Of a stretch of DNA of 64,000 nucleotides, positions 1 through 64,000 are shown one piece after another. The DNA is from Pyrinomonadaceae bacterium. Lineage in GTDB: Bacteria > Acidobacteriota > Blastocatellia > Pyrinomonadales > Pyrinomonadaceae. The notes beneath the pieces were generated by a model. That model made no database searches and was not told the DNA's origin. It worked only from the letters and a program-made list of their open reading frames with translations. The stretch covers positions 3,288 through 67,287 of the forward strand of contig DATEIS010000441.1 in the NCBI GenBank assembly GCA_035278765.1, in the 5' to 3' direction. Position 1 is the stretch's first letter. Each line of letters opens with the position of its first letter. Both the position numbers and the translations under genes were made by a program.

Positions 1-1
1 T

Positions 2-64
2 GGAGCAATCGCAGCCGGCCTGGCCTATGCGGCTGGGGTGATCCTCAGGGCGTTTGCAGTTTGA
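2..64 (+). CDS. 3' end of a gene running off the left edge (hydrophobic tail GAIAAGLAYAAGVILRAFAV*), partial
   Basis: The frame is open from the window edge to TGA 62-64. It is too short for the ORF track, so support is weak. Confidence 0.2.
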   Translation, partial: GAIAAGLAYAAGVILRAFAV

Positions 65-228
65 CCTTAGGGCTCAAGTTGACCCCAATGGACTCAATGT
101 CGCCTGTTGTGGTGCTAACAGACTGGCACGGGCTGGATGCGCCGTACCTTTGAGGAAATCTTCCGCACGAGCAAGAGTCGTTTTCCTCAACTCGTGGAAA
201 TCCTTCGTCAAGAACGTCACATTCCCAA

Positions 229-244
229 AGGCACAAACTTTGCT
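229..244 (+). promoter_or_regulatory. candidate sigma-54 -24/-12 promoter (P1)
   Basis: aGGCAC-aaact-TTGCt with exact GG-N10-GC spacing. The -12 element lies 34 nt upstream of ATG 278. Confidence 0.55.
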
Positions 245-277
245 CATTACAGGACGAATGGTCTTGAAGGAGGGATT

Positions 278-511
278 ATGACAACACTTCGCTCTGCTAT
301 CGATCAAAATCAACAAACGCCCATCCCAGCGACGTCAATTATGACTGATGACAAGCAGCATGAGGTGCGCTGTGGAATGTGTGCTCGAGAGTTCTACGTT
401 GACGAAGACGCCTATCGTTTTTACAGCGAGGCGTTAATCTCCGGCTTAGACAATCCTTTCCGCTGCGAGGTATGCAGCGAGGAGTACGACGACCTCGCCT
501 ATGAAGGGTGA
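278..511 (+). CDS. small zinc-ribbon-like protein (77 aa), hypothetical
   Basis: Internal ATG of ORF 137..511 directly preceded by GGAGGG. It has two CxxC pairs (CGMC, CEVC). The 5' part of the tracked ORF overlaps promoter P1. Confidence 0.6.
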   Translation: MTTLRSAIDQNQQTPIPATSIMTDDKQHEVRCGMCAREFYVDEDAYRFYSEALISGLDNPFRCEVCSEEYDDLAYEG

Positions 512-513
512 AA

Positions 514-3237
514 TCATCGACGAACGCCGACGAGTGGTCGCGGCTCGACAGCCGTGACGCGAATGCGAGCATCCAGTATGGTTGCGCCGGCTTCGTGCAC
601 CACAAAGGGATTGCAATCGAGTTCCGCGATCTGCGGCAGATCTTCAACCATCGCACTCACGCGCAACAGTCCATCTTCCAGAGCTGTAACATCAGCAGGA
701 ACACTGCCGCGAAAGCCAGTGAGTAACGGGTAAGTCTTTAATTCGCGAATCATCTCTGAAGCATCTTCGTTTGAAAGAGGAGTGAGACGCACCGAAACAT
801 CTCGCAGTAACTCGACCTGAACGCCACCAGCGCCACAAGCCACCACCGGCCCAAACTGCGGGTCGTGTACTACACCCACCAACATCTCAACTCCGCGTTT
901 TGCCATCCGTTGGACCACAAAGCCTGACGCAGAATGTCCAAGGGAACTCAACTTATCGCTCATCTCGCGCGCGGCCGCACGCACCGCCGCTCCACCCTTG
1001 AGATGAAGCCTGACCGCTCCCGCTTCAGTTTTGTGAATGATACGAGGAGCGATCGCCTTCAAAGCAATCTCGCCGCCAATTTCATCTGCGGCCGCAGCAG
1101 CATCTTCAATAGTCTTAACAAATCTCTGTTCAATCAAGGGGAAGCCATAGCAGGCAAAAATCTTCGCCACCTCGTCAGGCATCAACCAGCCTTCTTCACG
1201 AGCCAGGGCAGCAGCAACAACGGATGCCGCCTCGTCGGCACGGATATCCTCAAATCTAGCCCGATAAGTTTCCTGCCGATCGCGCCATTGTCCATAGCGT
1301 GTGGCGCGGGCGAGAGCGATCGCTGCGGTTTCTGGAAATGAATACGAAGGTATACAAGCTTTCGTTGTACGCAATTCCTTTGGTGCTTCGTGCGCAGAGA
1401 GAAAGACACTCAGAAGCGGTTTGCTTTTGTCGATGTGCTGCACTGCTTCGACGATGGATTTAGCAACATCGTCAGCTCGCGTTACCAGCGGTGGCGTGAA
1501 AATCACTATCAGAGAATCGATGTTCTCATCTGTGCCGACAATTTCGATTGCTTGCCTGTAATGTTCGGCAGGTGCAGACGCGATCATGTCAACAGGATTT
1601 CCAACGCTGGCGCCGGCAGGAAGAAATGCGCGTAGTTTAGCCTGACTACTATCCGATAGAACCGGAACCTCGAGATCGCGCGCTTCGCACGCATCAGCAC
1701 AAAGAATTGCAGGACCGCCGGCGTTGGTGATGATTCCAACTCGCTTGCCATTTGGAAGCGGTTGATTTGCCAGCAATGAGGCAACATCAAACAACTCCGA
1801 CAACGTGTCTGTGCGGACGACTCCAGCTTGTCGAAATAACGCGTCAACTGTGACGTCAGAGGCTGCTATAAGTGCGCCGGTATGAGATGAAGTAGCCCGC
1901 GCGCCTGCGGCTGAACGCCCACTCTTCACCACGGCGATCGGTTTCTTTCGTCCGACCCGACGCGCAATCTCGGAGAACTTCTTCGGGTTTCCGAACGACT
2001 CGAGGTAGAGAAGAATTACGTCCGTATCATCATCTGATTCCCAGTATCGCAGCAGATCGTTTCCAGAAATGTCAGCTTTATTGCCAACAGAGACAAAAGT
2101 CGAGATACCGAGCCCGAGCGAGTTTGCAAACTCCATTATTGCCAATCCCAATGCGCCGCTCTGCGATGAAAAGCCAACGCGTCCACGCGGCGGAATGCCG
2201 GGCGCAAAGGTTGCATCGAGTAGCACGGCTGGATTGGTGTTGGCAATGCCCATGCAGTTTGGACCAATCAATCTCATGCCGGCTCCACGACAGACCCTCA
2301 GAAGTTCAGCTTGTCGAGCTTTTCCTTCCTTGCCAGTCTCCGAGAAGCCGGCCGAGATGACGACCAGCGCCTTTACACCTTTTCGAGCACACGCAGTCGC
2401 AACTCCAACTACGCTTGCGGCTGGAACAACGATCACGGCGAGATCGACAAGTTCCGAAATCGCTTCGATCGATGGGTAAGACTTAACACTTTCAATAACG
2501 CCCGCGGCGGGATTCACGGGGTAAACCGGACCTTTAAATCCATAGTGCAGCAGATTATGAAAGATTTCACCGCCGATGGTTCCACGCTGACGCGAAGCTC
2601 CGATCACGGCAACTGCACGTGGTTCAAAGAAAAGCTTTAACGCGTTTACGGCAGCGATCGACTCTCGGCGTTCGAACTGCTTGCGAGCTTCTTCAGTAAA
2701 AGACGTGGGTAGAACTACGTGAAGCTGTCCAGCGCTGGCGTGGACCTCGATTGGAAATCCCGATTCGCGAAACACGTGCAGCATCGCGTGATTCGCAGCA
2801 ACGACTTCAGCCTCAAAAATTCTGATCCCATTTGCTGCAGCGACCTCTGCCAGTTGGCACAGCAGGATGCTGCCGAGTCCGCGTCCCTGAAAGTCGTTTG
2901 CGATGGTAAAGGCAACCTCGGCCCGTTCCTCCGCGATGACAACATAGAATGCGTGGCCCACTACACGGTCCTCGTCGCCACTGCACGCAACCAATCCAAA
3001 GGCCTGGTCCAAGTTCGCTTCCCGGTGAGCTTCAGCAGCCAGGGCGGAGCTATTCTGAAGGCAGTAAAACCGCAGCCAACGTGATTCTTCCGACAGCGAC
3101 GTCAACAACACTCGGAGTCCAGGTTCATCAGCAGGCTGCATCACTCGAATGCGCACGGTTGAACCATCGCGCAATACAACGTCGCCGTCACGGTGGACGT
3201 CCACGCTCTTTTGAAAAGCTGCTCTATTGTCTCGCAT
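514..3237 (-). CDS. GNAT acetyltransferase fused to an ADP-forming acyl-CoA synthetase-like module (Pat/PatA-type protein acetyltransferase family)
   Basis: 907-aa ORF. N-terminal GNAT core (AFTIANDFQGRGLGSILL), then CoA-binding/succinyl-CoA-ligase-like segments (AVIGASRQRGTIGGEIF, GPNCMGI) and a C-terminal ATP-grasp region. Confidence 0.8.
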   Translation of the reverse strand: MRDNRAAFQKSVDVHRDGDVVLRDGSTVRIRVMQPADEPGLRVLLTSLSEESRWLRFYCLQNSSALAAEAHREANLDQAFGLVACSGDEDRVVGHAFYVVIAEERAEVAFTIANDFQGRGLGSILLCQLAEVAAANGIRIFEAEVVAANHAMLHVFRESGFPIEVHASAGQLHVVLPTSFTEEARKQFERRESIAAVNALKLFFEPRAVAVIGASRQRGTIGGEIFHNLLHYGFKGPVYPVNPAAGVIESVKSYPSIEAISELVDLAVIVVPAASVVGVATACARKGVKALVVISAGFSETGKEGKARQAELLRVCRGAGMRLIGPNCMGIANTNPAVLLDATFAPGIPPRGRVGFSSQSGALGLAIMEFANSLGLGISTFVSVGNKADISGNDLLRYWESDDDTDVILLYLESFGNPKKFSEIARRVGRKKPIAVVKSGRSAAGARATSSHTGALIAASDVTVDALFRQAGVVRTDTLSELFDVASLLANQPLPNGKRVGIITNAGGPAILCADACEARDLEVPVLSDSSQAKLRAFLPAGASVGNPVDMIASAPAEHYRQAIEIVGTDENIDSLIVIFTPPLVTRADDVAKSIVEAVQHIDKSKPLLSVFLSAHEAPKELRTTKACIPSYSFPETAAIALARATRYGQWRDRQETYRARFEDIRADEAASVVAAALAREEGWLMPDEVAKIFACYGFPLIEQRFVKTIEDAAAAADEIGGEIALKAIAPRIIHKTEAGAVRLHLKGGAAVRAAAREMSDKLSSLGHSASGFVVQRMAKRGVEMLVGVVHDPQFGPVVACGAGGVQVELLRDVSVRLTPLSNEDASEMIRELKTYPLLTGFRGSVPADVTALEDGLLRVSAMVEDLPQIAELDCNPFVVHEAGATILDARIRVTAVEPRPLVGVRR

Positions 3238-3261
3238 GTGTGACGGAGTTTATCCGATGTC

Positions 3262-3684
3262 TTATCCCTCTGACATTCCTGTTAAGCGATCAATCCGGAT
3301 CCGAAAGACAATCACTTGAGGAGTAGAAGCATCGACTGCAATCGCAGACTCGACTGGTGTCAACATAGGAAACTTTCGGAGGAGTCTCGTGAGAATCTCT
3401 TCGCGCTCGTTTGATTTTGTGATCTCTTCAAACTTGCCAAATGCGATTGCACTCCGCCAATGCAGGTCGCTTTCGATTTCGTCCGCCTGCACGCATGCTC
3501 GAGGATTTTCCCGCAGACCCGAAATCTTCAGTCCGGGCAAAGAATGGCTATAAAGACAATCGTCTTCGAGATGGCAACTGATCGGAACGACGTAAGGCTC
3601 GCCATTAACAATGCAGCCGAGTCGTGCAACCCGCGCCGACTGAAGCACCTTGCGCGCTTCGATTTCATTGAGCATCGTCATCAT
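3262..3684 (-). CDS. pyridoxamine 5'-phosphate oxidase-like FMN-binding protein (NimA/Pyridox_ox_2-like)
   Basis: 140 aa. ARLGCIVNGEPYVVPISCHLEDD is typical of this split-barrel family. It is a paralogue of 11117..11644. Confidence 0.7.
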   Translation of the reverse strand: MMTMLNEIEARKVLQSARVARLGCIVNGEPYVVPISCHLEDDCLYSHSLPGLKISGLRENPRACVQADEIESDLHWRSAIAFGKFEEITKSNEREEILTRLLRKFPMLTPVESAIAVDASTPQVIVFRIRIDRLTGMSEG

Positions 3685-3732
3685 GCTGCATCCCTCCCCG
3701 AACTCATGAAACTGAGCATCATAATCTTCGAA

Positions 3733-4680
3733 TCATTTTGAGGTCTTACGAACGACTTCAACTGAGCAATGCGCCCGCGCCGCGACCGCTGCTGAAACGC
3801 TACCGAGAATGAATCGCTCAAAGCGATTGCTGAATCCCGTGGAACCCACGAAGATGCAGTCAGCGCCCCACTCTTCCGCTGCTTTGCAGAGTTCTCGCTT
3901 AGGATCACCTTCTTTGACCACACAGGTGACCTTGATCGCAGCAGCTCGCAAAAGCTCCACCGAGCGTTTTGAGATCTCTTCAACCCACTCCTTCTCTTCT
4001 CTTCTATCCTCTTCGATCGTTTCTCCCAGCGGAGGAATCAGCTTTCCCAGAAACTCGGGCGCTAACGGATCGTCGACCAGAACCACCATGACTTCACTCT
4101 GGGGAGGCCATTTGCGCGCGGCGACGGCCCGCAATGCCAAGTCGCTCGCCGGCGAGCCATCGGTGCCGACGATAATTCGCACGGGAGAATTCGGCTCTTC
4201 GACACGTCCACGAGCGATTCTCACCGAGCAAAGGGCTTCAGTTAAAACACGCTGAGAAACACTACCAAGCACGAAGCGCCCCAGCGCTGTACGTCCGTGC
4301 GAACCCACTACAATCAAATCCGGCTTCCATTGATCCGCCTTTGAAACCAACTCCCAGGCAGGCGACCCACATGATGAATCGCCCGTCACCTTCCAGTTAG
4401 GAAAGTTGGTCTGCACTCGCTCCCGTGCGCGTTCTGCCAACGCAAGTGCTTCCTTTGCCGCAGGACAACCCTTTGCAAAATTACGTTCCAGTTCTGCCGG
4501 CGACTTCGCTTCGCGAGCCTGCTCGATGATTTCGTAAGTCGACGGCGGCGGCGGCGGAAGCCACACTTCACCAACGGAAAAGATCTCAGCTTCAGCATCA
4601 GGCGGTAGTCCCGCGTGAGTCAGATCGTCGAGCGCCGCCTCAGCGCATTCCGAGCCGTCATATCCGATTAGTATTTTCAT
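3733..4680 (-). CDS. universal stress protein, tandem UspA domains
   Basis: 315 aa with two Usp modules. Each ends in the G-x2-G-x9-GSV ATP-binding motif (GSHGRTALGRFVLGSVS; GSTGFSNRFERFILGSVS). Confidence 0.85.
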   Translation of the reverse strand: MKILIGYDGSECAEAALDDLTHAGLPPDAEAEIFSVGEVWLPPPPPSTYEIIEQAREAKSPAELERNFAKGCPAAKEALALAERARERVQTNFPNWKVTGDSSCGSPAWELVSKADQWKPDLIVVGSHGRTALGRFVLGSVSQRVLTEALCSVRIARGRVEEPNSPVRIIVGTDGSPASDLALRAVAARKWPPQSEVMVVLVDDPLAPEFLGKLIPPLGETIEEDRREEKEWVEEISKRSVELLRAAAIKVTCVVKEGDPKRELCKAAEEWGADCIFVGSTGFSNRFERFILGSVSAAVAARAHCSVEVVRKTSK

Positions 4681-4762
4681 GGTAGTACGCCCTCTTATTC
4701 TTCGTGCGAAACCGTAACCGGTAAATCACCGGTTCAACGCACTTCGTACTCACACGTTGGAT

Positions 4763-4778
4763 GGCAAGAGTCGTACCG
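4763..4778 (-). promoter_or_regulatory. candidate sigma-54 promoter (P2) for the USP/PNPOx/GNAT-ACS operon
   Basis: The minus strand reads cGGTAC-gactc-TTGCc with exact GG-N10-GC spacing, about 84 nt upstream of ATG 4680. Confidence 0.45.
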
Positions 4779-4907
4779 GGATTTGACGGTCTCTTATGTA
4801 CTTGAAATCAGCAAACATCGTTTCGATACCTGAGAGATCTTCCGCACAATGGCGCAAGATTTCCCATAATCTCCTCTCCTGAAGGGGTCCAATTCCCAGC
4901 AATACTC

Positions 4908-4924
4908 TGGGCACGGTCCTTGCC
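4908..4924 (+). promoter_or_regulatory. candidate sigma-54 promoter (P3) for the VWA gene
   Basis: tgGGCAC-ggtcc-TTGCc, about 68 nt upstream of ATG 4991. It is divergent to P2. Confidence 0.5.
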
Positions 4925-4990
4925 CTTCGCAGTGGTGCGTTGCCCTGTTTCGTCTTCGGAATCTTAAAAGTGAGGTGCTGGATTTACTTC

Positions 4991-5992
4991 ATGCGAAAAA
5001 CTGTCTATCTATGTCTAACAACAGTTATGCTTACTGCTACGGCACTAGCACAATCCATTTCAACCACACAGGCCCAGCAAGATGATAAAGTCGTAGTAGG
5101 CACCAATCTGGTAACGCTGAACGTGATTGTCACTGACAGTAAGGGTCGCTATGTGAAGGGTCTTTCGCGCGATCAATTCGAAGTTTACGACAACAAGATG
5201 AAGCAGCAGATCGCCCACTTCTCTACTGATGCCTCTCCGGTCTCAATAGGGATCGTTTGTAACATTCACGAAAGCGCAACTGAGAAGACGCATGCAATGC
5301 TGGCTGCCATAAAGCAGTTCACCAGCACGTTGAGAAGTGAGGACGACTTTTTCTTTCTGGCTTTCAGCGAGCACGGGAGCTTTGTAACAGATTTTGTTCC
5401 TTCATCGGATCAGGTTCTGGATCATCTTCAGTTCGTAAAACCGGGAGGTCCATCTTCGCTGTACGACTCGGTCTATCTCGCCGCGGGTCGCTTAAAAACG
5501 TCACGCAATCTCAAGAAGGCGTTACTCGTGATTTCTGATGGGCAGGACACCAGCAGCATTCATAATTACGACAAGCTGCGCAACCGCCTTAGAACACTTG
5601 ATGCACAGCTTTACGCGATTGGCATCGCCGATCCAAAGATGGACCAACTCGCCGCCTACCGCCGTTGGTTCTTCGAAGACATCACGCGACAAGGTGGCAG
5701 GCGATCGTTCTTGCTAGACTCCGATGCCGCTATTGGAAGGGCAGTTCTGGCAGAAATGTCTCGTGTAAGTGGCGGCGCAACATACTTCCCGCAAACGGAA
5801 AGCGAATCGGAACTGGCAGGTATCTGCACCCAAATAGCGTTGGAGCTGCGTCAGCAATACACGGTGGGCTTTTATTCCAAAGCGAAAGACAACAACTGGC
5901 ACAGGGTAAAAGTTCGTATCAGCAAATCGGCTGTGGGATCTCATCTTACGCTGACCTACCGAGAAGGCTATCAAATCGGCGCCGGGTATTAG
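4991..5992 (+). CDS. VWA domain-containing secreted protein (acidobacterial VWFA-related family, TIGR03436-like)
   Basis: Signal peptide, then VTLNVIVTDSKGRYVKGLSRDQFEVYDN followed by a VWA-like region. The family assignment is from memory. I chose the ATG 4991 start over TTG 4940. Confidence 0.7.
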   Translation: MRKTVYLCLTTVMLTATALAQSISTTQAQQDDKVVVGTNLVTLNVIVTDSKGRYVKGLSRDQFEVYDNKMKQQIAHFSTDASPVSIGIVCNIHESATEKTHAMLAAIKQFTSTLRSEDDFFFLAFSEHGSFVTDFVPSSDQVLDHLQFVKPGGPSSLYDSVYLAAGRLKTSRNLKKALLVISDGQDTSSIHNYDKLRNRLRTLDAQLYAIGIADPKMDQLAAYRRWFFEDITRQGGRRSFLLDSDAAIGRAVLAEMSRVSGGATYFPQTESESELAGICTQIALELRQQYTVGFYSKAKDNNWHRVKVRISKSAVGSHLTLTYREGYQIGAGY

Positions 5993-6189
5993 TCACTCCG
6001 CTGGTTGGCTAAAGGCTTGCAGGGAACAAGTGGTGTGTAGACCTAATGTGTGTGCGTCTTACGATGAGTCAGGCCACTGTACTGACGGCGCCGCAGAGCT
6101 CACGAAGCATCAATGATTCAGCCAAGCTGCAGATTGCATTTAAGTTTAACGGACTGGCCTTCTTCTGATAAACTTCCGGCCAATATTCT

Positions 6190-6573
6190 ATGGGCCTTCA
6201 ACAGATCAGCTTGAGAGTCTTTCTGGTTGTGGCGGCGCTCCTGTCGTTGTGCGTCTCAAGCAATGTCGGTCCAAGATTCCTACCACTTCCTACAATATCG
6301 GATGATTTGGTAGCGAGCCAATCAGATGACCAGGGTGAGAAAGCTTCGCGGCAGTCACGTTCCGAAGCCGATAGTTTTCGCGTGCCGATGATGGCCCAAA
6401 CACAGAAACGCACGGACAGAGAACCGCAACGGCCTCAGCCCGTCGCATTGGTGCTAAATGGCGTCTTAATTTCTGCAAACGACTACCGAGTTGGTACTGA
6501 GTACGATTACACCAGTTCCTCCCATACGCCGCCATCGCTTTCGCTCTTCTTTGGCCGCGCACCCCCTGTTTAG
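6190..6573 (+). CDS. hypothetical secreted protein
   Basis: 127-aa ORF with an N-terminal hydrophobic signal-like segment (LRVFLVVAALLSLCVSS). I recognise no family. Confidence 0.35.
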   Translation: MGLQQISLRVFLVVAALLSLCVSSNVGPRFLPLPTISDDLVASQSDDQGEKASRQSRSEADSFRVPMMAQTQKRTDREPQRPQPVALVLNGVLISANDYRVGTEYDYTSSSHTPPSLSLFFGRAPPV

Positions 6574-6822
6574 TCGTCAAATAGTTCACTCAATCAAGTT
6601 GGTCCAAGCGCCCTGTGCAGGCGCAGGACAATAGTTCCAATCCACTTGTAATCTCGTCTCACTTTGGACCATCTCATGGTGAAAACCTGGGATTGGTCGC
6701 AGTGAGACAGAACAGCGACCCTGCTCGCCACAGCGCTTGGCCAAGGCAGGTGGCGAGCAATGGGTTGCTGAATTCAAGCGATCATCAGGGAACTTGTTGA
6801 GCAGAGTCAAACAAGGCTGAAA

Positions 6823-8079
6823 ATGACCATCAACTACTTTTTGGGAGCTGCTACGGGGGACCACACCAGAGTGCTTCTGACTCTATTCATAATGCTTGTG
6901 GCAGCCAAGCTAATGGCGGAATTGTTTGAGCGGCTGCGGCAGCCGGCAGTGGCAGGCGAAATCATAGCTGGAGTCGTCATTGGACCTGGTCTACTTAACC
7001 TCGCGGCTCCCTCAGAAGCAATCAATATCCTCGCTGAGATCGGAGTGATTTTCCTCCTTTTCAATGTGGGACTTGAAACAAAACCCACAGCCATCTTCAA
7101 GGTTGGCAAGCAAGCTGCACTTGTTGCTGTGTTAGGAGTCGTAGCTCCTTTCATCGGTGGCTGGTTATTGATGCGACTTTGGGGCAGCACCAGTATCGAG
7201 GCGCTCTTTGTTGGCACCGCGATGGTTGCGACATCGGTTGGGATTACGGCTCGAGTCCTCTCAGGGATGGGGTTGCTTGACGCACCGACAGCGCGCATCA
7301 TCCTGGGCGCGGCAGTTATCGACGACATCCTCGGGCTATTGGTTCTCGCAATCGTATCGAGTTTGGCTGCTGGTACTGTTAATTACCTCGAGATCCTCAC
7401 GACCGCCGGACTCGCGATTGGTTTCACTGCGTTCGTCGCTCTGGTTGGCGCGCCTGTTGTTACTCGCTTCGCTCCGGGAGTTGATCGCCTGCGAAGCGGT
7501 CACGGGATGTTCATCCTTGGACTAGTTTTGTGCCTGGGTTTGTCAGTGGCAGCAGCTTACATCGGAGTGGCTGCGATCATCGGGTCGTTTCTGGCTGGGA
7601 TGGCCCTCGCCGAAGCCGCCGAAGATCATCCGAGAATGCATCGGCAGATTAATGGAGTAACGGAATTCCTCGTGCCGTTTTTTCTGGTCAACATCGGAAT
7701 GCAGCTAAGGCTCGACGTCTTTCGCTCACCGTCAGTCATTATTCTCTGTTTTCTCGTTACGTTGATAGCTGTAGTAACAAAACTCTTAGGATGCGGCTTG
7801 GGTGCGTGTAACCTCGGCTTGAAACGGGCGGCGCAAGTAGGAATGGGAATGGTGCCACGAGGTGAAGTCGGAATAATCGTTGCCCAAATCGGTTTGGCCC
7901 TGGCGGTTATAGGACCAGAACTCTACGGTGTCGTTTTGTTCATGGCGGTTGCGACCACAGTAATTGCCCCGCCTTTCCTCAAGCTCCTTTATGCTGGCGA
8001 ACCAGCGGCGGAAAAGGAGATCGGCCCGGCAGACGCTGGCGGTATAGTGGCTTCAGAGGATCTCTGCAAGATCGGTTGA
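6823..8079 (+). CDS. cation:proton antiporter (CPA2 / Kef-NapA type)
   Basis: 418 aa and polytopic. The N-terminus AKLMAELFERLRQPAVAGEIIAGVVIGPGLL is the canonical CPA2 start. Confidence 0.8.
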   Translation: MTINYFLGAATGDHTRVLLTLFIMLVAAKLMAELFERLRQPAVAGEIIAGVVIGPGLLNLAAPSEAINILAEIGVIFLLFNVGLETKPTAIFKVGKQAALVAVLGVVAPFIGGWLLMRLWGSTSIEALFVGTAMVATSVGITARVLSGMGLLDAPTARIILGAAVIDDILGLLVLAIVSSLAAGTVNYLEILTTAGLAIGFTAFVALVGAPVVTRFAPGVDRLRSGHGMFILGLVLCLGLSVAAAYIGVAAIIGSFLAGMALAEAAEDHPRMHRQINGVTEFLVPFFLVNIGMQLRLDVFRSPSVIILCFLVTLIAVVTKLLGCGLGACNLGLKRAAQVGMGMVPRGEVGIIVAQIGLALAVIGPELYGVVLFMAVATTVIAPPFLKLLYAGEPAAEKEIGPADAGGIVASEDLCKIG

Positions 8080-8141
8080 GACATCAATCAAGGCATTGCT
8101 GCTCACCTCAAGCCATCGTCTGGGTTGCTCCTCAAGGGGCA

Positions 8142-8696
8142 TCAAGCAGCCTCTTGGTCTTCATCACGGCATTGGAGTGGTCGCTTTAGACGGAAGCTGC
8201 GAGCAATCGAATCCATTTGCTCTCGAAGGCTCGGGAGCTTTTCGCTGGCTACCGTGAAGTGGAGAATGTAGAAGGTACGGCTGTCCACGCGAAGATAGTA
8301 GATGCGGCCATCCATGTTTCTCCCCTGGTTAACAAATTCGTAAGAGAACACAGTGCCTTTAAGTTGTCCGTTAAAATCCGTTCCCTTCCCCCCGCTACAA
8401 ACCACATAACCGGGCAGCCTCTGCAATTCCCACTTCTCGGCTTCGCGAAATAGATCCTCCGAAGTGGTATCAGGTGTTACTACCTTCTTGCGGAGACGCA
8501 GATATCCATTGCGGTAATCTTCACCGTTAACAAATTCAAGATGCTCATGAACGTCGACACGCGAGACAGCTCGCCAAGAAGGTGAAGGAAGATCCAACAC
8601 GTACTCGACACCTCTTCTTGTGAAAGTTTGTGTTTGAGCAGTCGCATTTATGCTCAAGGGAATAATAATTAACAGTAGCGTTAAGATTTTTCTCAT
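8142..8696 (-). CDS. hypothetical secreted protein
   Basis: Start moved to the internal ATG that gives signal peptide MRKILTLLLIIIPLSINATAQ. I recognise no family. Confidence 0.55.
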   Translation of the reverse strand: MRKILTLLLIIIPLSINATAQTQTFTRRGVEYVLDLPSPSWRAVSRVDVHEHLEFVNGEDYRNGYLRLRKKVVTPDTTSEDLFREAEKWELQRLPGYVVCSGGKGTDFNGQLKGTVFSYEFVNQGRNMDGRIYYLRVDSRTFYILHFTVASEKLPSLREQMDSIARSFRLKRPLQCRDEDQEAA

Positions 8697-8718
8697 TGCT
8701 ATTACTCTTTCCTGGACG

Positions 8719-9087
8719 TTAAGAGGCAGGCATTTCTGATTCAAAGTACATGATCGTGACCCTACCTTCTCCATCCTCTATTTCCAGGGCTGCATCACGG
8801 CCATCGGTCGTCTCCAATTCCAATCGCTTCACGCCGGCTACGGTGTGCGTCATGTGATTTTTGCTTGAGGCGGATGGCGCCTGGAGCATGATTTCAACGC
8901 AAGCACCACGCTCACCGTCAGTGTCAAGATCCACACCCGCCAATAGCAATCCATCTTCGAGCCAGAAGTCTGATTCGACTTCCCCCGCTGGACCAAGAAC
9001 TTCAAGTCTCGTTGGACGCATGTTGTTTCGTTTGCCGAAGGCTGCCAAATCAGATCGCCACGACAAGCGTTCAATGTTCTTTCGCAT
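8719..9087 (-). CDS. DUF5335-like protein (divergent paralogue of 9856..10254)
   Basis: 122 aa. It shares the layout and the HMTH motif with the neighbouring DUF5335-type ORF. Confidence 0.55.
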   Translation of the reverse strand: MRKNIERLSWRSDLAAFGKRNNMRPTRLEVLGPAGEVESDFWLEDGLLLAGVDLDTDGERGACVEIMLQAPSASSKNHMTHTVAGVKRLELETTDGRDAALEIEDGEGRVTIMYFESEMPAS

Positions 9088-9110
9088 ACTATTTCTCCAT
9101 TTCCAGCAGT

Positions 9111-9836
9111 TCAGTCATAAACTATTACTTCTGTCCCAATGGGCGTCAGTTCACTCAGCTTCTTTGAAGCGAACATTGGTATCCGAATACACCCGTGGCT
9201 GGCAGGATAGACCGCCATCGCCAGGCTGCCATGAATCGCGATGCCATTGTGTATGTAGTTAGGGTAGTAAAGCAGACCAAGTGAACTTAGTCGCCATCCG
9301 GCAATCTTTCGTAAGACTCTAAATCTTCCTCTTGGTGTATGTGCGCGATGAATCTCGCCGTGGTCTACGTAGGTTTTCTCATTGCCGGTGCAGACCGGAA
9401 GAATGTGCGCCGCTGTGCCGGTTGCATCGACAATGAATAGAACCTGACGATTGAGATCGATCTCAACGTGTGCGAAACCGCTGTATTTTGGAAGCGGTCG
9501 TTGTGCTGAGAGCAGAGCTTGAAGTTCGGCACGCGTCAGTTTTCCCGTGCGTTGTCGCCCTTCCACCTTTTGAAACGCAATCAGAGCGTGGCGAGATCCG
9601 GAGTCCAAGGTGCCGTCGATTGGCCCGGTCCAATATCCGAGATCCGATAAGCGTCTTTCTGCCTCAAGTATCTCTTCTTTCGAGACCTCCTGGACGACAC
9701 CTCTTTTTGAAAGGCTCCTGGCTTGAGTCACTTCACCAGCAAGTGTGATGAACGCCAGGAAACACAGAATGAGGAAGGTGATCCGTGATCTCAGCTCCAT
9801 GAATCGGAGCGCTTGAATGTTCCGTTTCCTATACAT
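9111..9836 (-). CDS. L,D-transpeptidase (YkuD) with peptidoglycan-binding domain
   Basis: PG_binding_1-like LSDLGYWTGPIDGTLDSGSRHALIAFQK plus the catalytic SHGCIRIP motif. The start is uncertain (ATG 9836 or 9800). The tracked start 9884 overlaps the upstream gene. Confidence 0.8.
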   Translation of the reverse strand: MYRKRNIQALRFMELRSRITFLILCFLAFITLAGEVTQARSLSKRGVVQEVSKEEILEAERRLSDLGYWTGPIDGTLDSGSRHALIAFQKVEGRQRTGKLTRAELQALLSAQRPLPKYSGFAHVEIDLNRQVLFIVDATGTAAHILPVCTGNEKTYVDHGEIHRAHTPRGRFRVLRKIAGWRLSSLGLLYYPNYIHNGIAIHGSLAMAVYPASHGCIRIPMFASKKLSELTPIGTEVIVYD

Positions 9837-9855
9837 CTTGGCCCCTACTTGGCCC

Positions 9856-10254
9856 CTAAAGGGGAGGCTGCGATTGCTGGCCAACTAAGCCATCGACCAT
9901 CTCAGGCAGCATAGGAGAGAGGAATCGCAACAGTGCAGTAACTCCGTCTGCCGATTTGATCGCCAGCGCTACATCCTCGCCCCCAACTGTTTGCTCCAAA
10001 CTCACCTGAGTCGGATGCCCAATACTATGTGTCATGTGATCGTCTGGCTTCTCTCCGACCATGATGACAATTCGATCGCCGTGAATCTCATCCCATTCGT
10101 CGACAATTCCTGCGAGTGCCAGTTCACGTTCCTGAACTTGCGCACCGAGTTCAGTTCCGAAGATCTCGAGAGTGACCAACCAGCCTTCGTGTTTACGACT
10201 GAAATTTTCCAAGAACTTCGGCCATTCGTTTTTCGGAATTTCTTTGGTCTTCAT
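9856..10254 (-). CDS. DUF5335 domain protein
   Basis: 132 aa. MKTKEIPKNEWPKFLENFSRKHEGWLVTLEIFG...DDHMTHSI matches my memory of DUF5335 proteins. Confidence 0.6.
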   Translation of the reverse strand: MKTKEIPKNEWPKFLENFSRKHEGWLVTLEIFGTELGAQVQERELALAGIVDEWDEIHGDRIVIMVGEKPDDHMTHSIGHPTQVSLEQTVGGEDVALAIKSADGVTALLRFLSPMLPEMVDGLVGQQSQPPL

Positions 10255-10307
10255 CGTTCAATTTCTCCTTCAACTCTAGTGCACTTCTTAAAAAGCCCGC
10301 CTAAACC

Positions 10308-10829
10308 TCAGTCTCGCCGCCAGCTAACCCGCGCCAGTTTGTTTTCGTGCGAGAAATCGTAGTGAACGCTACCGCCAAATGCTTTTTCGAGCGCGTGGCC
10401 CAAACGCTGGGCCAGATGTTCTGTGGTAGTGGTGACTGTAAGCTTATGACCGTCACCGCGCTTGAATTCCATAGTGCGAGCCAATGGATTGTCTTCCGCA
10501 GCTCTCTTCGCTTCGTTTCGCAGTAGCTGTTCAATCTCTTCGCCGTGAGCACTGAAAAAGTCGCCATCGAGAAAGACAAATCCTTGCGGTTCGCCGCTGC
10601 GTTGCTGTTTGCAGGCAGGGCAAAGCGTAGCTTTTGCGGGTCGCCAGTGCTTGTTGCGCTTGTTCGTTGAGTTTGAACTTGCGGTGGTCCAACGCCGGTT
10701 GGCATACACTGACCCACAGTCCTCACAAACTGCGGGCTCACTTATTGCCCGCGAGGGCCGATGGCGGCCGCCGTCATGATCGACTCGTTTTGTAAACGTC
10801 GCGTTTGAATATCTTCTTCTGGCAGGCAT
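10308..10829 (-). CDS. conserved hypothetical protein with N-terminal CxxC...CxxC zinc ribbon (resembles the NCBI 'BCAM0308-like' family, from memory)
   Basis: ATG 10829 has GGAGGGA 7 nt upstream; the tracked start 10835 is GTG. The C-terminal half is duplicated as a pseudogene at 43807..44051. Confidence 0.6.
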   Translation of the reverse strand: MPARRRYSNATFTKRVDHDGGRHRPSRAISEPAVCEDCGSVYANRRWTTASSNSTNKRNKHWRPAKATLCPACKQQRSGEPQGFVFLDGDFFSAHGEEIEQLLRNEAKRAAEDNPLARTMEFKRGDGHKLTVTTTTEHLAQRLGHALEKAFGGSVHYDFSHENKLARVSWRRD

Positions 10830-10857
10830 AAGCACTCCCTCCTATAACCTGCACTAG

Positions 10858-10872
10858 GCAACGACTGTGCCC
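10858..10872 (-). promoter_or_regulatory. candidate sigma-54 promoter (P4)
   Basis: The minus strand reads gGGCAC-agtcg-TTGCc, 28 nt upstream of ATG 10829. The same element is conserved at 44086..44101. Confidence 0.6.
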
Positions 10873-11075
10873 TCTCCTCATCAGAACAAAAGCCGAGGAA
10901 GAGGTGTAAAAGACTCAGAAATCACAGGCTTGTGGGATTGGAGAACCTGTCAGGGTTGGGGTGGTAGTCGAGAGAGCAGCGAGCTTTAACACAATGTTTG
11001 CGTGAGTTTCCCCACCGCCGAATAATTCGTTCAAGCCACGTCATGAATGACTGAAGAAAATGCCGCCGGCGTAAA

Positions 11076-11091
11076 AGGAACAACTATTGCC
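11076..11091 (+). promoter_or_regulatory. candidate sigma-54 promoter (P5)
   Basis: aGGAAC-aacta-TTGCc with exact spacing, 26 nt upstream of ATG 11117. The -24 element is weaker than in the other sites. Confidence 0.4.
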
Positions 11092-11116
11092 AGTTGTTAG
11101 CTCAGGATTTATTGCT

Positions 11117-11644
11117 ATGTTCATTCATGAGATGACCGTTGATGAATGTTCCGGCGCCTTGAAGGAAACGCGCCTGGGCAGGCTGGCGTGTGCTCAAGAC
11201 AACCAGCCCTATATCGTGCCAATCAACTTTGCATTTGATGGGACCTACATTTACGGGTTCACAACACTTGGGCAGAAAATCGAGTGGGCGCGCTTAAATC
11301 CGTTAGTGTGTTTCGAGGTTGATGAAGTAGTAAGTCACAATGAGTGGATGAGTATTGTTGTATTCGGTCGCTATGAGGAACTACCTGATAAGCCCGAGTA
11401 TGAGAAGGAACGCATTCGGGCGCACGCATGTCTTCAAAAGCGGGCAATGTGGTGGGAACCCGCCTACATTTCGCAGGAGCACCGCGAGCAACCGCATTCT
11501 TTGACACCAATCTTCTTTCGTATACACGTCGAGAAGATGACTGGCCACCGTGCAACCTTTGACAGGTGCGAAGCAGTTCCAACACCCACCCCTGTTGCGT
11601 GCTCGAACAAGCGCGGATGGCTGGAGAAGCTTCTAAATCTCTGA
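11117..11644 (+). CDS. pyridoxamine 5'-phosphate oxidase-like FMN-binding protein
   Basis: GRLACAQDNQPYIVPINFAFDGTYIY parallels 3262..3684. The start could be ATG 11117 or the MTVDEC Met 15 nt downstream. Confidence 0.7.
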   Translation: MFIHEMTVDECSGALKETRLGRLACAQDNQPYIVPINFAFDGTYIYGFTTLGQKIEWARLNPLVCFEVDEVVSHNEWMSIVVFGRYEELPDKPEYEKERIRAHACLQKRAMWWEPAYISQEHREQPHSLTPIFFRIHVEKMTGHRATFDRCEAVPTPTPVACSNKRGWLEKLLNL

Positions 11645-11649
11645 TCAAT

Positions 11650-12663
11650 ATGAAAGCCTGGATTCTGAACAAACCGGCGCCTGTCAGTGAGCATCCGCTC
11701 TATCTAAGTGAAAGGACTGTGCCCACGCCCTCAGATGACGAACTCCTGTTACGAGTCGCTGCTTGCGGAATCTGTCGCACGGACCTCCATGTAGTAGAGG
11801 GCGACTTGCCGGTTCGTCGTTCACCTGTAATCCCCGGTCACCAGATAGTTGGAAGGGTGGCTGCTCTCGGCAGTCGTGTCGAGGGCTTTGACATTGGCGA
11901 TCGAGTGGGAGTGGCCTGGTTAAATCGCACTTGTGGCAAATGTGAGTTCTGTGTTGCAAGCCGAGAAAATCTGTGCGACGAAGCAATGTTCACGGGATGG
12001 ACCGTAGATGGCGGCTACGCAGAATACGCAGTGGCGCCCGCCGCTTTCACCTATCGTCTACCAGATGGCTTCAACGACATGCAGGCAGCGCCACTTCTCT
12101 GCGCCGGTATCATCGGTTACCGCTGCCTCCGTCTGACCGGACTCACTCATGACGAATGGAAAGGTGCCCGGCTGGGTTTGTATGGGTTTGGGGCTGCGGG
12201 CCACGTCTGCATTCAATTGGCCCGCGCGCGCGGCGCGGAAGTCTATGTGTGCACTCGCGACCGTGAACGACATCAGGCGCTCGCTACCGAACTCGGAGCA
12301 ACGTGGGTTGGGGATACTTTTGCGCAGCCTCCCGTAAACCTTGACGCTTCAATTGTTTTTGCACCCGCGGGAGAGATTGTTCCCGTTGCGCTTAAGGCAA
12401 TTCGAAAGGGGGGAACGGTAGTCCTGGGCGGGATTCACATGAGCTCGATACCATCGTTTGATTATTCACTTATCTACGGTGAACGCATGGTCCGAAGTGT
12501 AGCGAACAACACACGCGCAGACGGTCGCGAATTTCTGGTTGAAGCTGCGAGCATTCCCGTGCAAACGCACACACAGACTTTTCCTTTCGATAACGCGAAC
12601 GAGGCGCTGATTGCTTTGAAGAGTGATGCGATTCGTGGCGCCGGCGTGCTTGTAATGGACTGA
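11650..12663 (+). CDS. zinc-dependent alcohol dehydrogenase (MDR family)
   Basis: 337 aa from the internal ATG (MKAWILNKP). Motifs: CGICRTDLH, GHQIVG, structural-Zn CGKCEFC and Rossmann GFGAAGH. Confidence 0.85.
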   Translation: MKAWILNKPAPVSEHPLYLSERTVPTPSDDELLLRVAACGICRTDLHVVEGDLPVRRSPVIPGHQIVGRVAALGSRVEGFDIGDRVGVAWLNRTCGKCEFCVASRENLCDEAMFTGWTVDGGYAEYAVAPAAFTYRLPDGFNDMQAAPLLCAGIIGYRCLRLTGLTHDEWKGARLGLYGFGAAGHVCIQLARARGAEVYVCTRDRERHQALATELGATWVGDTFAQPPVNLDASIVFAPAGEIVPVALKAIRKGGTVVLGGIHMSSIPSFDYSLIYGERMVRSVANNTRADGREFLVEAASIPVQTHTQTFPFDNANEALIALKSDAIRGAGVLVMD

Positions 12664-12719
12664 AGGACCATTTCAATGTTAATTGGACCGAGTCAAGCAC
12701 TGACTTGAACATCCGCCTA

Positions 12720-14036
12720 CTACCCTGGGCGGGATTTCGTATTCTTGTGCAAAGCCGGCAACGCGGAATACAACGCGTCTCTTAATGCCACGTCTCGTGG
12801 GTCGCCGCCCATCATTACCCCCATCCGGTTCGTAACGTACGCGTAGCCGATTTGAGCCTGGGGGTCTGCGAAGCCGATCGAGCCGCCCGCTCCGGGGGCG
12901 CCGAACGATCCGGGATTTCCAAACGAAAACCCCGCGCAGCTTTTCATGAAGCCAAGCGAGAATTCTGCCTCGCCCTTTATACACTCGTCGTAAAAGCCGT
13001 GCGCCGATGGGATTGCTGGCGCCGTCAACTCCCTTAGTGTCTCGGGACGCAGTCCTAATTCCTTTCCTCCTGTTGCAAAAACGCTGTAAGCATGCGCGAT
13101 GGCTCGCGCCGTCCCTACTCCTCCACCCGACGGCACTTCGAGATTGCGGGCATAGAGGTGTTGCTCGTCGACTGATATCGCGGCGCCCGGATTCTTGATG
13201 AGCGACCGGTAAAAGTTTGAATTCGGATTCCACAATGCCAATGTCAGGCGAACAGGGAAACCGAGCAGCATCTCGAACAGACTGGCATTCTTAAGCTTTG
13301 CCAACCTGGAATCGGGGATTGATTCCGGCAAACGAATATAGAAATCCAGGTTCAGCGGTGAAGCGATCTCGTCCTGAAAGAACTGTCCGAGGCTGCGGTG
13401 CTTCGGATCAATTCGCCGTAGCAATTCGCTTTCGTAAAATCCGAGAGTGATGGCGTGATAAGCCTGCCGCGTTCCCGGTTCCCACTCTGGTTTCTGTCGA
13501 GCCATCACGATGGCCAAACGGTCTAAGTCGGCGACTACGCTTCTGTCCACCTTCTCATCGAACGCAAATAGCCCGGCCTGATGAGCGAGTAACTGCCGCA
13601 CTGTAATTTTCTCTTTTCCATTCTGCGCAAACTCAGGCCAGTATTTACACACCGGCGCGTCGTAATCGAGCCAACCGCGTGAATGGGCCAACGCCAAGGT
13701 CATCGCCGCCAGGCCCTTGGTAGTGGAGTGAACAATAACCATCGTGTCCTCTTCCCAGGGCTCACCCGTTGCCTCGTTCCGCACACCTCCCCACAAGTCA
13801 ACCACCTTTTCACCCCTGTGATACACACAGCATGCTGCCCCCAATTCGCGCCGCCGTAGAAAATTATCGGCGAACGCCTCGCGCACCGCCTCATAACCGC
13901 TGCTGACAAAGCCATGAATTTCGACCGGCCGCGCGACCTCAACGGACGCGTCATTTCTTTTCTTTTGAACCCAAACGTAAGCTGCGCCAACCGCCGTCAA
14001 ACCAATTATCGTTTTTGTTAGTGGACTTACTCTCAT
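12720..14036 (-). CDS. serine hydrolase, beta-lactamase/esterase (class C-like) family
   Basis: 438 aa with an N-terminal TM/signal segment and the S-x-x-K motif STTK. It is the last gene of the ABC efflux operon. Confidence 0.75.
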   Translation of the reverse strand: MRVSPLTKTIIGLTAVGAAYVWVQKKRNDASVEVARPVEIHGFVSSGYEAVREAFADNFLRRRELGAACCVYHRGEKVVDLWGGVRNEATGEPWEEDTMVIVHSTTKGLAAMTLALAHSRGWLDYDAPVCKYWPEFAQNGKEKITVRQLLAHQAGLFAFDEKVDRSVVADLDRLAIVMARQKPEWEPGTRQAYHAITLGFYESELLRRIDPKHRSLGQFFQDEIASPLNLDFYIRLPESIPDSRLAKLKNASLFEMLLGFPVRLTLALWNPNSNFYRSLIKNPGAAISVDEQHLYARNLEVPSGGGVGTARAIAHAYSVFATGGKELGLRPETLRELTAPAIPSAHGFYDECIKGEAEFSLGFMKSCAGFSFGNPGSFGAPGAGGSIGFADPQAQIGYAYVTNRMGVMMGGDPRDVALRDALYSALPALHKNTKSRPG

Positions 14037-15286
14037 TTCAAACTCCTCTTCAATTGCGCCCAGCCTGAGCTCTGCGTGAGAGTGATACTTAGAATGTGGT
14101 ATTCCTGCTCTCGCGGCTCCACGCGAGTGCCATCAGTGATTTCGTTAGCTGGATGAACGATCACTTCCTCGTCTGCCTCAACGCCGCTTTTGATTTCCGC
14201 TGCGACGGGCGTGCGCTGGCCCACTTCAACCCGGCGTAAACGTGCTCGTCCATCTTCAACAACAAACACACTCCAAACATCGCCGGTTCGAAACAGTGCG
14301 CTGACAGGTACTTGCAAAACGCTGTCTGAATGCCACACGACGATACGCGCCTCAACGCGATAACGGTCGCCTAGTACACTCGATGGCGCCGTGAGATCCG
14401 CAATCACATTCACACGTTGCTCTTCGATTCCCAACGCCGAAACCTTCGTGAAAGCTGACGGTTCAATCAACCTTACTCGTGCCTCGAGGGCTTCCGGCCC
14501 ACCCCATGCCTCAATGAAAACTTTTGCTCCGGGACTAACCTTAACGGCGTCTGTCGAAAGCAGCTCGATCACGACCTCGAGCTTTGCAGGGTTGCTCACT
14601 TCAACCAACGGCGCACCCGACACAATCACGCGTTCGCTTTCTTCTACAACTGCTAAAACTTTTCCAGCCGTTGGAGCATGAACCTTTACAGACGCCGCTG
14701 GAAAACTTTGGTTGCGCGCCAGGAGCGCGGCCCGCGCAACCTCAACCTCATGGGCTGCACTCTCAGCTCTCGATCGCGCCGCTTCATACTCTCGCAAGCC
14801 GGTTGACACGGCAGTTTGCGACCTTTCCAATTCCTGCTGCGATGCATAACCGTCCCGCACCAAAACCTCGGAACGTTCCAATTCTCGTCGCGCCTGATCG
14901 TAAGTTGCTTTGTTACGTTCGACCATGCGATCGATTTCGCGTTTGGCATCTTCCGCTGCGTTAACGCGAGCAACTGCTTCGGCGCGTTGACGCGGGTCGA
15001 GTGGACTCAACGGCAAAGGATCGATCTGCGCGATTAATTGTCCGGTCTTTACTGCATCACCGCGGCGGAGAGCGATTCGTCGCAAACGTCCGGCAACTGG
15101 CGCGGCAACCACATACCGGTCACGTACGCGAGTCTTCCCTTCACCATCAACGGTAACCGTCATCGCATCACGTGAAACACCAACCACATCGACCCGCGTT
15201 GGCGTAGGACGCAGCCACATCGTCAAGAGCCCCACAACGACCGCGGTAACCAGAATTAAGAGTATGGTGTTTAAGATTCGTTTCAT
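14033..15286 (-). CDS. efflux periplasmic adaptor (HlyD/MacA-type membrane fusion protein)
   Basis: 417 aa with an N-terminal TM, a long coiled-coil (QQELERSQ..., EVEVARAAL) and beta-barrel segments. It overlaps the downstream gene by 4 nt. Confidence 0.8.
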   Translation of the reverse strand: MKRILNTILLILVTAVVVGLLTMWLRPTPTRVDVVGVSRDAMTVTVDGEGKTRVRDRYVVAAPVAGRLRRIALRRGDAVKTGQLIAQIDPLPLSPLDPRQRAEAVARVNAAEDAKREIDRMVERNKATYDQARRELERSEVLVRDGYASQQELERSQTAVSTGLREYEAARSRAESAAHEVEVARAALLARNQSFPAASVKVHAPTAGKVLAVVEESERVIVSGAPLVEVSNPAKLEVVIELLSTDAVKVSPGAKVFIEAWGGPEALEARVRLIEPSAFTKVSALGIEEQRVNVIADLTAPSSVLGDRYRVEARIVVWHSDSVLQVPVSALFRTGDVWSVFVVEDGRARLRRVEVGQRTPVAAEIKSGVEADEEVIVHPANEITDGTRVEPREQEYHILSITLTQSSGWAQLKRSLK

Positions 15287-15292
15287 GTCGTT

Positions 15293-17698
15293 TTACTCCC
15301 GCGTCTTCAAGACAGCGACCAGATCGAGATGCCGCAGCCGCCACTGCACCAGATAACCCGAAAGAAAAGCTGATCCGGCTACTACCAGAAAAGCCAAAAC
15401 GTAAGTTCTAGTGCTGATAAAAAGTGGAAACCGGATCAATTCGGTATCAATGGCGACGGTGATCAATCCTGCGATTCCATACCCCAACGCGAACCCGACC
15501 GGGATTGCAATCAATGTGAGAATTGCCTGCTCGCCCAGCAACATGAAACCAATCTCGCCACGTGTGAAACCAAGAACGCGCAGTGAAGCAAGCTCATGTC
15601 CGCGCTCAGAGAGCGCAATCCGGGCACCGTTGTAAACCATCCCAAATGCAATGATTACGGCAAAGGCGATCAGAATCACCGTAGAGACGTTAATAGTCTT
15701 CGCAATAGTTTCGTTGAAGCTGGCCAATGCGACTTCGGGAATTGAAACCGAACTGATCGCCGGTGTCTGCTTCAACTGCGCATATAACTCTGGGATTCGC
15801 GGTGACTCCACCATCAGAAACGCGCCACTGCTGGTCTGCCCCTCCTGCATCAATCGGTTCAAGGCGCGTCGGTCCATGTAGGCGGATAGCCCAACCAATT
15901 CATCCACGGTTCCGGCAACGACAACGTCGCGCACGGGCCGCGCTCCTTCGAGAACTTCAACGGTGACACTTTGGCCCGGCCTGACACTCAGAATCTCCGC
16001 CAGTTGTGTCGTCAACAATAGACCATCGGGCGGAAGCATAACGGGGTGATAATCTTTGCTGACTACGCGACGCAAATCAGCTGTGCTTTCGAGTCCAAGC
16101 AAGGCCGTGCGCCGCGTTCGGTGTGCAAATCGAAGCCTCGCCGGAACCGCGCGGTAGGATTCCACGCGAATCACGCCGGGTAGGTGAGCGAGATCGTATT
16201 TAACGTTGGCCGGCCGTGGTTCATGGAAAGTAACCGAGACGTCCTCGCGTTGGACCGCGTCAAACTGGACCTCGACGATCCGCTCGATGGTGTCGAAGTA
16301 AAGGAAGAACCCAACCACGAGCAAACTTACTGCGAGCGCAATACCGAAGATCGACACCATTGCCTTTGCGGGTCGTCTCTCAAGATTGCGCAGAATGATC
16401 CGCACGGAGGTGGGGACGAGTCGATGAAAACCGAGACGCTCAATGAAGCCGGCACGGAACCGCGCCGGCGGCTCAGGACGCATTGCTTCGGCTGGCGGCA
16501 GTCCAACTGCGCGTTTCGCAGCGACAAGCGCTCCGATTGCTGCCGAACCCAGACTGATTAGTACCGCGCTGGTGATGACCAATGGTCCAGGTTGATAGAC
16601 CAGCACAGGAAACCTGAAGAACTCCATGTAGAGTTCGGTGATCTTCACACCGAAATACCAGCCCACGCCAATTCCGAGTGCAACCCCACCCAGCACAACC
16701 ACAAACGCAAGCTTCAAATAATGAAAACCGATCGAGTAATTACCGTAGCCGAATGCCTTCAGCACTCCGATCTCCTGTCGTTGGGTTGCGACCGTGCGCG
16801 ACAAGACGAGGTGTATCAGAAAGGCAGTGACCGCGAGGAAAATTCCGGGAATAAAGGTGCCTGTCACCTGCAGTTCACCAATCTCGTTTGAGAGAAAATG
16901 ATTTGAGACCTGATCGGCGCGGTTATAGGCACCCAACCCCCCGTAGCTTGCAAGCAGATTGTCCAGTCGCTGGATTACGTCCGCTTCAACTGCGCCGGGC
17001 GCCAAGGTGAGAGCAACATCATTGAACGCGCCTTTCATGTCGAAGACTGGACCAAGCGCTTCACGACTCATCCAGATCACACCAGAACGCCGGTTGTCCG
17101 GAAACATCTCTCCGCTTCTGATCTCGTAAACGTACTCAGGCGAGAGTGCGGTACCCACAATTTGCAGTTTCTGCCATTTGCCGTTTATGACTGCCGACAG
17201 CGTGCTTCCTGGCTTCAGACTGTTGGCGGTCGCAAACGCACCGCTGATAAGAACTTCGTCTCTTCGTCCAGGTTCAATATATCTTCCATCTCTGAGATAG
17301 AGATCATTCAGCATCGGCCGGCGTTGTTCTGGAATGGAAATGATTCTGCCCTTAGCAGGTTCGTTCAACCCTGGCACGTCGAGTGTTACGTCGGCCACCA
17401 CGCGAAACTCCGTGCTTCCCACTCCAGGAATCTCACTGACACGAGCTGCAATCGAATCGGGTGCGCGTTTGAGTTGCGCAAATACTTCCGCAAAGCGATA
17501 GGTTTCGTAGTACGACTGCTGCGACGTTAGCAACGAGTTATACGTGCTCCGCATTGCCACAAACGAAGCAACTCCGCATGCCACTACGAGCGTGATGGCT
17601 AGTACCTGCCCCCGCAAGTGAATAACTTCGCGAATGAGTTTTCGATCAAGCGTCTTCACCAGACCAAATCCTTTGGTGAGGCTTTCTTTTCGTTGCAA
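15293..17698 (-). CDS. ABC transporter permease with duplicated FtsX-type domains
   Basis: 801 aa with two 4-TM FtsX-like repeats. An alternative GTG start at 17659 would give a GTGA overlap with the ATPase stop instead of a 43-nt overlap. Confidence 0.8.
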
Positions 17699-18408
17699 TG
17701 CACCTCCGCAATCTGACCGCTGCGCATTCGCAGCACGCGGTCAGCCATATCGGCGATTGCGGCGTTATGCGTAATGATTGCAGTCGTGGTTCCTAATTCC
17801 CGATTGATTCGTTCAATCGCCTCGAGCACCAACTTCCCGGTTGCATAGTCGAGTGCACCGGTTGGTTCATCGCAGAGCAACACCTCGGGACGTTTGGCTA
17901 CGGCACGAGCAATTGCCACTCGCTGTTGCTCACCACCAGAGAGCTGAGCAGGAAAATGATCCATTCGGTCACCGAGCCCGACGAGTCGCAGAGCCTCCTC
18001 CGGGAGCATTGGATCCTCGGCAATGTCTGTTACCAACTCGACGTTCTCGAGCGCGGTCAAGCTCGGGATCAGGTTGTAGAATTGGAAAACGAATCCGACG
18101 TGTTCCCGGCGGTACCGCGTTAACTCGGCGTCATCATCGATGCTGAGGTTGTGATCGCGGTAAAAGACTTCCCCGGTGGTTGGAACATCCAAACCACCGA
18201 GGATATTCAGCAGAGTCGACTTGCCGCTGCCAGACGCACCGAGCAATACCACCAGCTCACCTTTGTAGAGTTCCAGATCTACGGCCCTCAAAGCATGGAC
18301 CTCGACATCTCCCATGCGGTAAGCCTTCGAGAGTTCACGAGCAATGAAGACCGCTTCAGTGATTTCGGGTTGCTGTAAAAGCTGCTTCACATCTGTTTTG
18401 GGGTGCAA
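17656..18408 (-). CDS. ABC transporter ATP-binding protein (MacB/LolD-like)
   Basis: Walker [10 protein letters not shown], signature LSGGEQQRV, Walker [12 protein letters not shown]. Confidence 0.9.
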
Positions 18409-18575
18409 GAGTCATGCCCGCAAGCAGCGAACAACTTAATGAGATTTGAGGGTGATAAGTCATAGTGGAATTGAACTTACCGGTTTGGCTGCGGGCTTTC
18501 GCGCAGCAACATGGGAACTTTACGCAGCGGCCGCCCCATCGTTGCAAGATTCGGCTAAAAACCCGATGGTTAGCT

Positions 18576-18591
18576 CGGCACAAGCGTTGCG
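18576..18591 (+). promoter_or_regulatory. candidate sigma-54 promoter (P6)
   Basis: cGGCAC-aagcg-TTGCg with exact spacing, 27 nt upstream of ATG 18618. GAAGGAGG lies in between. Confidence 0.6.
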
Positions 18592-18617
18592 AACCAATTC
18601 GTGAAGGAGGAGTTATC

Positions 18618-19538
18618 ATGATAACCATTCAAAAAATTCTCTGTCCCACGGACCTCACGAGGGAATCTGATGAAGCATTGCGTTATGCCGTGGCGCTGTC
18701 ATCCGTATATAACGCAAAACTCTTCATTCTCTACTGCAGGGAAACCGGAACCGACAGCAACCGCAACGGCGGTAACGTGGAATCCGTGGAGACGGAGCCA
18801 CTATTTATCGAGTCACTGGCTCCGCATCTTGGATTGAACAGTGTTTCCGAACTGAATTGGGAAGGCCTGGTCGCAGAGAACGCAGGAGATGTTGGAAAGA
18901 CAATCGTGCGCGAGGCGGCGAAGCAGGAAGTAGATTTGATCGTGATGCGTTCGCGCCGGCGACCTCACGCTGCGGCATTGCTAGGATCGACCGCCGAAAC
19001 AGTATCCCGTACCGCACCCTGTTCAGTCCTCGTAACACATCCACAAGAACGCGAGTGGGTTAGCTTCTCAACTGGCGAGATCGATCTTAACCGCATCCTC
19101 GTGGCGCACGATTTCTCTGGCGACTCAGAACTAGCGTTGAAGTACGGCGTTTCACTGGCCCAGGAATACCAGGCTGAGTTGCACTTGCTCCACGTTCTAA
19201 GCAAGGAGGAGCGTGATCAACCGGAACTTGCATGGGCTCAAACGGGCAGCGAAAGCGGCTACAAGAACGCCGCTCTTAAACTTCAAGCGGCCATACCGAA
19301 GGATGCATTTCTTTGGTGCAAGATTGTTAACGCCGTGAGCTGTGGCAACGCATACCAGGAGGTCCTGACTTATGCGAAGGAGCACGAAATCGACCTCATC
19401 TGCATAGGCGCTAGCGGTACGCGCTTTATTCTCGGCGCGCTCTTCGGTTCAAACACCAATCGCGTTTTACGACAAGCGCCCTGTCCGGTGCTGGTGGCGC
19501 GTCCGACAAAGACTGGAGCGACTCAGTTACCAAAGTGA
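18618..19538 (+). CDS. universal stress protein, tandem UspA domains
   Basis: Internal ATG with a GAAGGAGG RBS. 306 aa with two Usp modules (RSRRRPHAAALLGSTAETV; GASGTRFILGALFGSNTNRV). Confidence 0.85.
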   Translation: MITIQKILCPTDLTRESDEALRYAVALSSVYNAKLFILYCRETGTDSNRNGGNVESVETEPLFIESLAPHLGLNSVSELNWEGLVAENAGDVGKTIVREAAKQEVDLIVMRSRRRPHAAALLGSTAETVSRTAPCSVLVTHPQEREWVSFSTGEIDLNRILVAHDFSGDSELALKYGVSLAQEYQAELHLLHVLSKEERDQPELAWAQTGSESGYKNAALKLQAAIPKDAFLWCKIVNAVSCGNAYQEVLTYAKEHEIDLICIGASGTRFILGALFGSNTNRVLRQAPCPVLVARPTKTGATQLPK

Positions 19539-19550
19539 GAAAGATCGGAA

Positions 19551-22229
19551 TTGGCGAAAGCTATCATTAACGGAAAAGTTCATGAGTTTGAGCTGGGCGT
19601 TTCGATCCTGAAAGCGTGCCGCGCTCTTGGTGTCGATGTTCCCACGCTCTGTAACGATGAACGATTGAAACCGATCGGCAGTTGTCGCATGTGCCTGGTC
19701 GAAATCGAGAGAAAGCCACATCCTGTCACAGCCTGCAATACCCTGGTCACGGACGGGATGGTGATCTCAACTCACACTCCCGCGCTCGAGAATGAGCGGC
19801 GCATGCTTCTGAAGATGCTGGCCCAGGATCATCCCGGAGATGGTCTACAAAAAACTCCTGAGAAACCGTTCTACCGTTACGCCCGAGCATACGGATTATC
19901 CGAAAGCGACTTCACCGGATCGTCTGAGCCGCACTTGCTTGACGACTCACATCCTTATATTCACGTCGACATGTCGCGGTGCATTGTTTGCTACCGCTGT
20001 GTGCGTATTTGTGATGAGGTGCAAGGTCAATTCGTTTGGCAGATCGTTAACAGAGGCCACGAAACAAGAATTGTTCCCGACTCAGGAACCACGTTGCGGG
20101 AGAGTTCTTGTGTAAGTTGCGGCGCTTGTGTGGATACTTGCCCAAGCGGAGCCCTCGAAGACAAGTCACTTCTCACCTACGGAACGCCTTCAAACTGGAC
20201 CAGAACGACGTGTCCCTATTGCGGCACAGGCTGCGAGATGGATGTTGGCACAAGCAAGAATCGCATCGTCTCAATAAAGCCTCTACGTGATGCACCTGTG
20301 AGTCGTGGCCATCTCTGCGTGAAAGGGCGCTATGCGTTCGATTTTGTCTCCGCTCCGGATCGGATCACGCAACCGATGATTCGTAAAGGAGACAAGTGGC
20401 AGCAGGTAAGGTGGGACAACGCCGTCTCTTTCATCGCCGAATCCCTGCAACAAATTTTCGAAAAGTATGGACCAGATAGCATCGGGGTGCTGGGCTCCGC
20501 CCGCGGAACGAATGAGGAGAATTACCTCGCACAAAAATTTGCGCGCGTGGTAATCGGCACCAACAACGTCGATTGCTGCGCGCGAGTCTGCCATACGCCT
20601 ACGGCCGCGGCAATGAAACTCATGCTCGGTACTGGCGCGGCGACAAATTCTTACAACGACATCGAGGAAGCCCGAACCATTCTCGTCTGTGGGGCGAATG
20701 CAACCGAGAACCATCCCATAGTCGGCGCACGAATCAAGCAAGCAGCTTTAAAGGGAACGAACCTGATCATCATCGATCCCAGACGAATTGAGCTTACTCA
20801 GTACGCCGCGATTCACCTGCAGCCACGACCTGGCACAAACATCCCGCTCCTGAATGCAATGGCCTGCACGATCGTTGAAGAGCAACTGTTTGATCGTCAC
20901 TTTACGACTGAACGCGTGGCCGAGTGGGATGAGTTCTGCCACTTCATCAAGCAATTTTCTCCTGAGAAGGTCGAGGCTAATTGCGGAGTCAAAGCAGATC
21001 TGATCCGAAAAGCCGCTCGACTCTACGCCAGCGCCAAACCTTCTATGTGTTTTCATGGTTTGGGAGTGACCGAACACACGCAGGGTACTGAAGGAGTCAT
21101 GTGTCTGGTCAATCTCGCTCTCCTTACCGGAAACATCGGCAAGCCGGGCACTGGCATCAACCCGCTTCGCGGCCAGAACAACGTCCAGGGCGCGGCACAT
21201 ATGGGTTGCGATCCTGGCATTCTCACCGGCAGTGTTTCTTTGAATGATGCGCGGCCACTGTTTGAGAGTGTTTGGGGCGCATCAATTCCGCGGAAGCAGG
21301 GTCTCAACCTGCTCGAAATGATGGACTCTGCCGAAGCCGGCAAACTGAAAGCGCTATGGGCCATCGGTTACGACATTGCCCTGACCAACGCTAATACCAC
21401 TGCAACTGAGCAGGCATTGCGGTCTCTTGATTTCGTCATTGTCCAGGACATGTTTATGAATGAGACCGCTCGCCAATTCGGGTCCGTGTTTCTGCCTGCG
21501 GCTTCCTCCTTTGAAAGAGACGGGACCTTTATGAACGCCGAACGTCGCATTCAACGTATCCGTAAGGCGATCGAGCCCGTCGATCAATCAAGGCCCGACT
21601 GGGAAATCATTTGTGCGATTGCTAAGGCAATGGGCAAAGGCGAGTTTTTCACATACGACTCGGCGGAAGAGATCTGGAACGAAATCCGTTCCGTTTGGCC
21701 CCCCGGGCGTGGCATCACTTATGGCCGACTGGACATTGGTGGTTTGCAGTGGCCTTGTCCAGACGATGGTCATTCCGGAACTGAAGTAATGCACACGGAG
21801 AGCTTTCCGCTTGGCAAAGCCGCGCTTCGTCGAGTTCCTTATCGTCCAACCGGTGAAATTGTTGACGAAGAGTTTCCTTTTCTGCTGATTACCGGAAGAA
21901 CTCTCTACCAGTTCAACGCTGGAACGATGACGATGCGTACAGCAAATGTGAAGCTGAGACCCGCAGATCTGCTCGACATATCTTCCGATGACGCGAAACG
22001 ACTGAAACTTCACGAGGGAGAGCGCGTGCAGATCCGCAGTCGTTACGGTGAAGCGACACTGCCAATTCGAATCACGTCAACTGTAAAACCGGGAGAGTTG
22101 TTTGCGACGTTCCATACTGCGGAAGTATTTCTCAATCGCGTGACCAGCCCTCATAGAGATCGATACGTAAAGAGTCCGGAATACAAGGTGACGGCTGTGA
22201 AGATTGAAAGGGTAAACCAGGAAAGGTGA
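19551..22229 (+). CDS. formate dehydrogenase alpha subunit-like molybdopterin oxidoreductase with N-terminal 2Fe-2S/4Fe-4S domains
   Basis: 892 aa with a TTG start. Fer2-like N-terminus, CxxCxxCxxxC motifs (CIVCYRCVRIC, CVSCGACVDTC) and an MopB core. It has Cys (ARVCHTPT), not Sec, at the expected Mo-ligand position. Confidence 0.8.
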   Translation: MAKAIINGKVHEFELGVSILKACRALGVDVPTLCNDERLKPIGSCRMCLVEIERKPHPVTACNTLVTDGMVISTHTPALENERRMLLKMLAQDHPGDGLQKTPEKPFYRYARAYGLSESDFTGSSEPHLLDDSHPYIHVDMSRCIVCYRCVRICDEVQGQFVWQIVNRGHETRIVPDSGTTLRESSCVSCGACVDTCPSGALEDKSLLTYGTPSNWTRTTCPYCGTGCEMDVGTSKNRIVSIKPLRDAPVSRGHLCVKGRYAFDFVSAPDRITQPMIRKGDKWQQVRWDNAVSFIAESLQQIFEKYGPDSIGVLGSARGTNEENYLAQKFARVVIGTNNVDCCARVCHTPTAAAMKLMLGTGAATNSYNDIEEARTILVCGANATENHPIVGARIKQAALKGTNLIIIDPRRIELTQYAAIHLQPRPGTNIPLLNAMACTIVEEQLFDRHFTTERVAEWDEFCHFIKQFSPEKVEANCGVKADLIRKAARLYASAKPSMCFHGLGVTEHTQGTEGVMCLVNLALLTGNIGKPGTGINPLRGQNNVQGAAHMGCDPGILTGSVSLNDARPLFESVWGASIPRKQGLNLLEMMDSAEAGKLKALWAIGYDIALTNANTTATEQALRSLDFVIVQDMFMNETARQFGSVFLPAASSFERDGTFMNAERRIQRIRKAIEPVDQSRPDWEIICAIAKAMGKGEFFTYDSAEEIWNEIRSVWPPGRGITYGRLDIGGLQWPCPDDGHSGTEVMHTESFPLGKAALRRVPYRPTGEIVDEEFPFLLITGRTLYQFNAGTMTMRTANVKLRPADLLDISSDDAKRLKLHEGERVQIRSRYGEATLPIRITSTVKPGELFATFHTAEVFLNRVTSPHRDRYVKSPEYKVTAVKIERVNQER

Positions 22230-22235
22230 AAGAAG

Positions 22236-22655
22236 ATGAGTGCTCAACAACTACAACATTCAAAATACGGATTCAGTAAAACAGTTGATCTTCCTTATGA
22301 AGACGCGGTCGAAAAGGCGCGCGCCGTGCTCAAGGCGGAAGGCTTCGGTGTCCTCTGTGAAATCGACATCAAGGAAAAGCTGAAAGAGAAGCTAGGCGTG
22401 GATTTCCGCAACTATGTGATCCTCGGCGCCTGCAATCCGCCTCTCGCATACAAGACGCTGCAACAAGAGATCGGGATCGGACTGCTTCTTCCCTGCAATG
22501 TCGTCGTTTATGAAGCCGAGGAAGCCGGAAAATCTGTAGTCGCCGCGATCGATGCGAAGACGATGCTGTCCGTGGTAGGAGCCAACAATGCAACTATCAA
22601 CGCAGTAGCTACCGAGGTAAATGAAAAGCTCCAGCGTGTAGTCGCTCAGCTTTAG
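22236..22655 (+). CDS. DUF302 domain protein
   Basis: 139 aa. [39 protein letters not shown] is typical of DUF302. Confidence 0.7.
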
Positions 22656-22683
22656 AAAAGCCTCAAGAGGCACAGAAGCAGAA

Positions 22684-25215
22684 ATGCCGACCTCCGGGAA
22701 ACTGGAACGGTTCTGGAGCCTCGCTCCAGACGATCTAATGGTCCAACTAGGGGCTGATCCCGGTGGACTAACTACGGCGGAGGCTAAACGCAGGCTTCTC
22801 CACTCCGGTCCAAATCGTCTACATACCCGCAAGCGCACCGATGTCTTAACCCTGCTACTCGCACAATTCAAAAGCCCGCTGATTCTAATTCTGGTAGGCG
22901 CTGTAATTCTTTCGTTCTTCCTGGGGGAAACGGTTGATGCGGCCATCATCATCGCGATAGTTCTGTTAAGCAGCGTGCTTGGATTCTGGCAGGAAAAGCG
23001 CGCCACCGATGCTGTCAGAAGCCTCCTGGCAATTGTGAGAATTGAAGCCCGTGTCGTACGTGACGGAGTGGAGATTGACGTGCCCGCAGAGGACGTGGTG
23101 CCTGGCGACATTTGCATGCTCAATGCCGGCGACATTGTTCCGGGTGATGCTGTAATTCTCGAATCCAAAGATCTATTCGTGCAGGAGGCAGCCTTAACTG
23201 GAGAAAGTTTTCCCGCAGAAAAGGAACCAGGACCAGTCGCCGGCGAAGCGCCGCTCATGAAAAGGACGAATACACTTTTCCTGGGCACACACGTAGTTAG
23301 CGGAAGTGCGCGATCGCTCATTGTCTTCACTGGGTCGGCAACTGAATTTGGCAAAGTGTCCGAGCGTTTGCGCCTGAAGCCGTTGGAAACGGAGTTTGAA
23401 CATGGCGTGCGGCGCTTTGGTTATCTCCTCACCGAAGTAACACTGATCCTCGTGATCGTAATCTTCGGCATTACGGTCTACCTCGAGCGACCCGTAATCG
23501 ATTCGTTTCTTTTTGCATTGGCAATTGCTATCGGAATAATTCCCGAATTACTCCCGGCCATAATCAGCATCAACCTCGCAGTCGGCGCCGTGCACATGGC
23601 TCGCAGGAAGGTGATCGTCAAACAACTGGCCTCGATCGAAAATCTGGGTAGCATGAATGTCTTATGCGCCGATAAGACTGGAAGCCTTACCGAAGGGACC
23701 GTAAAGCTCCAGCAAGCGTTGGACGCACAAGGCAAACCGAACGAAAAAGCTCTTTTCTACGCCTACCTGAATTCGTTTTATGAAACTGGCTTTACAAACC
23801 CGATTGACGAAGCGATTCGCACGCATGGCCAGTTTGATCTCTCCGGTTATCACAAGGTCGATGAGGTGCCTTACGACTTCCTGCGCAAGCGATTGAGTAT
23901 TCTGGTTGTGAAAGATGAAGCGCCCTTGATGATGATTACTAAAGGTGCCGTTAGCAATGTCCTCGACGTTTGTTCGTCTGTCGAGTTGACGAGCGGCTGC
24001 CATGACATCGCGCAGTTCCGCGAAGGAATAGACCGCCAATGCAAATCGCTGGGTAATGATGGATTTCGTACTCTTGGGCTGGCGTATAAATGCTTAGGCA
24101 ACGCTTCACAGAAACAGGACGAAGCTGGGATGACATTTCTCGGTCTGCTTGTTTTCTTCGATCCGCCTAAAGCGGGTGTGATTGAGGCGTTGGATGATCT
24201 GAGAAAGCTCGGCATAACTCTGAAGTTGATTACGGGGGACAACGTTCACATCGCAACCAGCGTGACGCGAAACGTATTGGGTTATGAGCCAAAGGTTTTG
24301 ACAGGCACGGAGGTCCACTTACTAAGTGATGATGCCTTGCGATCACGCGCAAACGTAATTGATGTGTTCGCTGAAATCGAACCCAGCCAGAAGGAGCGCA
24401 TTATTCTCGCCCTGAGAAAATCCGGGCATACAGTTGGATTCCTCGGCGACGGTATCAACGACGCTTCGGCACTGCACGCATCTGACGTGGGAATTTCTGT
24501 GAACAGCGCTGTGGACGTGGCCAAAGAAGCCGCAATGATAGTGTTACTCGAGAAAGATCTGGGCGTGTTGGCTGCAGGAGTTCGCGAAGGCAGAAAGACT
24601 TTTGCAAATACGCTCAAATACATTTACATGACGACCAGCGCCAACTTCGGCAACATGTTCAGCATGGCCGGAGCGGCATTGTTCCTCCCTTTTTTGCCAT
24701 TGCTTCCCAAACAGATCCTGCTGAACAACTTTCTCACTGACTTCCCGGCAATGGCAATCGCGACGGATCGGGTGGATCCGGAGCTAGTGGAAAGACCGAG
24801 ACGTTGGAACATCAGATTTATTCGAAACTTCATGATCGTTTTTGGCGTCGTTAGCTCGATCTTCGACTTTCTCACATTTGCGGCGTTAGTGTTCATTCTC
24901 AAAGCAACGCCGGAAGTATTCAGAACTGGCTGGTTTGTCGAGTCGGTAATGACGGAGGTTCTTATCATTCTGGTGATGCGGACCTGGAAACCATTCTATA
25001 CAAGCATGCCGAGCACTCCCTTGTTGTCAGCAATGATCATCGTACTCCTCATTACACTCGCATTACCTTATAGCCCGTTAAGCGAGCTGCTCGGTCTAAC
25101 ACCGCTGCCAATATCGTCACTTCTGCTTCTAGTACTCATCACAGTGCTCTACGCAGGCGCTTCTGAACTCGCAAAGAAGTTCTTTCATTCGCGAGCCCTC
25201 ATCAGTGAAATTTGA
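22684..25215 (+). CDS. mgtA: P-type ATPase, magnesium-transporting MgtA/MgtB-like
   Basis: 843 aa. It carries the phosphorylation motif DKTGSLT, plus TGDN and GDGINDA. The N-terminus LTTAEAKRRLLHSGPN and the overall length fit the MgtA type. Confidence 0.7.
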   Translation: MPTSGKLERFWSLAPDDLMVQLGADPGGLTTAEAKRRLLHSGPNRLHTRKRTDVLTLLLAQFKSPLILILVGAVILSFFLGETVDAAIIIAIVLLSSVLGFWQEKRATDAVRSLLAIVRIEARVVRDGVEIDVPAEDVVPGDICMLNAGDIVPGDAVILESKDLFVQEAALTGESFPAEKEPGPVAGEAPLMKRTNTLFLGTHVVSGSARSLIVFTGSATEFGKVSERLRLKPLETEFEHGVRRFGYLLTEVTLILVIVIFGITVYLERPVIDSFLFALAIAIGIIPELLPAIISINLAVGAVHMARRKVIVKQLASIENLGSMNVLCADKTGSLTEGTVKLQQALDAQGKPNEKALFYAYLNSFYETGFTNPIDEAIRTHGQFDLSGYHKVDEVPYDFLRKRLSILVVKDEAPLMMITKGAVSNVLDVCSSVELTSGCHDIAQFREGIDRQCKSLGNDGFRTLGLAYKCLGNASQKQDEAGMTFLGLLVFFDPPKAGVIEALDDLRKLGITLKLITGDNVHIATSVTRNVLGYEPKVLTGTEVHLLSDDALRSRANVIDVFAEIEPSQKERIILALRKSGHTVGFLGDGINDASALHASDVGISVNSAVDVAKEAAMIVLLEKDLGVLAAGVREGRKTFANTLKYIYMTTSANFGNMFSMAGAALFLPFLPLLPKQILLNNFLTDFPAMAIATDRVDPELVERPRRWNIRFIRNFMIVFGVVSSIFDFLTFAALVFILKATPEVFRTGWFVESVMTEVLIILVMRTWKPFYTSMPSTPLLSAMIIVLLITLALPYSPLSELLGLTPLPISSLLLLVLITVLYAGASELAKKFFHSRALISEI

Positions 25216-25224
25216 CGGGCAGAA

Positions 25225-25986
25225 TTAAGCGGCTTGAGCTTTCGAGAGTGATTCGAGTGCCTGGTAGGTTGCACGTGCCCCGCTGGCAATCAGGCGTTCA
25301 ACGGCAGCAGTGCCGGGAACATAACCGGCCAACGGTATCTCCGGCTGAATGTGGATCTCAGTCTGGGCCACGGCGAACCTATAATGGGAGGGATAGGCTT
25401 GAGTGGTCCAATGCCGTTCTGATGGAGAACAACCTAACGAACGCATTACGGAGCTCCACTCCCAAACATCGGAAGCAATAACGAAATCGGCGTTCTGCGT
25501 ACGGCAAACGTGGGAAGGCAGCACGCACGAAAAACCACCATCTTTGAGTTTCTGACCTTCACGACTAACGGGCCGGCGAATTAAACGCAGCGCGCAGCTT
25601 GCGCTAATCGCTGAGGAAAGTGGACCAGTAGTTATCGTCAACGGTGTGTTTGATGGCACGATAGTCGCTACTGCAGCAAAAGGAGTAGCGAGCTGTTCGA
25701 AACTTTCCGGCAGATACTGAGCACAGAATCGTTCGAGCGTTTTTCCATGCAGCAAACGGGGCCAGAATACAGACCGCGCCATTTTCGCGATTTCGCGCCA
25801 ATCCATACCCGCTGCCAGCGCTGCACCGATAATGCTGCCCACACTGGTGCCGGCCACCACCGCGGGTTTGATACCCACTTCGTCCAGCGCCTTGATAACC
25901 CCAATGTGAGCAAGCCCGCGCACAGCGCCGCCGCTGAGAGCCAGACCAACACGTTTGGATTTAAGTGAGCGCAGAACGTCTTCCAT
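25225..25986 (-). CDS. patatin-like phospholipase
   Basis: GGAVRG oxyanion motif, GTSVGS nucleophile elbow and a downstream DGG. Confidence 0.85.
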   Translation of the reverse strand: MEDVLRSLKSKRVGLALSGGAVRGLAHIGVIKALDEVGIKPAVVAGTSVGSIIGAALAAGMDWREIAKMARSVFWPRLLHGKTLERFCAQYLPESFEQLATPFAAVATIVPSNTPLTITTGPLSSAISASCALRLIRRPVSREGQKLKDGGFSCVLPSHVCRTQNADFVIASDVWEWSSVMRSLGCSPSERHWTTQAYPSHYRFAVAQTEIHIQPEIPLAGYVPGTAAVERLIASGARATYQALESLSKAQAA

Positions 25987-26803
25987 GTCTGACCATTATC
26001 ACATTGAAAAAGAGGAGGCCAAAGCGGAGATCGAAGTCACGGCCGAACGATTGACGCGTATTTCCAAACTACTTGCGTCCGCTAAAAAGCAAACAAATAA
26101 AAAACCAGGTCGAAATGTATTGACGCGTGCTATCGACTCAACGTTTGCTCTGCTGCGCAAATATCTTCCGCCTCTTCACTGGCTTGTCGTCGCATTGGGC
26201 GCAATGATTATGTTTCTCTACGCGCAGGTGGTCGCATTTACCGCACGGCTCGTCTCAACTGGCAACCCGCCGTGGCCAAATATTCCAGCCCCCTGTGTTC
26301 TGGCGCTGTGGCACCGTGATGCGCCTTCCCTCCTGGTAATATTCGCGAAACGACATCCGCCCTGCCGTACGACGATCATGGTTTCCCACGATCCACGAGG
26401 TGACTCCCTGGCATTGCTTTGCCGCATGATGGGTTTTCACGTTGTTCGAGGAGACAGCGAGGAAGGCGGCTGGGAAGCTTTGTTACAACTAGCCCGGGAA
26501 CTCATGAACGGCGGCTCAGTCATTCTAACTGCCGATGGTGGAGGTCCCGCACAGAAGGCAAAAGTAGGCGCAATTGCTTTAGCTTCGGCGGTTGGAGTGC
26601 CTCTAATTCCGTTAGCTGCGGATTGTTACCCGGCGATTGAAGAACCTCACAAGTGGGATGCATCTCGCAATCCAGTCCCCTTTTGCTCCTTGAAGATCTT
26701 GCTTGGGCCACCTCGCACATTCGAACGTCTAACAGACCTCACCTCCGTTGAAGAGGCCCAAGCTTGGCTCGAGAAAACATTGAACAGTCTCGTTTTAAAG
26801 TAA
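25985..26803 (+). CDS. DUF374 / lysophospholipid acyltransferase-like protein
   Basis: ALWHRDAPSLLVIF...VSHDPRGDSLALLCRMMGFHVVRGDS...ILTADGGGP resembles DUF374. The start is uncertain: ATG 25985 abuts the divergent patatin start, and a later TTG near 26118 is possible. Confidence 0.6.
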   Translation: MSDHYHIEKEEAKAEIEVTAERLTRISKLLASAKKQTNKKPGRNVLTRAIDSTFALLRKYLPPLHWLVVALGAMIMFLYAQVVAFTARLVSTGNPPWPNIPAPCVLALWHRDAPSLLVIFAKRHPPCRTTIMVSHDPRGDSLALLCRMMGFHVVRGDSEEGGWEALLQLARELMNGGSVILTADGGGPAQKAKVGAIALASAVGVPLIPLAADCYPAIEEPHKWDASRNPVPFCSLKILLGPPRTFERLTDLTSVEEAQAWLEKTLNSLVLK

Positions 26804-26819
26804 GCAGAAACCCTGAGAC

Positions 26820-29639
26820 TCACGGTCTGTTGTCGCGCATTTCATCTAGCATCTGCTGAATTCGTTGTTTGAGTGCTGCCGTCACTTTTTCATAAGCCAG
26901 CTCTTTATCACCCGAAATAACGCTTTGAACACTAATCGGTTCGCCGAAACGTATCTTTACCTTTGCCAGGCGGAAACGCCACGATTTGCGCGGCCAAATG
27001 CGATAGGCTCCATCCAGCGCTACCGGCACTATCGGAAGATTTAGCTCAGTAGCAAGAATCGCCGCCCCTTTTCTAAACTCATATAACTGACCATCAAACG
27101 AGCGCTGCCCTTCCGGATAAATATTGAGTATCTTCCCGGCGCGAAGACCGGCAGCGCCGGCACGCATTGCGCGCATCAGTTGCAGATCCGGATCAATCGG
27201 TACGACATTTATCAGCCGCGCCACCCAGGCCATGAAGACACTTGTAAAGTACATGCTTGCGCCAACCTGGAAAATGTTTTGCAGTACGCGTCGCGGGTAC
27301 GTAGAACACACAAGGAATGGATCCAGGTAGCTCTGGTGGTTCGGGCAAATCAAATACGGTGGTTTGACACGATCGAGAACCTCCGTGCCTCGCACCTCCA
27401 TGCGAAACAACAGTTGCGCTCCGATCCGAATGACTCGCAACACCACGTAAGCTAATAGCACTACTGCTGTCTTGCGATTTAGAAGGTGCTCGACATCCGG
27501 CAGCGTCTCAGCCGTTTGCGCCAGTTCTGTTTGCCAGCGAAACTCCGCGCCAGTTGTTCCAAGTGGTCCTGCGCCATTAAGTCTTGACGTTGCAAGTTGG
27601 ACCAACTCGCCGACTCTCTGAACGGTCGAGAGTTCCTGCGGGTCGAGTTCTATACCCAGTGTTTGTTCGACACTTGCAAAGCATTCAGTCCGAGCCAGAG
27701 AATCCAGTCCGAGATCGATCTCGAAATGCATGTATGGATGAATCAACTCGACATCACTGTTGTGCTGTTTCACTGCTGCGACCGTGGCTCGTCCCGCAAC
27801 GGAATTCATTAACGCTAGCTCTGCCTCGCTGAATTGAACCGGCTTTGCCTCTCGTTTTTTCCCATTCTGCTGCTCCAGTTCTTCGAGCCGGCTTTTCACT
27901 TCGAACCGCTTTACTTTGCGAGTGGAGGTGCGCGGTAAGGGCTCAGCACGCAGAATAAAATCATGCACGCGCTGGTATTCAGGCAGTTCCCTTCCGAGGT
28001 TCTCCAATTCCCAAACGACCCACTCGCGCGCATTACCGATGTGTTGAGCTTTGAGATATTCAAAGTTTGGCACCACTACCCCACGCAGTTTTTCCGCTCT
28101 TTTGAATTCGCTTGATTCGTCTTTCACGCCAATGACGCAGACTTCGCTAACGAACGGTGATCGTTCGTAGTGGGCCTCAACATCTTCGGGGAAGACGTTT
28201 TTGCCGGAGGGTAATTTGATGACGTCCTTCCCACGCCCGACGATATAAAGATGTCCCTGCTTATCAAATCGGCCCAGGTCACCGGAGCGAAACCAGCCAT
28301 CACTGGTGAATGCCTCGCGGTTAGCTTCCGGATTTCGATAATAGCCCGACATCACAATCGGTCCACGGATTACGACTTCGCCGACTCCCTCTTCGTTAGG
28401 TTGATCGATCCTGACTTCAACTCCATTCAGCGGCGTGCCAACCGAGCCGATCTTGTTATCTTCGAAGCGCGTCACCGTTGCGGCTCCGCTGGTCTCGGTC
28501 AGACCATAGCCCTGTAGAAGTGTGAAACCTAAGTGATGAAAATCCCTCGCCACATCTTCGTCGAAGCTGGCTCCAGCCGAAACTGCAAGTCTTAGTTTCC
28601 CACCAAAAGACTGGTGAATGGGTTTGAAAAACCATCGGCCTGCATTGAGGCCGAACCACTCACGCAACCAGCCATTACATACAAGCATGATCTGAAACAG
28701 CGTTCTCAGTGGCCAGGAACGTGCCCGCACCGAGTCCCAGATCTTTTTGTGAAACAGATACCAGAGTCGAGGCACGCCAACGAGCGCAGTCGCCCCACTT
28801 TCTCTCAAGCCTTGTTCAATTCCAGCACTACTTAATTCCGTGAGATAGACCACTCGCGCACCTACCGTGGTGGCAAGCCAAAGATTCACGATTTGTGAAT
28901 AGGCGTGGAATAGCGGCAGGAGGCTTACCACCACTTCCTGATCGCTAATACGCATCACTTCCTCGACCTTATCGCTCTCCGCGTAAATGTTTCCATGCGT
29001 AAGCGGCACGGCCTTGGGAGCGCCAGTCGTACCTGACGTGTACATGAGGAGTGCGAGGTCGTCTGCGCGAGCGGGTGGTGGAGCTTCATTGAATTCTTTT
29101 GGCGTTGGCGTTTCGGCCCAGTCTTCAAAACGGGCAAGGCCATCAGGCTGAGTCAGGGGACGCAAAGCAACCGCAGGGATGTTGCTACCTATAAGCTCAC
29201 ACGCAGCTCGGAACTTTTCTAGCGAAGCCGGTGAAACAAACGCGAGCTTTGCTTCCGAGCCTTTTAGAAAGGCGCCGATAGCCTGTGTTGTGGCAGCCGG
29301 GTCCATTGGGGTGACTACTGCACCGCGATAGATTATTCCCAGATAAGCAATGGCCCAGTTGGGATGATTTTCACCGATAAGCGCGACGCGATCGCCGAAA
29401 ACAATCTTCTCCTGACTGAGGCGATACGCAATGCGGCGTATCTGAGCCAGCATTGAACCGAAGGTAATACTCTCCGTGCCATCTGGCCCGATTACCATCA
29501 TCGCAACCTTGTCAGACCGAATACTTGCGGCCGCTACCACTCGTCGACAGAAGGTCTCGTTTTGTACTTCTTCGGTCACTGCTATTGTCGGGTTGCTTCT
29601 ATTGCGGCGTCCTGACGACCTCGACCGAGCACTTCGCAT
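26820..29639 (-). CDS. tri-domain acyl-AMP/CoA ligase - carrier protein - 1-acylglycerol-3-phosphate acyltransferase (Aas/ElbD-like)
   Basis: AMP-binding YTSGTTGAPKAV; carrier motif IDLGLDSLARTE; PlsC motifs NHQSYLDP and YPEGQRS. The start is uncertain (ATG 29639 or GTG 29579). The tracked start 29750 overlaps the USP gene. Confidence 0.75.
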   Translation of the reverse strand: MRSARSRSSGRRNRSNPTIAVTEEVQNETFCRRVVAAASIRSDKVAMMVIGPDGTESITFGSMLAQIRRIAYRLSQEKIVFGDRVALIGENHPNWAIAYLGIIYRGAVVTPMDPAATTQAIGAFLKGSEAKLAFVSPASLEKFRAACELIGSNIPAVALRPLTQPDGLARFEDWAETPTPKEFNEAPPPARADDLALLMYTSGTTGAPKAVPLTHGNIYAESDKVEEVMRISDQEVVVSLLPLFHAYSQIVNLWLATTVGARVVYLTELSSAGIEQGLRESGATALVGVPRLWYLFHKKIWDSVRARSWPLRTLFQIMLVCNGWLREWFGLNAGRWFFKPIHQSFGGKLRLAVSAGASFDEDVARDFHHLGFTLLQGYGLTETSGAATVTRFEDNKIGSVGTPLNGVEVRIDQPNEEGVGEVVIRGPIVMSGYYRNPEANREAFTSDGWFRSGDLGRFDKQGHLYIVGRGKDVIKLPSGKNVFPEDVEAHYERSPFVSEVCVIGVKDESSEFKRAEKLRGVVVPNFEYLKAQHIGNAREWVVWELENLGRELPEYQRVHDFILRAEPLPRTSTRKVKRFEVKSRLEELEQQNGKKREAKPVQFSEAELALMNSVAGRATVAAVKQHNSDVELIHPYMHFEIDLGLDSLARTECFASVEQTLGIELDPQELSTVQRVGELVQLATSRLNGAGPLGTTGAEFRWQTELAQTAETLPDVEHLLNRKTAVVLLAYVVLRVIRIGAQLLFRMEVRGTEVLDRVKPPYLICPNHQSYLDPFLVCSTYPRRVLQNIFQVGASMYFTSVFMAWVARLINVVPIDPDLQLMRAMRAGAAGLRAGKILNIYPEGQRSFDGQLYEFRKGAAILATELNLPIVPVALDGAYRIWPRKSWRFRLAKVKIRFGEPISVQSVISGDKELAYEKVTAALKQRIQQMLDEMRDNRP

Positions 29640-30048
29640 GTTGGACCACGGCATTCGATACTGAACCGAGCAATAGTCGATTCCAGACACCCAATCCGCG
29701 TGAACCCATAACGATGAGATCGGCCCCCCAACTTTCTGCCTCGTCCACAATCACCTGTGCCGGTGAACCTTGAATAATCTCACTGCTGATTCTCAACGTT
29801 TTGTCTGTGGTTGATTTCAGTTTAAGCAGTGCGCTATCTAAAACGGCCTGGCCCGCTTGGCGAATCGATATCTCAAGGTTTTCGAAGTAGTCAGGCGATA
29901 CCGCCCACGGTTCCATTCCCACTGGTGCGGGAATCTCCACGGCGGTAATAACCTTGACTTCACTCTGAGGTGGCCACGGTCGCTTTGCAAGTTCCTGCGC
30001 TGCTGCATCGCTGCAAACCGATCCGTCAACTGCTAATAAGATTTTCAT
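29599..30048 (-). CDS. universal stress protein (single UspA domain)
   Basis: 149 aa. MKILLAVDGS... and GSRGLGVWNRLLLGSVSNAVVQHAKCSVEVVR. Confidence 0.85.
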   Translation of the reverse strand: MKILLAVDGSVCSDAAAQELAKRPWPPQSEVKVITAVEIPAPVGMEPWAVSPDYFENLEISIRQAGQAVLDSALLKLKSTTDKTLRISSEIIQGSPAQVIVDEAESWGADLIVMGSRGLGVWNRLLLGSVSNAVVQHAKCSVEVVRTPQ

Positions 30049-30128
30049 TTTCCCATACTCCCATCGCTTTCGCCTGCGGTCGGCATGCCTTGGGTTCTTT
30101 GTCTATCGATCGCATCATTGCGTTTGGC

Positions 30129-30581
30129 CTAATGATTATAGGAACTATGCCAGCCTCTTCCCGCGGCTGGCGCTCTGCCAAACACTCCAAATTCCCTGTC
30201 CAAAGGCGTCTTGCTTTTCACCAGCGTCGCGCAAAGCCAGTGCAGCAGAAACAGGAAACCCGGGGAGGCAAATGCTATGAATGCCCAGCCGCCAATGTGG
30301 TTCCTTAATAGATAACCATAGACCAGATAGAAAGCCAGCAGGCTCAAGAGCGTAATGGCAGATCCCAGGCCTTCCTTCCACCAGGCGACAATCATTCCGA
30401 TCGTTACGCCGATTGGAAAGAAAACAAGCCCGGCCCACTCGTTGGATGAGATCTCAGCTGGATGAAGAGCCTCTCCCAGAAAAAGCGAAATTAATAAAAT
30501 TATGCTGACAATACTTCCGACTCTCGCTAACAATTCGATTACCGCCAGCGACAAGCCCAAATCAAGTCTATTGGTAGACAT
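30129..30581 (-). CDS. small polytopic membrane protein, hypothetical
   Basis: Start set to ATG 30581 (MSTNRLDL) with GAGGAGG 6 nt upstream. About 4 hydrophobic helices. The 5' leader is part of the 47-nt repeat. Confidence 0.6.
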   Translation of the reverse strand: MSTNRLDLGLSLAVIELLARVGSIVSIILLISLFLGEALHPAEISSNEWAGLVFFPIGVTIGMIVAWWKEGLGSAITLLSLLAFYLVYGYLLRNHIGGWAFIAFASPGFLFLLHWLCATLVKSKTPLDREFGVFGRAPAAGRGWHSSYNH

Positions 30582-30618
30582 AACGCCTCCTCGTAGCGAT
30601 CGTGGCCCAGATGGACCA
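30572..30618 (-). repeat. 47-nt repeat copy A (leader + RBS + first 4 codons)
   Basis: 45/47 identical to 34366..34412. The minus strand reads TGGTCCATCTGGgCCACGATCGCtACGAGGAGGCGTTATGTCTACCA. Confidence 0.8.
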
Positions 30619-30658
30619 TTGTCAACCACTGTTATTGATAGCCCGCCCAGACCAGCGC

Positions 30659-31171
30659 TTACTTCATTGTGCCAATGGTGATCGTTACAACGGGCACCAC
30701 AGAAGCACCCTTGTTGTACGACACCCAGAAGCGCTCCGAGTCGTAGAGCACCATCCTGAACAAAGATCCGTCGGGTTTCTGCAGAAGAAGGCCCTCCCCG
30801 ACTACGCTTCTGTAATCGGGCGCTCCAACCCCACCAGCGTAATCGGCGGAAATCGTCACAACTTTTTGCTCGGTGTAACCGATCTGCGCCGTTTCATTCG
30901 CTGAGAAGACATAAAAATCCTGTTCATCGCTCTTCATCGCCGGCTCGCCGAGTTTTGCTCTCGCTTCCGCGGCCGTCATGCCGAGACGCACACCGCGATA
31001 CTCCCTGTAAAGCGGCTGCTGGACTTGTGAATGTCCCCTCTCAACTCTCATTGCCTCAGTTTTGGTTTGTCCACTTGCAATGACGCCCAATAGCAGAAGC
31101 AAAATTACGCCAATCGCAAAGAAAACTAGTTCAACGATCCGGATTCTGAGTTTTTCTGTGCTGTATCTCAT
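30659..31171 (-). CDS. membrane-anchored hypothetical protein with BamE/SmpA-OmlA-like motif
   Basis: Start ATG 31171, 1 nt after the Rieske stop. It has an N-terminal TM and GMTAAEARAKLGEP. Function unknown. Confidence 0.55.
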   Translation of the reverse strand: MRYSTEKLRIRIVELVFFAIGVILLLLLGVIASGQTKTEAMRVERGHSQVQQPLYREYRGVRLGMTAAEARAKLGEPAMKSDEQDFYVFSANETAQIGYTEQKVVTISADYAGGVGAPDYRSVVGEGLLLQKPDGSLFRMVLYDSERFWVSYNKGASVVPVVTITIGTMK

Positions 31172-31172
31172 T

Positions 31173-31688
31173 TCAATCACCTCCTCCGAAGCCTTGCGCA
31201 ATCATCTCGGTGTTTCTTCCAACGCTCTTGCCGACTGCCCAAACCTGTCCACCCGCGCGCATCTGTAGAACAATTTCATCGAGCGGTCTTCGCGGCGGGC
31301 CAAACATGACGTAGCCCATGCGGGCATCGAATGCTCCTTTATGGCAGGGACAGCTGAGACATCGACGCGGAGCATCGAATTCCACTGAACACCCCGCGTG
31401 AGAGCATCTGCGGCTGAACGCCCTGTACTCGCCCTCGTTTGAGCGCAGCAGCACAGCCGGATCATTCCTGGTTGGATAGTTGAAGTAGAGGCCTGCTCCC
31501 GATAGGAGCGTCTCGGCTCCCTCGATCTTCCGCGGCGGGTAGGCAACCATCGAGTCTTGCGCGGCCATGACTTTAGTTACAGTGGGCGCGGCCAGGACCA
31601 ACGCGGTGGAAGTCAAAAGGAGATCGGCGCAGAAAGCGCGTCGAGTGGCGTGTGATGGTTTGTTTGCGTCATCCGCGGCTGAATCCAT
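31173..31688 (-). CDS. Rieske (2Fe-2S) protein with Tat-type signal
   Basis: CSHAGC...CPCH Rieske motif and a twin-arginine TRRAF followed by a hydrophobic stretch. ATG 31688 is preceded by AGGAG. Confidence 0.8.
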   Translation of the reverse strand: MDSAADDANKPSHATRRAFCADLLLTSTALVLAAPTVTKVMAAQDSMVAYPPRKIEGAETLLSGAGLYFNYPTRNDPAVLLRSNEGEYRAFSRRCSHAGCSVEFDAPRRCLSCPCHKGAFDARMGYVMFGPPRRPLDEIVLQMRAGGQVWAVGKSVGRNTEMIAQGFGGGD

Positions 31689-31757
31689 TTTCAATCGCTC
31701 CTCTCGCCTGACACTTCCCGTGCCTTGGCCCAAATAGAAGCACCATCCCCAATAGGC

Positions 31758-31772
31758 GCAAGGTACGTGCCG
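31758..31772 (-). promoter_or_regulatory. candidate sigma-54 promoter (P7) for the Rieske-to-acyl-ligase gene string
   Basis: The minus strand reads cGGCAC-gtacc-TTGCg with exact spacing, about 69 nt upstream of ATG 31688. Confidence 0.55.
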
Positions 31773-32036
31773 AGCAGTGTTCGAAGAATCTGATAGGGAA
31801 AGAGGGCTGGGAAGGAGAAGATTGGGAAAAGTTCACCAATCAAAGCGCGAAAGCCCACACTCACTTTTCCCTCAGGAACTTGCCAAGGAAAGTCTGGAAT
31901 CCCTGCCATGAGTGAGCGGCACGATCCGGTATCCACGATTAAATTCATTGTTCAGCGTGTGAGTAAAGTTCCTCAGCCGGTTGGGCCAAAGCGCGCAGTG
32001 GGGAGAGAAAATTTCGGCAATTTCGACGCTTTTGGC

Positions 32037-32052
32037 TGGCACAATCATTGCG
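32037..32052 (+). promoter_or_regulatory. candidate sigma-54 promoter (P8)
   Basis: cTGGCAC-aatca-TTGCg, a perfect core consensus, 114 nt upstream of ATG 32166. It is divergent to P7. Confidence 0.6.
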
Positions 32053-32165
32053 GAAAACACACAAGAAGTTCGCGCCTTGTTCTTTGAGGCAGGTGTTCAT
32101 TGAGCAAGTGCGTCTATCGTTTTTAATTCGGGTGGCTCGGTTAACGAAACTACCTGAGACAGGAG

Positions 32166-32585
32166 ATGGTCATGAAAAGTGTAGCGTTCTTTGTACTAGT
32201 GCTTTGCGCTTTGATAATCGGCTCTGTGTCATGGGAAACCAAGGCATCGAACACAGCCCGCAAGCAAAGTGCAGTAATTAATTTCGATCGAGCTGTGGTC
32301 CTCCATGGCATGACTCTGAAGGGTGAATACCTGTTCGTACACGATGACGCGGCAATGCAACGTGGTGAGGCCTGCTCGTACGTGTATGAAGGCAATGCCC
32401 CGATTCCCAAGAAGTTAGTCATTTCCTTCCACTGCGTTCCGGTCCAAGGCATGAAGGCGAAAAATTTTATAGTTCGCTCAGTCGAGATTTCATCAGGTCT
32501 CACTGAATTGCAAGAGTTTCAGTTTGCAGGAGACACTGAGGGGCATGCTGTACCGACCTCGATGGACCAGCGTCTGAATAAATAG
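32166..32585 (+). CDS. hypothetical secreted protein
   Basis: 139 aa with an AGGAG RBS and signal peptide MVMKSVAFFVLVLCALIIG. I recognise no family. Confidence 0.55.
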   Translation: MVMKSVAFFVLVLCALIIGSVSWETKASNTARKQSAVINFDRAVVLHGMTLKGEYLFVHDDAAMQRGEACSYVYEGNAPIPKKLVISFHCVPVQGMKAKNFIVRSVEISSGLTELQEFQFAGDTEGHAVPTSMDQRLNK

Positions 32586-32741
32586 CTGTTGCTGCCGGCG
32601 ATTTTTTGACAGGATTTACAGAACTTGCGGGATGACCACAAGCGGCGATTCCCAATGCGTCCGTTTGTTCTTGGCAATTCTGTACATCCTGTCGATTGCC
32701 AAACTGTGAACACGAACCGTCTTTTGATGAAGGACAGCAAC

Positions 32742-33522
32742 ATGAAGAAGGAGCATCGCACGGCGAAAGAGAGCTACCGCATACGCACTCACCTAATCCA
32801 CGGTAATCACGAAAGCAAGCATTGGGACTTTGACCACCACCTGGTTCCGCCAATCTCAGCTTCAGCCGCTTACCGGCTGGGTTCAGTGCACCGGGGTGCA
32901 CAGGGTTTTGTCGAATTTGCTTCCGACGAAGCGGACGTCAAAGGGCACGTCCCGATTTACATTTATGACCGTTTGGACGAACCGACCCGGGGCATGCTCG
33001 AGGAACATCTGGCATATGCCGAGGGTGGCGAAACCGCAGTTACATTCGCGACAGGAATGGCGGCCATCAGCGCAGCCCTGGCTATCACCAACAAAGCAGG
33101 CACTGAGATTGTCGCGCATCACACCCTCTACGGTTGTACCTACAGCTTGCTAACAAACTGGCTGCCTCGGTTCGGCATAACCACTAGATTTGCTGACCTG
33201 CGAGATGAGCGTAGCTTCAGGCAAATTTGCCCCAGGAAGCATGGTCTATTTTGTATTGAAAGGTGAGGAAAAAGCAGCCACAGAAGCTGCCGACCGTTTC
33301 ATGGATTACGTTGCAAATCATGCTTACAGTGTTACGTTGGCGGTTAGTCTGGGACAGATCCGTACCCTCATCGAAGAACCTTACTCAATGACACACTCGG
33401 CGTTACCTGCGGAAGTGAAGCACGCCCGAGGGCTGGAGCCAGTCGGCATCCGACTTTCAGTCGGCCTGGAGGACTGGCACGACATCATCAACGATTTGGA
33501 GATCGCATTGGAGCAGATTTGA
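32742..33522 (+). pseudogene. Cys/Met-metabolism PLP enzyme (methionine gamma-lyase / cystathionine gamma-synthase-like) with internal deletion and frameshift
   Basis: The N-terminal part (to about 33215) and the C-terminal part (FAPGSMVYFVLKG...LSVGLEDWHDIINDLE) lie in different frames. About 130-140 residues, including the expected PLP-lysine region, are absent. Confidence 0.7.
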
Positions 33523-34298
33523 TGGAGAGAGTTCTGAGCAAGGTGCAAGCTAATCATTGCCCAGCCGAGTTAATCGAAAGAAGAGACGTATCAGCGAATC
33601 TCGCGATATTCCGTTTTCGAATTGCGGAACGACCGTCCTTTACCGCGGGTCAGTATGCAACTATTAGCATCGCCGTTGATGGTGATGTGGTCGAACGACC
33701 CTACTCGATTGTCTCATCGCCTCATGAGACATTCCTCGAGTTCTTTATCGAATTAGTACCAGGCGGCAACATTACACCTAAGTTGTGGGAGTTGAAGTTG
33801 GGATCCACCATTTTGGTGCGACGGCGTATTGTGGGCCAATTTACTTTGGACACGGGCGTCACCCACCACTTGATGCTCGCCACAGTCACAGGCGTCGCAC
33901 CGTTTGTCAGCATCCTGAGAACTCAACAAATTGATCGGGAGCGCGGAGCGACCTCCAACCATCAATTTGTCGTCATCCACGGTGCAAGCCATTCGGCTGA
34001 TTTTGGTCCCTATCGCAGCGAGCTCGAAGAATTGTCACGTGCAGGATGGCTGACGTACATACCAACGGTCAGCAGGCCTTGGGCAGAACCAAAGTGGATT
34101 GGCGAAACTGGTCGAATCGAGGACATTATGCGCAAGCACGCCGACCAGCTTGGTTTTTCTCATAGCAACTCGGTGGCGTATACGTGTGGTCACCCGCAGA
34201 TGGTTACGAACGTCAAAGAGATACTGGCGCGCGCTCGGTTTCGTAAAGACCAAATCAAAGAAGAGAAGTACTTTAGCCTTGACGCCATCGATCAATGA
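33522..34298 (+). CDS. ferredoxin-NADP+ reductase family flavoprotein
   Basis: RPYSIVS FAD motif and TGVAPFVSIL NAD(P) motif. The ATG overlaps the preceding stop (TGATG). Confidence 0.8.
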   Translation: MERVLSKVQANHCPAELIERRDVSANLAIFRFRIAERPSFTAGQYATISIAVDGDVVERPYSIVSSPHETFLEFFIELVPGGNITPKLWELKLGSTILVRRRIVGQFTLDTGVTHHLMLATVTGVAPFVSILRTQQIDRERGATSNHQFVVIHGASHSADFGPYRSELEELSRAGWLTYIPTVSRPWAEPKWIGETGRIEDIMRKHADQLGFSHSNSVAYTCGHPQMVTNVKEILARARFRKDQIKEEKYFSLDAIDQ

Positions 34299-34365
34299 TC
34301 GGGGTTTTGTGCTATGAGTGTCGCGCCAACATGATATCCGGTTCTAGCTCCTGGCAATCGAACCC

Positions 34366-34412
34366 TGGTAGACATAACGCCTCCTCGTGGCGATCGTGGT
34401 CCAGATGGACCA
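34366..34412 (-). repeat. 47-nt repeat copy B (orphan leader + RBS + 27-codon ORF)
   Basis: 45/47 identical to 30572..30618. It contains the perfect 18-bp palindrome GTGGTCCA-TC-TGGACCAC. The ATG at 34375 opens only a 27-aa ORF that overlaps the FNR stop. Confidence 0.8.
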
Positions 34413-34657
34413 CCGTTAGTCGCTGTTCTTTTCAGCAAGGGACCTACGTACAATCTCTTCGTACTTGCCAAAGGCGCTCGCACTTCGCCGGACACAGGGT
34501 CCGGTATTGACACAACTCTCAACCCCCCAAGAAAGCCGCGATTCATAACGGGGAGCTTCACGCGCTGGAGTTGTGGACTTTCCCGCATCCGCTGCGCAAT
34601 GTTACTCAGAACCAATCACGCAAATCGATAATCTCCAGCAAATATTCCCCAGCCCTG

Positions 34658-34673
34658 TGGCATGTTCTTTGCG
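34658..34673 (+). promoter_or_regulatory. candidate sigma-54 promoter (P11)
   Basis: gTGGCAT-gttct-TTGCg with exact spacing, 40 nt upstream of ATG 34713. Confidence 0.55.
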
Positions 34674-34712
34674 CTCCCTTGCGGTAGGAATTGTTAATTG
34701 CCAACCGTCGAA

Positions 34713-35147
34713 ATGACGGAAAGCCAACCACTTGTTAATCAGGACAGGAAAGAAATGGAGGTTGAGGCCATGGCAACGGATGAGCGCGATATTCTCGAAC
34801 TCCTTAAAGATGAGTTGGACTTCATTGAGAAGGGAGGATACGGACGGTCTGTTCGTACGCCGTGGCAAAGCAAATCTACCTTTCAGGATTCCCTCTCCTG
34901 TATCAACTATGGTTATCCATATCGCGCTCACCCGTGCAACGAATGCCACCTGCTTGACTTTGTCAGTCCCGAAAACCGGACTCAGGAAGTACCCTGTCAC
35001 TTCATACCTTTAAATAGTGATGGAGAAACCATCGAGGATTTGGAGTTGCAGGACAATCAGGCAAAGCTCGAGCGAGAAGTTAGCGGATGGCTTCGTGCCA
35101 GGATTAAAGAGATCGAAGAGGAGCGAACCGAGCAGGCAACTGTTTGA
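34713..35147 (+). CDS. hypothetical protein (acidic, Cys/His-containing)
   Basis: 144 aa from ATG 34713 (the tracked start is TTG 34698). Contains CINYGYPYRAHPCNECH...CH. I recognise no family. Confidence 0.55.
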   Translation: MTESQPLVNQDRKEMEVEAMATDERDILELLKDELDFIEKGGYGRSVRTPWQSKSTFQDSLSCINYGYPYRAHPCNECHLLDFVSPENRTQEVPCHFIPLNSDGETIEDLELQDNQAKLEREVSGWLRARIKEIEEERTEQATV

Positions 35148-35172
35148 AGTCGCCGAAAGGGGGTTAAAAAAC

Positions 35173-35772
35173 ATGGTCACCACCGCAGTAGGCTCATTGA
35201 TAGCCATAGTAGCAATCGCTGCGGCTCTCTGGTACGGCTTGCGTTGGCTTGTTCGGTCTTTCTCCAGGTATCGAGGCTCTCGAATCATTACTTGTCCGGA
35301 AACTAAAAAGCCCGCCATCGTTGAGGTTGACTCGCTACATGCGTCGTTAACCTCAACAGTGGGCCTTCCTGACATTCGACTCGAACAATGCTCCCGCTGG
35401 CCCATCAAGGAACAGTGCGGGCAAGAGTGTTTGATGGATCTCGACGTAGCGCCCGAAAGATGTCTAGTTAGCGGCGTGCTAATGCGATGGTATCGCGACA
35501 AGAATTGCGCCTATTGCAGAAAAGCTTTCCCAGAACTTCATTGGGAGGACCACCGGCCGGCTCTGCTAAGCCCTGATAGAAAGCTGGTGGCGTGGAATGA
35601 AGTTGACCTGGATCAGCTCCGGAACGTGCTTCAAGCTTATGCTCCGGTTTGTTGGAACTGCTATATCGCGCAAAAATTCCGCGTGGATCATCCCGACCTG
35701 GTCGTTTTTCGACCCTGGCGGAACGGCATCTCCGGAGACGTGGACGGCTCGTCTGCGTCACGTCATCCATAA
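35173..35772 (+). CDS. membrane-anchored Cys-rich hypothetical protein
   Basis: Internal ATG giving an N-terminal TM (VGSLIAIVAIAAALWYGL). It has 9 Cys, including CGQEC, CAYC and CWNC. Confidence 0.55.
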   Translation: MVTTAVGSLIAIVAIAAALWYGLRWLVRSFSRYRGSRIITCPETKKPAIVEVDSLHASLTSTVGLPDIRLEQCSRWPIKEQCGQECLMDLDVAPERCLVSGVLMRWYRDKNCAYCRKAFPELHWEDHRPALLSPDRKLVAWNEVDLDQLRNVLQAYAPVCWNCYIAQKFRVDHPDLVVFRPWRNGISGDVDGSSASRHP

Positions 35773-35792
35773 ACCAAAGAAGTAGAAGAGAG

Positions 35793-35840
35793 GCACAAAC
35801 GAATTGGTGGTCCGGCGTCGATTTCGTTTGTGCTTTTTTT
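35793..35840 (+). terminator. Rho-independent terminator
   Basis: 11-bp stem GCACAAACGAA / TTCGTTTGTGC followed by T7, directly after the stop at 35772. Confidence 0.7.
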
Positions 35841-35855
35841 CGCTTAGACGATTCG

Positions 35856-35871
35856 TGGACTCGGAATTGCT
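35856..35871 (+). promoter_or_regulatory. weaker sigma-54-like promoter (P12) upstream of PFOR
   Basis: gTGGACT-cggaa-TTGCt has the correct spacing and TTGC, but the -24 element matches only TGG. It lies 40 nt upstream of ATG 35911. Confidence 0.35.
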
Positions 35872-35910
35872 CGGGCCTTAAGTATCACCAGTGCGAAGGA
35901 TTCTCAGAAC

Positions 35911-38900
35911 ATGAGAAAAACGGTAACCATCGACGGCAACGAAGCAGCGGCTTATGTTGCTTTCAAGACAAATGAAGTGATCGCGATTTACCCGATCACA
36001 CCTTCCTCTGCGATGGGTGAATCGGCCGACGCCTGGTCAGCCGCGCATGAGAAGAACATGTGGGGTATGACGCCACTGGTGCGCGAAATGCAGTCAGAAG
36101 GCGGTGCTGCAGGCGTGGTTCACGGAAGTTTACAGACAGGATCATTGACAACAACCTTTACCGCAAGTCAGGGCTTGTTGCTGATGATCCCCAACATGTT
36201 CAAGATTGCCGGCGAACTGACCAGCACAGTTTTTCACATCGCAGCCAGGACGATAGCCACTCACGGCCTCTCGATTTTTGGCGATCATAGCGATGTCATG
36301 GCCGCACGATCGACCGGCTGGGCCATGTTGTTTGCCAACTCCGTTCAGGAAGTGATGGATTTCGCATTAATCTCGCAGGCAAGTACATTGCAAGCTCGTG
36401 TTCCCTTTCTTCATGTTTTCGATGGGTTTCGCACCTCACACGAAGTCATGAAGATCACGAAACTTACCGATGAAGAAATTGCCGGCATGATGGACCAGCA
36501 ATTGGTGCGCGAGCATCGCGCACGAGCGCTTACTCCCGACAAACCAGTGATGCGGGGAACCGCGCAAAATCCTGATGTCTTCTTTCAGTCTCGCGAACGA
36601 GCCAACAGCTTTTATCTGAAAACGCCAACGATTGTTGAGAAAGCAATGGAAAGCTTCGCGGCACTCACCGGCCGGCGTTACAAACTCTTTGAGTTCGTCG
36701 GGGATCCAAACGCCGAGCGTGTGCTCGTAATGATGGGCTCAGGCTGCGAAACCGCTGAAGAGACGGTTGCATCACTTTGTAAGAGTGGCGAAAAGGTGGG
36801 CCTTTTGAAAGTCAGGCTTTACCGGCCATTCTCAGTTTCACATTTCATCGATTCCCTGCCAGCTTCCACGAAAGCGCTCGCAATTCTTGATCGCACAAAG
36901 GATCCGGGAAGCACCGGCGAACCTTTGTATCAGGATGTTGTGACTTCAATATCCGAGACAACCCGATTCAAACAAGGTGTTCGCATAATTGGGGGGCGTT
37001 ATGGTTTGTCGTCGAAAGAATTTACACCCGCAATGGTTAAAAGCGTTTTCGATGAATTGAAGAAACCTGATTCGAAGAACCACTTCTCAATCGGTATCGA
37101 CGACGACATCACTTTCACCAGCATTCCGTTTGACCAGTCATTCAGCACTGAGCCTGACGATCAAGTGCGGGCAGTTTTTTGGGGACTAGGCGCAGACGGA
37201 ACGGTAAGCGCCAATAAGAACTCCATTAAGATCATCGGTGAAGAAACTCCGAACTACGCACAAGGCTATTTTGTCTACGATTCCAAGAAGGCCGGCGCGA
37301 TGACTGTGTCGCATCTGCGCTTTGGCCCGCGTCCAATTAAGAGCACGTATCTCATTCAGCGCGCCAATTTCATCGCCGTGCACCAGTTTTCCTTCTTCGG
37401 CCAGTATGACGTTCTGGAAGCCGCCGTCGAAGGGGCGACCTTGCTGATCAATAGTCCTTACGAGGAGTCTGAGGTCTGGGATCAGCTACCGAATGCCGTG
37501 CAAAAAGTGATTATCGAGAAGCGGCTCAAGGTTTATGCGATCGATGCGAACGGTGTAGCGCGGAAGAGTCAACTTGGTAATCGAATTAACACGATTATGC
37601 AGACGTGCTTCTTCGCACTGAGCGGTGTGTTGTCGCGCGAGGAATCAATCATCAAGATCAAGGAATTCATCAGAAAGAGTTACGGCAAACGAGGTGAACC
37701 GGTCGTTCGACAAAACTTTGCCGCGGTAGACGCAGCGCTCGCACACCTGCGCGAGATTACAGTTCCTGAAACCGCAACCAGCACCATTGAACTCAAATCA
37801 AAAATATCTGCTGATGCGCCTGACTTTGTGCGCCACGTGACTGCCGAAATGATCGCTGGTCGTGGTGACCAGCTCCCGGTTAGTGCTTTTCCGGAAGATG
37901 GAACTTATCCCGTAGGTACCACGCGTTGGGAAAAGCGCAACATCGCGCAGGACGTGCCGGTGTGGGAAGCGGATTTGTGTATCGAGTGTGGTAAGTGCGT
38001 GATGGTTTGTCCGCATTCGACCATCCGAGCCAAAGTCTGCTCTGCTAATGATCTCGCTGACGCACCCGCAGGATTTAAGTCCATACCCGCGAAGTGGCGA
38101 GAGTTTCCCGATAAGTTGTACACGATTCAAGTGGCTGTAGAAGATTGCACTGGCTGCCAGCTTTGTGTCGAAGTCTGTCCGGCCAAAGACAAGAGCAACG
38201 TGTCGCGCAAGGCGCTCAACATGAAACCGCAATTGCCTTTGCGTGATAGTGAACGAATTAATTGGGACTATTTCTTGAAGCTGCCCGATCTACACAAGAA
38301 TGGTCTAATTGCATTTAACTCCGTGAAGAACGTGCAGTTGTTACAACCATTGTTCGAGTTCTCTGGCGCCTGCGCGGGTTGCGGGGAAACACCGTACATC
38401 AAACTGCTGACGCAACTCTTTGGGGATCGTGCAATTATCGCAAATGCCACCGGTTGTTCGAGTATCTATGGTGGCAACCTCCCCACAACTCCTTATACAA
38501 CCAATGATGAGGGGCGCGGCCCGGCGTGGAGCAACTCCCTCTTCGAAGACAACGCCGAGTTTGGCCTGGGCATGAGACTCGCCCTGGACCATCAGAAGGC
38601 TTACGCAAAGAGTCTCGTTCATCGGCTGCGTGATCTCATCGGCGAATCGCTGGCGGCCGGCGTGCTGAATACCGACCAGTCCACTAACGACGGCATTAAC
38701 GTTCAACGTGAGTTAGTGGCGGCATTGAGAGCCAGGATCGAGGCTGTCAACGGTGAAGAAACACGTGATCTGCTCAGCCTTGCCGACTCGCTTGTCGAGA
38801 AAAGTGTTTGGATTGTTGGCGGTGATGGATGGGCTTATGACATTGGCTACGGTGGCTTGGACCACGTACTCGCAAGCGGTCAAAACGTCAACATCCTGGT

Positions 38901-39447
38901 GCTCGATACAGAGGTTTATTCAAACACTGGAGGGCAAGCGTCGAAGGCCACACCACTAGGTGCAGTGGCGAAGTTTGCGACCGGAGGAAAGGCTAGCGCA
39001 AAGAAGGATTTGGGAATGACAGCGATTCGCTATGGCGATGTTTATATAGCCCAAGTGGCGATGGGTGCAAATGACACGCATACAATAAAAGCATTTCTCG
39101 AAGCAGAAGCGCATCCCGGTCCTTCGCTGATCATCGCCTACAGTCAGTGCATCGCGCACGGCATCGACATGACTAAGGGGATGCACCAACAAAAGCTTGC
39201 TGTGGATTCGGGTCACTGGCCTTTGTATCGCTACAACCCGCGATTGGTTGAGGAGAATAAGAACCCGTTTCAACTCGATTCGAGTGATCCGAAGATTCCA
39301 CTTCAGGACTACATCTACACCGAAGGTCGCTATCGGATGCTGCAGCAGAGCGAACCGGCTGTGGCCAAATTCCTTCTGGGCCAAGCGCAGAAGGCAGTTT
39401 CGAGGCGATGGCAACAGTACAAGAATCTTTCTGAGCAATCTGTGTAA
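35911..39447 (+). CDS. nifJ: pyruvate:ferredoxin (flavodoxin) oxidoreductase
   Basis: 1178 aa. N-terminus [28 protein letters not shown], two ferredoxin motifs ([24 protein letters not shown]) and the TPP motif [10 protein letters not shown]. Confidence 0.95.
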
Positions 39448-39470
39448 TCTGTGGACAAAAGAGAGTCGCC

Positions 39471-40469
39471 ATGAACTTAACAACTAACTACTTGGGCATG
39501 GTTTTGAAGAACCCGATCGTGGCCTCATCGTCGCCACTCTCACACAATGTCGATAGTATCCGTCGTCTTGAAGACGCCGGAGCTGCAGCAGTCGTCATGT
39601 ATTCACTGTTTGAAGAACAGATTGGTTTTGACAGTTATTACATCGACTATCACTTGACGCAGGGCATCGACAGCTACGCCGAATCGATCAGCTATTTTCC
39701 TGATATGCAGAGCTACAACGTTGGTCCTGACGAGTACATGAATCTGATTCGCCGGGCCAAGGAAACGGTTGATATTCCGATCATCGGCAGTCTGAATGGA
39801 ACTTCTGTTGGTGGGTGGACGGATTATGCGGCGTTAATTGAAGAGGCTGGCGCTGATGCTTTGGAGCTGAACGTTTATTACCTTCCGACCAACACCGAGA
39901 TCTCAGGTCTCGAGGTCGAACGACTCTATTTGGAGATTCTATCGGCCGTTCGACAGGTCGTGACGATTCCGGTGGCAGTGAAACTCAGTCCGTTCTTCAG
40001 TTCCACCGCGAACATGGCAAGTCGTTTAGCCGATCATGGTGCTGACGGACTGGTTCTATTCAATCGCTTTTACCAACCCGACTTTGATTTAGAGAATCTT
40101 GAAGTAGCACCACGCCTGGTCTTGAGTAATTCAGACGACCTGCGTTTGCCATTGCGTTGGGTGGCAATCTTGTACGGGCGGTTGAGTGTCGATCTTGCAA
40201 TAACAAGCGGCATTCATACTTCGCACGATGCCATTAAAGGGCTAATGGCCGGCGCGAAAGTTACGATGATGGCCTCGGAGTTACTTCAAAACGGAGTTCG
40301 TCGGATAGGGCAAGTGCTCAATGAACTCACGACCTGGCTGAACGAGCATGAATACGAAAGCGTCATGCAGATGATTGGTGCGATGAGTCAAAAGCACTGC
40401 GCCGAACCCGCCGCCTTTGAAAGGGCGAATTACATGAAGATGCTGCAGTCCTATCGCCCGATCAACTAA
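39471..40469 (+). CDS. dihydroorotate dehydrogenase-like protein (PFOR-associated)
   Basis: 332 aa, class-1 DHOD-like TIM barrel ([21 protein letters not shown]). It lies immediately downstream of PFOR. Confidence 0.75.
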
Positions 40470-40472
40470 GCG

Positions 40473-41822
40473 TCACTGACGTGCTTCGCCTTCGATGACA
40501 AAGAAACCAGTCTCGCCGCCACCTGATGTGACGTTGACCACCGGCGAATCTGACAAGCGGACCATCGCACCCTCGACGCGCCCTTCAAATAGAAACGGGT
40601 TCGTATCAACGTACATTGGCTGCAAGGCCCACTCGCTCTCGCCGAAGATCGGGAAAATCTCCGTTCGCAGTTCTACCTTTTCCTGCACCACATAGTCGCC
40701 GGCTAACGCTTCCGAGAGGGCGGCTTCCCACTCCGATGACGTTGAGCGGTCGCCAAACGAGATGCCGCGACCGCCGTAGTCGTCGTTGGGCTTCAGGACG
40801 AAGTGCGGCCGGTGCTTTCGGACATGTTCAATCAAATCTACTTCGCGTCCTCCGTGGTGCGACTTTCGCTGGATGACGCGTCTGGTCCAGGGCACTGTGC
40901 GCCGAATGACTTCCTTCTCACGTGCAGTGAACCAGCCCGAGTTTGCTTCGTCAGTCAGTAATTCAAATGCCGCTTTCTTATGGACCAGCTTGCAACGAAA
41001 GGAATTCACCAGGCAGACATGGCCTGCGAGGTACGCGCGTATGAGCGGATGAGAATCATCGCAGGCAGTAAGTAATTCGTTGATGATGACACGCTTGTAG
41101 ACAAGGTCGACGGGGAAGGAGCCACAATGTAGTCTTCCGTTCTCGTAGGTAAGTTGTTCCGGTGCGCAAATGAGTGTCGGGATGCCTTGACTGGCGAAAA
41201 ACTCTTCCAACAGGACAAATTCGTGGGCAGTCGGTAGGCCATTCCAATCAAGTATCGCGATATTCGGCGCGCCCGCGCCGCCCCACTCGCGGAAGCTGTT
41301 GAGCAGCGCTTTGAGCAGGTGTTTCTCTGGCGAGAACTGCCGCAGTTGATAGCGCGCTGATATGTCTCGCATTGCGCCAACCTCAAGAAGAATCTCGTTA
41401 AGACCCCTTTGGTCCGTGAGACTGGAAGGGTTTTCCGCGTTGTATTCGACGAACTTCACTTCGTGGCCGTGAACGAAAGCATCGAGTCGCGAAGTCACTG
41501 TTGAGGCCGAATGCTTCGGCTCAACGAGCGCTAGTTTGATCTCGCGTTCTGTGAGTCCGACTGCTTCCATCCGAGACGGCTCACTCAGTAAGGCCGAGGC
41601 AATTTTTTCAAAGGCTCCAGCGAGGACCTCAGATGCGCGGGCCAGCATGGCGTACTGGGTTCGGGTGAGCACATGTGGCCGAAGTGCAACGCCGATTTCG
41701 CGAGCGCCGTACAGCAACCGACGCGCCCGCATCATAGTCTTGAGGCGCGCGAAGAAGTCCGCCGTCAGGCCGTCGTCTCCGGCGAGAGACGTGTGATATT
41801 CGGCAATCAGCGTTTTACGCAT
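40473..41822 (-). CDS. hypothetical protein, possibly ATP-grasp / glutathionylspermidine-synthase-like fold
   Basis: 449 aa from the internal ATG. The C-terminal [17 protein letters not shown]...YVVQEKV looks ATP-grasp-like. The functional call is tentative. Confidence 0.5.
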
Positions 41823-41873
41823 CGCTGTGATCTTCGTGTCGATTGAGGATCGCACGAGGACAAGGCTGAGCAC

Positions 41874-43583
41874 CTAAGAAGCACTACGCCTTAGCCGAAC
41901 ATAGTGCGGTGACCACATCTTATCCCTCACGTTTCGCTCCAACTCTTCGAGGCTAGTTGTTTCTGTCAGTCCTGCTTGCTGGGCTTCGACGCCAACGGCT
42001 ACTGCCACTTTGCGCGAGATTTCGCGGACACTTTCCACCGGTGGATACAGCGGCGCGTCAGCGTCAGTCAACGCGGGAGAAAACTCGCTCAATACATGGG
42101 CAGCCGCAGAGAACATCGCATCTGTGACTCGATCTGCACCTGACGCAATCACGCCCAGCCCGACCCCCGGAAATATGAACACGTTGTTGCATTGACCGAC
42201 CTTGATCAATCGCCCGGCATAACTGATTGGGTGAAATGGGCTCCCCGTTGCGATTAAGGCACGTCCCTCCGTCCATTGAAAAAGTTCCAACGGCGTCGCT
42301 TCACTCTTCGAGGTTGGATTTGAAAGTGGAAAGATCACGGGCCGCTCGACGTGCTTTGCCATCTCACGAACAATATCCTCGCTGAAAGCTCCGCGCTGAC
42401 CAGATGTACCGATCAAAATCGTGGGCTTAACATTCCTTACCACCTCGAAAAAGCTGAAGCTCTCAGGATCGATCGGCGCGATTCGTTCTGTTGGCTGCGC
42501 GTATCTACGTTTTGAGTCTTCCAGGTTAGTCCGCCGGGTGTGAACCAGGCCCTTACTATCAACTAGCCACAGCTTCTGTTTCCCATCGTGCTCAGAATAA
42601 CCTTCTTGAAGCATTGCCGCGATGATCTGATCACAAATCCCAATTGCAGACGAGCCAGCTCCCAGAATCAGGATTCGTTGTTCGCCGAGTCTTGAGTCCA
42701 TCAGTTTCATCGCCGCCAGGAGACCGGCGACCGTTACTGCGCCGGTTCCCTGAATATCGTCGTTGAAAGTACAAAGACGATCACGATAGCGCTCAAGCAA
42801 TCGCGCGGCGTTGTGCTTTGAAAAGTCTTCCCACTGGAGCAACACTCGAGGAAACTTCTCCATGACTGCTTTTACAAATGCTTCAATAAAGTCGTCGTAC
42901 TCCTGTCCTCGCACGCGCGCGTGCCGCCAACCCAAATACAGTGGATCGTCCAGTAGTTCGTGATTATCAGTTCCAACATCCAGCATGATAGGAAGAGTCG
43001 CGGCCGGATGAATTCCCGCGCAGAGAGAGTAAAGCGAGAGTTTACCAATCGGGATACCCATGCCTCCCACTCCCAGGTCTCCCAACCCGAGAATCCGCTC
43101 GCCATCAGTCACTACGATGACTTCAACTCTTTCCGAAGGAGCGTTGTCGAGCAGCACAGGAATGTCATCACGGTTAGGATACGAGATGTATAGTCCGCGA
43201 GGCCTGCGAAACACATGGCTGTATTGACGGCACCCTTCGCCAACTGTCGGCGTATAGATGATGGGCATCATTTCACTGATGTGTTCCAGCAAGAGACGAT
43301 AAAAGAGTGTCTCGTTGCGGTCTTGCAGGGCCGTCAGAAACACATATCGCTCGAGATCAGTTTCTTTGCACCGATAGTTCTCAAAGGTGCGAGCGAGTTG
43401 CTCTTCAACGGTGGAAGAATGCAGTGGAAGAAGTCCCAAAAGCCCGAACTCACGTCGCTCATCCTGGGAAAACGCGCTGCCCTTGTTGAGCAACGGGCTG
43501 TCCAGGAGAAGTTGTCCTGTGAGACCAGTCTCGATTGGAGCTTCAGGATGATTTATGACGATAGAACTCATCTGCCTGGCCAT
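41874..43583 (-). CDS. maeA: NAD(P)-dependent malic enzyme
   Basis: 569 aa. [38 protein letters not shown] and Rossmann GAGSSAIG. Confidence 0.9.
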
Positions 43584-43658
43584 CGAAGTTCTTCAACCCG
43601 CGTCCTGTTTGCAAATTCCATGGTCTCCTCCTTGTCACTTCGTAACGCCCGCCCCACA

Positions 43659-43787
43659 TCATGCCTTTGCCTGGCATTCCGGATGTCCACAACCACAGTC
43701 AGTTTCAGGACGCCTCTTTTCACATTCTTCAATAGTCGCTGCGCTCGCTAGCGGGACCACTGCAGGGGCATGTGCGCATTCTTTCAT
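43659..43787 (-). CDS. possible 42-aa Cys/His-rich small protein (MKECAHAP...CGCGHPECQAKA)
   Basis: Below the ORF-track cut-off; I found it by reading the spacer. GAGGAGG lies 14 nt upstream, which is longer than ideal. Unsupported otherwise. Confidence 0.25.
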   Translation of the reverse strand: MKECAHAPAVVPLASAATIEECEKRRPETDCGCGHPECQAKA

Positions 43788-43806
43788 GGCCTTCAGGGCG
43801 TCCTCC

Positions 43807-44051
43807 TCAACGGAGATTAAGAGAAGACATTAGTACTCTCGCTGCCAGTTCACGCGAGCCCGTTTGTTCTCGTGCGAAAAATTCGTAATGCGTGTTACCG
43901 CCAAATGCTTTTTCAAGAGCACCACCTAAACGCTGGGCCAGATGTTCGGTCGTCGTAGTTACAGTAAGTTTGTGGCCATCTCCTCGTTTCCATTCCATGA
44001 TGCGCGCCAACGGATTGTCTTCAGCAGCCCGTTCTGCTTCGTTCCGCAGTA
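43807..44051 (-). pseudogene. 5'-truncated, frameshifted copy of the 10308..10829 gene
   Basis: It encodes LRNEAERAAEDNPLARIMEWKRGDGHKLTVTTTTEHLAQRLG, matching the C-terminal half of the intact paralogue. The zinc-ribbon half is missing, and an extra base in a T5 run (plus-strand A5 at 43877-43881) shifts the 3' end. Confidence 0.75.
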
Positions 44052-44085
44052 TCAGGCACCAATAGCTTTTCTTAAGACGCTACTA

Positions 44086-44101
44086 GGCAACGCCTGTGCC
44101 C
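44086..44101 (-). promoter_or_regulatory. candidate sigma-54 promoter (P9) retained upstream of the pseudogene
   Basis: The minus strand reads gGGCAC-aggcg-TTGCc, which is near-identical to P4. Confidence 0.55.
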
Positions 44102-44423
44102 GGAGAACTGATTGAGTAATTTAGAAACATATGAAAAAAGCAGGGGAAATCAGCTCATCGATTCCTAAAGTTGATGGTTCAAAGTTCGCCGAAATGCAGT
44201 CGCGAGCTTTCACGCAATATCTGCGTAAGATTGCTCAGCATGATTGCAACCAACCGTGACAAAGGACTTATGTGTAGAGAAATCACCCGTGATCAGCGGA
44301 ACGCGTTTGCGAGTTATGTGGCATTCGCGTTGCTGTTTAGTCCACGTTCGCTGAAAAAGGCACTGGCAGCGCTTGCGGTTGAGCCAACTGTCTATGCCGC
44401 GAAGAGAAATGGAAACCACAATA

Positions 44424-44815
44424 ATGAGAACCTATTTGATCTGTTTGCTCGCGAGTGTGCTCTTTGTCGCGAGCATCTCTATGCCGGTAGTTGCCCAGCA
44501 GAGTAACTCGGAAGGAACGACACTCGATAAGGTGAAGGCCAAGGTTGCGAAACTAGGAACCGGCGAGAAGGCCAAGCAACTGTGATTTTGAAGGATGGAA
44601 CGAAGATAAAAGGTTACATCGGGCAGGCTGGAAGCGATGACTTCGTCCTGCGTGATCGGAAGACCGACTCGCCAACCACGATCCCTTATAGCGACGTTTC
44701 GAAGGTTGAGAGCAACAAAGGCCATTCAACCGCAAGGAACTTGGGCCTTGGTATCGGTATTGGGGCCGGGGCATTTCTCGGAATACTTTTGATCGCCATT
44801 GCACATCTCGACTAA
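44424..44815 (+). pseudogene. small secreted/membrane-anchored protein split at 44582-44585 (1-nt frameshift, or two GTGA-coupled ORFs)
   Basis: A signal-peptide ORF (MRTYLICLLASVLFVASISMPVVAQ) stops at TGA 44583-85. The continuation (VILKDGTKIKGYIGQAG... with a C-terminal TM) is in another frame and starts at GTG 44582. Confidence 0.4.
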
Positions 44816-45043
44816 CAGCCGAATCGAATGTGTTTCGGCACAAGGATCATACTTCCTTCGGCGAAGTTGTGAGCATCATCAACTGCTAACAAAACCTTAA
44901 TCACCCTTCTTACACAATCGCGCTCGTCGCCACCTTATCGACTGGATGGTCATCGGATTCTGTGTGGTGGCGCCCGTAATCGTCGTGGAGATTTCAAAGG
45001 CAACAGCCAAACGAACCGTGTCATCGGTGGAGGCAAAAAGTAT

Positions 45044-46015
45044 ATGAAACGGATTGCGGTGTTAACGAGTGGCGGTGATGCCGCGGGTATGAATGCGGCA
45101 GTCAGAGCTGTTGTCCGGACGGGCCTTGATAACGGATGGGAACTCTACGGAGTCCGCTGCGGATATGCTGGACTCATAGCCGGAGACTTTCTACCTCTAG
45201 GCGCGAGAGATGTTGGGGGAATAATTCAGCTTGGCGGCACCATGTTACGTAGCGGCCGTTGTTTGGACTTTAAAACCGAGCCAGGTCGTAATGAAGCACT
45301 TAGAAATCTCAGCGAAAAACAAATTGAGGCACTGGTCGTAATCGGCGGGGACGGTTCGCAAACCGGCGCTCATCTGCTCTCACAAGCTGGGCTTCCCGTC
45401 ATTGGAGTCGCGTCGACAATCGATAACGATCTTTATGGTTCGGAGATAACGATTGGCGTCGACACCGCTCTGAACATCGCTCTGGAGTCTATCGACCGAT
45501 TGAAGGTCACGGCATCCTCCCACAGAAGAGCGTTCCTCGTCGAAGTCATGGGACGTAATTGCGGCTACCTGGCTCTAATAGCGGGAATCACTGGTGGCGC
45601 GGAAGTCATAGTGATTCCCGAAGTTGAAACGAATCCTGAGGAGGTGGCAGCAGAGTTACGTGGTGCCTACGAGCGCGGGAAGGCGCACGCTATCGCCGTC
45701 GTTGCTGAAGGCGCCCGTTACAACGCGCGAGCGTTGTCCGTCTATTTTCAAGAGCACAAAGAACGATTGGGGTTTGAGTTACGCGTGACCACTTTGGGCC
45801 ATGTTCAGCGTGGCGGAGCACCGGGCGCCTTTGATCGCTTGCTGGCCACTCGACTCGGCGTAGCGGCAGTTCGACAACTCGAGAAGAAAGAATATGGAGT
45901 GCTCGTAGGTCTTCTAGATGGTGAACTCGCGACTACGCGTTTTGATGAAGTTATTTCTAACAAGAAACTGCTTGATTTAAAACTACTCGAAACGGCCCGG
46001 ATTCTAGCCAAATAA
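45044..46015 (+). CDS. pfkA: ATP-dependent 6-phosphofructokinase
   Basis: MKRIAVLTSGGDAAGMNAAVRAVV, GGDGS, TIDND, MGR; 323 aa. Confidence 0.9.
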   Translation: MKRIAVLTSGGDAAGMNAAVRAVVRTGLDNGWELYGVRCGYAGLIAGDFLPLGARDVGGIIQLGGTMLRSGRCLDFKTEPGRNEALRNLSEKQIEALVVIGGDGSQTGAHLLSQAGLPVIGVASTIDNDLYGSEITIGVDTALNIALESIDRLKVTASSHRRAFLVEVMGRNCGYLALIAGITGGAEVIVIPEVETNPEEVAAELRGAYERGKAHAIAVVAEGARYNARALSVYFQEHKERLGFELRVTTLGHVQRGGAPGAFDRLLATRLGVAAVRQLEKKEYGVLVGLLDGELATTRFDEVISNKKLLDLKLLETARILAK

Positions 46016-46038
46016 GGGCCTTAAAGTTAGGGACAGTA

Positions 46039-46685
46039 GTGAAGGTGAACACGATCATTATCAGAGTAAGTTTTGCCGCAACCTGCCTTGTCGTTTTGGC
46101 TGCGGCCACGGTTTTCTCTCAGACCCCAACTGGACCAGCAAATCGGCCGTCCTCTTAATGTTGGTTTTAGGAGACTCTGTTTGGTGGAGGCAGGGATTTA
46201 AGACGGAGCACAAATCCTGGTATCACGTGAAAGTCTGGCTGGAGAAAACAACTGGTAGAGCAGTAATCGAAAAAGTAGAGGCTCACTCAGGCGCTATCAT
46301 CGAACGAAGCTCACCTCCAGAGAAACTGACGACTCCGAACCCGGAAGTTGATGTCGCGCTACCGGCATTAAATGAGCAACTCGATAATGCAGAGCGTTTC
46401 TATTCCGACCGGTTAGAAATCGATGTAGTGCTTGTCAGTGGATGCGCCAACGATGTCGGCACGCAGAATCTTTTGAACGCGATTGCGACGAACAAATCGA
46501 CGAGATGACAAAGGCGAAGTGCGGACCACCAATGGAGAAAGCTGCGCAGAATCACGACTTCATTTCCTGCTGCCCGCGTCATCGTGACTGGTTATTATCG
46601 TTTCTTTTCAGAGAAGACTCGGAACGATTTTATTCTAAAAGCGCTGGTACGAAGATTCTTTAAGATCATCCCTGGCCTGTCTTAG
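46039..46685 (+). pseudogene. SGNH/GDSL-type hydrolase remnant with at least 3 frame changes
   Basis: The parts occupy different frames: signal peptide (46039-46158), the LVLGDSVWW block (frame of 46158), EQIDEMTKAKCGPPMEK (third frame), and ITTSFPAARVIVTGYY back in the second frame. Confidence 0.65.
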
Positions 46686-46958
46686 TGGCGCGATTCCAAT
46701 GAAGCGCTTTGCGATAACATCACGAGAAAAAGATAGACGACTCGAGAGGACTCGATCATACCTGGGAATTCGGAGGGCCACACGGGTTTTAAAAAATGTC
46801 ACCGATTCGTCACTCGACTCTCTGCAAATCGATGAAAATCGATGTCAAAAGACTGCACAAGAAATGGTCCTGTAACGGCTGCAACCTGTTGAAGAATTGC
46901 AAGTTAATGTCACTGCATGTCACCGCATGACAAACCATGCAATGGTGGTCCAAGCCCA

Positions 46959-47003
46959 TTCGCAATGCGGAGGTCAGGGGTTCGATCCGCCTCTGCTCCA
47001 CCA
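46959..47003 (+). tRNA. 3' fragment of tRNA-Ala(CGC), from anticodon loop to CCA; not a functional tRNA
   Basis: TTCGCAA-TGCGG-AGGTC-AGGGG-TTCGATC-CGCCT-CTGCTCC-A-CCA. It has U at position 70, as in tRNA-Ala. The T stem has one mismatch. There is no D arm or 5' acceptor strand upstream. Confidence 0.6.
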
Positions 47004-47019
47004 TTTGTTTTCAATCATT

Positions 47020-47053
47020 TACGGCTGCTTGCACTGGCAGCCGTATTTCATTT
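47020..47053. terminator. Rho-independent terminator, possibly bidirectional
   Basis: 9-bp stem TACGGCTGC / GCAGCCGTA with an 8-nt loop, then TTTCATTT. It sits between the tRNA fragment and the convergent gene 47091..47642. Confidence 0.6.
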
Positions 47054-47090
47054 GTGGGCACGCTCTCCGACGCTAATCGACCCAGTATTA

Positions 47091-47642
47091 TCAATCCGAC
47101 TTCTTCAGATATTGCTCCGGAATCCGATTTTTCTCGTCTTCGTTTTGCCAAAACACTGTCACAACCCACCAACGCTTCCCATCGTTTATCAATTGAAAGC
47201 TGTTGATGCCTCGTTGGATGGGTATACGGTCTTCAGCGTTATGGCGTGATTCGTAGGAGCTAAAGGCCTGCGCGATATTTCCAAACGCCTCAGTCCGCCG
47301 TGCTACTTCCTTTTCGAAAAACCCTTTTTCTTCAAGCGACGGGCCAATTCTGCCGATGTACTCCTCAACCGTTACAACACGCCAGCCATAACCGTCCTCT
47401 TCCTGCGGTCGAGTTGGAATTAGACGAGCCTCAGGAACAAACAGGGACCGGAAACGATCCCAGTTGCGCTTGGTTCCAGCCGGCCCTGAAATTGTGTCGT
47501 AAACGGCCGCGATAATGGCATCCATCGAATTTACATCCGCGGGGTTGGCTTCCGGCGGTGCGGGCGTCTTGTTACAGGCAGGGAAAATAAAAACGAAAAG
47601 AAGAGAGACAAGAAGACTTCTACGAACCATGTGCAAATTCAT
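47091..47642 (-). CDS. putative lipoprotein, hypothetical (possibly NTF2-like fold)
   Basis: 183 aa. Signal peptide ending in FPAC, then a soluble domain. The fold assignment is a guess. Confidence 0.55.
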   Translation of the reverse strand: MNLHMVRRSLLVSLLFVFIFPACNKTPAPPEANPADVNSMDAIIAAVYDTISGPAGTKRNWDRFRSLFVPEARLIPTRPQEEDGYGWRVVTVEEYIGRIGPSLEEKGFFEKEVARRTEAFGNIAQAFSSYESRHNAEDRIPIQRGINSFQLINDGKRWWVVTVFWQNEDEKNRIPEQYLKKSD

Positions 47643-47809
47643 AAGGCACCCTATGCAGATATCAATGAGGGAGGAACCGGAAGTGGTATCGGGAGTTTCT
47701 TAAACTGGGAAGTTTAAATATATACCCCTTTTGCCGCGTGTCAATGAGGCTGTAACTAGGGTAGTGGGGCCAGTTTTCAGGTGGTGGATAATGTGACTGC
47801 ACTACACAT

Positions 47810-47828
47810 CGCGCTCCGCTGGAGCGCG
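47810..47828. repeat. 8-bp stem / 3-nt loop hairpin (CGCGCTCC-GCT-GGAGCGCG) in a 0.5-kb non-coding spacer
   Basis: Read directly from the sequence. The surrounding region translates into the low-quality ORF 47662..47973, which I regard as spurious. Confidence 0.5.
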
Positions 47829-48193
47829 GTTCTATGTTGGAGGGGCGGATAGCTATAAACATCTGGCCGCGCCGCGGCCAATAATTCCACGAAACAAAAT
47901 CACTGTCTGAATCATTATTCAGTGAGACCCTGGTTCCATTAAATGAAAGCTCGCTTGAAGTTTCAGACAGCACACATGTCCTTCAAGCCGCAGCCGCACT
48001 TTCTCCGGCATTAGCCCAGAATCAGTTTTTAAATCACGAAATTCCAGGGCAAACAATTTGAACTACCCTGTGACTACCCTGGCTGGCCCACAAATATGTG
48101 CTGTTGAGCCAGGAAGAAGCCACGTGTTCCCCCCTCGTCTCGCAATAGCAGACGCCGACATCCGGCGTGGGAAGATGATTGGGTCGTTACAAG

Positions 48194-49276
48194 ATGGCTA
48201 TCGGACGGCAGGTTGATTCCGCCAAAAGGGAAAAGGCGTCCGTGCCCGATCGGGACCACAACGCAGTATTGCCCGCGCTGGAAGATGTGGGCGAGTTTGC
48301 TTTGCTCTCGATGATCGGCTCGTCGCCTATTTTTAACGAGACGGTGCGACGAATGGGCCGAATTGCGATGCGCGATGCGTCCGTATTGATTGAAGGCGAG
48401 ACAGGTTCCGGAAAGGAGGTGGCGGCGAGAGCGATTCACTACCTTGGTGCACGACGCAGCCGACCGTTCATTCCCGTGAACTGCGGCGCGATTCCCGATT
48501 CGCTAATCGAAGCCGAATTTTTCGGCCATGGCCGCGGCGCCTTTACGGATGCGCGCGAAGCGCGAGCTGGTCTCATTGCACAAGCGCACGGCGGCACCCT
48601 GTTCCTCGACGAAATCGACTCGCTAACTCCCAAGGCCCAAGTCTCATTATTACGATTCCTGCAAGATCAAAAATACAAACCCGTAGGCCGCGACGTCGAA
48701 CTGGAGGCAGACGTGCGCATCATTGCCGCTACCAACAGATCCCTCATCGCGCTCGCAAACAGCGACCGGTTCCGAACAGATCTTCTACACCGCCTCAGGA
48801 TTCTCTACTTGTACATTCCCCCGCTTCGCGAACGCGAAGGTGATGCCGAAATGCTGGCACAGCACTTTCTGCGGCATTACGTCAAAAAATACAATATGCC
48901 TCCCAAGCGATTCGCTCCGGAATCACTTCGCTGGATACGCCATCACCGATGGGAGGGAAACGTGCGCGAGTTGGACAACGCCGTCCATCGCGAAGTTGTG
49001 CTTGCGGATGGCGACGTGATCAGATTTGACGTCGTTAACAATGAGACAAAGCCCAGCCATCCAACAGTAGATTCCAGCGATGACAACTACGCTCCACTCG
49101 ATTTCCAGAGTGCCAAGGCGAAGGCAGTCCACGACTTCGAACGCGGTTACCTCACGCGAATTCTGCAAATTGCTCATGGCAATGTCAGCGCTGCTGCGCG
49201 CATCGCGGAAAAAGAACGGCGCGCGTTTGGCAAGCTCCTCAAGAAACACCAAATCAGCCGCGAGCAGTTCAAGTAA
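48194..49276 (+). CDS. sigma-54-dependent transcriptional activator (bEBP) lacking an N-terminal sensory/receiver domain
   Basis: Walker A GETGSGKE, Walker B TLFLDEID, GAFTDA (a GAFTGA variant) and a C-terminal Fis-type HTH (GNVSAAARIAEKERRAFGKLLKKH). Only about 45 residues precede the AAA+ core. Confidence 0.85.
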   Translation: MAIGRQVDSAKREKASVPDRDHNAVLPALEDVGEFALLSMIGSSPIFNETVRRMGRIAMRDASVLIEGETGSGKEVAARAIHYLGARRSRPFIPVNCGAIPDSLIEAEFFGHGRGAFTDAREARAGLIAQAHGGTLFLDEIDSLTPKAQVSLLRFLQDQKYKPVGRDVELEADVRIIAATNRSLIALANSDRFRTDLLHRLRILYLYIPPLREREGDAEMLAQHFLRHYVKKYNMPPKRFAPESLRWIRHHRWEGNVRELDNAVHREVVLADGDVIRFDVVNNETKPSHPTVDSSDDNYAPLDFQSAKAKAVHDFERGYLTRILQIAHGNVSAAARIAEKERRAFGKLLKKHQISREQFK

Positions 49277-49296
49277 ATCAAAAGAGTGGGTGACGA

Positions 49297-49662
49297 ATGA
49301 CCCACTCCCCTCCCGAATCCGATTCGCAACAAGTGAATTTCGGTTTTGGTACGTTTTGTGCTGCCTCGTTAGCACCAATCGCCGTGAGCAACGAAAACCG
49401 AATACAGATTGAACGTCTTGTTCTCCAGATCACTGAATACCTGGCTCGTAATCCAATGGCGGCTGATACGCTAGCCGGAATTCAGAGTTGGTGGTTATCA
49501 GGAGCAATGCGCAATGTTCATAGCACTCATGTTAAGACGGCGGTCCGCCTTCTCGTGCAGCGAAGAACGTTGCAGTGCAACATCCAGCCGGACGGTACGA
49601 AGACTTACTCACGTGCAAACAGTGGAATCTCCGCGCAGCGATCCGATCACGTCGGTGGGTAG
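49297..49662 (+). CDS. hypothetical 121-aa protein co-transcribed with the bEBP
   Basis: It starts 20 nt after the bEBP stop. It may be winged-helix-like (IERLVLQITEYLARNP...AVRLLVQRRTL). I recognise no family. Confidence 0.5.
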   Translation: MTHSPPESDSQQVNFGFGTFCAASLAPIAVSNENRIQIERLVLQITEYLARNPMAADTLAGIQSWWLSGAMRNVHSTHVKTAVRLLVQRRTLQCNIQPDGTKTYSRANSGISAQRSDHVGG

Positions 49663-49846
49663 ATTTCAACCCATGTATTAACTACCTGCTCCTCCTCGGA
49701 TCGCAGACGTTTCCGAAAGGGCAAGCGCTTTGAAGGTGCTAAACCGGGTCTTGCTTGACCCACTCTACTTCATCTGCCGGTCGTGCCACTCAAGCCTTTC
49801 GAACGTTTTGTTCACAAATTCTCCAACTTGATCGATGCGCGTGTAA

Positions 49847-49862
49847 TGGTACTGCGCTTGCT
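49847..49862 (+). promoter_or_regulatory. candidate sigma-54 promoter (P10) of the protease-bracketed operon
   Basis: aTGGTAC-tgcgc-TTGCt with exact spacing. The -12 element lies 22 nt upstream of ATG 49884, which implies a very short leader. Confidence 0.55.
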
Positions 49863-49883
49863 CGTGATGCGAAATCAATTGAT

Positions 49884-51206
49884 ATGAAACCCCACGTCAC
49901 ACTAACGTTGCGGACCCCGTTGCAACACATCGCGCTGCCTTATTGGGTTGATGCGATCACGCAAGCGCACTTGCGTCGCGAGCAATTTTTTCCAGCAGTC
50001 GATGCACTGTTCGCAAGACATAACCTTGCCTTCACGGCGACTCATGAGTACCGGCCGGCCGGATCGGTCTGGTCGCCGCAGGAAATTGCAAGCGGTTTCG
50101 ATCGCGTGTACCGGCTGGTGCTCCAATCAAATGTCAACGTTCCAACGGAGCTCATTGAATCCATCCGTCTCATCCCCGAGGTGGAACGCATTCGCGTAGG
50201 CGCGATCGCCGAGATGGATTTGCAACCGCGGTATGCCGAATCGCTGAGCGTGCGTACCGATCGCGCGTCACGCGACGCGATCTTTCTGGATGAGGCGCAT
50301 GCATTCAGCGAGGGCGACGAGGCCATCACGGTGGCAATCCTCGATACGGGTGTGGATTGCGATCATCCCGAATATAAAGACGCCCTGCTCCCGGGATACG
50401 ACTTCGTCGACATACTGGACGGCGCAACCGAATTCATCGGCGACTACGTCGGGGCCGACGCGATCCCGGAAGACGAAGTCGGTCACGGCACACATGTCGC
50501 CGGCATCGTCACGGGAAAAGGAAAGAACATGCCGCGCGGTGTTGCACCACGTTGCCGCGTTCTCCCGGTGCGTGTGCTGGCAGCGATGAACAAGGATGGT
50601 CGTAAAGTCGGCGCCGGTTCCGTAGAGAATATTAACAACGGCGTTAAGTGGGCCATCGACAACGGCGCAGACGTGATCAACATGTCACTCGGTGTACGCC
50701 ACACCGGCGGCGGTCTCCCGCATGAAGAAGTTATTCAGTACGCGCAGCGTAAAGGCGTGACGGTAGTCGCGGCGTCGGGAAATGACGGACGGCAGGAGAT
50801 GTATTACCCGGGCGCCTTTCCAAGTGTAATCGCGGTCGGCGCCGCCGATGACGCGGGTAATGTGGCCGACTTCTCGACGTTCGGCGATCAGGTTTCATTC
50901 ATTGCGCCGGGGGTGGACGTGTACAGCACTTCAATCGAAGACGGCTATGCGTTTTCCACGGGGACTTCTCACGCCGCGCCGTTCGTGACCGGCGCCGTTG
51001 CGTTGATGAAATCCTTTGCGCGGTCACAAGGTCACGAACTCAAGGATTATCAAGTCAAGCACGTGCTCAAACACACGGCCGACAAAGTGGATCGCAATTT
51101 CAAGGACCGTAAAGCGGGATATGGCCGGCTGAATGTCGCTGATGGTCTGCGTTACCTCGATTACAAGCTCAATTCGTCAAGGAGAAGATTCCATGGCTAC
51201 CAGTAG
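49884..51206 (+). CDS. S8 family serine peptidase (subtilase) without a recognisable signal peptide
   Basis: Asp (AILDTGVDCDHPEY), His (GHGTHVAGIV) and Ser (GTSHAAPFVTGA) in subtilase order. A non-hydrophobic N-terminal region of about 150 aa precedes them. The start was chosen downstream of P10. Confidence 0.85.
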   Translation: MKPHVTLTLRTPLQHIALPYWVDAITQAHLRREQFFPAVDALFARHNLAFTATHEYRPAGSVWSPQEIASGFDRVYRLVLQSNVNVPTELIESIRLIPEVERIRVGAIAEMDLQPRYAESLSVRTDRASRDAIFLDEAHAFSEGDEAITVAILDTGVDCDHPEYKDALLPGYDFVDILDGATEFIGDYVGADAIPEDEVGHGTHVAGIVTGKGKNMPRGVAPRCRVLPVRVLAAMNKDGRKVGAGSVENINNGVKWAIDNGADVINMSLGVRHTGGGLPHEEVIQYAQRKGVTVVAASGNDGRQEMYYPGAFPSVIAVGAADDAGNVADFSTFGDQVSFIAPGVDVYSTSIEDGYAFSTGTSHAAPFVTGAVALMKSFARSQGHELKDYQVKHVLKHTADKVDRNFKDRKAGYGRLNVADGLRYLDYKLNSSRRRFHGYQ

Positions 51207-51909
51207 AAAGCCTAACTCAAGTACGGCTGACAAAAAGAATCGCTACACCGATCTGCTGACTGATGTCCTTCCACCAAGTGTGGGAACGAGCGGTGTGGGA
51301 AAGAGCGGTCGGGAAACTCCTTCACGAAGACCGGTACTTCCTGTCGAAGTGATCGATTTTGATAACGAGAAACTCAAGGCCGGCTGGCGGAAGATCATCG
51401 ACAGTCAACGCAAAGACGTCGAAACGGACGTGCTTAAGATCTCACCGCCGCGCGCGAAACTCGATCCGATTGCGAAGACGGCGTTGGACAGCCTTCGAGC
51501 TAAGTTGAGCGACAGTTCCGCGACCGATGGATCGGATAAGGCATTGCGGCAAGACGTGGAAAAGTACGTGCGCGCGTTCATTACCAGAAAAGGTATTGCC
51601 AGCGAAGTCAAAAAAGTCACCGACCGCCTCAACGCACGCAGGATCACGGATGGCCGGCGTTGGGTACTCGCGTCAACCTACGAGTTCATCCTGGCAAAGT
51701 TGTTTCAGGATCGAGGCGATGAGTTGGAAGAGTTGATCAAAGACGATCTCGGTGTCGCCGAAAAAATTCTGCTCGAGCTGGAAGCTAAAGGCGGTCCACT
51801 CGATGTCTTCGTCAACCTGATCGTCAACTCAGTGATGAAGCGCAATCGCATCAACCCAAGCCACACGCTTCGCGAAATCGTGTCGCAGCAAGTCCGCGCT
51901 GCGATCTAA
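51193..51909 (+). CDS. hypothetical 238-aa protein (operon gene 2)
   Basis: AAGGAG RBS. It overlaps the S8 gene by 14 nt. Basic/disordered N-terminus and helical C-terminus. I recognise no family. Confidence 0.65.
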   Translation: MATSRKPNSSTADKKNRYTDLLTDVLPPSVGTSGVGKSGRETPSRRPVLPVEVIDFDNEKLKAGWRKIIDSQRKDVETDVLKISPPRAKLDPIAKTALDSLRAKLSDSSATDGSDKALRQDVEKYVRAFITRKGIASEVKKVTDRLNARRITDGRRWVLASTYEFILAKLFQDRGDELEELIKDDLGVAEKILLELEAKGGPLDVFVNLIVNSVMKRNRINPSHTLREIVSQQVRAAI

Positions 51910-51916
51910 TGGGGGA

Positions 51917-53143
51917 ATGACCATGATTAATGGAAACTCACGCACTGTATCCCTGGCTCCCGGCGGTCTCGAACCCGCCGTACTCCAGATCATCGACCGG
52001 GTCAATCAACAAGCACAGTTGCCGGTCTTCGTGGACATGTACATCCAAAACTCGGGGATTGCAGAAGACCGCTTTACCCCCGAGGTGCGCGCGGCAATGG
52101 TTGATTACCTCCGCGAACGCGGCGCCCAATTCGAAAGCATCGATGCAGTGCTTGAGCGGCAGTACGACGAGCTGTTTGCGCTGGCATACGAAAACGCCAT
52201 CACGCGCAAAGCCGGTCGCGACGATCCAATCGATGCCGCGCACCAACCTGGCGGCGGCGCGATCGGAGCGGGCTGGGACTTCAGTGTGGACCTGTTCGAC
52301 AACGTGGAGCAGCAGGGTGTTGTCCGCGACAATATTCTCGCCGCCGGCGCGATCGATTATATCTACGAGCTCGGCGAACACATGGGCGTGTTCCGCCTCG
52401 TGGACGCGTTGGTATTGAACTGGGCGAGTGGTTCGATCGACGTGGTCGAAGGCGATGTTGTTTCGCGCATGTACCGTTACTGGAAGCTGCGCGATCAACG
52501 CATGTCGTCCGAAGAGCGCGGCATGGTCTACCGCCGGGTGCTGAACAAAGGCGAGACCGACGTCCTCGATCGGATGGTCGTGAACGAGGAATGTCCGAAC
52601 CTGTGGCACAACCTCATGGCCGAGGTCGCCGACTACATCGACAAAACGGAACGGGTGAATTTAGGATCCGGCGAAAGTTCACCTGTCTCACGCGCGCGCA
52701 TTTTCCAGGCTGTGCGTGATTTGCAATACAACCTCACCGAATACTGCACCGGCATGGCCCACATCCAGGCGCGCGAGCTTTATGCGCAACTTCAGGAATG
52801 TGTCGAACTGCTGCGCGATCCGGATGTCCTCGCCTATTTCGGCGGCAACCGGCGCAAGAGTCTTTGGACTGTCATTGAGAAGATGTCGAAGCAGGAGTTT
52901 GGCGGCAGTCCGAACATCGCAGCGCTCCGCTCGCTCGCCGTTGATGGAAACACAATCTTTCGTTTTGTTGCCGACTTTACCGAAGGAGCGGTGAGGCAGG
53001 AAGACTTCGCTCGTTTCCTGGATGCAGCCGAGTCATACATCCTGAATTACTCGACAGTAGGCGGCGACATGTCGTCAATGGAAGAAGAAGAAGAGGACGA
53101 GAGCGCCGAACCGCTTGATGAGGAAGAGATGGATGAGTTCTAG
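51917..53143 (+). CDS. hypothetical 408-aa protein with poly-acidic C-terminal tail (operon gene 3)
   Basis: Long ORF ending in MSSMEEEEEDESAEPLDEEEMDEF. I recognise no family. The start may be ATG 51923. Confidence 0.7.
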   Translation: MTMINGNSRTVSLAPGGLEPAVLQIIDRVNQQAQLPVFVDMYIQNSGIAEDRFTPEVRAAMVDYLRERGAQFESIDAVLERQYDELFALAYENAITRKAGRDDPIDAAHQPGGGAIGAGWDFSVDLFDNVEQQGVVRDNILAAGAIDYIYELGEHMGVFRLVDALVLNWASGSIDVVEGDVVSRMYRYWKLRDQRMSSEERGMVYRRVLNKGETDVLDRMVVNEECPNLWHNLMAEVADYIDKTERVNLGSGESSPVSRARIFQAVRDLQYNLTEYCTGMAHIQARELYAQLQECVELLRDPDVLAYFGGNRRKSLWTVIEKMSKQEFGGSPNIAALRSLAVDGNTIFRFVADFTEGAVRQEDFARFLDAAESYILNYSTVGGDMSSMEEEEEDESAEPLDEEEMDEF

Positions 53144-53198
53144 GATCTTGTCTAATAACGAAAGCCAGCAGAAAAACAATTAGCACGGGAGTTCACCC

Positions 53199-54317
53199 AT
53201 GAGCGCATCGCAATCAATGAAGGATCTGGCCCGCAGCTACGCGCGCGACGAGTTAATGAACCTGCCGACTTTTCGGCAACTAGGCACCGACGATCAACGT
53301 GCGCTTTATCGCGATGTTTACCATCGCCACGTCAATCGGCTGAGCCAACCAAGGACCACGGCACGGGCATTCGCGGACCCCAAGACTGCGGGTGAAATGA
53401 TCAATGACTCGCGTCACCTCAACCAACGCATCGATCAGGCCGGTGAGTTGGCCGGCGGCTTTGTTGACGAAGTCGATTTTCCCGGGTTCGTAAAAGATCT
53501 ATTGAAAGGCGTGTTCGACGCGAACCTGAAGGTTACTCTCGATCAGATGGAGGCGTACCAAAAACTGTTGAAGGCGGCGACGCAATCCCTGACCGCATTC
53601 ATGAGCAAGATCAAGCCCGAAGCTGCGTTTGGCTATTTAGCCGATAACAACAGTGACGAGTTTGGCTTGTCGTTTAGCGACGACGAAAGCGACGCCGAGG
53701 GCAATAAGAAAGTCCTCCTCACGGACAAGGAAGGCAACGCCGTCGATACCGAGGATTCGCGTATCAAGTCGCGCATCATGGATGCGACCTTGCAGATGGC
53801 CCGCGAACAACGAGCGATGTTGCGCGAAACCATTCTAATGGGCATCACGCGGCTCGTCGTAGAAAAAGGAAACGTCAAAGCCTCGGTATTGTTCGACATT
53901 AAAGCGAGCGAGCAAGTCGCAAAGAGTGACAAGGCCGCGCTCTCAGAACAGGTTTCCAAGAGCAGGAGCATCACCGCCAGCGGCGGGTTCCTGGGCTCGA
54001 TCTTTGGCGGCCCGTCCGGTGGCACGACGAGCAGCGAGCGCAAAACGAAGCTCAGTGTCTCGTCGGCCAAGAGTGTCGCAAACACGGAATTAGCCGCCAA
54101 GATCACGGGCTCCGTGGACATCACGTTCAAGTCCGATTATTTCAAACTTGATAATTTTGCGGCGATGTATGGACCACTGGGTGGCGCCGGTGGTCCGGCG
54201 CCGACAGCAGCAGCACCGGGTGGCGCTCCGGTCATGGCACCGGGAGGCGCGCCGGTTATGGCTCCAGGAGCAGCGCCGGCTGTTTCCGCGGCCCCGGGGT
54301 CGGTTGGTCCGCGGTGA
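53199..54317 (+). CDS. hypothetical 372-aa protein with Gly/Ala/Pro-rich repeat tail (operon gene 4)
   Basis: GGGAG RBS. I recognise no family. The C-terminus is GGAGGPAPTAAAPGGAPVMAPGGAPVMAPGAAPAVSAAPG. Confidence 0.7.
   Translation: MSASQSMKDLARSYARDELMNLPTFRQLGTDDQRALYRDVYHRHVNRLSQPRTTARAFADPKTAGEMINDSRHLNQRIDQAGELAGGFVDEVDFPGFVKDLLKGVFDANLKVTLDQMEAYQKLLKAATQSLTAFMSKIKPEAAFGYLADNNSDEFGLSFSDDESDAEGNKKVLLTDKEGNAVDTEDSRIKSRIMDATLQMAREQRAMLRETILMGITRLVVEKGNVKASVLFDIKASEQVAKSDKAALSEQVSKSRSITASGGFLGSIFGGPSGGTTSSERKTKLSVSSAKSVANTELAAKITGSVDITFKSDYFKLDNFAAMYGPLGGAGGPAPTAAAPGGAPVMAPGGAPVMAPGAAPAVSAAPGSVGPR
54216..54287 (+). repeat. in-frame 24-nt tandem repeat (2 good units plus 1 degenerate) encoding PGGAPVMA
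   Basis: ccgggtggcgctccggtcatggca / ccgggaggcgcgccggttatggct / ccaggagcagcgccggctgtttcc. Confidence 0.8.
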
Positions 54318-54326
54318 TGAAACTCG

Positions 54327-56528
54327 ATGGCACTCGCGCTGCTTTGGGCTGAAACGCTGGAAGACGACGTATCCGCGTCACGGCTGCGCTTCGACATTGG
54401 TCACAATCATTACTACGCATGGCAACTAGGAGATCAAGAGCGGATCAATACCAACGGCATAGCGCGGCTGGCCAACGTCAAACAACGCTCGCGCATGTTT
54501 GGGCCATTGCCGGAGAGTGCACGTGGCCGCGGCGTCCTGGAAATCCAGACCGAACTGATGTCGAAAGAAGATCGGTTCGTGCAGTTGATAAGTTTTCGGA
54601 CCGAGGACGGCGCCGGTCCGGCCATCTCGCCGATAGTCGAGCTGGATTGGACCAACGCGCGGCGTCGCGAACGGTTGCCCCTCATGGACACCCTTCCGCC
54701 ACCCGCGCTATTCGCAACAGCAGGTAGCGCTACCTGGTCACCGCAGGTGTTGGCCAGCGCCCTAAGTAATGGGGATGGAGGCTTCACAGTGGCTTTAGCA
54801 CAAACGTATTCATCCACGCCGGCGCGAATACAGCCGGTGGACGCGGCGCCTTTACGCTGGCGCGAACGCAACCTGAGCCAGGGAATGTTTTTTGGAGGAC
54901 TGCTTTCGTCGCTCGCGCCCGTGATTGGCAATGTGTTAACCAGCGCCGCTCCGGCGATTGGTCAATTTATTGGCGGGTTGTTGCCGGGTGCACCGGGTGG
55001 CGGCGCAGCAGGCGCGACCGGTGGCGCGAGCACGAGTGGGACTACCGCTAATCCACAGCTCACTCAATTAATCCAACAGTTGGTGCGCAGCATTGGTGGC
55101 GCTGTCGCTCCTGCGGCGCCGGCGACTCCTCCCGCAAGCACGACACCGGCCGCACCGGCCACTGCGCATTCGATGGCCTTCGGTTCCCTCGGCGCGCGTG
55201 TCGCGCGACAGGCGCCTCCCAGATATTCCTTTTCGCACTCAGCCAGAAAGCGCGCGCGGCGTAACCCGCGCGTCGTGCAATACGCGCAGGCACAAGAGTA
55301 CAGCCAGGCGATGATTGCGCCCGCGCTCCTCGCTGCCCTGCCCGCATTGATGCCGGTGTTACAACAAGTATTGTCTCCGCAAACTATTCAAACCGTCGTC
55401 GATGCGCCGCAAAGAGCCACCGGTCAGATCATCAACGGCCTGCTCGATTTCGCTCGAATCGGTATGCAGGCCCACGAACAAGAACGTGCACATCTGCGTC
55501 AACTTAATCCCGGCGTTGATGATCCCGCGCTCCACCAGTTGTTGATGAGCATGAGTCAGGGTCTCGCGGCAGCGCAGCGCTTGAACTACCGTCGCGTGGC
55601 GAGTGTGAAACTGAGTTTTGACGAAGCGCAGAGCCAGATGCTGTTCGGCCGCTCGCGCGTGTTGTATCGCCGGGACCGGGCACTGCAATTTCCCCTGAGC
55701 GTGATCACGCCGAAGACGATTTCTGCCGCTCGCCTGGTGTTGCAAATTAAACATCCGGACACCCTGGCGGTGCTGGTCGAGGACGGCGAAGATGTCGGCG
55801 AACTGTCCAGTGGTCCAATTCCGCTGGTGCCGCGCATTGATGAAGCAATGGTTGCGCGTCTCGAGCCGAACCAGGATTACATCGTGATGGCAACGCTGCT
55901 GTGGAAGAATAAGAAGAAGCAGCAGGTCGGCACTTCGATGCAACAGCGCATTACCTTGATCGGCGAGTATTCGTTTGATCGGGTGGAAGAAGGCGGCGAG
56001 CAGGTTGCAACTTCAGACTTCGAACAATATCGCGACTTGTGGCACAAAGTCTGGGAGGGTGAGTTCGGGACCGGTGCGCACGCGGCGCGTCTCGACTGCC
56101 GTTACTATCTCGTACTTAACCCGAAACGCACCAACAACGCCCGCCTCGATACGCATGTCAAATCAGACAACGGCAAACTTGGCGGCAAACTGAAGACGGG
56201 AATGGAATACAGCCCGTACGTACTCAACCATTTGCTCACTCGCCTCACGCCGGAATCCACGTCACTCAGCGACTCGGAAATTGAAGCCTTAAGCGGCAAC
56301 GACTTTATCGAGCGTTTCAATCAGGCGGCTCAATTCAGCGGCAAGTTAAAAGGCCGGCGTGGCGAAAGCGGCGCGTTGTGGGTGTATCCCGAGTTCAAGA
56401 TCCAGACTCTCGTGTTGACCCGAGCGGAAGACGTAGACGAGAACGGCAACGTGCGCACGCTTAACGAAACACGAGTCCGTTTTCCGATGCCCGTGATGAT
56501 GCACTTCGTAGGAGTAAAAGGCGCATGA
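54327..56528 (+). CDS. hypothetical 733-aa protein with central glycine-zipper and Ala/Pro/Thr-rich linker (operon gene 5)
   Basis: Long ORF. Contains GMFFGGLLSSLAPVIGNVLTSAAPAIGQFIGGLLPG followed by about 60 low-complexity residues. I recognise no family. Confidence 0.7.
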   Translation: MALALLWAETLEDDVSASRLRFDIGHNHYYAWQLGDQERINTNGIARLANVKQRSRMFGPLPESARGRGVLEIQTELMSKEDRFVQLISFRTEDGAGPAISPIVELDWTNARRRERLPLMDTLPPPALFATAGSATWSPQVLASALSNGDGGFTVALAQTYSSTPARIQPVDAAPLRWRERNLSQGMFFGGLLSSLAPVIGNVLTSAAPAIGQFIGGLLPGAPGGGAAGATGGASTSGTTANPQLTQLIQQLVRSIGGAVAPAAPATPPASTTPAAPATAHSMAFGSLGARVARQAPPRYSFSHSARKRARRNPRVVQYAQAQEYSQAMIAPALLAALPALMPVLQQVLSPQTIQTVVDAPQRATGQIINGLLDFARIGMQAHEQERAHLRQLNPGVDDPALHQLLMSMSQGLAAAQRLNYRRVASVKLSFDEAQSQMLFGRSRVLYRRDRALQFPLSVITPKTISAARLVLQIKHPDTLAVLVEDGEDVGELSSGPIPLVPRIDEAMVARLEPNQDYIVMATLLWKNKKKQQVGTSMQQRITLIGEYSFDRVEEGGEQVATSDFEQYRDLWHKVWEGEFGTGAHAARLDCRYYLVLNPKRTNNARLDTHVKSDNGKLGGKLKTGMEYSPYVLNHLLTRLTPESTSLSDSEIEALSGNDFIERFNQAAQFSGKLKGRRGESGALWVYPEFKIQTLVLTRAEDVDENGNVRTLNETRVRFPMPVMMHFVGVKGA

Positions 56529-56707
56529 ACCCGAAACGAAAACAGCTTGGCTGGGCGCAAGAGACCGATGTCATTCCAAAACTTGAAGGGATGGAGATCG
56601 AGTTTGACGAAAAGGTGACATTGTTTCCAGTGGACCTGGAAGAAATTCGCGATGTCGTACCGAAGAGATCCTCGGTTGCGGCCCGCAATGGCAGGGCGAC
56701 GCATTGA
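56525..56707 (+). CDS. hypothetical 60-aa protein (operon gene 6)
   Basis: ATGA start/stop overlap with gene 5; the stop lies 1 nt before the next ATG. Confidence 0.45.
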   Translation: MNPKRKQLGWAQETDVIPKLEGMEIEFDEKVTLFPVDLEEIRDVVPKRSSVAARNGRATH

Positions 56708-56708
56708 G

Positions 56709-57020
56709 ATGAATGAACCTGCGCCGTACGAGATCAATCCCGCGGATCGTCTCCCGGCGCTCGCTGAATTTCTCGCTGACCTGGCGGGCGCGGCGAATGT
56801 CGATCCGGATTTTGCAGGAGCGGAAACGCTTTCGATCAGTGAGATCAAAATCGACCTGCCGATTGAACTGAATTTGTTAGAGGAGTCGGGTGCGTGGCAG
56901 CTCGATGCGGCGCCACCCACGCAGAAAATTGAAACGTCGATAATGCCGGTTTGGCATCGAGTACGACTCAGAGTGACGGTACACAATGGCGAACGCAATC
57001 TCGAACCCGTGGAACCTTGA
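56709..57020 (+). CDS. hypothetical 103-aa protein, Trypco2-like layout (operon gene 7)
   Basis: Internal ATG of ORF 56652..57020. Helix, then alternating-hydrophobic strands (ISEIKIDLPIELNL ... HRVRLRVTV). The family guess is from memory. Confidence 0.5.
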   Translation: MNEPAPYEINPADRLPALAEFLADLAGAANVDPDFAGAETLSISEIKIDLPIELNLLEESGAWQLDAAPPTQKIETSIMPVWHRVRLRVTVHNGERNLEPVEP

Positions 57021-57756
57021 GAACTTTATCGATTCGCTCATCCTGGAACTCGATAAGGCACAGGACACGCTCGCGATGAAAGGTCTTACACGCAAAATGA
57101 CGTACGCCGTTAAAGACGTGGGGTTCGACCTGCATCTCTTTCCCAGTTATGAAAACGGCAAACTGAAATTTCAAATGGCGAAGCCGGGCGATCAGGGCGG
57201 TTCGCGCATCTCGTTTCAGCTCGGATCGATTACCGACCGCCAGATTCGAGAATCCGGGAATGAACCGCTATCGCGCGATGACATCAGTATCGACAACCTG
57301 GAAGGCATGGACGACGAGGTGAAAGATTCGCTACGCAAAGTCGGAGTGCACTCGACGCGTGATTTGGAAAGGATGGACCAACGCAACGTTAACGTCGAGA
57401 AAATTGTGGAGAACAAAACGCAAGGCAAGAAGAAACTCGACTACAGCGACCTCGCCAATATGATTAACAAGGCGAAGCGTCGCAAGTTCGCGCCCCAGTT
57501 GTCGGCCGCGCAGGGAATGTCCGGTGCGGAAGGGATCGAACTAACGTTGCGCGGGCACAATTTTGTGCTGCCCGGCAATGATGACACTCGTTTTCCAATC
57601 GCGCTTCTCAATGGCGAGTCGGTCCAGGTCGTGGCCGCGACGCACGACACATTACGCCTCAAGGCGCCGCCGCATTATCTCAAGCCCGGCGCCAATCAAT
57701 TGTCGATCGCACTCGATCCTTACGCTGTGGTGAACATGGAGATCAAACAACCATGA
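56986..57756 (+). CDS. hypothetical 256-aa protein: Trypco2-like N-terminus plus IPT/TIG-like C-terminal beta domain (operon gene 8)
   Basis: It overlaps gene 7 by 35 nt. N-terminus: LENFIDSLILELDKAQ...MTYAVKDVGFDLHLF...SRISFQLGSI. C-terminus: IELTLRGHNF...ATHDTLRLKAPP. Confidence 0.6.
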   Translation: MANAISNPWNLENFIDSLILELDKAQDTLAMKGLTRKMTYAVKDVGFDLHLFPSYENGKLKFQMAKPGDQGGSRISFQLGSITDRQIRESGNEPLSRDDISIDNLEGMDDEVKDSLRKVGVHSTRDLERMDQRNVNVEKIVENKTQGKKKLDYSDLANMINKAKRRKFAPQLSAAQGMSGAEGIELTLRGHNFVLPGNDDTRFPIALLNGESVQVVAATHDTLRLKAPPHYLKPGANQLSIALDPYAVVNMEIKQP

Positions 57757-58865
57757 GCGCACGGTCATCCCGGTTACATGCATTGGAACGGGGCCTTAAA
57801 TCGCCGCGTAAGTCACGGGCGAAGGCGCGTGGGTTAAGCGTGATGCGGTTGGAAAGCGGCGCCGCCCCCGTACAATCCGGCGACACACGGCCGGCGCGTT
57901 TGCCCAAAGACATGGAGGATCAAATCGCAATCGTACGCGGTCACGCTGTTGGCAAACCGTCGCGCGGATTACTCGAGCTTGAACAACGGTTGCTACAACC
58001 GCGTGATGCTGGTCCAACCTCGCCGGCGATTCAGCGCCACGATCATAGCGCCACACCGGTCTCCGCCGCTCCGCTGTCGCAGGCACGTGCGCTGTCGGCG
58101 CAGATTGCATCGAGGGAGTTTGGTGGACACTACAACGTGGAGTCGTTTGAAGACACCTCTACAATAACGGCTCCGAGAGTGCCCACGTCCACACCCGAAT
58201 ACAAAGCAGGCACGACACCGGGCACGATCTCCACACCGACAGTGCCTACGGTTCCACCACCCGGAGTTACGCCTTGCGCTGAACCGCATGCCACGATTTC
58301 CCCGAGGGCAGTTCCGGAAACACCGGAACGGACCCGACGAACCTCGCTGGATTCCGATCAGGAAGCCGTTGCCGCTAACTTCGAGCGCGACATTAGTGCG
58401 ATGCTGGGTACGCCGTCCCCGGTGAGCCCACCAGAAAATCAACAATGGGACGACGCGGTGCGCAATGCGACAACCGCACCAACTGCGACACCTGTAACTC
58501 CCGCGATCGCCACGCCGCAACCCGCCGTGGCGCCGAAGCAAGACCAACACGAAGTGTTCAATCAGATGGGCCTGGCGATGAACTATGCGAACAGCTTCGA
58601 CCTCGGCACCATGGATATCTCCGCGCGTTTCGATCGTTTCGACGAGGAACTTGCGCTGGCGCCCAGCCCTACGATGCCAACGTCCGCCGCGTTATCGTCG
58701 CCCCCCCTTCACACTTCAGTGCAAGCTCTAGCGCTGGATGACTTTGATCTCGTAGAGGATTTGGCTGAAATCAGTGCTGCGCAGCCATGCCCTATTAAAG
58801 AAGACACGCCCGCAGCAATTCCGACCCCTGCTAGCCCAGTTACAACCGAGAGGACGCAATCATGA
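57753..58865 (+). CDS. hypothetical 370-aa Pro/Thr/Ala-rich, probably disordered protein (operon gene 9)
   Basis: ATGA overlap at both ends. Compositionally biased throughout, with an acidic amphipathic segment LALDDFDLVEDLAEI near the C-terminus. Confidence 0.6.
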   Translation: MSARSSRLHALERGLKSPRKSRAKARGLSVMRLESGAAPVQSGDTRPARLPKDMEDQIAIVRGHAVGKPSRGLLELEQRLLQPRDAGPTSPAIQRHDHSATPVSAAPLSQARALSAQIASREFGGHYNVESFEDTSTITAPRVPTSTPEYKAGTTPGTISTPTVPTVPPPGVTPCAEPHATISPRAVPETPERTRRTSLDSDQEAVAANFERDISAMLGTPSPVSPPENQQWDDAVRNATTAPTATPVTPAIATPQPAVAPKQDQHEVFNQMGLAMNYANSFDLGTMDISARFDRFDEELALAPSPTMPTSAALSSPPLHTSVQALALDDFDLVEDLAEISAAQPCPIKEDTPAAIPTPASPVTTERTQS

Positions 58866-60697
58866 CAAACCGCCTCGTTGATCTTGAATCCACCATCACT
58901 CGCTCTCACAAAACGAAAGCCGCACACCGGAACGGCAGACGCCCGCCGGTTGCGCGTAAACCGCAAGGCGTGCTGACGCGGGTCGCTACCATGCCACCGC
59001 CGGCGGCACCCTCGCTTTCACCGGCGCCCGCGGTAGCGAAAGGATTGAGTGCGTTGGTTAGCCGGTGGCCGGCGCGTGCTGCTAGCAAAGCCCATGCGTT
59101 CGGAGCGGTCGACTATACGGTTCCGGGACTCTTCAGCCCGCTGGCCCAACCACACTCCATGGCGTGTTGGGCCACCGTCTTTACGATGATGTGGTCATGG
59201 CGCCGGCAGCAATCTTTGGACATCGAGACTTCGCTCGCTGCCCTGGGGCAAAGATGGCTGGATATGTATCGCGCCGATACTGGTTTGCCTGCTGAAGCCA
59301 CAGCGGAGTTCATGACCGCCGCCGGATTGGTGGCTGAACCACCGCGAAGTTATTCGGTTGAGGGATGGGAACAACTGCTGCGCAACTACGGACCAGTGTG
59401 GGTCACGACCGATGAATTGCCGGGCAAGGGTTGGGCCATCCATGCGCGGGTGATCACGGCCATCTCAGGTGACGGCACGGCGGATAACACCTTCTTTACT
59501 ATTGTCGACCCAAATGGCGGACGCACGTATCGAGAATCGATCGCGGTGTTTATACCGAAGTACCAGGAGGAAGTAATTCAATCAGGCTACATGCGCATTC
59601 AGGTGGTCCATTGGACCGCGGATGCGCGAGCAGAAGTACGGGCGCAATCGTTCGGAGGTCGCACGACGCGCGCTTCAGCCGTTCGGGCGAGTTCATTATC
59701 GGCGCCTGGCTCGGCGCCCAGTGTGGCATTCGATTACTCCCAGGCGCTGGCTGCGCATCGCCAGGCGTTGGCGCTAAGCCAGTCGTTCGATGTTCGATAC
59801 AACGTGGAGCTGATTCCGCAGCAAACAGGTTTTTCCTGTTGGGCCGCAGGTTTCGCCATGATTGTCGGTTGGCGTGACCAGGTTAGCATCAACCCTTCGG
59901 AAATCGCGCGCGCCACGGGCTACTGGGCACAATACCAGAGCGGCTTGCATCCCGAGGATACTAGAGTCATGAGCACCTGGGGGTTCGTCGCTGAGCCACC
60001 TCAATCGTACATGATCGAGGCGTTCGTGGATTTGTTGCGGCGTTTCGGACCACTATGGATTGCCAGTGCAGAGCCGGGTCCACACATTCGGGTGATCACG
60101 GGAATTCATGGCGATGGCACTCCGGACGGAACCATACTGCATATCAATGATCCGTGGGAACAGGGCATGACCGTGTTCAACCCCAACAACCGCGGCTCGC
60201 AGTACACCGAGACCTTTACGCAATTCGAGGAGAAACAGGCCACGTTGGTGGGCCAGGAAAGGTCTATCAGAGCACCAATCTACATCGCTCATCTTCCGCA
60301 ACTGCCTGATTGGATGAACACACCCACGGCGCAGAGTTTTTCGCACTACATTGGCCGCCCGCTGGCAATGGAAGCGCCAAGCAATCCGGCGAACTATCGA
60401 CTGCTGACGTCGGGTATCTGGAGCAGTAATACGATGTTAACGGTCCAGGGTGGTCAGGGCATGTGGTTCAAAATTCGTAACACTAACGTGTTGGGCACAA
60501 CCATTCGAATCACAGATCAGGCGAGACAAACCAAGCAATCGATAATTTTGCCGGCGTCGAGTGTGGAATTCTTGTTCGCGATCTTTGGCAACGAACCGAT
60601 GGGGTGGCGCTTTGATATCAGCACAGAGAGCGATGCCTTCATGGTGACGTGGGAGTTGTGGAGCACGTGGGTGCCAGGCATGCCGCCGAACAGATAA
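58862..60697 (+). CDS. tandem papain-like cysteine peptidase (Peptidase_C70 / AvrRpt2-like, C39-like fold) with C-terminal beta-rich domain (operon gene 10)
   Basis: Two repeats, each with Cys (HSMACWATV; TGFSCWAAG), His (WAIHARVIT; GPHIRVITG) and Asp (TIVDPNGG; HINDPWEQG). No signal peptide. Confidence 0.65.
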   Translation: MTNRLVDLESTITRSHKTKAAHRNGRRPPVARKPQGVLTRVATMPPPAAPSLSPAPAVAKGLSALVSRWPARAASKAHAFGAVDYTVPGLFSPLAQPHSMACWATVFTMMWSWRRQQSLDIETSLAALGQRWLDMYRADTGLPAEATAEFMTAAGLVAEPPRSYSVEGWEQLLRNYGPVWVTTDELPGKGWAIHARVITAISGDGTADNTFFTIVDPNGGRTYRESIAVFIPKYQEEVIQSGYMRIQVVHWTADARAEVRAQSFGGRTTRASAVRASSLSAPGSAPSVAFDYSQALAAHRQALALSQSFDVRYNVELIPQQTGFSCWAAGFAMIVGWRDQVSINPSEIARATGYWAQYQSGLHPEDTRVMSTWGFVAEPPQSYMIEAFVDLLRRFGPLWIASAEPGPHIRVITGIHGDGTPDGTILHINDPWEQGMTVFNPNNRGSQYTETFTQFEEKQATLVGQERSIRAPIYIAHLPQLPDWMNTPTAQSFSHYIGRPLAMEAPSNPANYRLLTSGIWSSNTMLTVQGGQGMWFKIRNTNVLGTTIRITDQARQTKQSIILPASSVEFLFAIFGNEPMGWRFDISTESDAFMVTWELWSTWVPGMPPNR

Positions 60698-60773
60698 GTG
60701 TGGGGTCGGTCTGAGGTGTCCTAAAAATTAACGGACGACTCCATCACCTCTGGCGTGCCATCGTAGTGCGAGC

Positions 60774-61295
60774 ATGACGATGAGCGGGAACACGAAACCG
60801 GATCTTAAGGAATTTCTTTTAGCTGATTATCAGTTAAAGGCCAGGTATCTGACTGACCACTTTTCACGAATGTGGACTCGGTTTAACTTCTTCTTGACAA
60901 TAGAATCAGCTCTGCTGGGCATTTCGTTTCACAAAGACTATTCGACGCATTCTGTGTTCATCTCTTTGACAGGATTGGCGTTGAGTGTTGCCTGGTATTA
61001 TTTTGGCATCACAGATAATTACCTTGTCGATGTGTATAGAAAGCAAACCGGGCAAGTATATTATTTGCTCATGAGAATTGCGGAGCCTTCTCTGCCAGGC
61101 ATTACGACTGAGGATCAATTTAGAGTGTTCTCGTATGTAGGTGATGTCAAGAATCAGTATTTCGACTGCGATGAAAAGATAAAAGACATCAAGCGGAATT
61201 TTTTTCAGACAAGGTATGAAAAGTTTAGCGTTACAGAACTTGCTGTAGCGTTTCCTGTGATTTTCTTAATTATTTGGCTAGTCAGAATTAGTTGA
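60774..61295 (+). CDS. small 3-TM membrane protein, hypothetical (SLATT-like architecture?)
   Basis: 173 aa, low-GC gene. N-terminal helix, two adjacent TMs (FNFFLTIESALLGISF; VFISLTGLALSVAWYYFGI), a soluble spacer and a C-terminal TM. Confidence 0.55.
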   Translation: MTMSGNTKPDLKEFLLADYQLKARYLTDHFSRMWTRFNFFLTIESALLGISFHKDYSTHSVFISLTGLALSVAWYYFGITDNYLVDVYRKQTGQVYYLLMRIAEPSLPGITTEDQFRVFSYVGDVKNQYFDCDEKIKDIKRNFFQTRYEKFSVTELAVAFPVIFLIIWLVRIS

Positions 61296-61523
61296 ACATC
61301 CTAATGACCTGGAACTCACACCATCAACCGTCAAAAACCTCAATGCAGCCTCTGATTGATCTATCACTCGTCAACTTTGCTGGCTCAAAGTTTCAGTTTG
61401 GAATCCTCGCTAGAAAAATATTCCACGGTCGCTGCCCCAACAATGCTTTGCAGCTGTCGAGCTTGTCGCTCGCAGGAACGCCGGTACGTTAGGCGTTTAC
61501 GCTGAAGGTCGAAAGGACTACCC

Positions 61524-61940
61524 ATGGACAATGGAAACATGAAATTAAATCGCGAAGTTGTTTTCAATGAGCTTAGCCACCGTCGTACTAAAATTTGGAA
61601 CATCTTTTCTTGGAGCAGCGGAATACTTATTGCAATTACAGGCGGCGTGATAGCTCTCAAGACAGACAATCCTCCAGCGGAGCTATCAAAACTCAGCAAT
61701 ATTATTCTAACTCTAGCTGTGGCAGTCCTCTGCACGTGTGCTTACCTATGGATAGAGCAAAATATGGTTATTGAGAGAAACGCTGAAGAGTTATTGAATG
61801 ATTTTGATAAGAAGTTAGAACTAAAGATTCCACGTGGACCATTTTACTTTGGATATAGACCTGCACTTATTGTTCTTACGCTTGCTGCTTTTGCTGCCAT
61901 CTGGGGGGATAAAATATTGGCAGGCCTAACAGTTCGCTGA
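61524..61940 (+). CDS. small 3-TM membrane protein, hypothetical (same architecture as 60774..61295)
   Basis: 138 aa. TMs: IFSWSSGILIAITGGVIAL, IILTLAVAVLCTCAYLWI and a C-terminal ALIVLTLAAFAAIWG. Confidence 0.5.
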   Translation: MDNGNMKLNREVVFNELSHRRTKIWNIFSWSSGILIAITGGVIALKTDNPPAELSKLSNIILTLAVAVLCTCAYLWIEQNMVIERNAEELLNDFDKKLELKIPRGPFYFGYRPALIVLTLAAFAAIWGDKILAGLTVR

Positions 61941-62323
61941 AGCCGACCGCGAGTCGCAAGGATTGTGGGACTGTCTTTATCCCCAAATCGCTTTAGCGCT
62001 TCGTAAAACTGAGTATCAGTTTGAACGCGTAATGTTGTTCGGTAATTAAAAACAAAGGAGATGAACGCTACCAACGCTGCAATTACACCACCTAACAAGG
62101 TTAATAAAACTGCCGGATTATCATACAAACCCTGCTTAAAACTTTTTGGAGCCGGTGCTGGAGAAGGCTGATTGAGCCTCCTTGTTAATTCACGGTAGAA
62201 CTCTGCTTGAGCCGCTTCACTACTAGCCGGAGAACTATCACTTGATTGCTTGCGATTTTCGTCGGCTTCTTGGGACCATGTATCGGTGAACAGACCCAAA
62301 TTGCTGTAATGGTTAGGCAGCAA
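61844..62323 (-). CDS. hypothetical membrane-anchored protein, possibly a truncated remnant
   Basis: TTG start only. One TM, then TDTQFYEALKRFGDKDSPTI, after which the sequence looks like read-through. Its 3' 97 nt overlap the convergent gene 61524..61940. Confidence 0.3.
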   Translation of the reverse strand: MLPNHYSNLGLFTDTWSQEADENRKQSSDSSPASSEAAQAEFYRELTRRLNQPSPAPAPKSFKQGLYDNPAVLLTLLGGVIAALVAFISFVFNYRTTLRVQTDTQFYEALKRFGDKDSPTILATRGRLQRTVRPANILSPQMAAKAASVRTISAGLYPK

Positions 62324-62649
62324 ACGATGATGCCGATTTTACCCTTTATCTTCATTCCATTCGTTCAAACTGTTAAGTGACTGAAACGCAAGACCATTTA
62401 CTGAGCCAAGCGAACAGATGTTTTACGCGAAGGCGTGCTACTCCGCCGCCTCGATCAACCTTCCAATGGTTCAACCGCGTCCTTTCGACGCTCGCAACGT
62501 GCCCGAACGATCTCAATGCCACTCTGAGCCCGTCACGATCCGCCAAATTTGTTATTTAGAATTTCAGCATGGATGAAGTCATTTGAAAACGGACAGTAAC
62601 GAACAGACTGCGGCGTGATAGAAACGCCAATGTGAATCCTTCGCTGTCA

Positions 62650-63009
62650 CTATGGTTGAGCATTGCCATTCCGGCTGGTTTGTTGTTGGTTTGAACGCAA
62701 CCGTCGTTTCTTTTTTCGATTTGGCCAACGATTTGTATAGCGTGGCTCAGGCGGCTTCTCGTCAGGATTACGGCAAATAGCGTTCGGCGTGATAGGTTTT
62801 CTTTCGTGTAGTTGAGCGCAGCGTAGAACTGGAAACTCGATTCCCTCTACTACGCTTGGCCTGCCGTTTGCCCCACCGGCAAGTGTGCTCCACCAATTCC
62901 TACGCTGCTTGCTGCCGCGTACCACCATTTGCTTCATCGCTTCGTCTATCAGCTCCACAACATCATCATAATTGTTGACGCGGAGCCAGTTCCTACAATT
63001 CGTCGCCAT
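62650..63009 (-). CDS. hypothetical 119-aa basic protein
   Basis: An internal ATG overlaps the stop of the upstream gene by 17 nt. Lys/Arg-rich C-terminus. I recognise no family. Confidence 0.45.
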   Translation of the reverse strand: MATNCRNWLRVNNYDDVVELIDEAMKQMVVRGSKQRRNWWSTLAGGANGRPSVVEGIEFPVLRCAQLHERKPITPNAICRNPDEKPPEPRYTNRWPNRKKKRRLRSNQQQTSRNGNAQP

Positions 63010-63841
63010 CCTCGTCGTCCTCTGAAGCGCCTGAGTCTTCGGCGCGCCAAATTCTAACAATCGGTTTAGGAGCGTTCTCGATCATCCAGATCTCCTGCTC
63101 GCCTTCAACAAGTTCGATCATTCCTTTTATAAACAGTTGATCAAATAAGAATCGTATTGCTTTCAACTGCGGTTCGTTTTTCCACGGAAAAATAAATCTC
63201 GTAACAGCCGTGGTTTCATCAATGAGATATTTGCCACCGCGTTTTGACTGTCCGGCGATTTCATCAAAGCCCATTATGCTCGTAGCGCGAAAGCGTCCAT
63301 CAACGTGATAGATGGAGTAGCCCACGAAGTTCTTTTCGATAAATCGGAGAATCTCTTCCAGATACCCCTCGCCGTCCCTACCTTTCAGGCTGTCAAAATA
63401 CTTTTCAACCTCTCGGTGATCAATTAGCTTCAATTTAGATATTAGAGTGTCTTTGTGGAAGAGAGAGTCAAGCATCATTCTGAGGGAGGACTCGTGTGTG
63501 AGTGGCATTAAAAACTCATAGATGAGCACTTCCGAGGTTATTACCTCATATGTAGAAGCCTGGTTGCGAACTTGTGTGACCAGCGAGCGAAACTTGCGCC
63601 AATCCAAGTACTTCCGAAACGCTTCTGTCACTCTGCACGTAAGGTTTAGGTCCACGCGAAAGGGGGTGCCATCTATCGGTTGAATTAATCCCCGAAACTG
63701 TTTTTGGAAGTAAGTTTTATAGGTTCCCGGCTTCGTCCATCCGGCCGACTCAATAAAATCTTTAAGCAGAAAGGGCTCGCCTGAGAGGAGGTGCTCTCGG
63801 AGAAAATTGAATGCACGACGCTGACTAAGTAAGTTACCCAT
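62993..63841 (-). CDS. hypothetical 282-aa protein with acidic tail
   Basis: Long low-GC ORF ending in SGASEDDEDGDEL. I recognise no family. Confidence 0.6.
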   Translation of the reverse strand: MGNLLSQRRAFNFLREHLLSGEPFLLKDFIESAGWTKPGTYKTYFQKQFRGLIQPIDGTPFRVDLNLTCRVTEAFRKYLDWRKFRSLVTQVRNQASTYEVITSEVLIYEFLMPLTHESSLRMMLDSLFHKDTLISKLKLIDHREVEKYFDSLKGRDGEGYLEEILRFIEKNFVGYSIYHVDGRFRATSIMGFDEIAGQSKRGGKYLIDETTAVTRFIFPWKNEPQLKAIRFLFDQLFIKGMIELVEGEQEIWMIENAPKPIVRIWRAEDSGASEDDEDGDEL

Positions 63842-64000
63842 AAAGGCTGGTTTCCTTTTGGCCGGGAGGGCATGGAATTGGTGATGGAACTTGTGAGCGA
63901 ACGCTACACACTGTACTACGGAAGGTTCCGAATTGCTAAGACTTCAGGCGCGGGGCTACGGTCTCCATTGCAGCTAATTCGGCGGGGGGCGTTGAGTTCT

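What the first reader, a model, noticed from the sequence alone, without database searches (positions are those of the whole stretch)
229..49862. Unusually dense set of sigma-54 -24/-12 promoter matches in front of stress and anaerobic-metabolism operons
I read twelve intergenic sites with exact GG-N10-GC spacing and a TTGC -12 box. Each is correctly oriented, 22-114 nt upstream of a start codon.
- P1: 229
- P2: 4763 (minus strand)
- P3: 4908
- P4: 10858 (minus strand)
- P5: 11076
- P6: 18576
- P7: 31758 (minus strand)
- P8: 32037
- P9: 44086 (minus strand)
- P10: 49847
- P11: 34658
- P12: 35856 (weaker)

Their core sequences are GGCAC/GGTAC/GGAAC-N5-TTGC.

The downstream genes include USPs, PNPOx-like flavoproteins, the GNAT-ACS fusion, ADH, FDH-MgtA, the Rieske-to-acyl-ligase string, the Cys-rich pair, PFOR, and a pseudogene followed by malic enzyme.

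Two intragenic TGGCAC occurrences that I examined in detail lack the -12 box. This points to a large RpoN regulon for a dormancy/hypoxia-like programme. Only one bEBP is present in the window, so other activators must act from elsewhere.
Basis: partly seen in the sequence, partly recalled or inferred. Interest (0 to 1): 0.7.

Follow-up and report, generated by a model that had tools for sequence, protein, structure and literature searches.

The report
Sigma-54 stress regulon island in Acidobacteria
The promoter matches are real: most belong to one conserved sigma-54 regulon of a soil acidobacterium (family Pyrinomonadaceae), they share a single activator-binding site, and they precede low-oxygen and dormancy-type genes, so this is a new example of a well-known kind of gene control.

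Summary
GGNAC-N5-TTGC occurs 10 times in the window against 2.6 expected. All ten hits are intergenic and point at a start codon (binomial P 1e-9).

It is a 16-bp dyad, TGCGnAAnnTTnCGCA, often in tandem 21-22 bp apart and centred 40-80 bp upstream of the -24 GG.

A matrix for this dyad built only from other Pyrinomonadaceae genomes ranks the window's promoter regions as its top six hits. Boxes, dyad and downstream gene families are conserved across about 45 species.

The likely activator is not absent. It is an NtrC-type response regulator (REC-AAA+-HTH) encoded about 8 kb left of the window, at the end of a BON-HSP20-UbiB operon driven by the same site. Three related species pair it with a PAS-PAS histidine kinase resembling FAD redox sensors.

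- P10 belongs to a separate local system: the window's sensor-less activator, GGGT-N8-ACCC dyads and a protease cluster.
- P12 is unsupported.

The closest known analogue is Myxococcus NmpR. Presence of rpoN, transcription starts and the inducing signal remain untested.

The parts
230..243 (+). P1, sigma-54-type -24/-12 box GGCACAAACTTTGC. It precedes a 77-aa protein (278-511).
   Evidence: Homologues of this small gene sit first behind dyad plus promoter in 12 related loci.
152..167 (.). Weak upstream activator site (UAS) unit for P1, GAGGAAATCTTCCGCA, centred 70.5 bp upstream of the GG.
   Evidence: 7.4 bits, above the 99.5th percentile of background.
4764..4777 (-). P2, GGTACGACTCTTGC. It precedes tandem USP (3733-4680), PNPOx-like (3262-3684) and GNAT-ACS (514-3237).
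4831..4866 (.). UAS shared by divergent P2 and P3. Two dyad units 20 bp apart: TGAGAGATCTTCCGCA and GGCGCAAGATTTCCCA.
   Evidence: 16.9 and 10.9 bits. Footprint alignment.
4910..4923 (+). P3, GGCACGGTCCTTGC. It precedes a 333-aa unknown protein (4991-5992) and the genes after it.
10858..10871 (-). P4, GGCACAGTCGTTGC. It precedes a 173-aa Cys-rich protein, DUF5335 and a YkuD-type protein.
10978..11014 (.). UAS shared by divergent P4 and P5. The strong unit is TGCGTGAGTTTCCCCA at 10999-11014.
   Evidence: 18.1 bits. The same element is present in L002, L021 and L036.
11077..11090 (+). P5, GGAACAACTATTGC. It precedes a PNPOx-like protein and Zn-ADH.
18405..18418 (-). It faces the ABC/FtsX/HlyD transporter genes. 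The leader would be only about 3 nt before the first in-frame GTG, so this site is probable rather than certain.
   Evidence: The homologous divergent pair is present in L021.
18490..18526 (.). UAS shared by Y and P6. Two units 21 bp apart: TGCGGGCTTTCGCGCA and ATGGGAACTTTACGCA.
18577..18590 (+). P6, GGCACAAGCGTTGC. It precedes tandem USP, an FDH-like molybdoenzyme, DUF302 and a P-type ATPase.
31758..31771 (-). P7, GGCACGTACCTTGC. It precedes a Rieske protein, an unknown protein, DUF7670, USP and an AMP-ligase/ACP/acyltransferase.
31823..31838 (.). UAS unit for P7, TGGGAAAAGTTCACCA, centred 59.5 bp from the P7 GG.
   Evidence: 14.3 bits.
31960..32019 (.). UAS for P8. The strong unit TGAGTAAAGTTCCTCA is at 31960, centred 70.5 bp from the P8 GG. 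Weaker units lie at 31982 and 32004.
   Evidence: 19.3 bits, the top hit in the window.
32038..32051 (+). P8, GGCACAATCATTGC. It precedes a 139-aa unknown protein, a split Cys/Met PLP enzyme and an FNR-like reductase.
34572..34608 (.). UAS for P11. Two units 21 bp apart: TGTGGACTTTCCCGCA and TGCGCAATGTTACTCA.
   Evidence: 8.1 and 17.2 bits.
34659..34672 (+). P11, GGCATGTTCTTTGC. It precedes two unknown proteins, then PFOR and a DHOD-like protein.
   Evidence: Homologues of its first gene sit behind dyad plus promoter in 12 related loci, and PFOR lies within 2.5 kb in 7.
35857..35870 (+). P12, GGACTCGGAATTGC. Probably not a sigma-54 promoter.
   Evidence: No UAS. Conserved only in L012. It follows a terminator-like hairpin.
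44087..44100 (-). P9, GGCACAGGCGTTGC. It precedes a 63-aa protein, malic enzyme and an ATP-grasp protein.
44201..44237 (.). UAS shared by P9 and the extra promoter X. The strong unit is TGCGTAAGATTGCTCA at 44222.
   Evidence: 17.5 bits.
44320..44333 (+). It precedes small secreted proteins and possibly PFK (45044-46015).
48179..49276 (+). The window's own enhancer-binding protein (bEBP). It has only AAA+ and HTH domains, no sensor domain, and a GAFTDA loop. It belongs to the separate P10 system.
   Evidence: Orthologues align from residue 2-4 onward.
49288..49303 (.). GGGT-N8-ACCC dyad 1 of the second system, upstream of the box at 49348.
49348..49361 (+). Additional promoter-like box GGTACGTTTTGTGC, before a 92-aa gene (49384-49662).
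   Evidence: Orthologous boxes GGTACGCGTCTTGC (L059:1684) and GGTACGCATCTTGC (L061:5875).
49657..49761 (.). Two GGGT-N8-ACCC dyads (49657-49672 and 49746-49761) upstream of P10.
   Evidence: Conserved in L058 and L061.
49848..49861 (+). P10, GGTACTGCGCTTGC. It precedes an S8 protease (49887-51206) and a run of unknown genes. It lacks the TGCG..CGCA dyad.

Best explanation
The window comes from a Pyrinomonadaceae (Acidobacteriota) genome and carries most of a 'regulon island'. The island holds 12-13 sigma-54-dependent promoters.

**Layout.** Most promoters sit in divergent pairs. Each pair, or single promoter, is served by an enhancer. The enhancer consists of one or two 16-bp dyads, TGCGnAAnnTTnCGCA, spaced 21-22 bp apart. 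The dyads are centred 40-80 bp upstream of the -24 GG.

**Proposed mechanism** (inferred by analogy with NtrC and NmpR):
1. One NtrC-family response regulator (REC-AAA+-HTH_8) is phosphorylated by a cytoplasmic PAS-PAS histidine kinase. Its first PAS domain resembles the FAD redox sensors MmoS, NifL and Aer.
2. The phosphorylated regulator oligomerises on the tandem dyads.
3. It uses ATP to open the sigma-54 holoenzyme complexes on both sides of the enhancer.

The regulator gene lies about 8 kb left of the window, at the end of a BON-HSP20-UbiB operon driven by the same enhancer. The circuit is therefore positively autoregulated.

**Output genes in the window**
- universal stress proteins (USPs) and PNPOx-like flavoproteins;
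- ADP-forming acetyl-CoA synthetase, Zn-ADH, PFOR, malic enzyme;
- an FDH-like enzyme and a P-type ATPase.

Just left of the window the same enhancer also drives an HSP20 gene and a PEP-utilising enzyme of the PPDK/PEP-synthase family. In related species the output also includes quinol NO reductase, a HemN-like radical-SAM enzyme and CBS-pair proteins. This is a low-oxygen, redox-stress persistence programme.

**P10 is separate.** P10 and a further box at 49348 form an independent local sigma-54 circuit. It is run by the window's sensor-less bEBP through GGGT-N8-ACCC dyads.

**Shown versus inferred.** Shown: the motif statistics, cross-species conservation, the positional coupling of dyad and box, and the gene content. 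Inferred: which protein binds the dyad, and what the signal is.
For: **Promoters**
- 10 of 10 strict and 14 of 15 relaxed boxes are intergenic and correctly oriented.
- Starting only from strong dyads and the minimal GG-N10-GC pattern, the consensus GGCA[CT]R-N4-TTGC emerges in relatives.

**Enhancer**
- Motif discovery on 31 non-window divergent-pair spacers gave the 16-bp dyad.
- That non-window matrix ranks six sites in the window's promoter regions as its top six hits. At 14 bits or more there are 7 observed against 0.67 in shuffles.
- In 790 kb of Pyrinomonadaceae DNA, 95 of 112 strong dyads have a box within 400 bp pointing away. The modal distance is 40-80 bp.
- Second units are enriched at +/-21-22 bp.
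- In the P2/P3 alignment of seven species, only the two boxes and the dyad are conserved.

**Taxon and negative control**
- 53 loci are 70-91% identical at protein level, nearly all Pyrinomonadaceae or Blastocatellia.
- The actinobacterial locus L043 and the Gemmatimonadota locus L053, the two non-acidobacterial loci scanned, have no boxes upstream of the ACS gene.

**Regulon conservation**
- The same gene families sit behind dyad plus box in other species.
- Relatives add qNOR, a HemN-like enzyme and CBS-pair proteins.

**Activator**
- A conserved REC-AAA+-HTH_8 protein is found in 13 loci, 67-92% identical to each other.
- It is present 8 kb left of the window.
- It lies downstream of a dyad plus box on the same strand in 10 of 14 loci. 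In L028, L047 and L050 the site is directly upstream.

**Kinase**
- A PAS-PAS-HisKA-HATPase kinase follows the activator in L028, L047 and L050.
- Its best solved-structure matches are 3EWK (E 1.4e-53), the Aer PAS domain and the NifL PAS domain.

**P10 system**
- Synteny and the GGGT-N8-ACCC dyads are conserved.

**Analogue**
- Myxococcus NmpR is experimentally shown to be a hypoxia-responsive, autoregulated, sigma-54-dependent response regulator. It binds GCGCA-N5-TGCGC sites, and its regulon includes a USP, a CBS protein, a P-type ATPase and hemN (PMC11841059).
Against: - There are no transcription-start or expression data.
- rpoN itself was not seen in the window or in any fetched locus. 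Its presence is only implied by three kinds of Sigma54_activat proteins.
- The assignment of the dyad to the REC-type activator rests on co-location and apparent autoregulation, not on binding data. A second REC-bEBP group also occurs near some islands.
- In the public contig that extends left of the window, the activator gene carries a 1-nt deletion in the Walker A codons. It could be a pseudogene or an assembly error.
- The sigma-54 contact loop reads GAFTDA, not the canonical GAFTGA.
- The kinase was found next to the activator only in three more distant species, not in this genome.
- The P1 enhancer is weak (7.4 bits).
- Promoter Y would give an almost leaderless GTG-start mRNA.
- HSP20, BON and USP proteins fit general dormancy or desiccation as well as hypoxia.
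Confidence: 0.72

Rival explanations
1. One reading: the promoters are sigma-54-dependent but are served by several different activators encoded elsewhere in the genome. Each operon would respond to its own signal.
For: The window holds only one bEBP, and it does not match the common dyad. Two enhancer types do exist in the window. Several bEBP groups occur in related loci.
Against: Eleven to twelve promoters share one dyad at one preferred distance. This arrangement is conserved across about 45 species. Only P10 and the box at 49348 have a different site.
Confidence: 0.1
2. The layout is as described, but the dyad is bound by a different enhancer-binding protein. Candidates are the second REC-type group found in L005, L015 and L039, or one encoded elsewhere. 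The REC-type protein next to the island would be merely a regulon member.
For: The second group lies within a few kb of islands in three loci. No binding data exist. The group-A copy in this genome's public contig is frameshifted.
Against: Group A is far more often linked to the islands (13 loci). In three species it sits directly behind its own dyad plus box, together with a kinase. The second group has no dyad plus box directly upstream.
Confidence: 0.15
3. The circuit is the same but the signal is not oxygen or redox. It could be a general stationary-phase, starvation, desiccation or nitrosative-stress dormancy programme.
For: HSP20, BON, USPs, a DksA-type protein and qNOR are regulon members. 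By general knowledge, Pyrinomonadaceae are typical of dry soils. The kinase cofactor is only inferred from sequence similarity.
Against: Fermentative and anaerobic enzymes are members: PFOR, ADP-forming ACS, ADH, FDH-like, malic enzyme and a HemN-like enzyme. The kinase PAS domain resembles MmoS, NifL and Aer. The NmpR precedent also points to oxygen (PMC11841059).
Confidence: 0.3
4. The matches are chance or non-promoter repeats with no role in transcription.
For: Each box specifies only about 9-10 bases. GG-N10-GC alone is at chance frequency.
Against: The boxes show a very strong intergenic bias (P 1e-9 to 1e-12). They are correctly oriented and conserved at orthologous positions amid diverged spacers. 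They are coupled to a dyad at a fixed distance, and bEBP genes lie in the island.
Confidence: 0.02

Closest known systems
NmpRSTU / NmpR regulon of Myxococcus xanthus (McAllister et al. 2025, PMC11841059)
   Same: - The activator is an NtrC-like response regulator acting on sigma-54 promoters through paired upstream sites. The half-sites have the same core (GCGCA/TGCGC there, TGCG/CGCA here).
- The activator operon is positively autoregulated. In L004 it starts with a CBS-domain protein, as it does in Myxococcus.
- The regulon contains a USP, a P-type ATPase and, in relatives, a hemN-like gene.
- It belongs to a soil bacterium and has a low-oxygen theme.
   Different: - The conserved unit here is TGCG-N8-CGCA (16 bp), with units 21-22 bp apart. 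NmpR binds GCGCA-N5-TGCGC sites spaced 14-15 bp apart.
- The associated kinase is a PAS-PAS type resembling FAD sensors, not the globin-coupled NmpU with its NmpS/T phosphorelay.
- The regulon is much larger and is clustered in an island of divergent pairs. It is dominated by fermentative and anaerobic enzymes rather than cbb3 oxidase.
- The phylum is different. Orthology of the regulators could not be tested.
DosR/DevR dormancy regulon of Mycobacterium tuberculosis
   Same: By general knowledge of that regulon, the gene content overlaps strikingly. Both include tandem USPs, an alpha-crystallin-type HSP20, PNPOx-like flavoproteins, a P-type ATPase (CtpF-like), CBS-pair proteins (Hrp1-like) and a phosphofructokinase. 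Both are controlled by a two-component system with a redox or gas sensor kinase.
   Different: DosR is a NarL/LuxR-type regulator acting with sigma-70-type holoenzyme on GGGAC-N4-GTCCC boxes. No such box occurs in the window. Here the control is by sigma-54 plus a AAA+ activator. This is functional convergence, not membership.
Classical NtrC-type enhancers, and regulon islands with divergent sigma-54 promoters (glnAp2; Klebsiella nif cluster; E. coli hyc/hyp-FhlA)
   Same: Dimer-sized dyads have outer TGC/GCA triplets about one helical turn apart. Tandem sites nucleate the oligomer. One enhancer region serves divergent promoters. Many sigma-54 promoters cluster within a few tens of kb. All of this is from general knowledge.
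   Different: The dyad sequence, regulator lineage and physiological output differ. The regulator falls below every named NCBIfam equivalog cut-off, for example AtoC 439 against 714 and NtrC 398 against 559.
PspF/HrpS-type sensor-less enhancer-binding proteins (relevant to the P10 system only)
   Same: The window's bEBP has only the AAA+ and HTH domains and sits next to its target promoters.
   Different: It falls below the PspF family cut-offs. Its targets are an S8 protease and unknown proteins, not psp or hrp genes. No partner anti-activator has been identified.

Membership tests
Sigma-54 (RpoN)-dependent promoter | GG at -24 and GC at -12 with an exact 10-nt spacer, and the extended consensus GGCAC-N5-TTGC | tested here: met
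   There are 10 strict and 3 relaxed matches. Consensus recovered in relatives by anchoring on the dyad.
Sigma-54 (RpoN)-dependent promoter | Located upstream of genes, correctly oriented, and not at chance frequency | tested here: met
   10 of 10 and 14 of 15 boxes are intergenic, with P 1e-9 to 1e-12. Boxes are conserved at orthologous positions.
Sigma-54 (RpoN)-dependent promoter | An upstream activator sequence for an enhancer-binding protein within about 200 bp | tested here: met
   The dyad lies 40-80 bp upstream. P12 fails this test.
Sigma-54 (RpoN)-dependent promoter | The genome encodes rpoN | not testable with these tools
   No RpoN-box ORF was found in the window or in the 100 loci. 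The whole genome is not available. Presence is only implied by the bEBP genes.
Sigma-54 (RpoN)-dependent promoter | Transcription start about 11-13 nt downstream of the -12 GC, with dependence on rpoN | not testable with these tools
   This needs 5'-end mapping or a mutant.
NtrC-family response-regulator bEBP regulon | Activator with REC + sigma-54-interaction AAA+ + Fis-type HTH domains | tested here: met
   Pfam hits for Response_reg, Sigma54_activat, AAA_lid_14 and HTH_8. An orthologue lies 8 kb left of the window.
NtrC-family response-regulator bEBP regulon | GAFTGA sigma-54 contact loop | tested here: inconclusive
   The loop reads GAFTDA in all group-A proteins and in the window's bEBP. 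It reads GAFTGA in the second group.
NtrC-family response-regulator bEBP regulon | Tandem dyad binding sites | tested here: met
   A 16-bp dyad, with second units enriched at +/-21-22 bp.
NtrC-family response-regulator bEBP regulon | Cognate histidine kinase | tested here: inconclusive
   An adjacent PAS-PAS-HisKA-HATPase kinase is present in L028, L047 and L050. None was found next to the activator in this genome's contig.
NmpRSTU system (Myxococcus) | NmpR binding site GCGCA-N5-TGCGC, with S1-S2 spacing of 14-15 bp | tested here: not met
   The half-site core is the same. However, the conserved unit is TGCG-N8-CGCA, and the gap between units varies from N4 to N6. Compared with PMC11841059.
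NmpRSTU system (Myxococcus) | Globin-coupled sensor kinase NmpU with the NmpS/T phosphorelay | tested here: not met
   The linked kinase is a PAS-PAS type. No globin domain was seen.
NmpRSTU system (Myxococcus) | Orthology of the response regulator to NmpR | not testable with these tools
The regulator falls below all named NCBIfam equivalog cut-offs.
DosR/DevR dormancy regulon | NarL-type regulator and GGGAC-N4-GTCCC boxes | tested here: not met
   No box in the window even with one mismatch allowed. The regulator here is a bEBP.

The most novel reading that the evidence does not exclude
A single NtrC-type activator and one 16-bp enhancer code may govern a family-wide, sigma-54-dependent persistence or low-oxygen regulon in Pyrinomonadaceae. 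This would be functionally convergent with mycobacterial DosR and myxobacterial NmpR, but built on sigma-54 and packed into an island of bidirectional enhancers. If so, the dormancy and hypoxia response of a dominant, rarely cultured soil lineage could be read directly from genomes and metagenomes.
Probability: 0.5. Interest if true: 0.6.

Novelty: new member of a known kind. Interest (0 to 1): 0.5.

Why it matters
Acidobacteria of this family are abundant in soils but hard to grow, and almost nothing is known about how they regulate survival. This analysis yields a cis-regulatory code (box plus dyad), a candidate activator and a candidate kinase. It also lists conserved target families, several of which have no known function. 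Examples are the 77-aa P1 protein and the first genes behind P11 and P8.

With this code, regulon membership can be predicted in any Pyrinomonadaceae genome or metagenome, and the prediction is directly testable. It also gives a third, independently built example of a USP/HSP20/PNPOx/P-type-ATPase 'dormancy' gene set under two-component control. The other two are DosR and NmpR.

Tried and rejected
- A first 34-nt one-site-per-sequence EM on window regions only misaligned the P1 and P2/P3 regions and then timed out. A matrix built from window sites was circular. Both were replaced by training on non-window loci.
- Reading the enhancer as an NmpR-type CGCA-N5-TGCG site was rejected as the primary unit. 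That gap varies (N4-N6), whereas the TGCG-N8-CGCA unit is constant and carries the information.
- GGGT-N10-ACCC was the wrong spacing for the P10 dyads. N8 is correct.
- A dyad-like hit at 63917 (12.5 bits) has no box next to it. A hit at 11764 is inside the ADH gene. Both are treated as chance.
- A regex search for histidine kinases found none in the window.
- An RpoN-box search found none in any held sequence.
- A DosR-box search found none.
- Rfam and tRNA scans of the window found nothing.
- Literature searches for an acidobacterial sigma-54 stress regulon found nothing specific.
- I ran no further search on the activator. The database returns no organism names, so orthology to NmpR could not have been settled that way.

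Full report
**Observation**

The twelve sites are present within 1-2 nt of the stated positions. The strict pattern GGNAC-N5-TTGC gives ten hits against 2.64 expected, and no shuffle of 100 reaches ten. These ten are exactly P1-P10.

I built a gene map from Pfam-supported ORFs and public gene calls. On that map 12.9% of the window is intergenic. All ten hits are intergenic and face a start codon within 200 nt (binomial P = 1.2e-9).

Allowing GGNA[CT] gives 15 hits, 14 of them intergenic (P = 4.5e-12). One is 44320+ (X), divergent from P9. The other is 18418- (Y), divergent from P6.

GG-N10-GC alone and TGGCAC alone are at chance frequency and show no intergenic bias.

**Origin of the window**

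The GNAT-ACS protein finds 53 loci, nearly all from Pyrinomonadaceae or Blastocatellia metagenome-assembled genomes, at 70-91% identity. The window is therefore from a Pyrinomonadaceae acidobacterium. Its exact genes occur on two contigs of ENA assembly ERZ27257065.

**Conservation of the boxes**

Most related loci have a divergent pair of -24/-12 boxes upstream of the ACS operon. The pair sits at -500, -1500 or -2000, depending on whether USP and PNPOx genes intervene. The actinobacterial locus L043 and the Gemmatimonadota locus L053, the two non-acidobacterial loci scanned, have none.

In a seven-species alignment of the P2/P3 spacer, only three blocks are conserved. They are the two boxes and one central element.

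**A shared enhancer**

By eye, and then by EM on 31 divergent-pair spacers from genomes other than the window, the central element is a 16-bp dyad, TGCGnAAnnTTnCGCA.

- A matrix built only from the non-window sites ranks 31960, 10999, 44222, 34593, 4831 and 31823 as the top six positions of the 64-kb window. All six lie in promoter spacers.
- At 14 bits or more there are seven hits against 0.67 in shuffles.
- Across 790 kb of Pyrinomonadaceae sequence, 95 of 112 strong dyads have a box within 400 bp pointing away. The distance is concentrated at 40-80 bp from dyad centre to GG.
- A second, weaker unit is enriched at +/-21-22 bp.
- Starting from strong dyads and demanding only GG-N10-GC nearby recovers GGCA[CT]R-N4-TTGC. 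This is independent support that these are sigma-54 elements. The lineage prefers C rather than T before the GG.

P1 has only a weak unit (7.4 bits), but it sits at the modal distance. P10 and P12 have none.

**One activator, encoded just outside the window**

Thirteen related loci carry a conserved REC-AAA+-HTH_8 protein within a few kb of the ACS operon. These proteins are 67-92% identical to each other.

The contig that extends about 9.5 kb beyond the left end of the window shows the following:
- the P1 gene, VIT1 and a PEP-utilising enzyme of the PPDK/PEP-synthase family on one strand;
- BON, HSP20, UbiB and this activator on the other strand;
- between them another divergent box pair with the best dyad seen (20.9 bits).

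In 10 of 14 loci the activator lies downstream, on the same strand, of a dyad plus box. In L028, L047 and L050 the site is immediately upstream. In those three species a cytoplasmic PAS-PAS-HisKA-HATPase kinase follows the activator.

The kinase's best solved relatives are 3EWK (E 1.4e-53), the Aer PAS domain and the NifL PAS domain. To my knowledge 3EWK is the FAD-binding tandem PAS of MmoS. The PAS-A sequence lacks the LOV cysteine.

That this protein binds the dyad, and that the signal is redox or oxygen, are inferences.

**Regulon content**

The same families head operons behind dyad plus box in other species:

| Family | Related loci |
|---|---|
| First gene of P11 | 12 |
| P1 gene | 12 |
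| USPs | 9 + 4 + 3 |
| Rieske protein | 7 |
| PNPOx-like | 6 + 4 |
| P8 gene | 5 |
| ACS | 5 |

Members seen only in relatives include quinol NO reductase, a HemN-like radical-SAM enzyme and CBS-pair proteins. They also include a PLP-dependent enzyme and a DksA-type zinc-finger protein.

The window and its left flank add PFOR, ADP-forming ACS, Zn-ADH, malic enzyme and a PEP-utilising enzyme of the PPDK/PEP-synthase family. They also add an FDH-like enzyme, a P-type ATPase and HSP20. Together the set reads as a low-oxygen persistence programme.

**P10 and P12**

The window's bEBP (48179-49276) has no sensor domain, and its orthologues align from residue 2-4. The gene order bEBP, 92-aa gene, S8 protease, unknown genes is conserved in L056-L061.

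The dyad GGGT-N8-ACCC occurs three times in the window, all in this locus (49288, 49657, 49746). It occurs at the same places in the orthologous loci.

A further box, GGTACGTTTTGTGC at 49348, precedes the 92-aa gene. Its orthologues have canonical TTGC. P10 therefore belongs to a second, local circuit.

P12 follows a terminator-like hairpin, is conserved in only one of nine relatives, and has no dyad. I treat it as unsupported.

**Comparison with known systems**

The closest described system is NmpRSTU of Myxococcus xanthus (PMC11841059). It is a hypoxia-responsive, autoregulated NtrC-like regulator acting on sigma-54 promoters. It binds paired GCGCA-N5-TGCGC sites. Its operon starts with a CBS protein, and its regulon includes a USP, a P-type ATPase, cbb3 oxidase and hemN.

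The present system works like it but fails two defining features. The site architecture differs, and the kinase is not globin-coupled. Orthology could not be tested.

The gene content resembles the mycobacterial DosR regulon, but the regulator class and box differ. The activator is below all named NCBIfam equivalog cut-offs. I found no paper describing such a regulon in Acidobacteria.

**Caveats**

- No rpoN was seen in any held sequence.
- There are no start-site or expression data.
- The sigma-54 contact loop is GAFTDA rather than GAFTGA.
- The activator copy in the public contig has a 1-nt deletion in its Walker A codons.
- Promoter Y would leave almost no leader.

**Verdict**

This is a new, well-defined member of the NtrC/sigma-54 regulon class, of moderate interest.

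Noticed in passing
window 48179-61295: A second sigma-54 circuit. A sensor-less bEBP and a 92-aa protein are followed by P10. P10 precedes an S8 protease and four large proteins with no family match. After those come a TIG-like protein, a protein with two C70 (AvrRpt2-like) peptidase domains, and an 8xMP membrane protein. GC content is 0.56-0.60 against about 0.52 elsewhere. The function is unknown and it may be an acquired island.
   Followed up: partly
L055 20136-21568 (about 8 kb left of the window start): In ENA contig k141_93840, the candidate master activator is split into REC and AAA+-HTH ORFs. The cause is a 1-nt deletion in a G-run inside the Walker A codons (GESGTGK). This is either an assembly error or a genuine pseudogene in this population.
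   Followed up: partly
window 32625-33522: The Cys/Met-metabolism PLP enzyme downstream of P8 is split into two overlapping ORFs matching the N- and C-terminal parts of the family. This is a probable frameshift or pseudogene.
   Followed up: no
window 35790-35850: A GC-rich hairpin plus T-run (CACAAACGAAAT...ATTTCGTTTGTG TTTTTTT) lies between the second P11 gene and PFOR. Similar hairpins stand before PFOR in L003, L007, L012, L016, L017 and L030. It may be a terminator or attenuator separating PFOR from the P11 transcript.
   Followed up: partly
window 278-511; 34770-35772; 32166-32585: Small proteins with no known family are the most consistently conserved first genes of the regulon across species. 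They are the 77-aa P1 product and the two proteins behind P11 and P8.
   Followed up: no
L003 4515-4717, L011 410-698, L030 4951-5158: In some relatives the spacer between divergent promoters also holds a long inverted repeat made of CTCTGCG/CGCAGAG units. It looks like an inserted repeat element.
   Followed up: no
window 46509-48178 and 61296-62992: These are long stretches without convincing ORFs. GC drops to about 0.47 at 60-64 kb. No tRNA or Rfam family was found there.
   Followed up: partly

Follow-up and report, generated by a model that had tools for sequence, protein, structure and literature searches.

The C70 peptidase AvrRpt2 cleaves a plant protein, not peptidoglycan. A protein with a C70 domain is a known T6SS effector (PMC7991086). 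[quoted passage not shown] Conflict systems have been described in filamentous cyanobacteria (PMC7159879). The locus reported here was detected in a window of 64,000 nucleotides (the whole stretch of DNA analysed) from a MAG of the family Pyrinomonadaceae (Acidobacteriota). It combines a subtilisin-like protease, a relative of the Pepco superfamily and a C70 peptidase in a single cassette, which is probably an undescribed system for envelope breach and toxin release or delivery, and as such a new bacterial route to these ends.

Organization and distribution of the cassette

The cassette covers 12.7 kb of the forward strand (47978-60709). A sigma-54 activator that lacks a sensor domain and a small ORF are followed by a -24/-12 promoter and a compact run of ten genes. 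The first-pass annotation gave the correct coordinates and strand for every ORF. S8 and g238 overlap by 14 nt, and gaps of 7, 55 and 9 nt separate g238/g408, g408/g372 and g372/g733. The pairs g733/g60, g256/g370 and g370/C70 are joined by ATGA overlaps. Finally, g60 and g122 are 1 nt apart (or overlap if the longer g122 start is used), and g122 and g256 overlap by 35 nt. Export signals had been reported as missing, and indeed the operon proteins show neither signal peptides nor classical TM segments; only g733 displays hydrophobic stretches, two in number.

Collinear gene order is kept in 82 loci of about ten bacterial phyla, which bears out the grouping of these genes as one co-conserved system. 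Three kinds of parts are distinguished: a conserved core (the S8 protease, g408, g372, g733, g122 and g256), the adaptor g370, and three variable slots A, B and C. A blastn comparison with another Pyrinomonadaceae MAG (locus L003) gives 89.5% DNA identity over exactly 47978-60709, the flanks being unrelated. Other copies are carried by cyanobacterial plasmids, one genome has two copies, and filamentous cyanobacteria are frequent hosts. Horizontal transfer has shaped a patchy distribution. The cassette is a self-contained, horizontally mobile unit encoding a multi-protein system. Its accessory nature, first proposed from a low-GC patch and a tRNA fragment, stands on stronger grounds with the exact limits shared with L003 and the plasmid copies. 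The low-GC patch beyond 60.7 kb was confirmed (43-48% vs about 57% in the cassette; GC is about 0.52-0.62 within the cassette, 0.49-0.52 upstream and 0.43-0.48 downstream), and the supposed tRNA fragment at 46-47 kb has no match with ARAGORN or Rfam. No repeats were found flanking the cassette.

The eight genes between the two peptidases had been called unrecognisable, and they match nothing in Pfam, NCBIfam, PADLOC and PHROGs. The five core proteins beyond S8 are also without match in these databases, in PDB profiles and with Foldseek. PADLOC gives only generic matches, to the activator and the subtilase. None of the profile and fold searches assigns the core to a known machine and no description of the cassette was found in literature searches, in agreement with the first view of an undescribed system. 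No recurrent immunity-like gene was found downstream of the loci, and neither an ATPase nor phage or contractile-machine parts were found in the cassette.

Sigma-54 activator and promoter

The activator (48194-49276, + strand) contains the domains Sigma54_activat (E 2.7e-59, residues 40-204), AAA_lid_14 (1.2e-20) and, weakly, HTH_8 (0.032), together with a GAFTDA loop. The match to Sigma54_activat begins at residue 40, and the protein is therefore an activator (bEBP) without sensor domain, of PspF/HrpS-like layout, as first annotated. It is found upstream of S8 in 19 of the 82 loci.

The promoter of the ten-gene operon (-24 TGGTAC, -12 TTGCT; 49847-49862, + strand) reads TGGTACTGCGCTTGCT, with one mismatch to TGGCAC-N5-TTGCW. 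Taken over the whole window, promoter-like matches of this kind do not exceed their frequency in shuffles. A GG-N10-GC match is present 5' of S8 in 18 of 19 activator-carrying loci vs 4 of 55 activator-less loci, Hahella having an equivalent element at this place and type II loci also carrying one. The sigma-54/bEBP control claimed for the operon has comparative support in Acidobacteriota, Gammaproteobacteria, Gemmatimonadota and the type II variant only, and does not extend to the cyanobacterial and other loci, which have neither activator nor promoter; it is missing from most lineages.

Core proteins

The S8 subtilisin-like serine protease (49884-51206, + strand; Peptidase_S8 5.9e-54) has no signal peptide and contains the catalytic Asp, His and Ser motifs DTGVD, HGTHVAG and GTSHAAP. 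Its nearest NCBIfam model is the T7SS mycosin, with 201.7 bits, under the cut-off of 278.75. The gene is present in 74 of the 82 loci. The most conserved core protein is g408 (51917-53143, + strand), an all-alpha protein with an acidic tail and an invariant terminal Phe. More than 304 homologues from different phyla share 40-99% identity, and Pfam recognises no domain in any of them. Its AF2 model (pLDDT 76.9) contains 17 helices; the best Foldseek E values are 1.0 (PDB) and 0.45 (BFVD), and a PDB profile search gave no match.

The protein g372 (53199-54317, + strand) is predicted to have N-terminal helices and long beta-hairpins whose tip is hydrophobic and rich in Gly, followed by a Pro/Ala tail whose last residue is Arg or Lys. 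It has 696 homologues, with a mean column identity of 55%, and three to four paralogues in type II loci. The low-confidence AF2 model (pLDDT 59.5) predicts the hairpins at residues 225-309. With Foldseek, FliF rings and the pore stems of PA, CDTb, lysenin and aerolysin are matched, all without significance (E >= 0.1). The protein g733 (54327-56528, + strand; 71 of the 82 loci) has an invariant MALA N-terminus, a beta-rich N-domain and a conserved C-domain, and is without match in PDB and Pfam. Its Gly/Ala/Pro linker includes two hydrophobic motifs. The residues 186-205 and 326-349 are the sole hydrophobic segments of the operon, and alignment A4 reveals the motif YSxAxxAPALLAALPALMPLLQxVL.

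The small protein g122 (56709-57020, + strand; 103 aa from this start, with an alternative start at 56652) occurs in 59 of the 82 loci as well as in type II loci. An LPxLA helix at its N-terminus is combined with two beta-strands of strong amphipathicity (16 beta-amphipathic windows vs a shuffle mean of 1.4), and the protein shows the motif MPxEL...GSxPTQxTETTIxPVFHRLxL (alignment A5). The last core protein, g256 (56986-57756, + strand), carries a Trypco2/Pepco-like module (residues 1-95) and a C-terminal extension with HhH (DUF4332-like), a basic patch and an IPT/TIG domain. A phmmer search with residues 1-100 recovered 163 cluster representatives. Among the 84 second-tier matches, 10 match Pfam Trypco2 (best 2.3e-6), 14 TIG and 6 DUF4332, and hhalign joins the N-terminal module to the second-tier module at 99.8% (E 3e-30). 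The Burkholderia homologue reaches Trypco2 at E 0.0098, and the window's own g256 has no direct match to Pfam Trypco2. On these sequence comparisons, the module is assigned transitively to the Trypco2/Pepco superfamily. The sequence 'LGSI..QI' is invariant (residues 79-87), and I82 and I87 at the module end recall the conserved cleavage-site Ile of Pepco, which however lacks the 160-aa HhH-TIG extension. Two Trypco2-like modules had been announced in the operon; the one in g256 is kept on this transitive basis, and g122 could not be tied to Trypco2 (hhalign only 20.8% and 2%; no Pfam domain of any kind in its 101 homologues).

Variable slots and effectors

Slot A is occupied here by g238 (51193-51909, + strand), a helical and charged protein detectable in only 19 of the 82 loci; in L019 and L025 it forms the N-terminal part of a fusion with g408. 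In other phyla this slot contains PG_binding_1, SBBP beta-propeller, Laminin_G_3, lectin and coiled-coil proteins. Slot B is represented by the minimal protein g60 (56525-56707, + strand), which has only the motif LEGMEIEFDEKVTLFPVDLEE; its residues 20-39 match the C-terminus of a Tolypothrix slot-B gene. Cyanobacterial slot-B proteins have 300-1180 aa and the C-terminal end EPILLNGMKVIFDQxVxVYPVxLExK, one of them with Ntox11. Slot B carries cargo tagged by the C-terminal motif 'NGMKVIFD..PV.LE'.

The Pro/Thr-rich g370 (57753-58865, + strand), an adaptor or effector-carrier, displays SRLHALERGL as N-terminal motif and HxxFxQMGxxMxYANSFDLGxxxLxxRFDxFDxxL as central motif (motif alignment of 44 loci). 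Its counterparts elsewhere run on into a toxin domain, such as Ntox11 in Calothrix and C70 in L020 and L061. Slot C contains here a tandem C70 effector of the AvrRpt2 papain-like type (58862-60697, + strand; Peptidase_C70 6.8e-89 in two stretches), with Cys/His/Asp motifs in both copies and the N-terminal motif NRLVDLESTI. The 94 slot C ORFs include C70 (24), PG_binding_1 (5), C92 (4), OmpA (4), Amidase_2 (2) and Extensin-like_C (2), with single occurrences of Ntox11, patatin, calpain, CAP and GH19. Type II loci encode giant effectors (Amidase_2+C92+C70; Amidase_3+Muramidase+M15_3), and arrays reach three effectors per locus. An N-terminal NRLxxLExxL motif was detected in 44 of 129 effector-slot ORFs vs 3 of 2673 other ORFs; slot C consists of interchangeable effectors tagged by this new helix. 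Both peptidases were identified correctly in the first-pass annotation, but its picture of an operon bracketed by them needs revision: S8 is a core protein, and C70 is one among many interchangeable effectors in a polymorphic slot. The reading as a cytoplasmic proteolytic machine was incomplete, since the effector and accessory domains (PG_binding_1, OmpA, Amidase_2/3, muramidase, M15, GH19) point to the cell wall and periplasm and one core protein falls in a pore-former superfamily.

Proposed function and alternatives

As best explanation, we tentatively propose an altruistic, lysis-type weapon in which a protease licenses the breach of the envelope and the effectors are freed, a reading whose chance we put at somewhat less than even. 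According to sequence and comparative evidence, the activator would turn on the sigma-54 promoter and every product would build up in the cytoplasm, because none carries a signal peptide. By analogy with Pepco, S8 would cleave the g256 module, possibly after the invariant Ile87, and g122, g372 or effector pro-regions may be further substrates. This processing would license a membrane-perforating assembly with the g372 beta-hairpins and the g733 hydrophobic segments. Via the shared motifs, papain-like and peptidoglycan-degrading effectors that lack a signal peptide would be recruited and would pass through the lesion to the cell wall. The producer envelope would then be breached, and effectors and binding modules would be freed against neighbouring cells. 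Co-conservation, mobility and the co-occurrence of activator and sigma-54 element are consistent with such a weapon, as are the Pepco kinship of g256, the amphipathic strands of g122, the predicted g372 hairpins with Gly-rich tip, the polymorphic effectors with a common motif, the slot A binders and the lack of signal peptides and of an immunity gene. However, the model gives no role to g408 and g733, which among the orphans are the largest and the best conserved, and six highly conserved core proteins are more than a simple lysis device needs. The g372 model is of low confidence with non-significant folds, g256 has no direct Trypco2 match, the C70 relative AvrRpt2 acts on a plant protein, and most lineages lack sigma-54 control.

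An anti-phage abortive infection system, where an infection cue would act through S8 on Pepco-like pores and wall hydrolases and the effectors would hit the producer only, appears rather unlikely. It agrees with a Trypco2/Pepco homologue in the core and in the same operon as the protease, such modules acting in defence, with the missing immunity genes and the patchy, transfer-shaped distribution, with hosts that are often filamentous cyanobacteria, like those of the conflict systems cited above (PMC7159879), and with a Burkholderia locus that has genes for a large cyclase and a patatin behind it. But a sensor NTPase (STAND, Avs or another) is missing, the PADLOC matches are generic, and the neighbour genes, where known, are non-defence. 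Expression is not constitutive but under the control of a sigma-54 activator, the slot A lectin, PG-binding and coiled-coil proteins suit extracellular binding over cytoplasmic sensing, and arrays of up to three effectors look like weapon arsenals. The polymorphic effectors, with their common targeting motifs, would also fit a non-lytic secretion or delivery nanomachine, analogous to T6SS, eCIS and T7SS with unrelated parts, whose N- and C-terminal signals would load effectors and whose slot A binders would pick target cells. The links of Ntox11 to PVC/eCIS payloads and of C70 to a T6SS effector (PMC7991086), the binding modules, the mycosin as nearest S8 model and the extreme conservation of structural proteins, typical of self-assembling machines, go in this direction. 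We consider it unlikely: the cassette encodes neither an ATPase nor another source of energy, none of its products is an integral membrane or outer-membrane component or bears a signal peptide, Pfam, PHROGs and the fold search show no sheath, tube, baseplate or Ecc component, immunity genes are missing, and the mycosin score is under its cut-off. Programmed autolysis or wall remodelling for the host's own development, with no external target (necridium-type death in filamentous cyanobacteria; release of biofilm matrix or eDNA), would account for the peptidoglycan-directed effectors and accessory domains, the transcriptional control, the abundance in filamentous cyanobacteria and the missing immunity genes. 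It is very improbable for a mobile, plasmid-borne and patchy cassette that is not lineage-stable; Ntox11, patatin, C70, calpain and lectin-type binders are unexpected in housekeeping remodelling, and polymorphic effectors speak for conflict.

The small ORF s121

Between activator and promoter lies s121 (49297-49662, + strand), without match to family profiles, including NCBIfam, and conserved in the loci L003, L004, L005 and L014. It is possibly a partner or regulator of the activator. Its homologues align only from about residue 19-45 on, and translation may in fact begin at the GTG at 49384. A weaker element, TGGTACGTTTTGTGCT (49347-49362, + strand), with two mismatches to the consensus, is located 22 nt before this GTG and is considered as putatively -24/-12-like. 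The type II locus L086 carries an s121-like ORF (31% identity, E 3e-8), which is downstream of the sigma-54 promoter.

Organisation of the cassette and conservation of its genes

The cassette occupies positions 47978-60709 of the window, with all its genes on the + strand and annotated as hypothetical in the source MAG, a Pyrinomonadaceae (Acidobacteriota). ORF listing and translation give, in this order, a sigma-54 activator (48194-49276; Pfam Sigma54_activat), the small ORF s121 (49297-49662) and a ten-gene operon. The operon begins with the protease gene S8 (49884-51206; Pfam Peptidase_S8) and ends with a tandem C70 peptidase gene (58862-60697; Pfam Peptidase_C70). Between them lie the eight middle genes g238 (51193-51909), g408 (51917-53143), g372 (53199-54317), g733 (54327-56528), g60 (56525-56707), g122 (two starts, 56709/56652-57020), g256 (56986-57756) and g370 (57753-58865), none of which has a match in Pfam, NCBIfam, PADLOC or PHROGs. 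Neighbouring genes of the operon overlap or stand at most 55 nt apart, and internal promoters and terminators were discarded, their counts being at chance level. By hydropathy no product contains a signal peptide or a transmembrane helix, g733 alone displaying two hydrophobic Gly/Ala/Pro-rich segments; no ATPase, membrane protein, phage part or contractile part was found in the cassette.

The homologues of g408 (more than 300) and of g372 (nearly 700) are all unnamed and devoid of Pfam domains. When genomes were scanned with the alignment of g408, 80 loci emerged, which belong to Gammaproteobacteria, Alphaproteobacteria, Cyanobacteria, Gemmatimonadota, Planctomycetota, Bacteroidota, Desulfobacterota, Deinococcota, Acidobacteriota, Eisenbacteria and, for one locus, Actinomycetota. 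The comparison of all window proteins with 82 loci by tblastn revealed one collinear order, S8, (g238), g408, g372, g733, (g60), g122, g256, g370, (C70). The number of loci containing each gene is a minimum, since many contigs are incomplete: g408 was recovered in all 82, g372 in 79, S8 in 74, g733 in 71, g256 in 62, g122 in 59, g370 in 44, C70 in 31, g238 and the activator in 19 each, and g60 in 10. The first-pass annotation had made the co-conservation of neighbouring genes a check on its proposal, and the single order in 82 loci supports it; its description of the gene array, activator, promoter and peptidases is likewise borne out by ORF listing, translation, Pfam and comparison. Complete copies exist in the cultivable strains Hahella chejuensis KCTC 2396, Calothrix, Tolypothrix and Sphingomonas naasensis and, for a distant variant named type II, in Burkholderia pyrrocinia.

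Control by sigma-54

The Sigma54_activat domain of the activator (2.7e-59) only begins at residue 40, hence the absence of a sensor domain. The protein also contains AAA_lid_14 (1.2e-20), the loop reads GAFTDA in the translation, and the C-terminus gives an HTH_8 match (E 0.032) whose 14.4 bits stay under the cut-off of 22. The -24/-12 match upstream of S8 (49847-49862) has one mismatch and is not significant by itself. A GG-N10-GC element is nevertheless present upstream of S8 in 18 of the 19 activator-bearing loci, against 4 of the 55 loci without activator (two of these four are Hahella loci, with good matches). Its distance from S8 depends on the lineage, with positions of -37 to -128 for Gammaproteobacteria and Acidobacteriota and of about -320 for Gemmatimonadota. 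Because the element tracks the activator in this way, sigma-54 control appears to be real but lineage-specific, and the comparative evidence suggests that the operon is transcribed from a sigma-54 promoter. An activator and a sigma-54 promoter also occur together in the type II loci, where one locus (L086) has an s121 homologue downstream of this promoter.

A second, weaker -24/-12-like element (TGGTACGTTTTGTGCT) was noticed at 49347-49362, 22 nt 5' of the GTG at 49384, the putative start of the conserved part of s121. Given this position of the element, the true length of s121 may be below 121 aa, and sigma-54 may drive this ORF too. The arrangement resembles those of PspF and HrpR/HrpS, where the activator is also an AAA+ sigma-54 domain without N-terminal sensory domain, adjoining its target operon. 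In those systems PspA restrains PspF, and HrpV restrains HrpS. Next to the cassette activator lies a small conserved ORF, which could work in trans; however, there is no homologue of PspA or HrpV in the cassette, and the activator of L086 is longer (471 aa). We conjecture that s121 regulates the activator.

The protease S8 and the probable relationship of g256 with Pepco

S8 matches PF00082 at 5.9e-54 and its sequence includes the Asp, His and Ser triad motifs, so the protease looks intact. With the model of the T7SS mycosins (TIGR03921) it scores 201.7 bits, under the cut-off of 278.75, and neither a transmembrane segment nor Ecc genes were found.

Judged by its sequence relatives, g256 alone among the core proteins can be placed. 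With its residues 1-100 as query, phmmer recovered 163 clusters from 1.84 billion representatives. Among the second-tier hits (n = 84), 10 carry Trypco2 (PF19631; best 2.3e-6), 14 TIG and 6 DUF4332, and the N-terminal module of g256 aligns with this second tier at 99.8% probability and E 3e-30 in the profile-profile comparison by hhalign. In addition, the Burkholderia homologue of g256 displays a weak Trypco2 match (E 0.0098). On the basis of these phmmer relatives, the hhalign result and the Burkholderia homologue, the layout of g256 would be a Trypco2/Pepco module followed by HhH and IPT/TIG; the relation is transitive only, g256 and 35 orthologues having no direct Pfam match to Trypco2. Pepco is the combined name of Trypco1 and Trypco2, which form a pre-assembled 9-10-mer beta-barrel that becomes a lethal pore once a partner protease cuts after a conserved Ile (bioRxiv 10.1101/2025.11.14.688446). 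Two invariant residues of g256, I82 and I87, are located at the end of the module. The protein is not a stand-alone module (256 aa with HhH and TIG), and the protease is encoded in the same operon, though not adjacent to it. Most of the middle genes thus stay as unrecognisable as first described, with the exception of g256, a relative of a pore former by transitive homology.

Core proteins without described counterpart

Searches of PDB profiles with the alignments of g408, g372, g256, g733 and g122 returned nothing below E 0.4. g408 has a mean column identity of 46% across phyla. Its predicted model is all-alpha (pLDDT 76.9), with a conserved yet disordered loop, and Foldseek detected no significant neighbour in PDB (best E 1.0) or BFVD (best E 0.45). 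A weak resemblance to YaxA/XaxA was rejected (TM about 0.1), and an exact look-up of the g408 sequence gave no record. In most phyla g408 bears an N-terminal extension of 150-280 aa equivalent to g238. The poly-acidic tail of the family, with its invariant terminal Phe (53143 in the window), resembles the docking tails of SSB type.

The mean column identity of g372 reaches 55%. Its model, of low confidence, begins with helices and continues in long beta-hairpins that surround a hydrophobic tip rich in Gly; its only similarity in PDB by Foldseek, to ring or pore hairpins, is non-significant. The Pro/Ala tails of g372 end almost always in Arg or Lys (54317 in the window). Both C-termini, of g408 and of g372, look like terminal recognition elements.

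g733 starts with an invariant MALA and closes with a conserved C-domain rich in beta structure; the Gly/Ala/Pro linker before this domain varies but contains conserved hydrophobic motifs. The first residues M-A-L-A (54327-54338) never vary in 35 orthologues, taken from many phyla, and this constancy suggests that the extreme N-terminus serves in structure or in processing. In g122 (roughly 100 aa) a helix at the N-terminus is accompanied by two strands of strong amphipathic character; its homology with Trypco2 was not demonstrated (20.8% by hhalign), and no homologue carries a Pfam domain. A paralogy between g122 and g256 was discarded (hhalign 1-2%).

Variable slots and effectors

The main new finding concerns three variable slots: slot A at the position of g238, slot B at that of g60, and slot C, which lies downstream of g256 and contains the effectors. 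In 94 slot-C ORFs from 50 loci, Pfam identified Peptidase_C70 in 24 ORFs, PG_binding_1 in 5, Peptidase_C92 and OmpA in 4 each, Amidase_2 and Extensin-like_C in 2 each, and Ntox11, patatin, calpain, CAP, GH19 and Laminin_G_3 in one each. Since the slot-C domains vary to this extent across the 50 loci, C70 is one of many interchangeable effectors. The tandem C70 of the window matches PF12385 (6.8e-89) in two stretches, both of which keep the Cys, His and Asp motifs.

Nearly all slot-C proteins start with M-x(1-10)-N-R-L-x-x-L-E-x-x-L, as exemplified in the window by SRLHALERGL (g370) and NRLVDLESTI (C70). The strict motif NRLxxLExxL is present in 44 of 129 slot ORFs, versus 3 of 2673 other ORFs of the same loci. 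g370 is a conserved adaptor composed of the NRL-type motif, a Pro-rich linker and the central motif HxxFxQMGxxMxYANSFDLG...RFDxFD; in other loci it runs on into a toxin domain, for example Ntox11 (Calothrix) or C70.

In cyanobacteria, slot B encodes proteins of 300-1180 aa, one of them with Ntox11, that end with EPILLNGMKVIFDQxVxVYPVxLExK, and g60 corresponds to this C-terminal motif alone. The N-termini of two slot-B proteins (L041 14659-15999 and L072 9383-10807) read VFTVFFCGTGSN, which we take to recall the alpha/beta-hydrolase motif of DUF2235/Tle1 type; neither protein has a Pfam match at E <= 0.001. Slot A elsewhere is occupied by PG_binding_1, SBBP beta-propeller, Laminin_G_3/lectin and coiled-coil proteins. 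No recurrent immunity family was detected among 208 ORFs of 70-320 aa located at most 3.2 kb downstream in 50 loci and the window.

The effectors are polymorphic, signal-less and motif-tagged, with envelope-directed domains. The cytoplasmic, transcriptionally gated proteolytic machine bracketed by two peptidases, which the first-pass annotation had proposed, finds support in part and has to be amended on these points: S8 belongs to the core, C70 is swappable cargo, the output is aimed at the envelope, and one protein counted as unrecognisable is the pore-former relative.

Type II loci

The type II loci (L083 and L085-L087) come from Burkholderia pyrrocinia (L083, NZ_CP091309.1 393570-418259) and from MAGs. 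They contain the same families in a permuted order and with an expansion of paralogues: each locus has three to four g372-like and two g408-like genes, together with g122-like and g256-like genes, S8 and the activator, which is followed by a DUF3467 protein. By the families common to these loci, the deep core consists of S8, g408, g372, g122 and g256. One giant type II effector combines Amidase_2, C92 and C70, and another Amidase_3, Muramidase and Peptidase_M15_3; these hydrolases point to cell-wall attack as the recurrent output. The Burkholderia locus has, further downstream, genes for a 1151-aa protein with a cyclase domain and for a patatin.

Comparison with known systems

The modules associating Pepco (Trypco1/Trypco2) with a protease are anti-phage defences (Kaur et al. 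2020, PMC7159879; Evans et al. 2025, bioRxiv 10.1101/2025.11.14.688446). The cassette similarly encodes a protease and, by transitive homology, a Trypco2-superfamily module at the N-terminus of g256, ended by a conserved Ile, and its latent effector would likewise be licensed by proteolysis. However, its S8 protease lacks a sensor, where the Pepco modules have a trypsin or a caspase joined to STAND/Avs; its module continues into HhH and TIG (256 aa versus about 117 aa), and g256 of the window itself is under Pfam detection. The cassette further adds five conserved orphan proteins, an adaptor, polymorphic enzymatic effectors and sigma-54 control.

With the polymorphic toxin systems (Zhang et al. 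2012, PMC3482391) the cassette shares interchangeable toxins (C70, Ntox11, patatin, amidases and papain-like peptidases) placed behind a conserved trafficking region, the presence of several cassettes per locus and horizontal spread. It differs from them by the absence of signal peptide, TPS, PAAR/VgrG, WXG/LXG and PVC parts and of adjacent immunity genes, and by its trafficking signal, which consists of the g370 motif and a short N-terminal helix of a new kind. The contractile injection systems (T6SS, eCIS/PVC) also have N-terminal loading signals on their payloads and variable fibre-like binding proteins, and Ntox11 and C70 effectors are common to both, but neither sheath, tube, baseplate, spike nor recycling or assembly ATPase of AAA+ type was found with Pfam, NCBIfam and PHROGs, or with Foldseek on g408 and g372. 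PADLOC-DB 2.0 gave only generic matches, for the activator (AAA-HTH part of the RtcR/PspF models) and S8 ("subtilase"), and none for the eight middle genes. By these searches the cassette is neither a contractile injection system, nor a T7SS, nor a defence system listed in PADLOC.

In holin-endolysin and type 10 systems, signal-less peptidoglycan hydrolases have no access to the wall unless a regulated lesion opens the membrane. The cassette carries such signal-less hydrolase domains as well, although without a holin-type transmembrane protein and without being phage-borne, and its putative lesion former would be a soluble, protease-licensed protein of beta-barrel or hairpin type. Bacterial gasdermins are latent pore formers cleaved by a neighbouring protease, sometimes a subtilase. 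By analogy, the cassette may pair its subtilase with a candidate pore former, but Pfam detects no gasdermin domain and the gene set is much larger.

The working of the cassette would resemble that of protease-gated effector modules (Pepco or gasdermin with a protease), of polymorphic toxin systems and of holin-endolysin or type 10 devices, yet it lacks defining features of each: a direct Trypco2 match and a sensor protease, immunity genes and a known export marker, and a holin. No description of this operon was found in the literature, and no counterpart has been described for the g408, g372, g733 and g122 families or for the two cargo motifs. Within the scope of Pfam, NCBIfam, PADLOC, PHROGs, PDB profiles and Foldseek against PDB and BFVD, the cassette is new at the system level.

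Proposed mode of action

The reading that we tentatively prefer, plausible but far from assured, is a lysis-type release. S8 would license a membrane-perforating assembly of g256, perhaps with g122, g372 and g733; the tagged effectors would reach the peptidoglycan through this assembly, and the breach of the envelope would release effectors and binding proteins. A pure abortive infection seems unlikely, and a non-lytic delivery machine a little more so. Developmental autolysis is improbable. All these models leave the roles of g408 and g733 without explanation, and the absence of immunity genes speaks against delivery directed to siblings. As nearly all hosts are diderms, it is conceivable in our opinion that wall hydrolases set free by lysis could hit monoderm competitors while sparing kin.

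At a broader level, the core (S8, g408, g372, g733, g122, g256 and g370) might represent a new class of machine for toxin loading and delivery or release, with folds unrelated to those of the numbered secretion systems and of phage-derived injectors. This proposal, which we hold somewhat more loosely than lysis-type release, jointly includes its own cargo signals, NRLxxLExxL (N-terminal) and NGMKVIFD..PV.LE (C-terminal), its own targeting proteins and a horizontal spread through about ten diderm phyla. If it is correct, a widespread multi-protein system of conflict or secretion type would be added to the bacterial repertoire. The new protein families would number at least four (g408, g372, g733 and g122), the two cargo-recognition motifs, likewise new, could serve to find further effectors or to load heterologous cargo, and the Trypco2/Pepco pore former would be met in a new setting, beyond the STAND/Avs defences. 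The system would then account for hundreds of operons labelled "hypothetical protein" in cyanobacteria, Gemmatimonadota, Proteobacteria, Planctomycetota and Acidobacteriota.

Genomic context and mobility

In a second Pyrinomonadaceae MAG, a DNA identity of 89.5% extends over window positions 47978-60709 only, both flanks being unrelated, so that the block from the activator to C70 constitutes a discrete transferable unit. Its GC content is higher than that of either flank, and neither terminal repeats nor a tRNA were found at the cassette. A phage origin was discarded, no match existing in phage GenBank or IMG/VR. The "tRNA fragment" announced at 46-47 kb was not recovered: positions 46000-47100 contain no tRNA, Rfam match or long ORF, and an attachment-site scar was rejected, flanking repeats being absent too. 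The weak GDSL-lipase-like fragment at 46158-46508 (E 0.0013) makes this region a possible decayed gene. On the other side, just outside the cassette, a patch of 43-46% GC encodes two paralogous membrane proteins of the 8xMP family (PF24838; 60774-61295 and 61524-61940). They were rejected as immunity genes or parts of the system, being outside the conserved block, and are probably unrelated neighbours, since no counterpart adjoins the cassette in the 82 related loci.

The cassette is mobile as well as co-conserved, copies being carried by mobilizable plasmids of about 194 kb in Tolypothrix and Microchaete. On the plasmid of Tolypothrix sp. PCC 7712 (NZ_CP063787.1), an IS701 transposase (19125-20435) directly follows the g256 homologue, at the position of the effector slot, and this copy has probably lost its slot-C effectors. 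Adonisia turfae CCMR0081 possesses two separate copies of the system (L063 and L069) on one scaffold.
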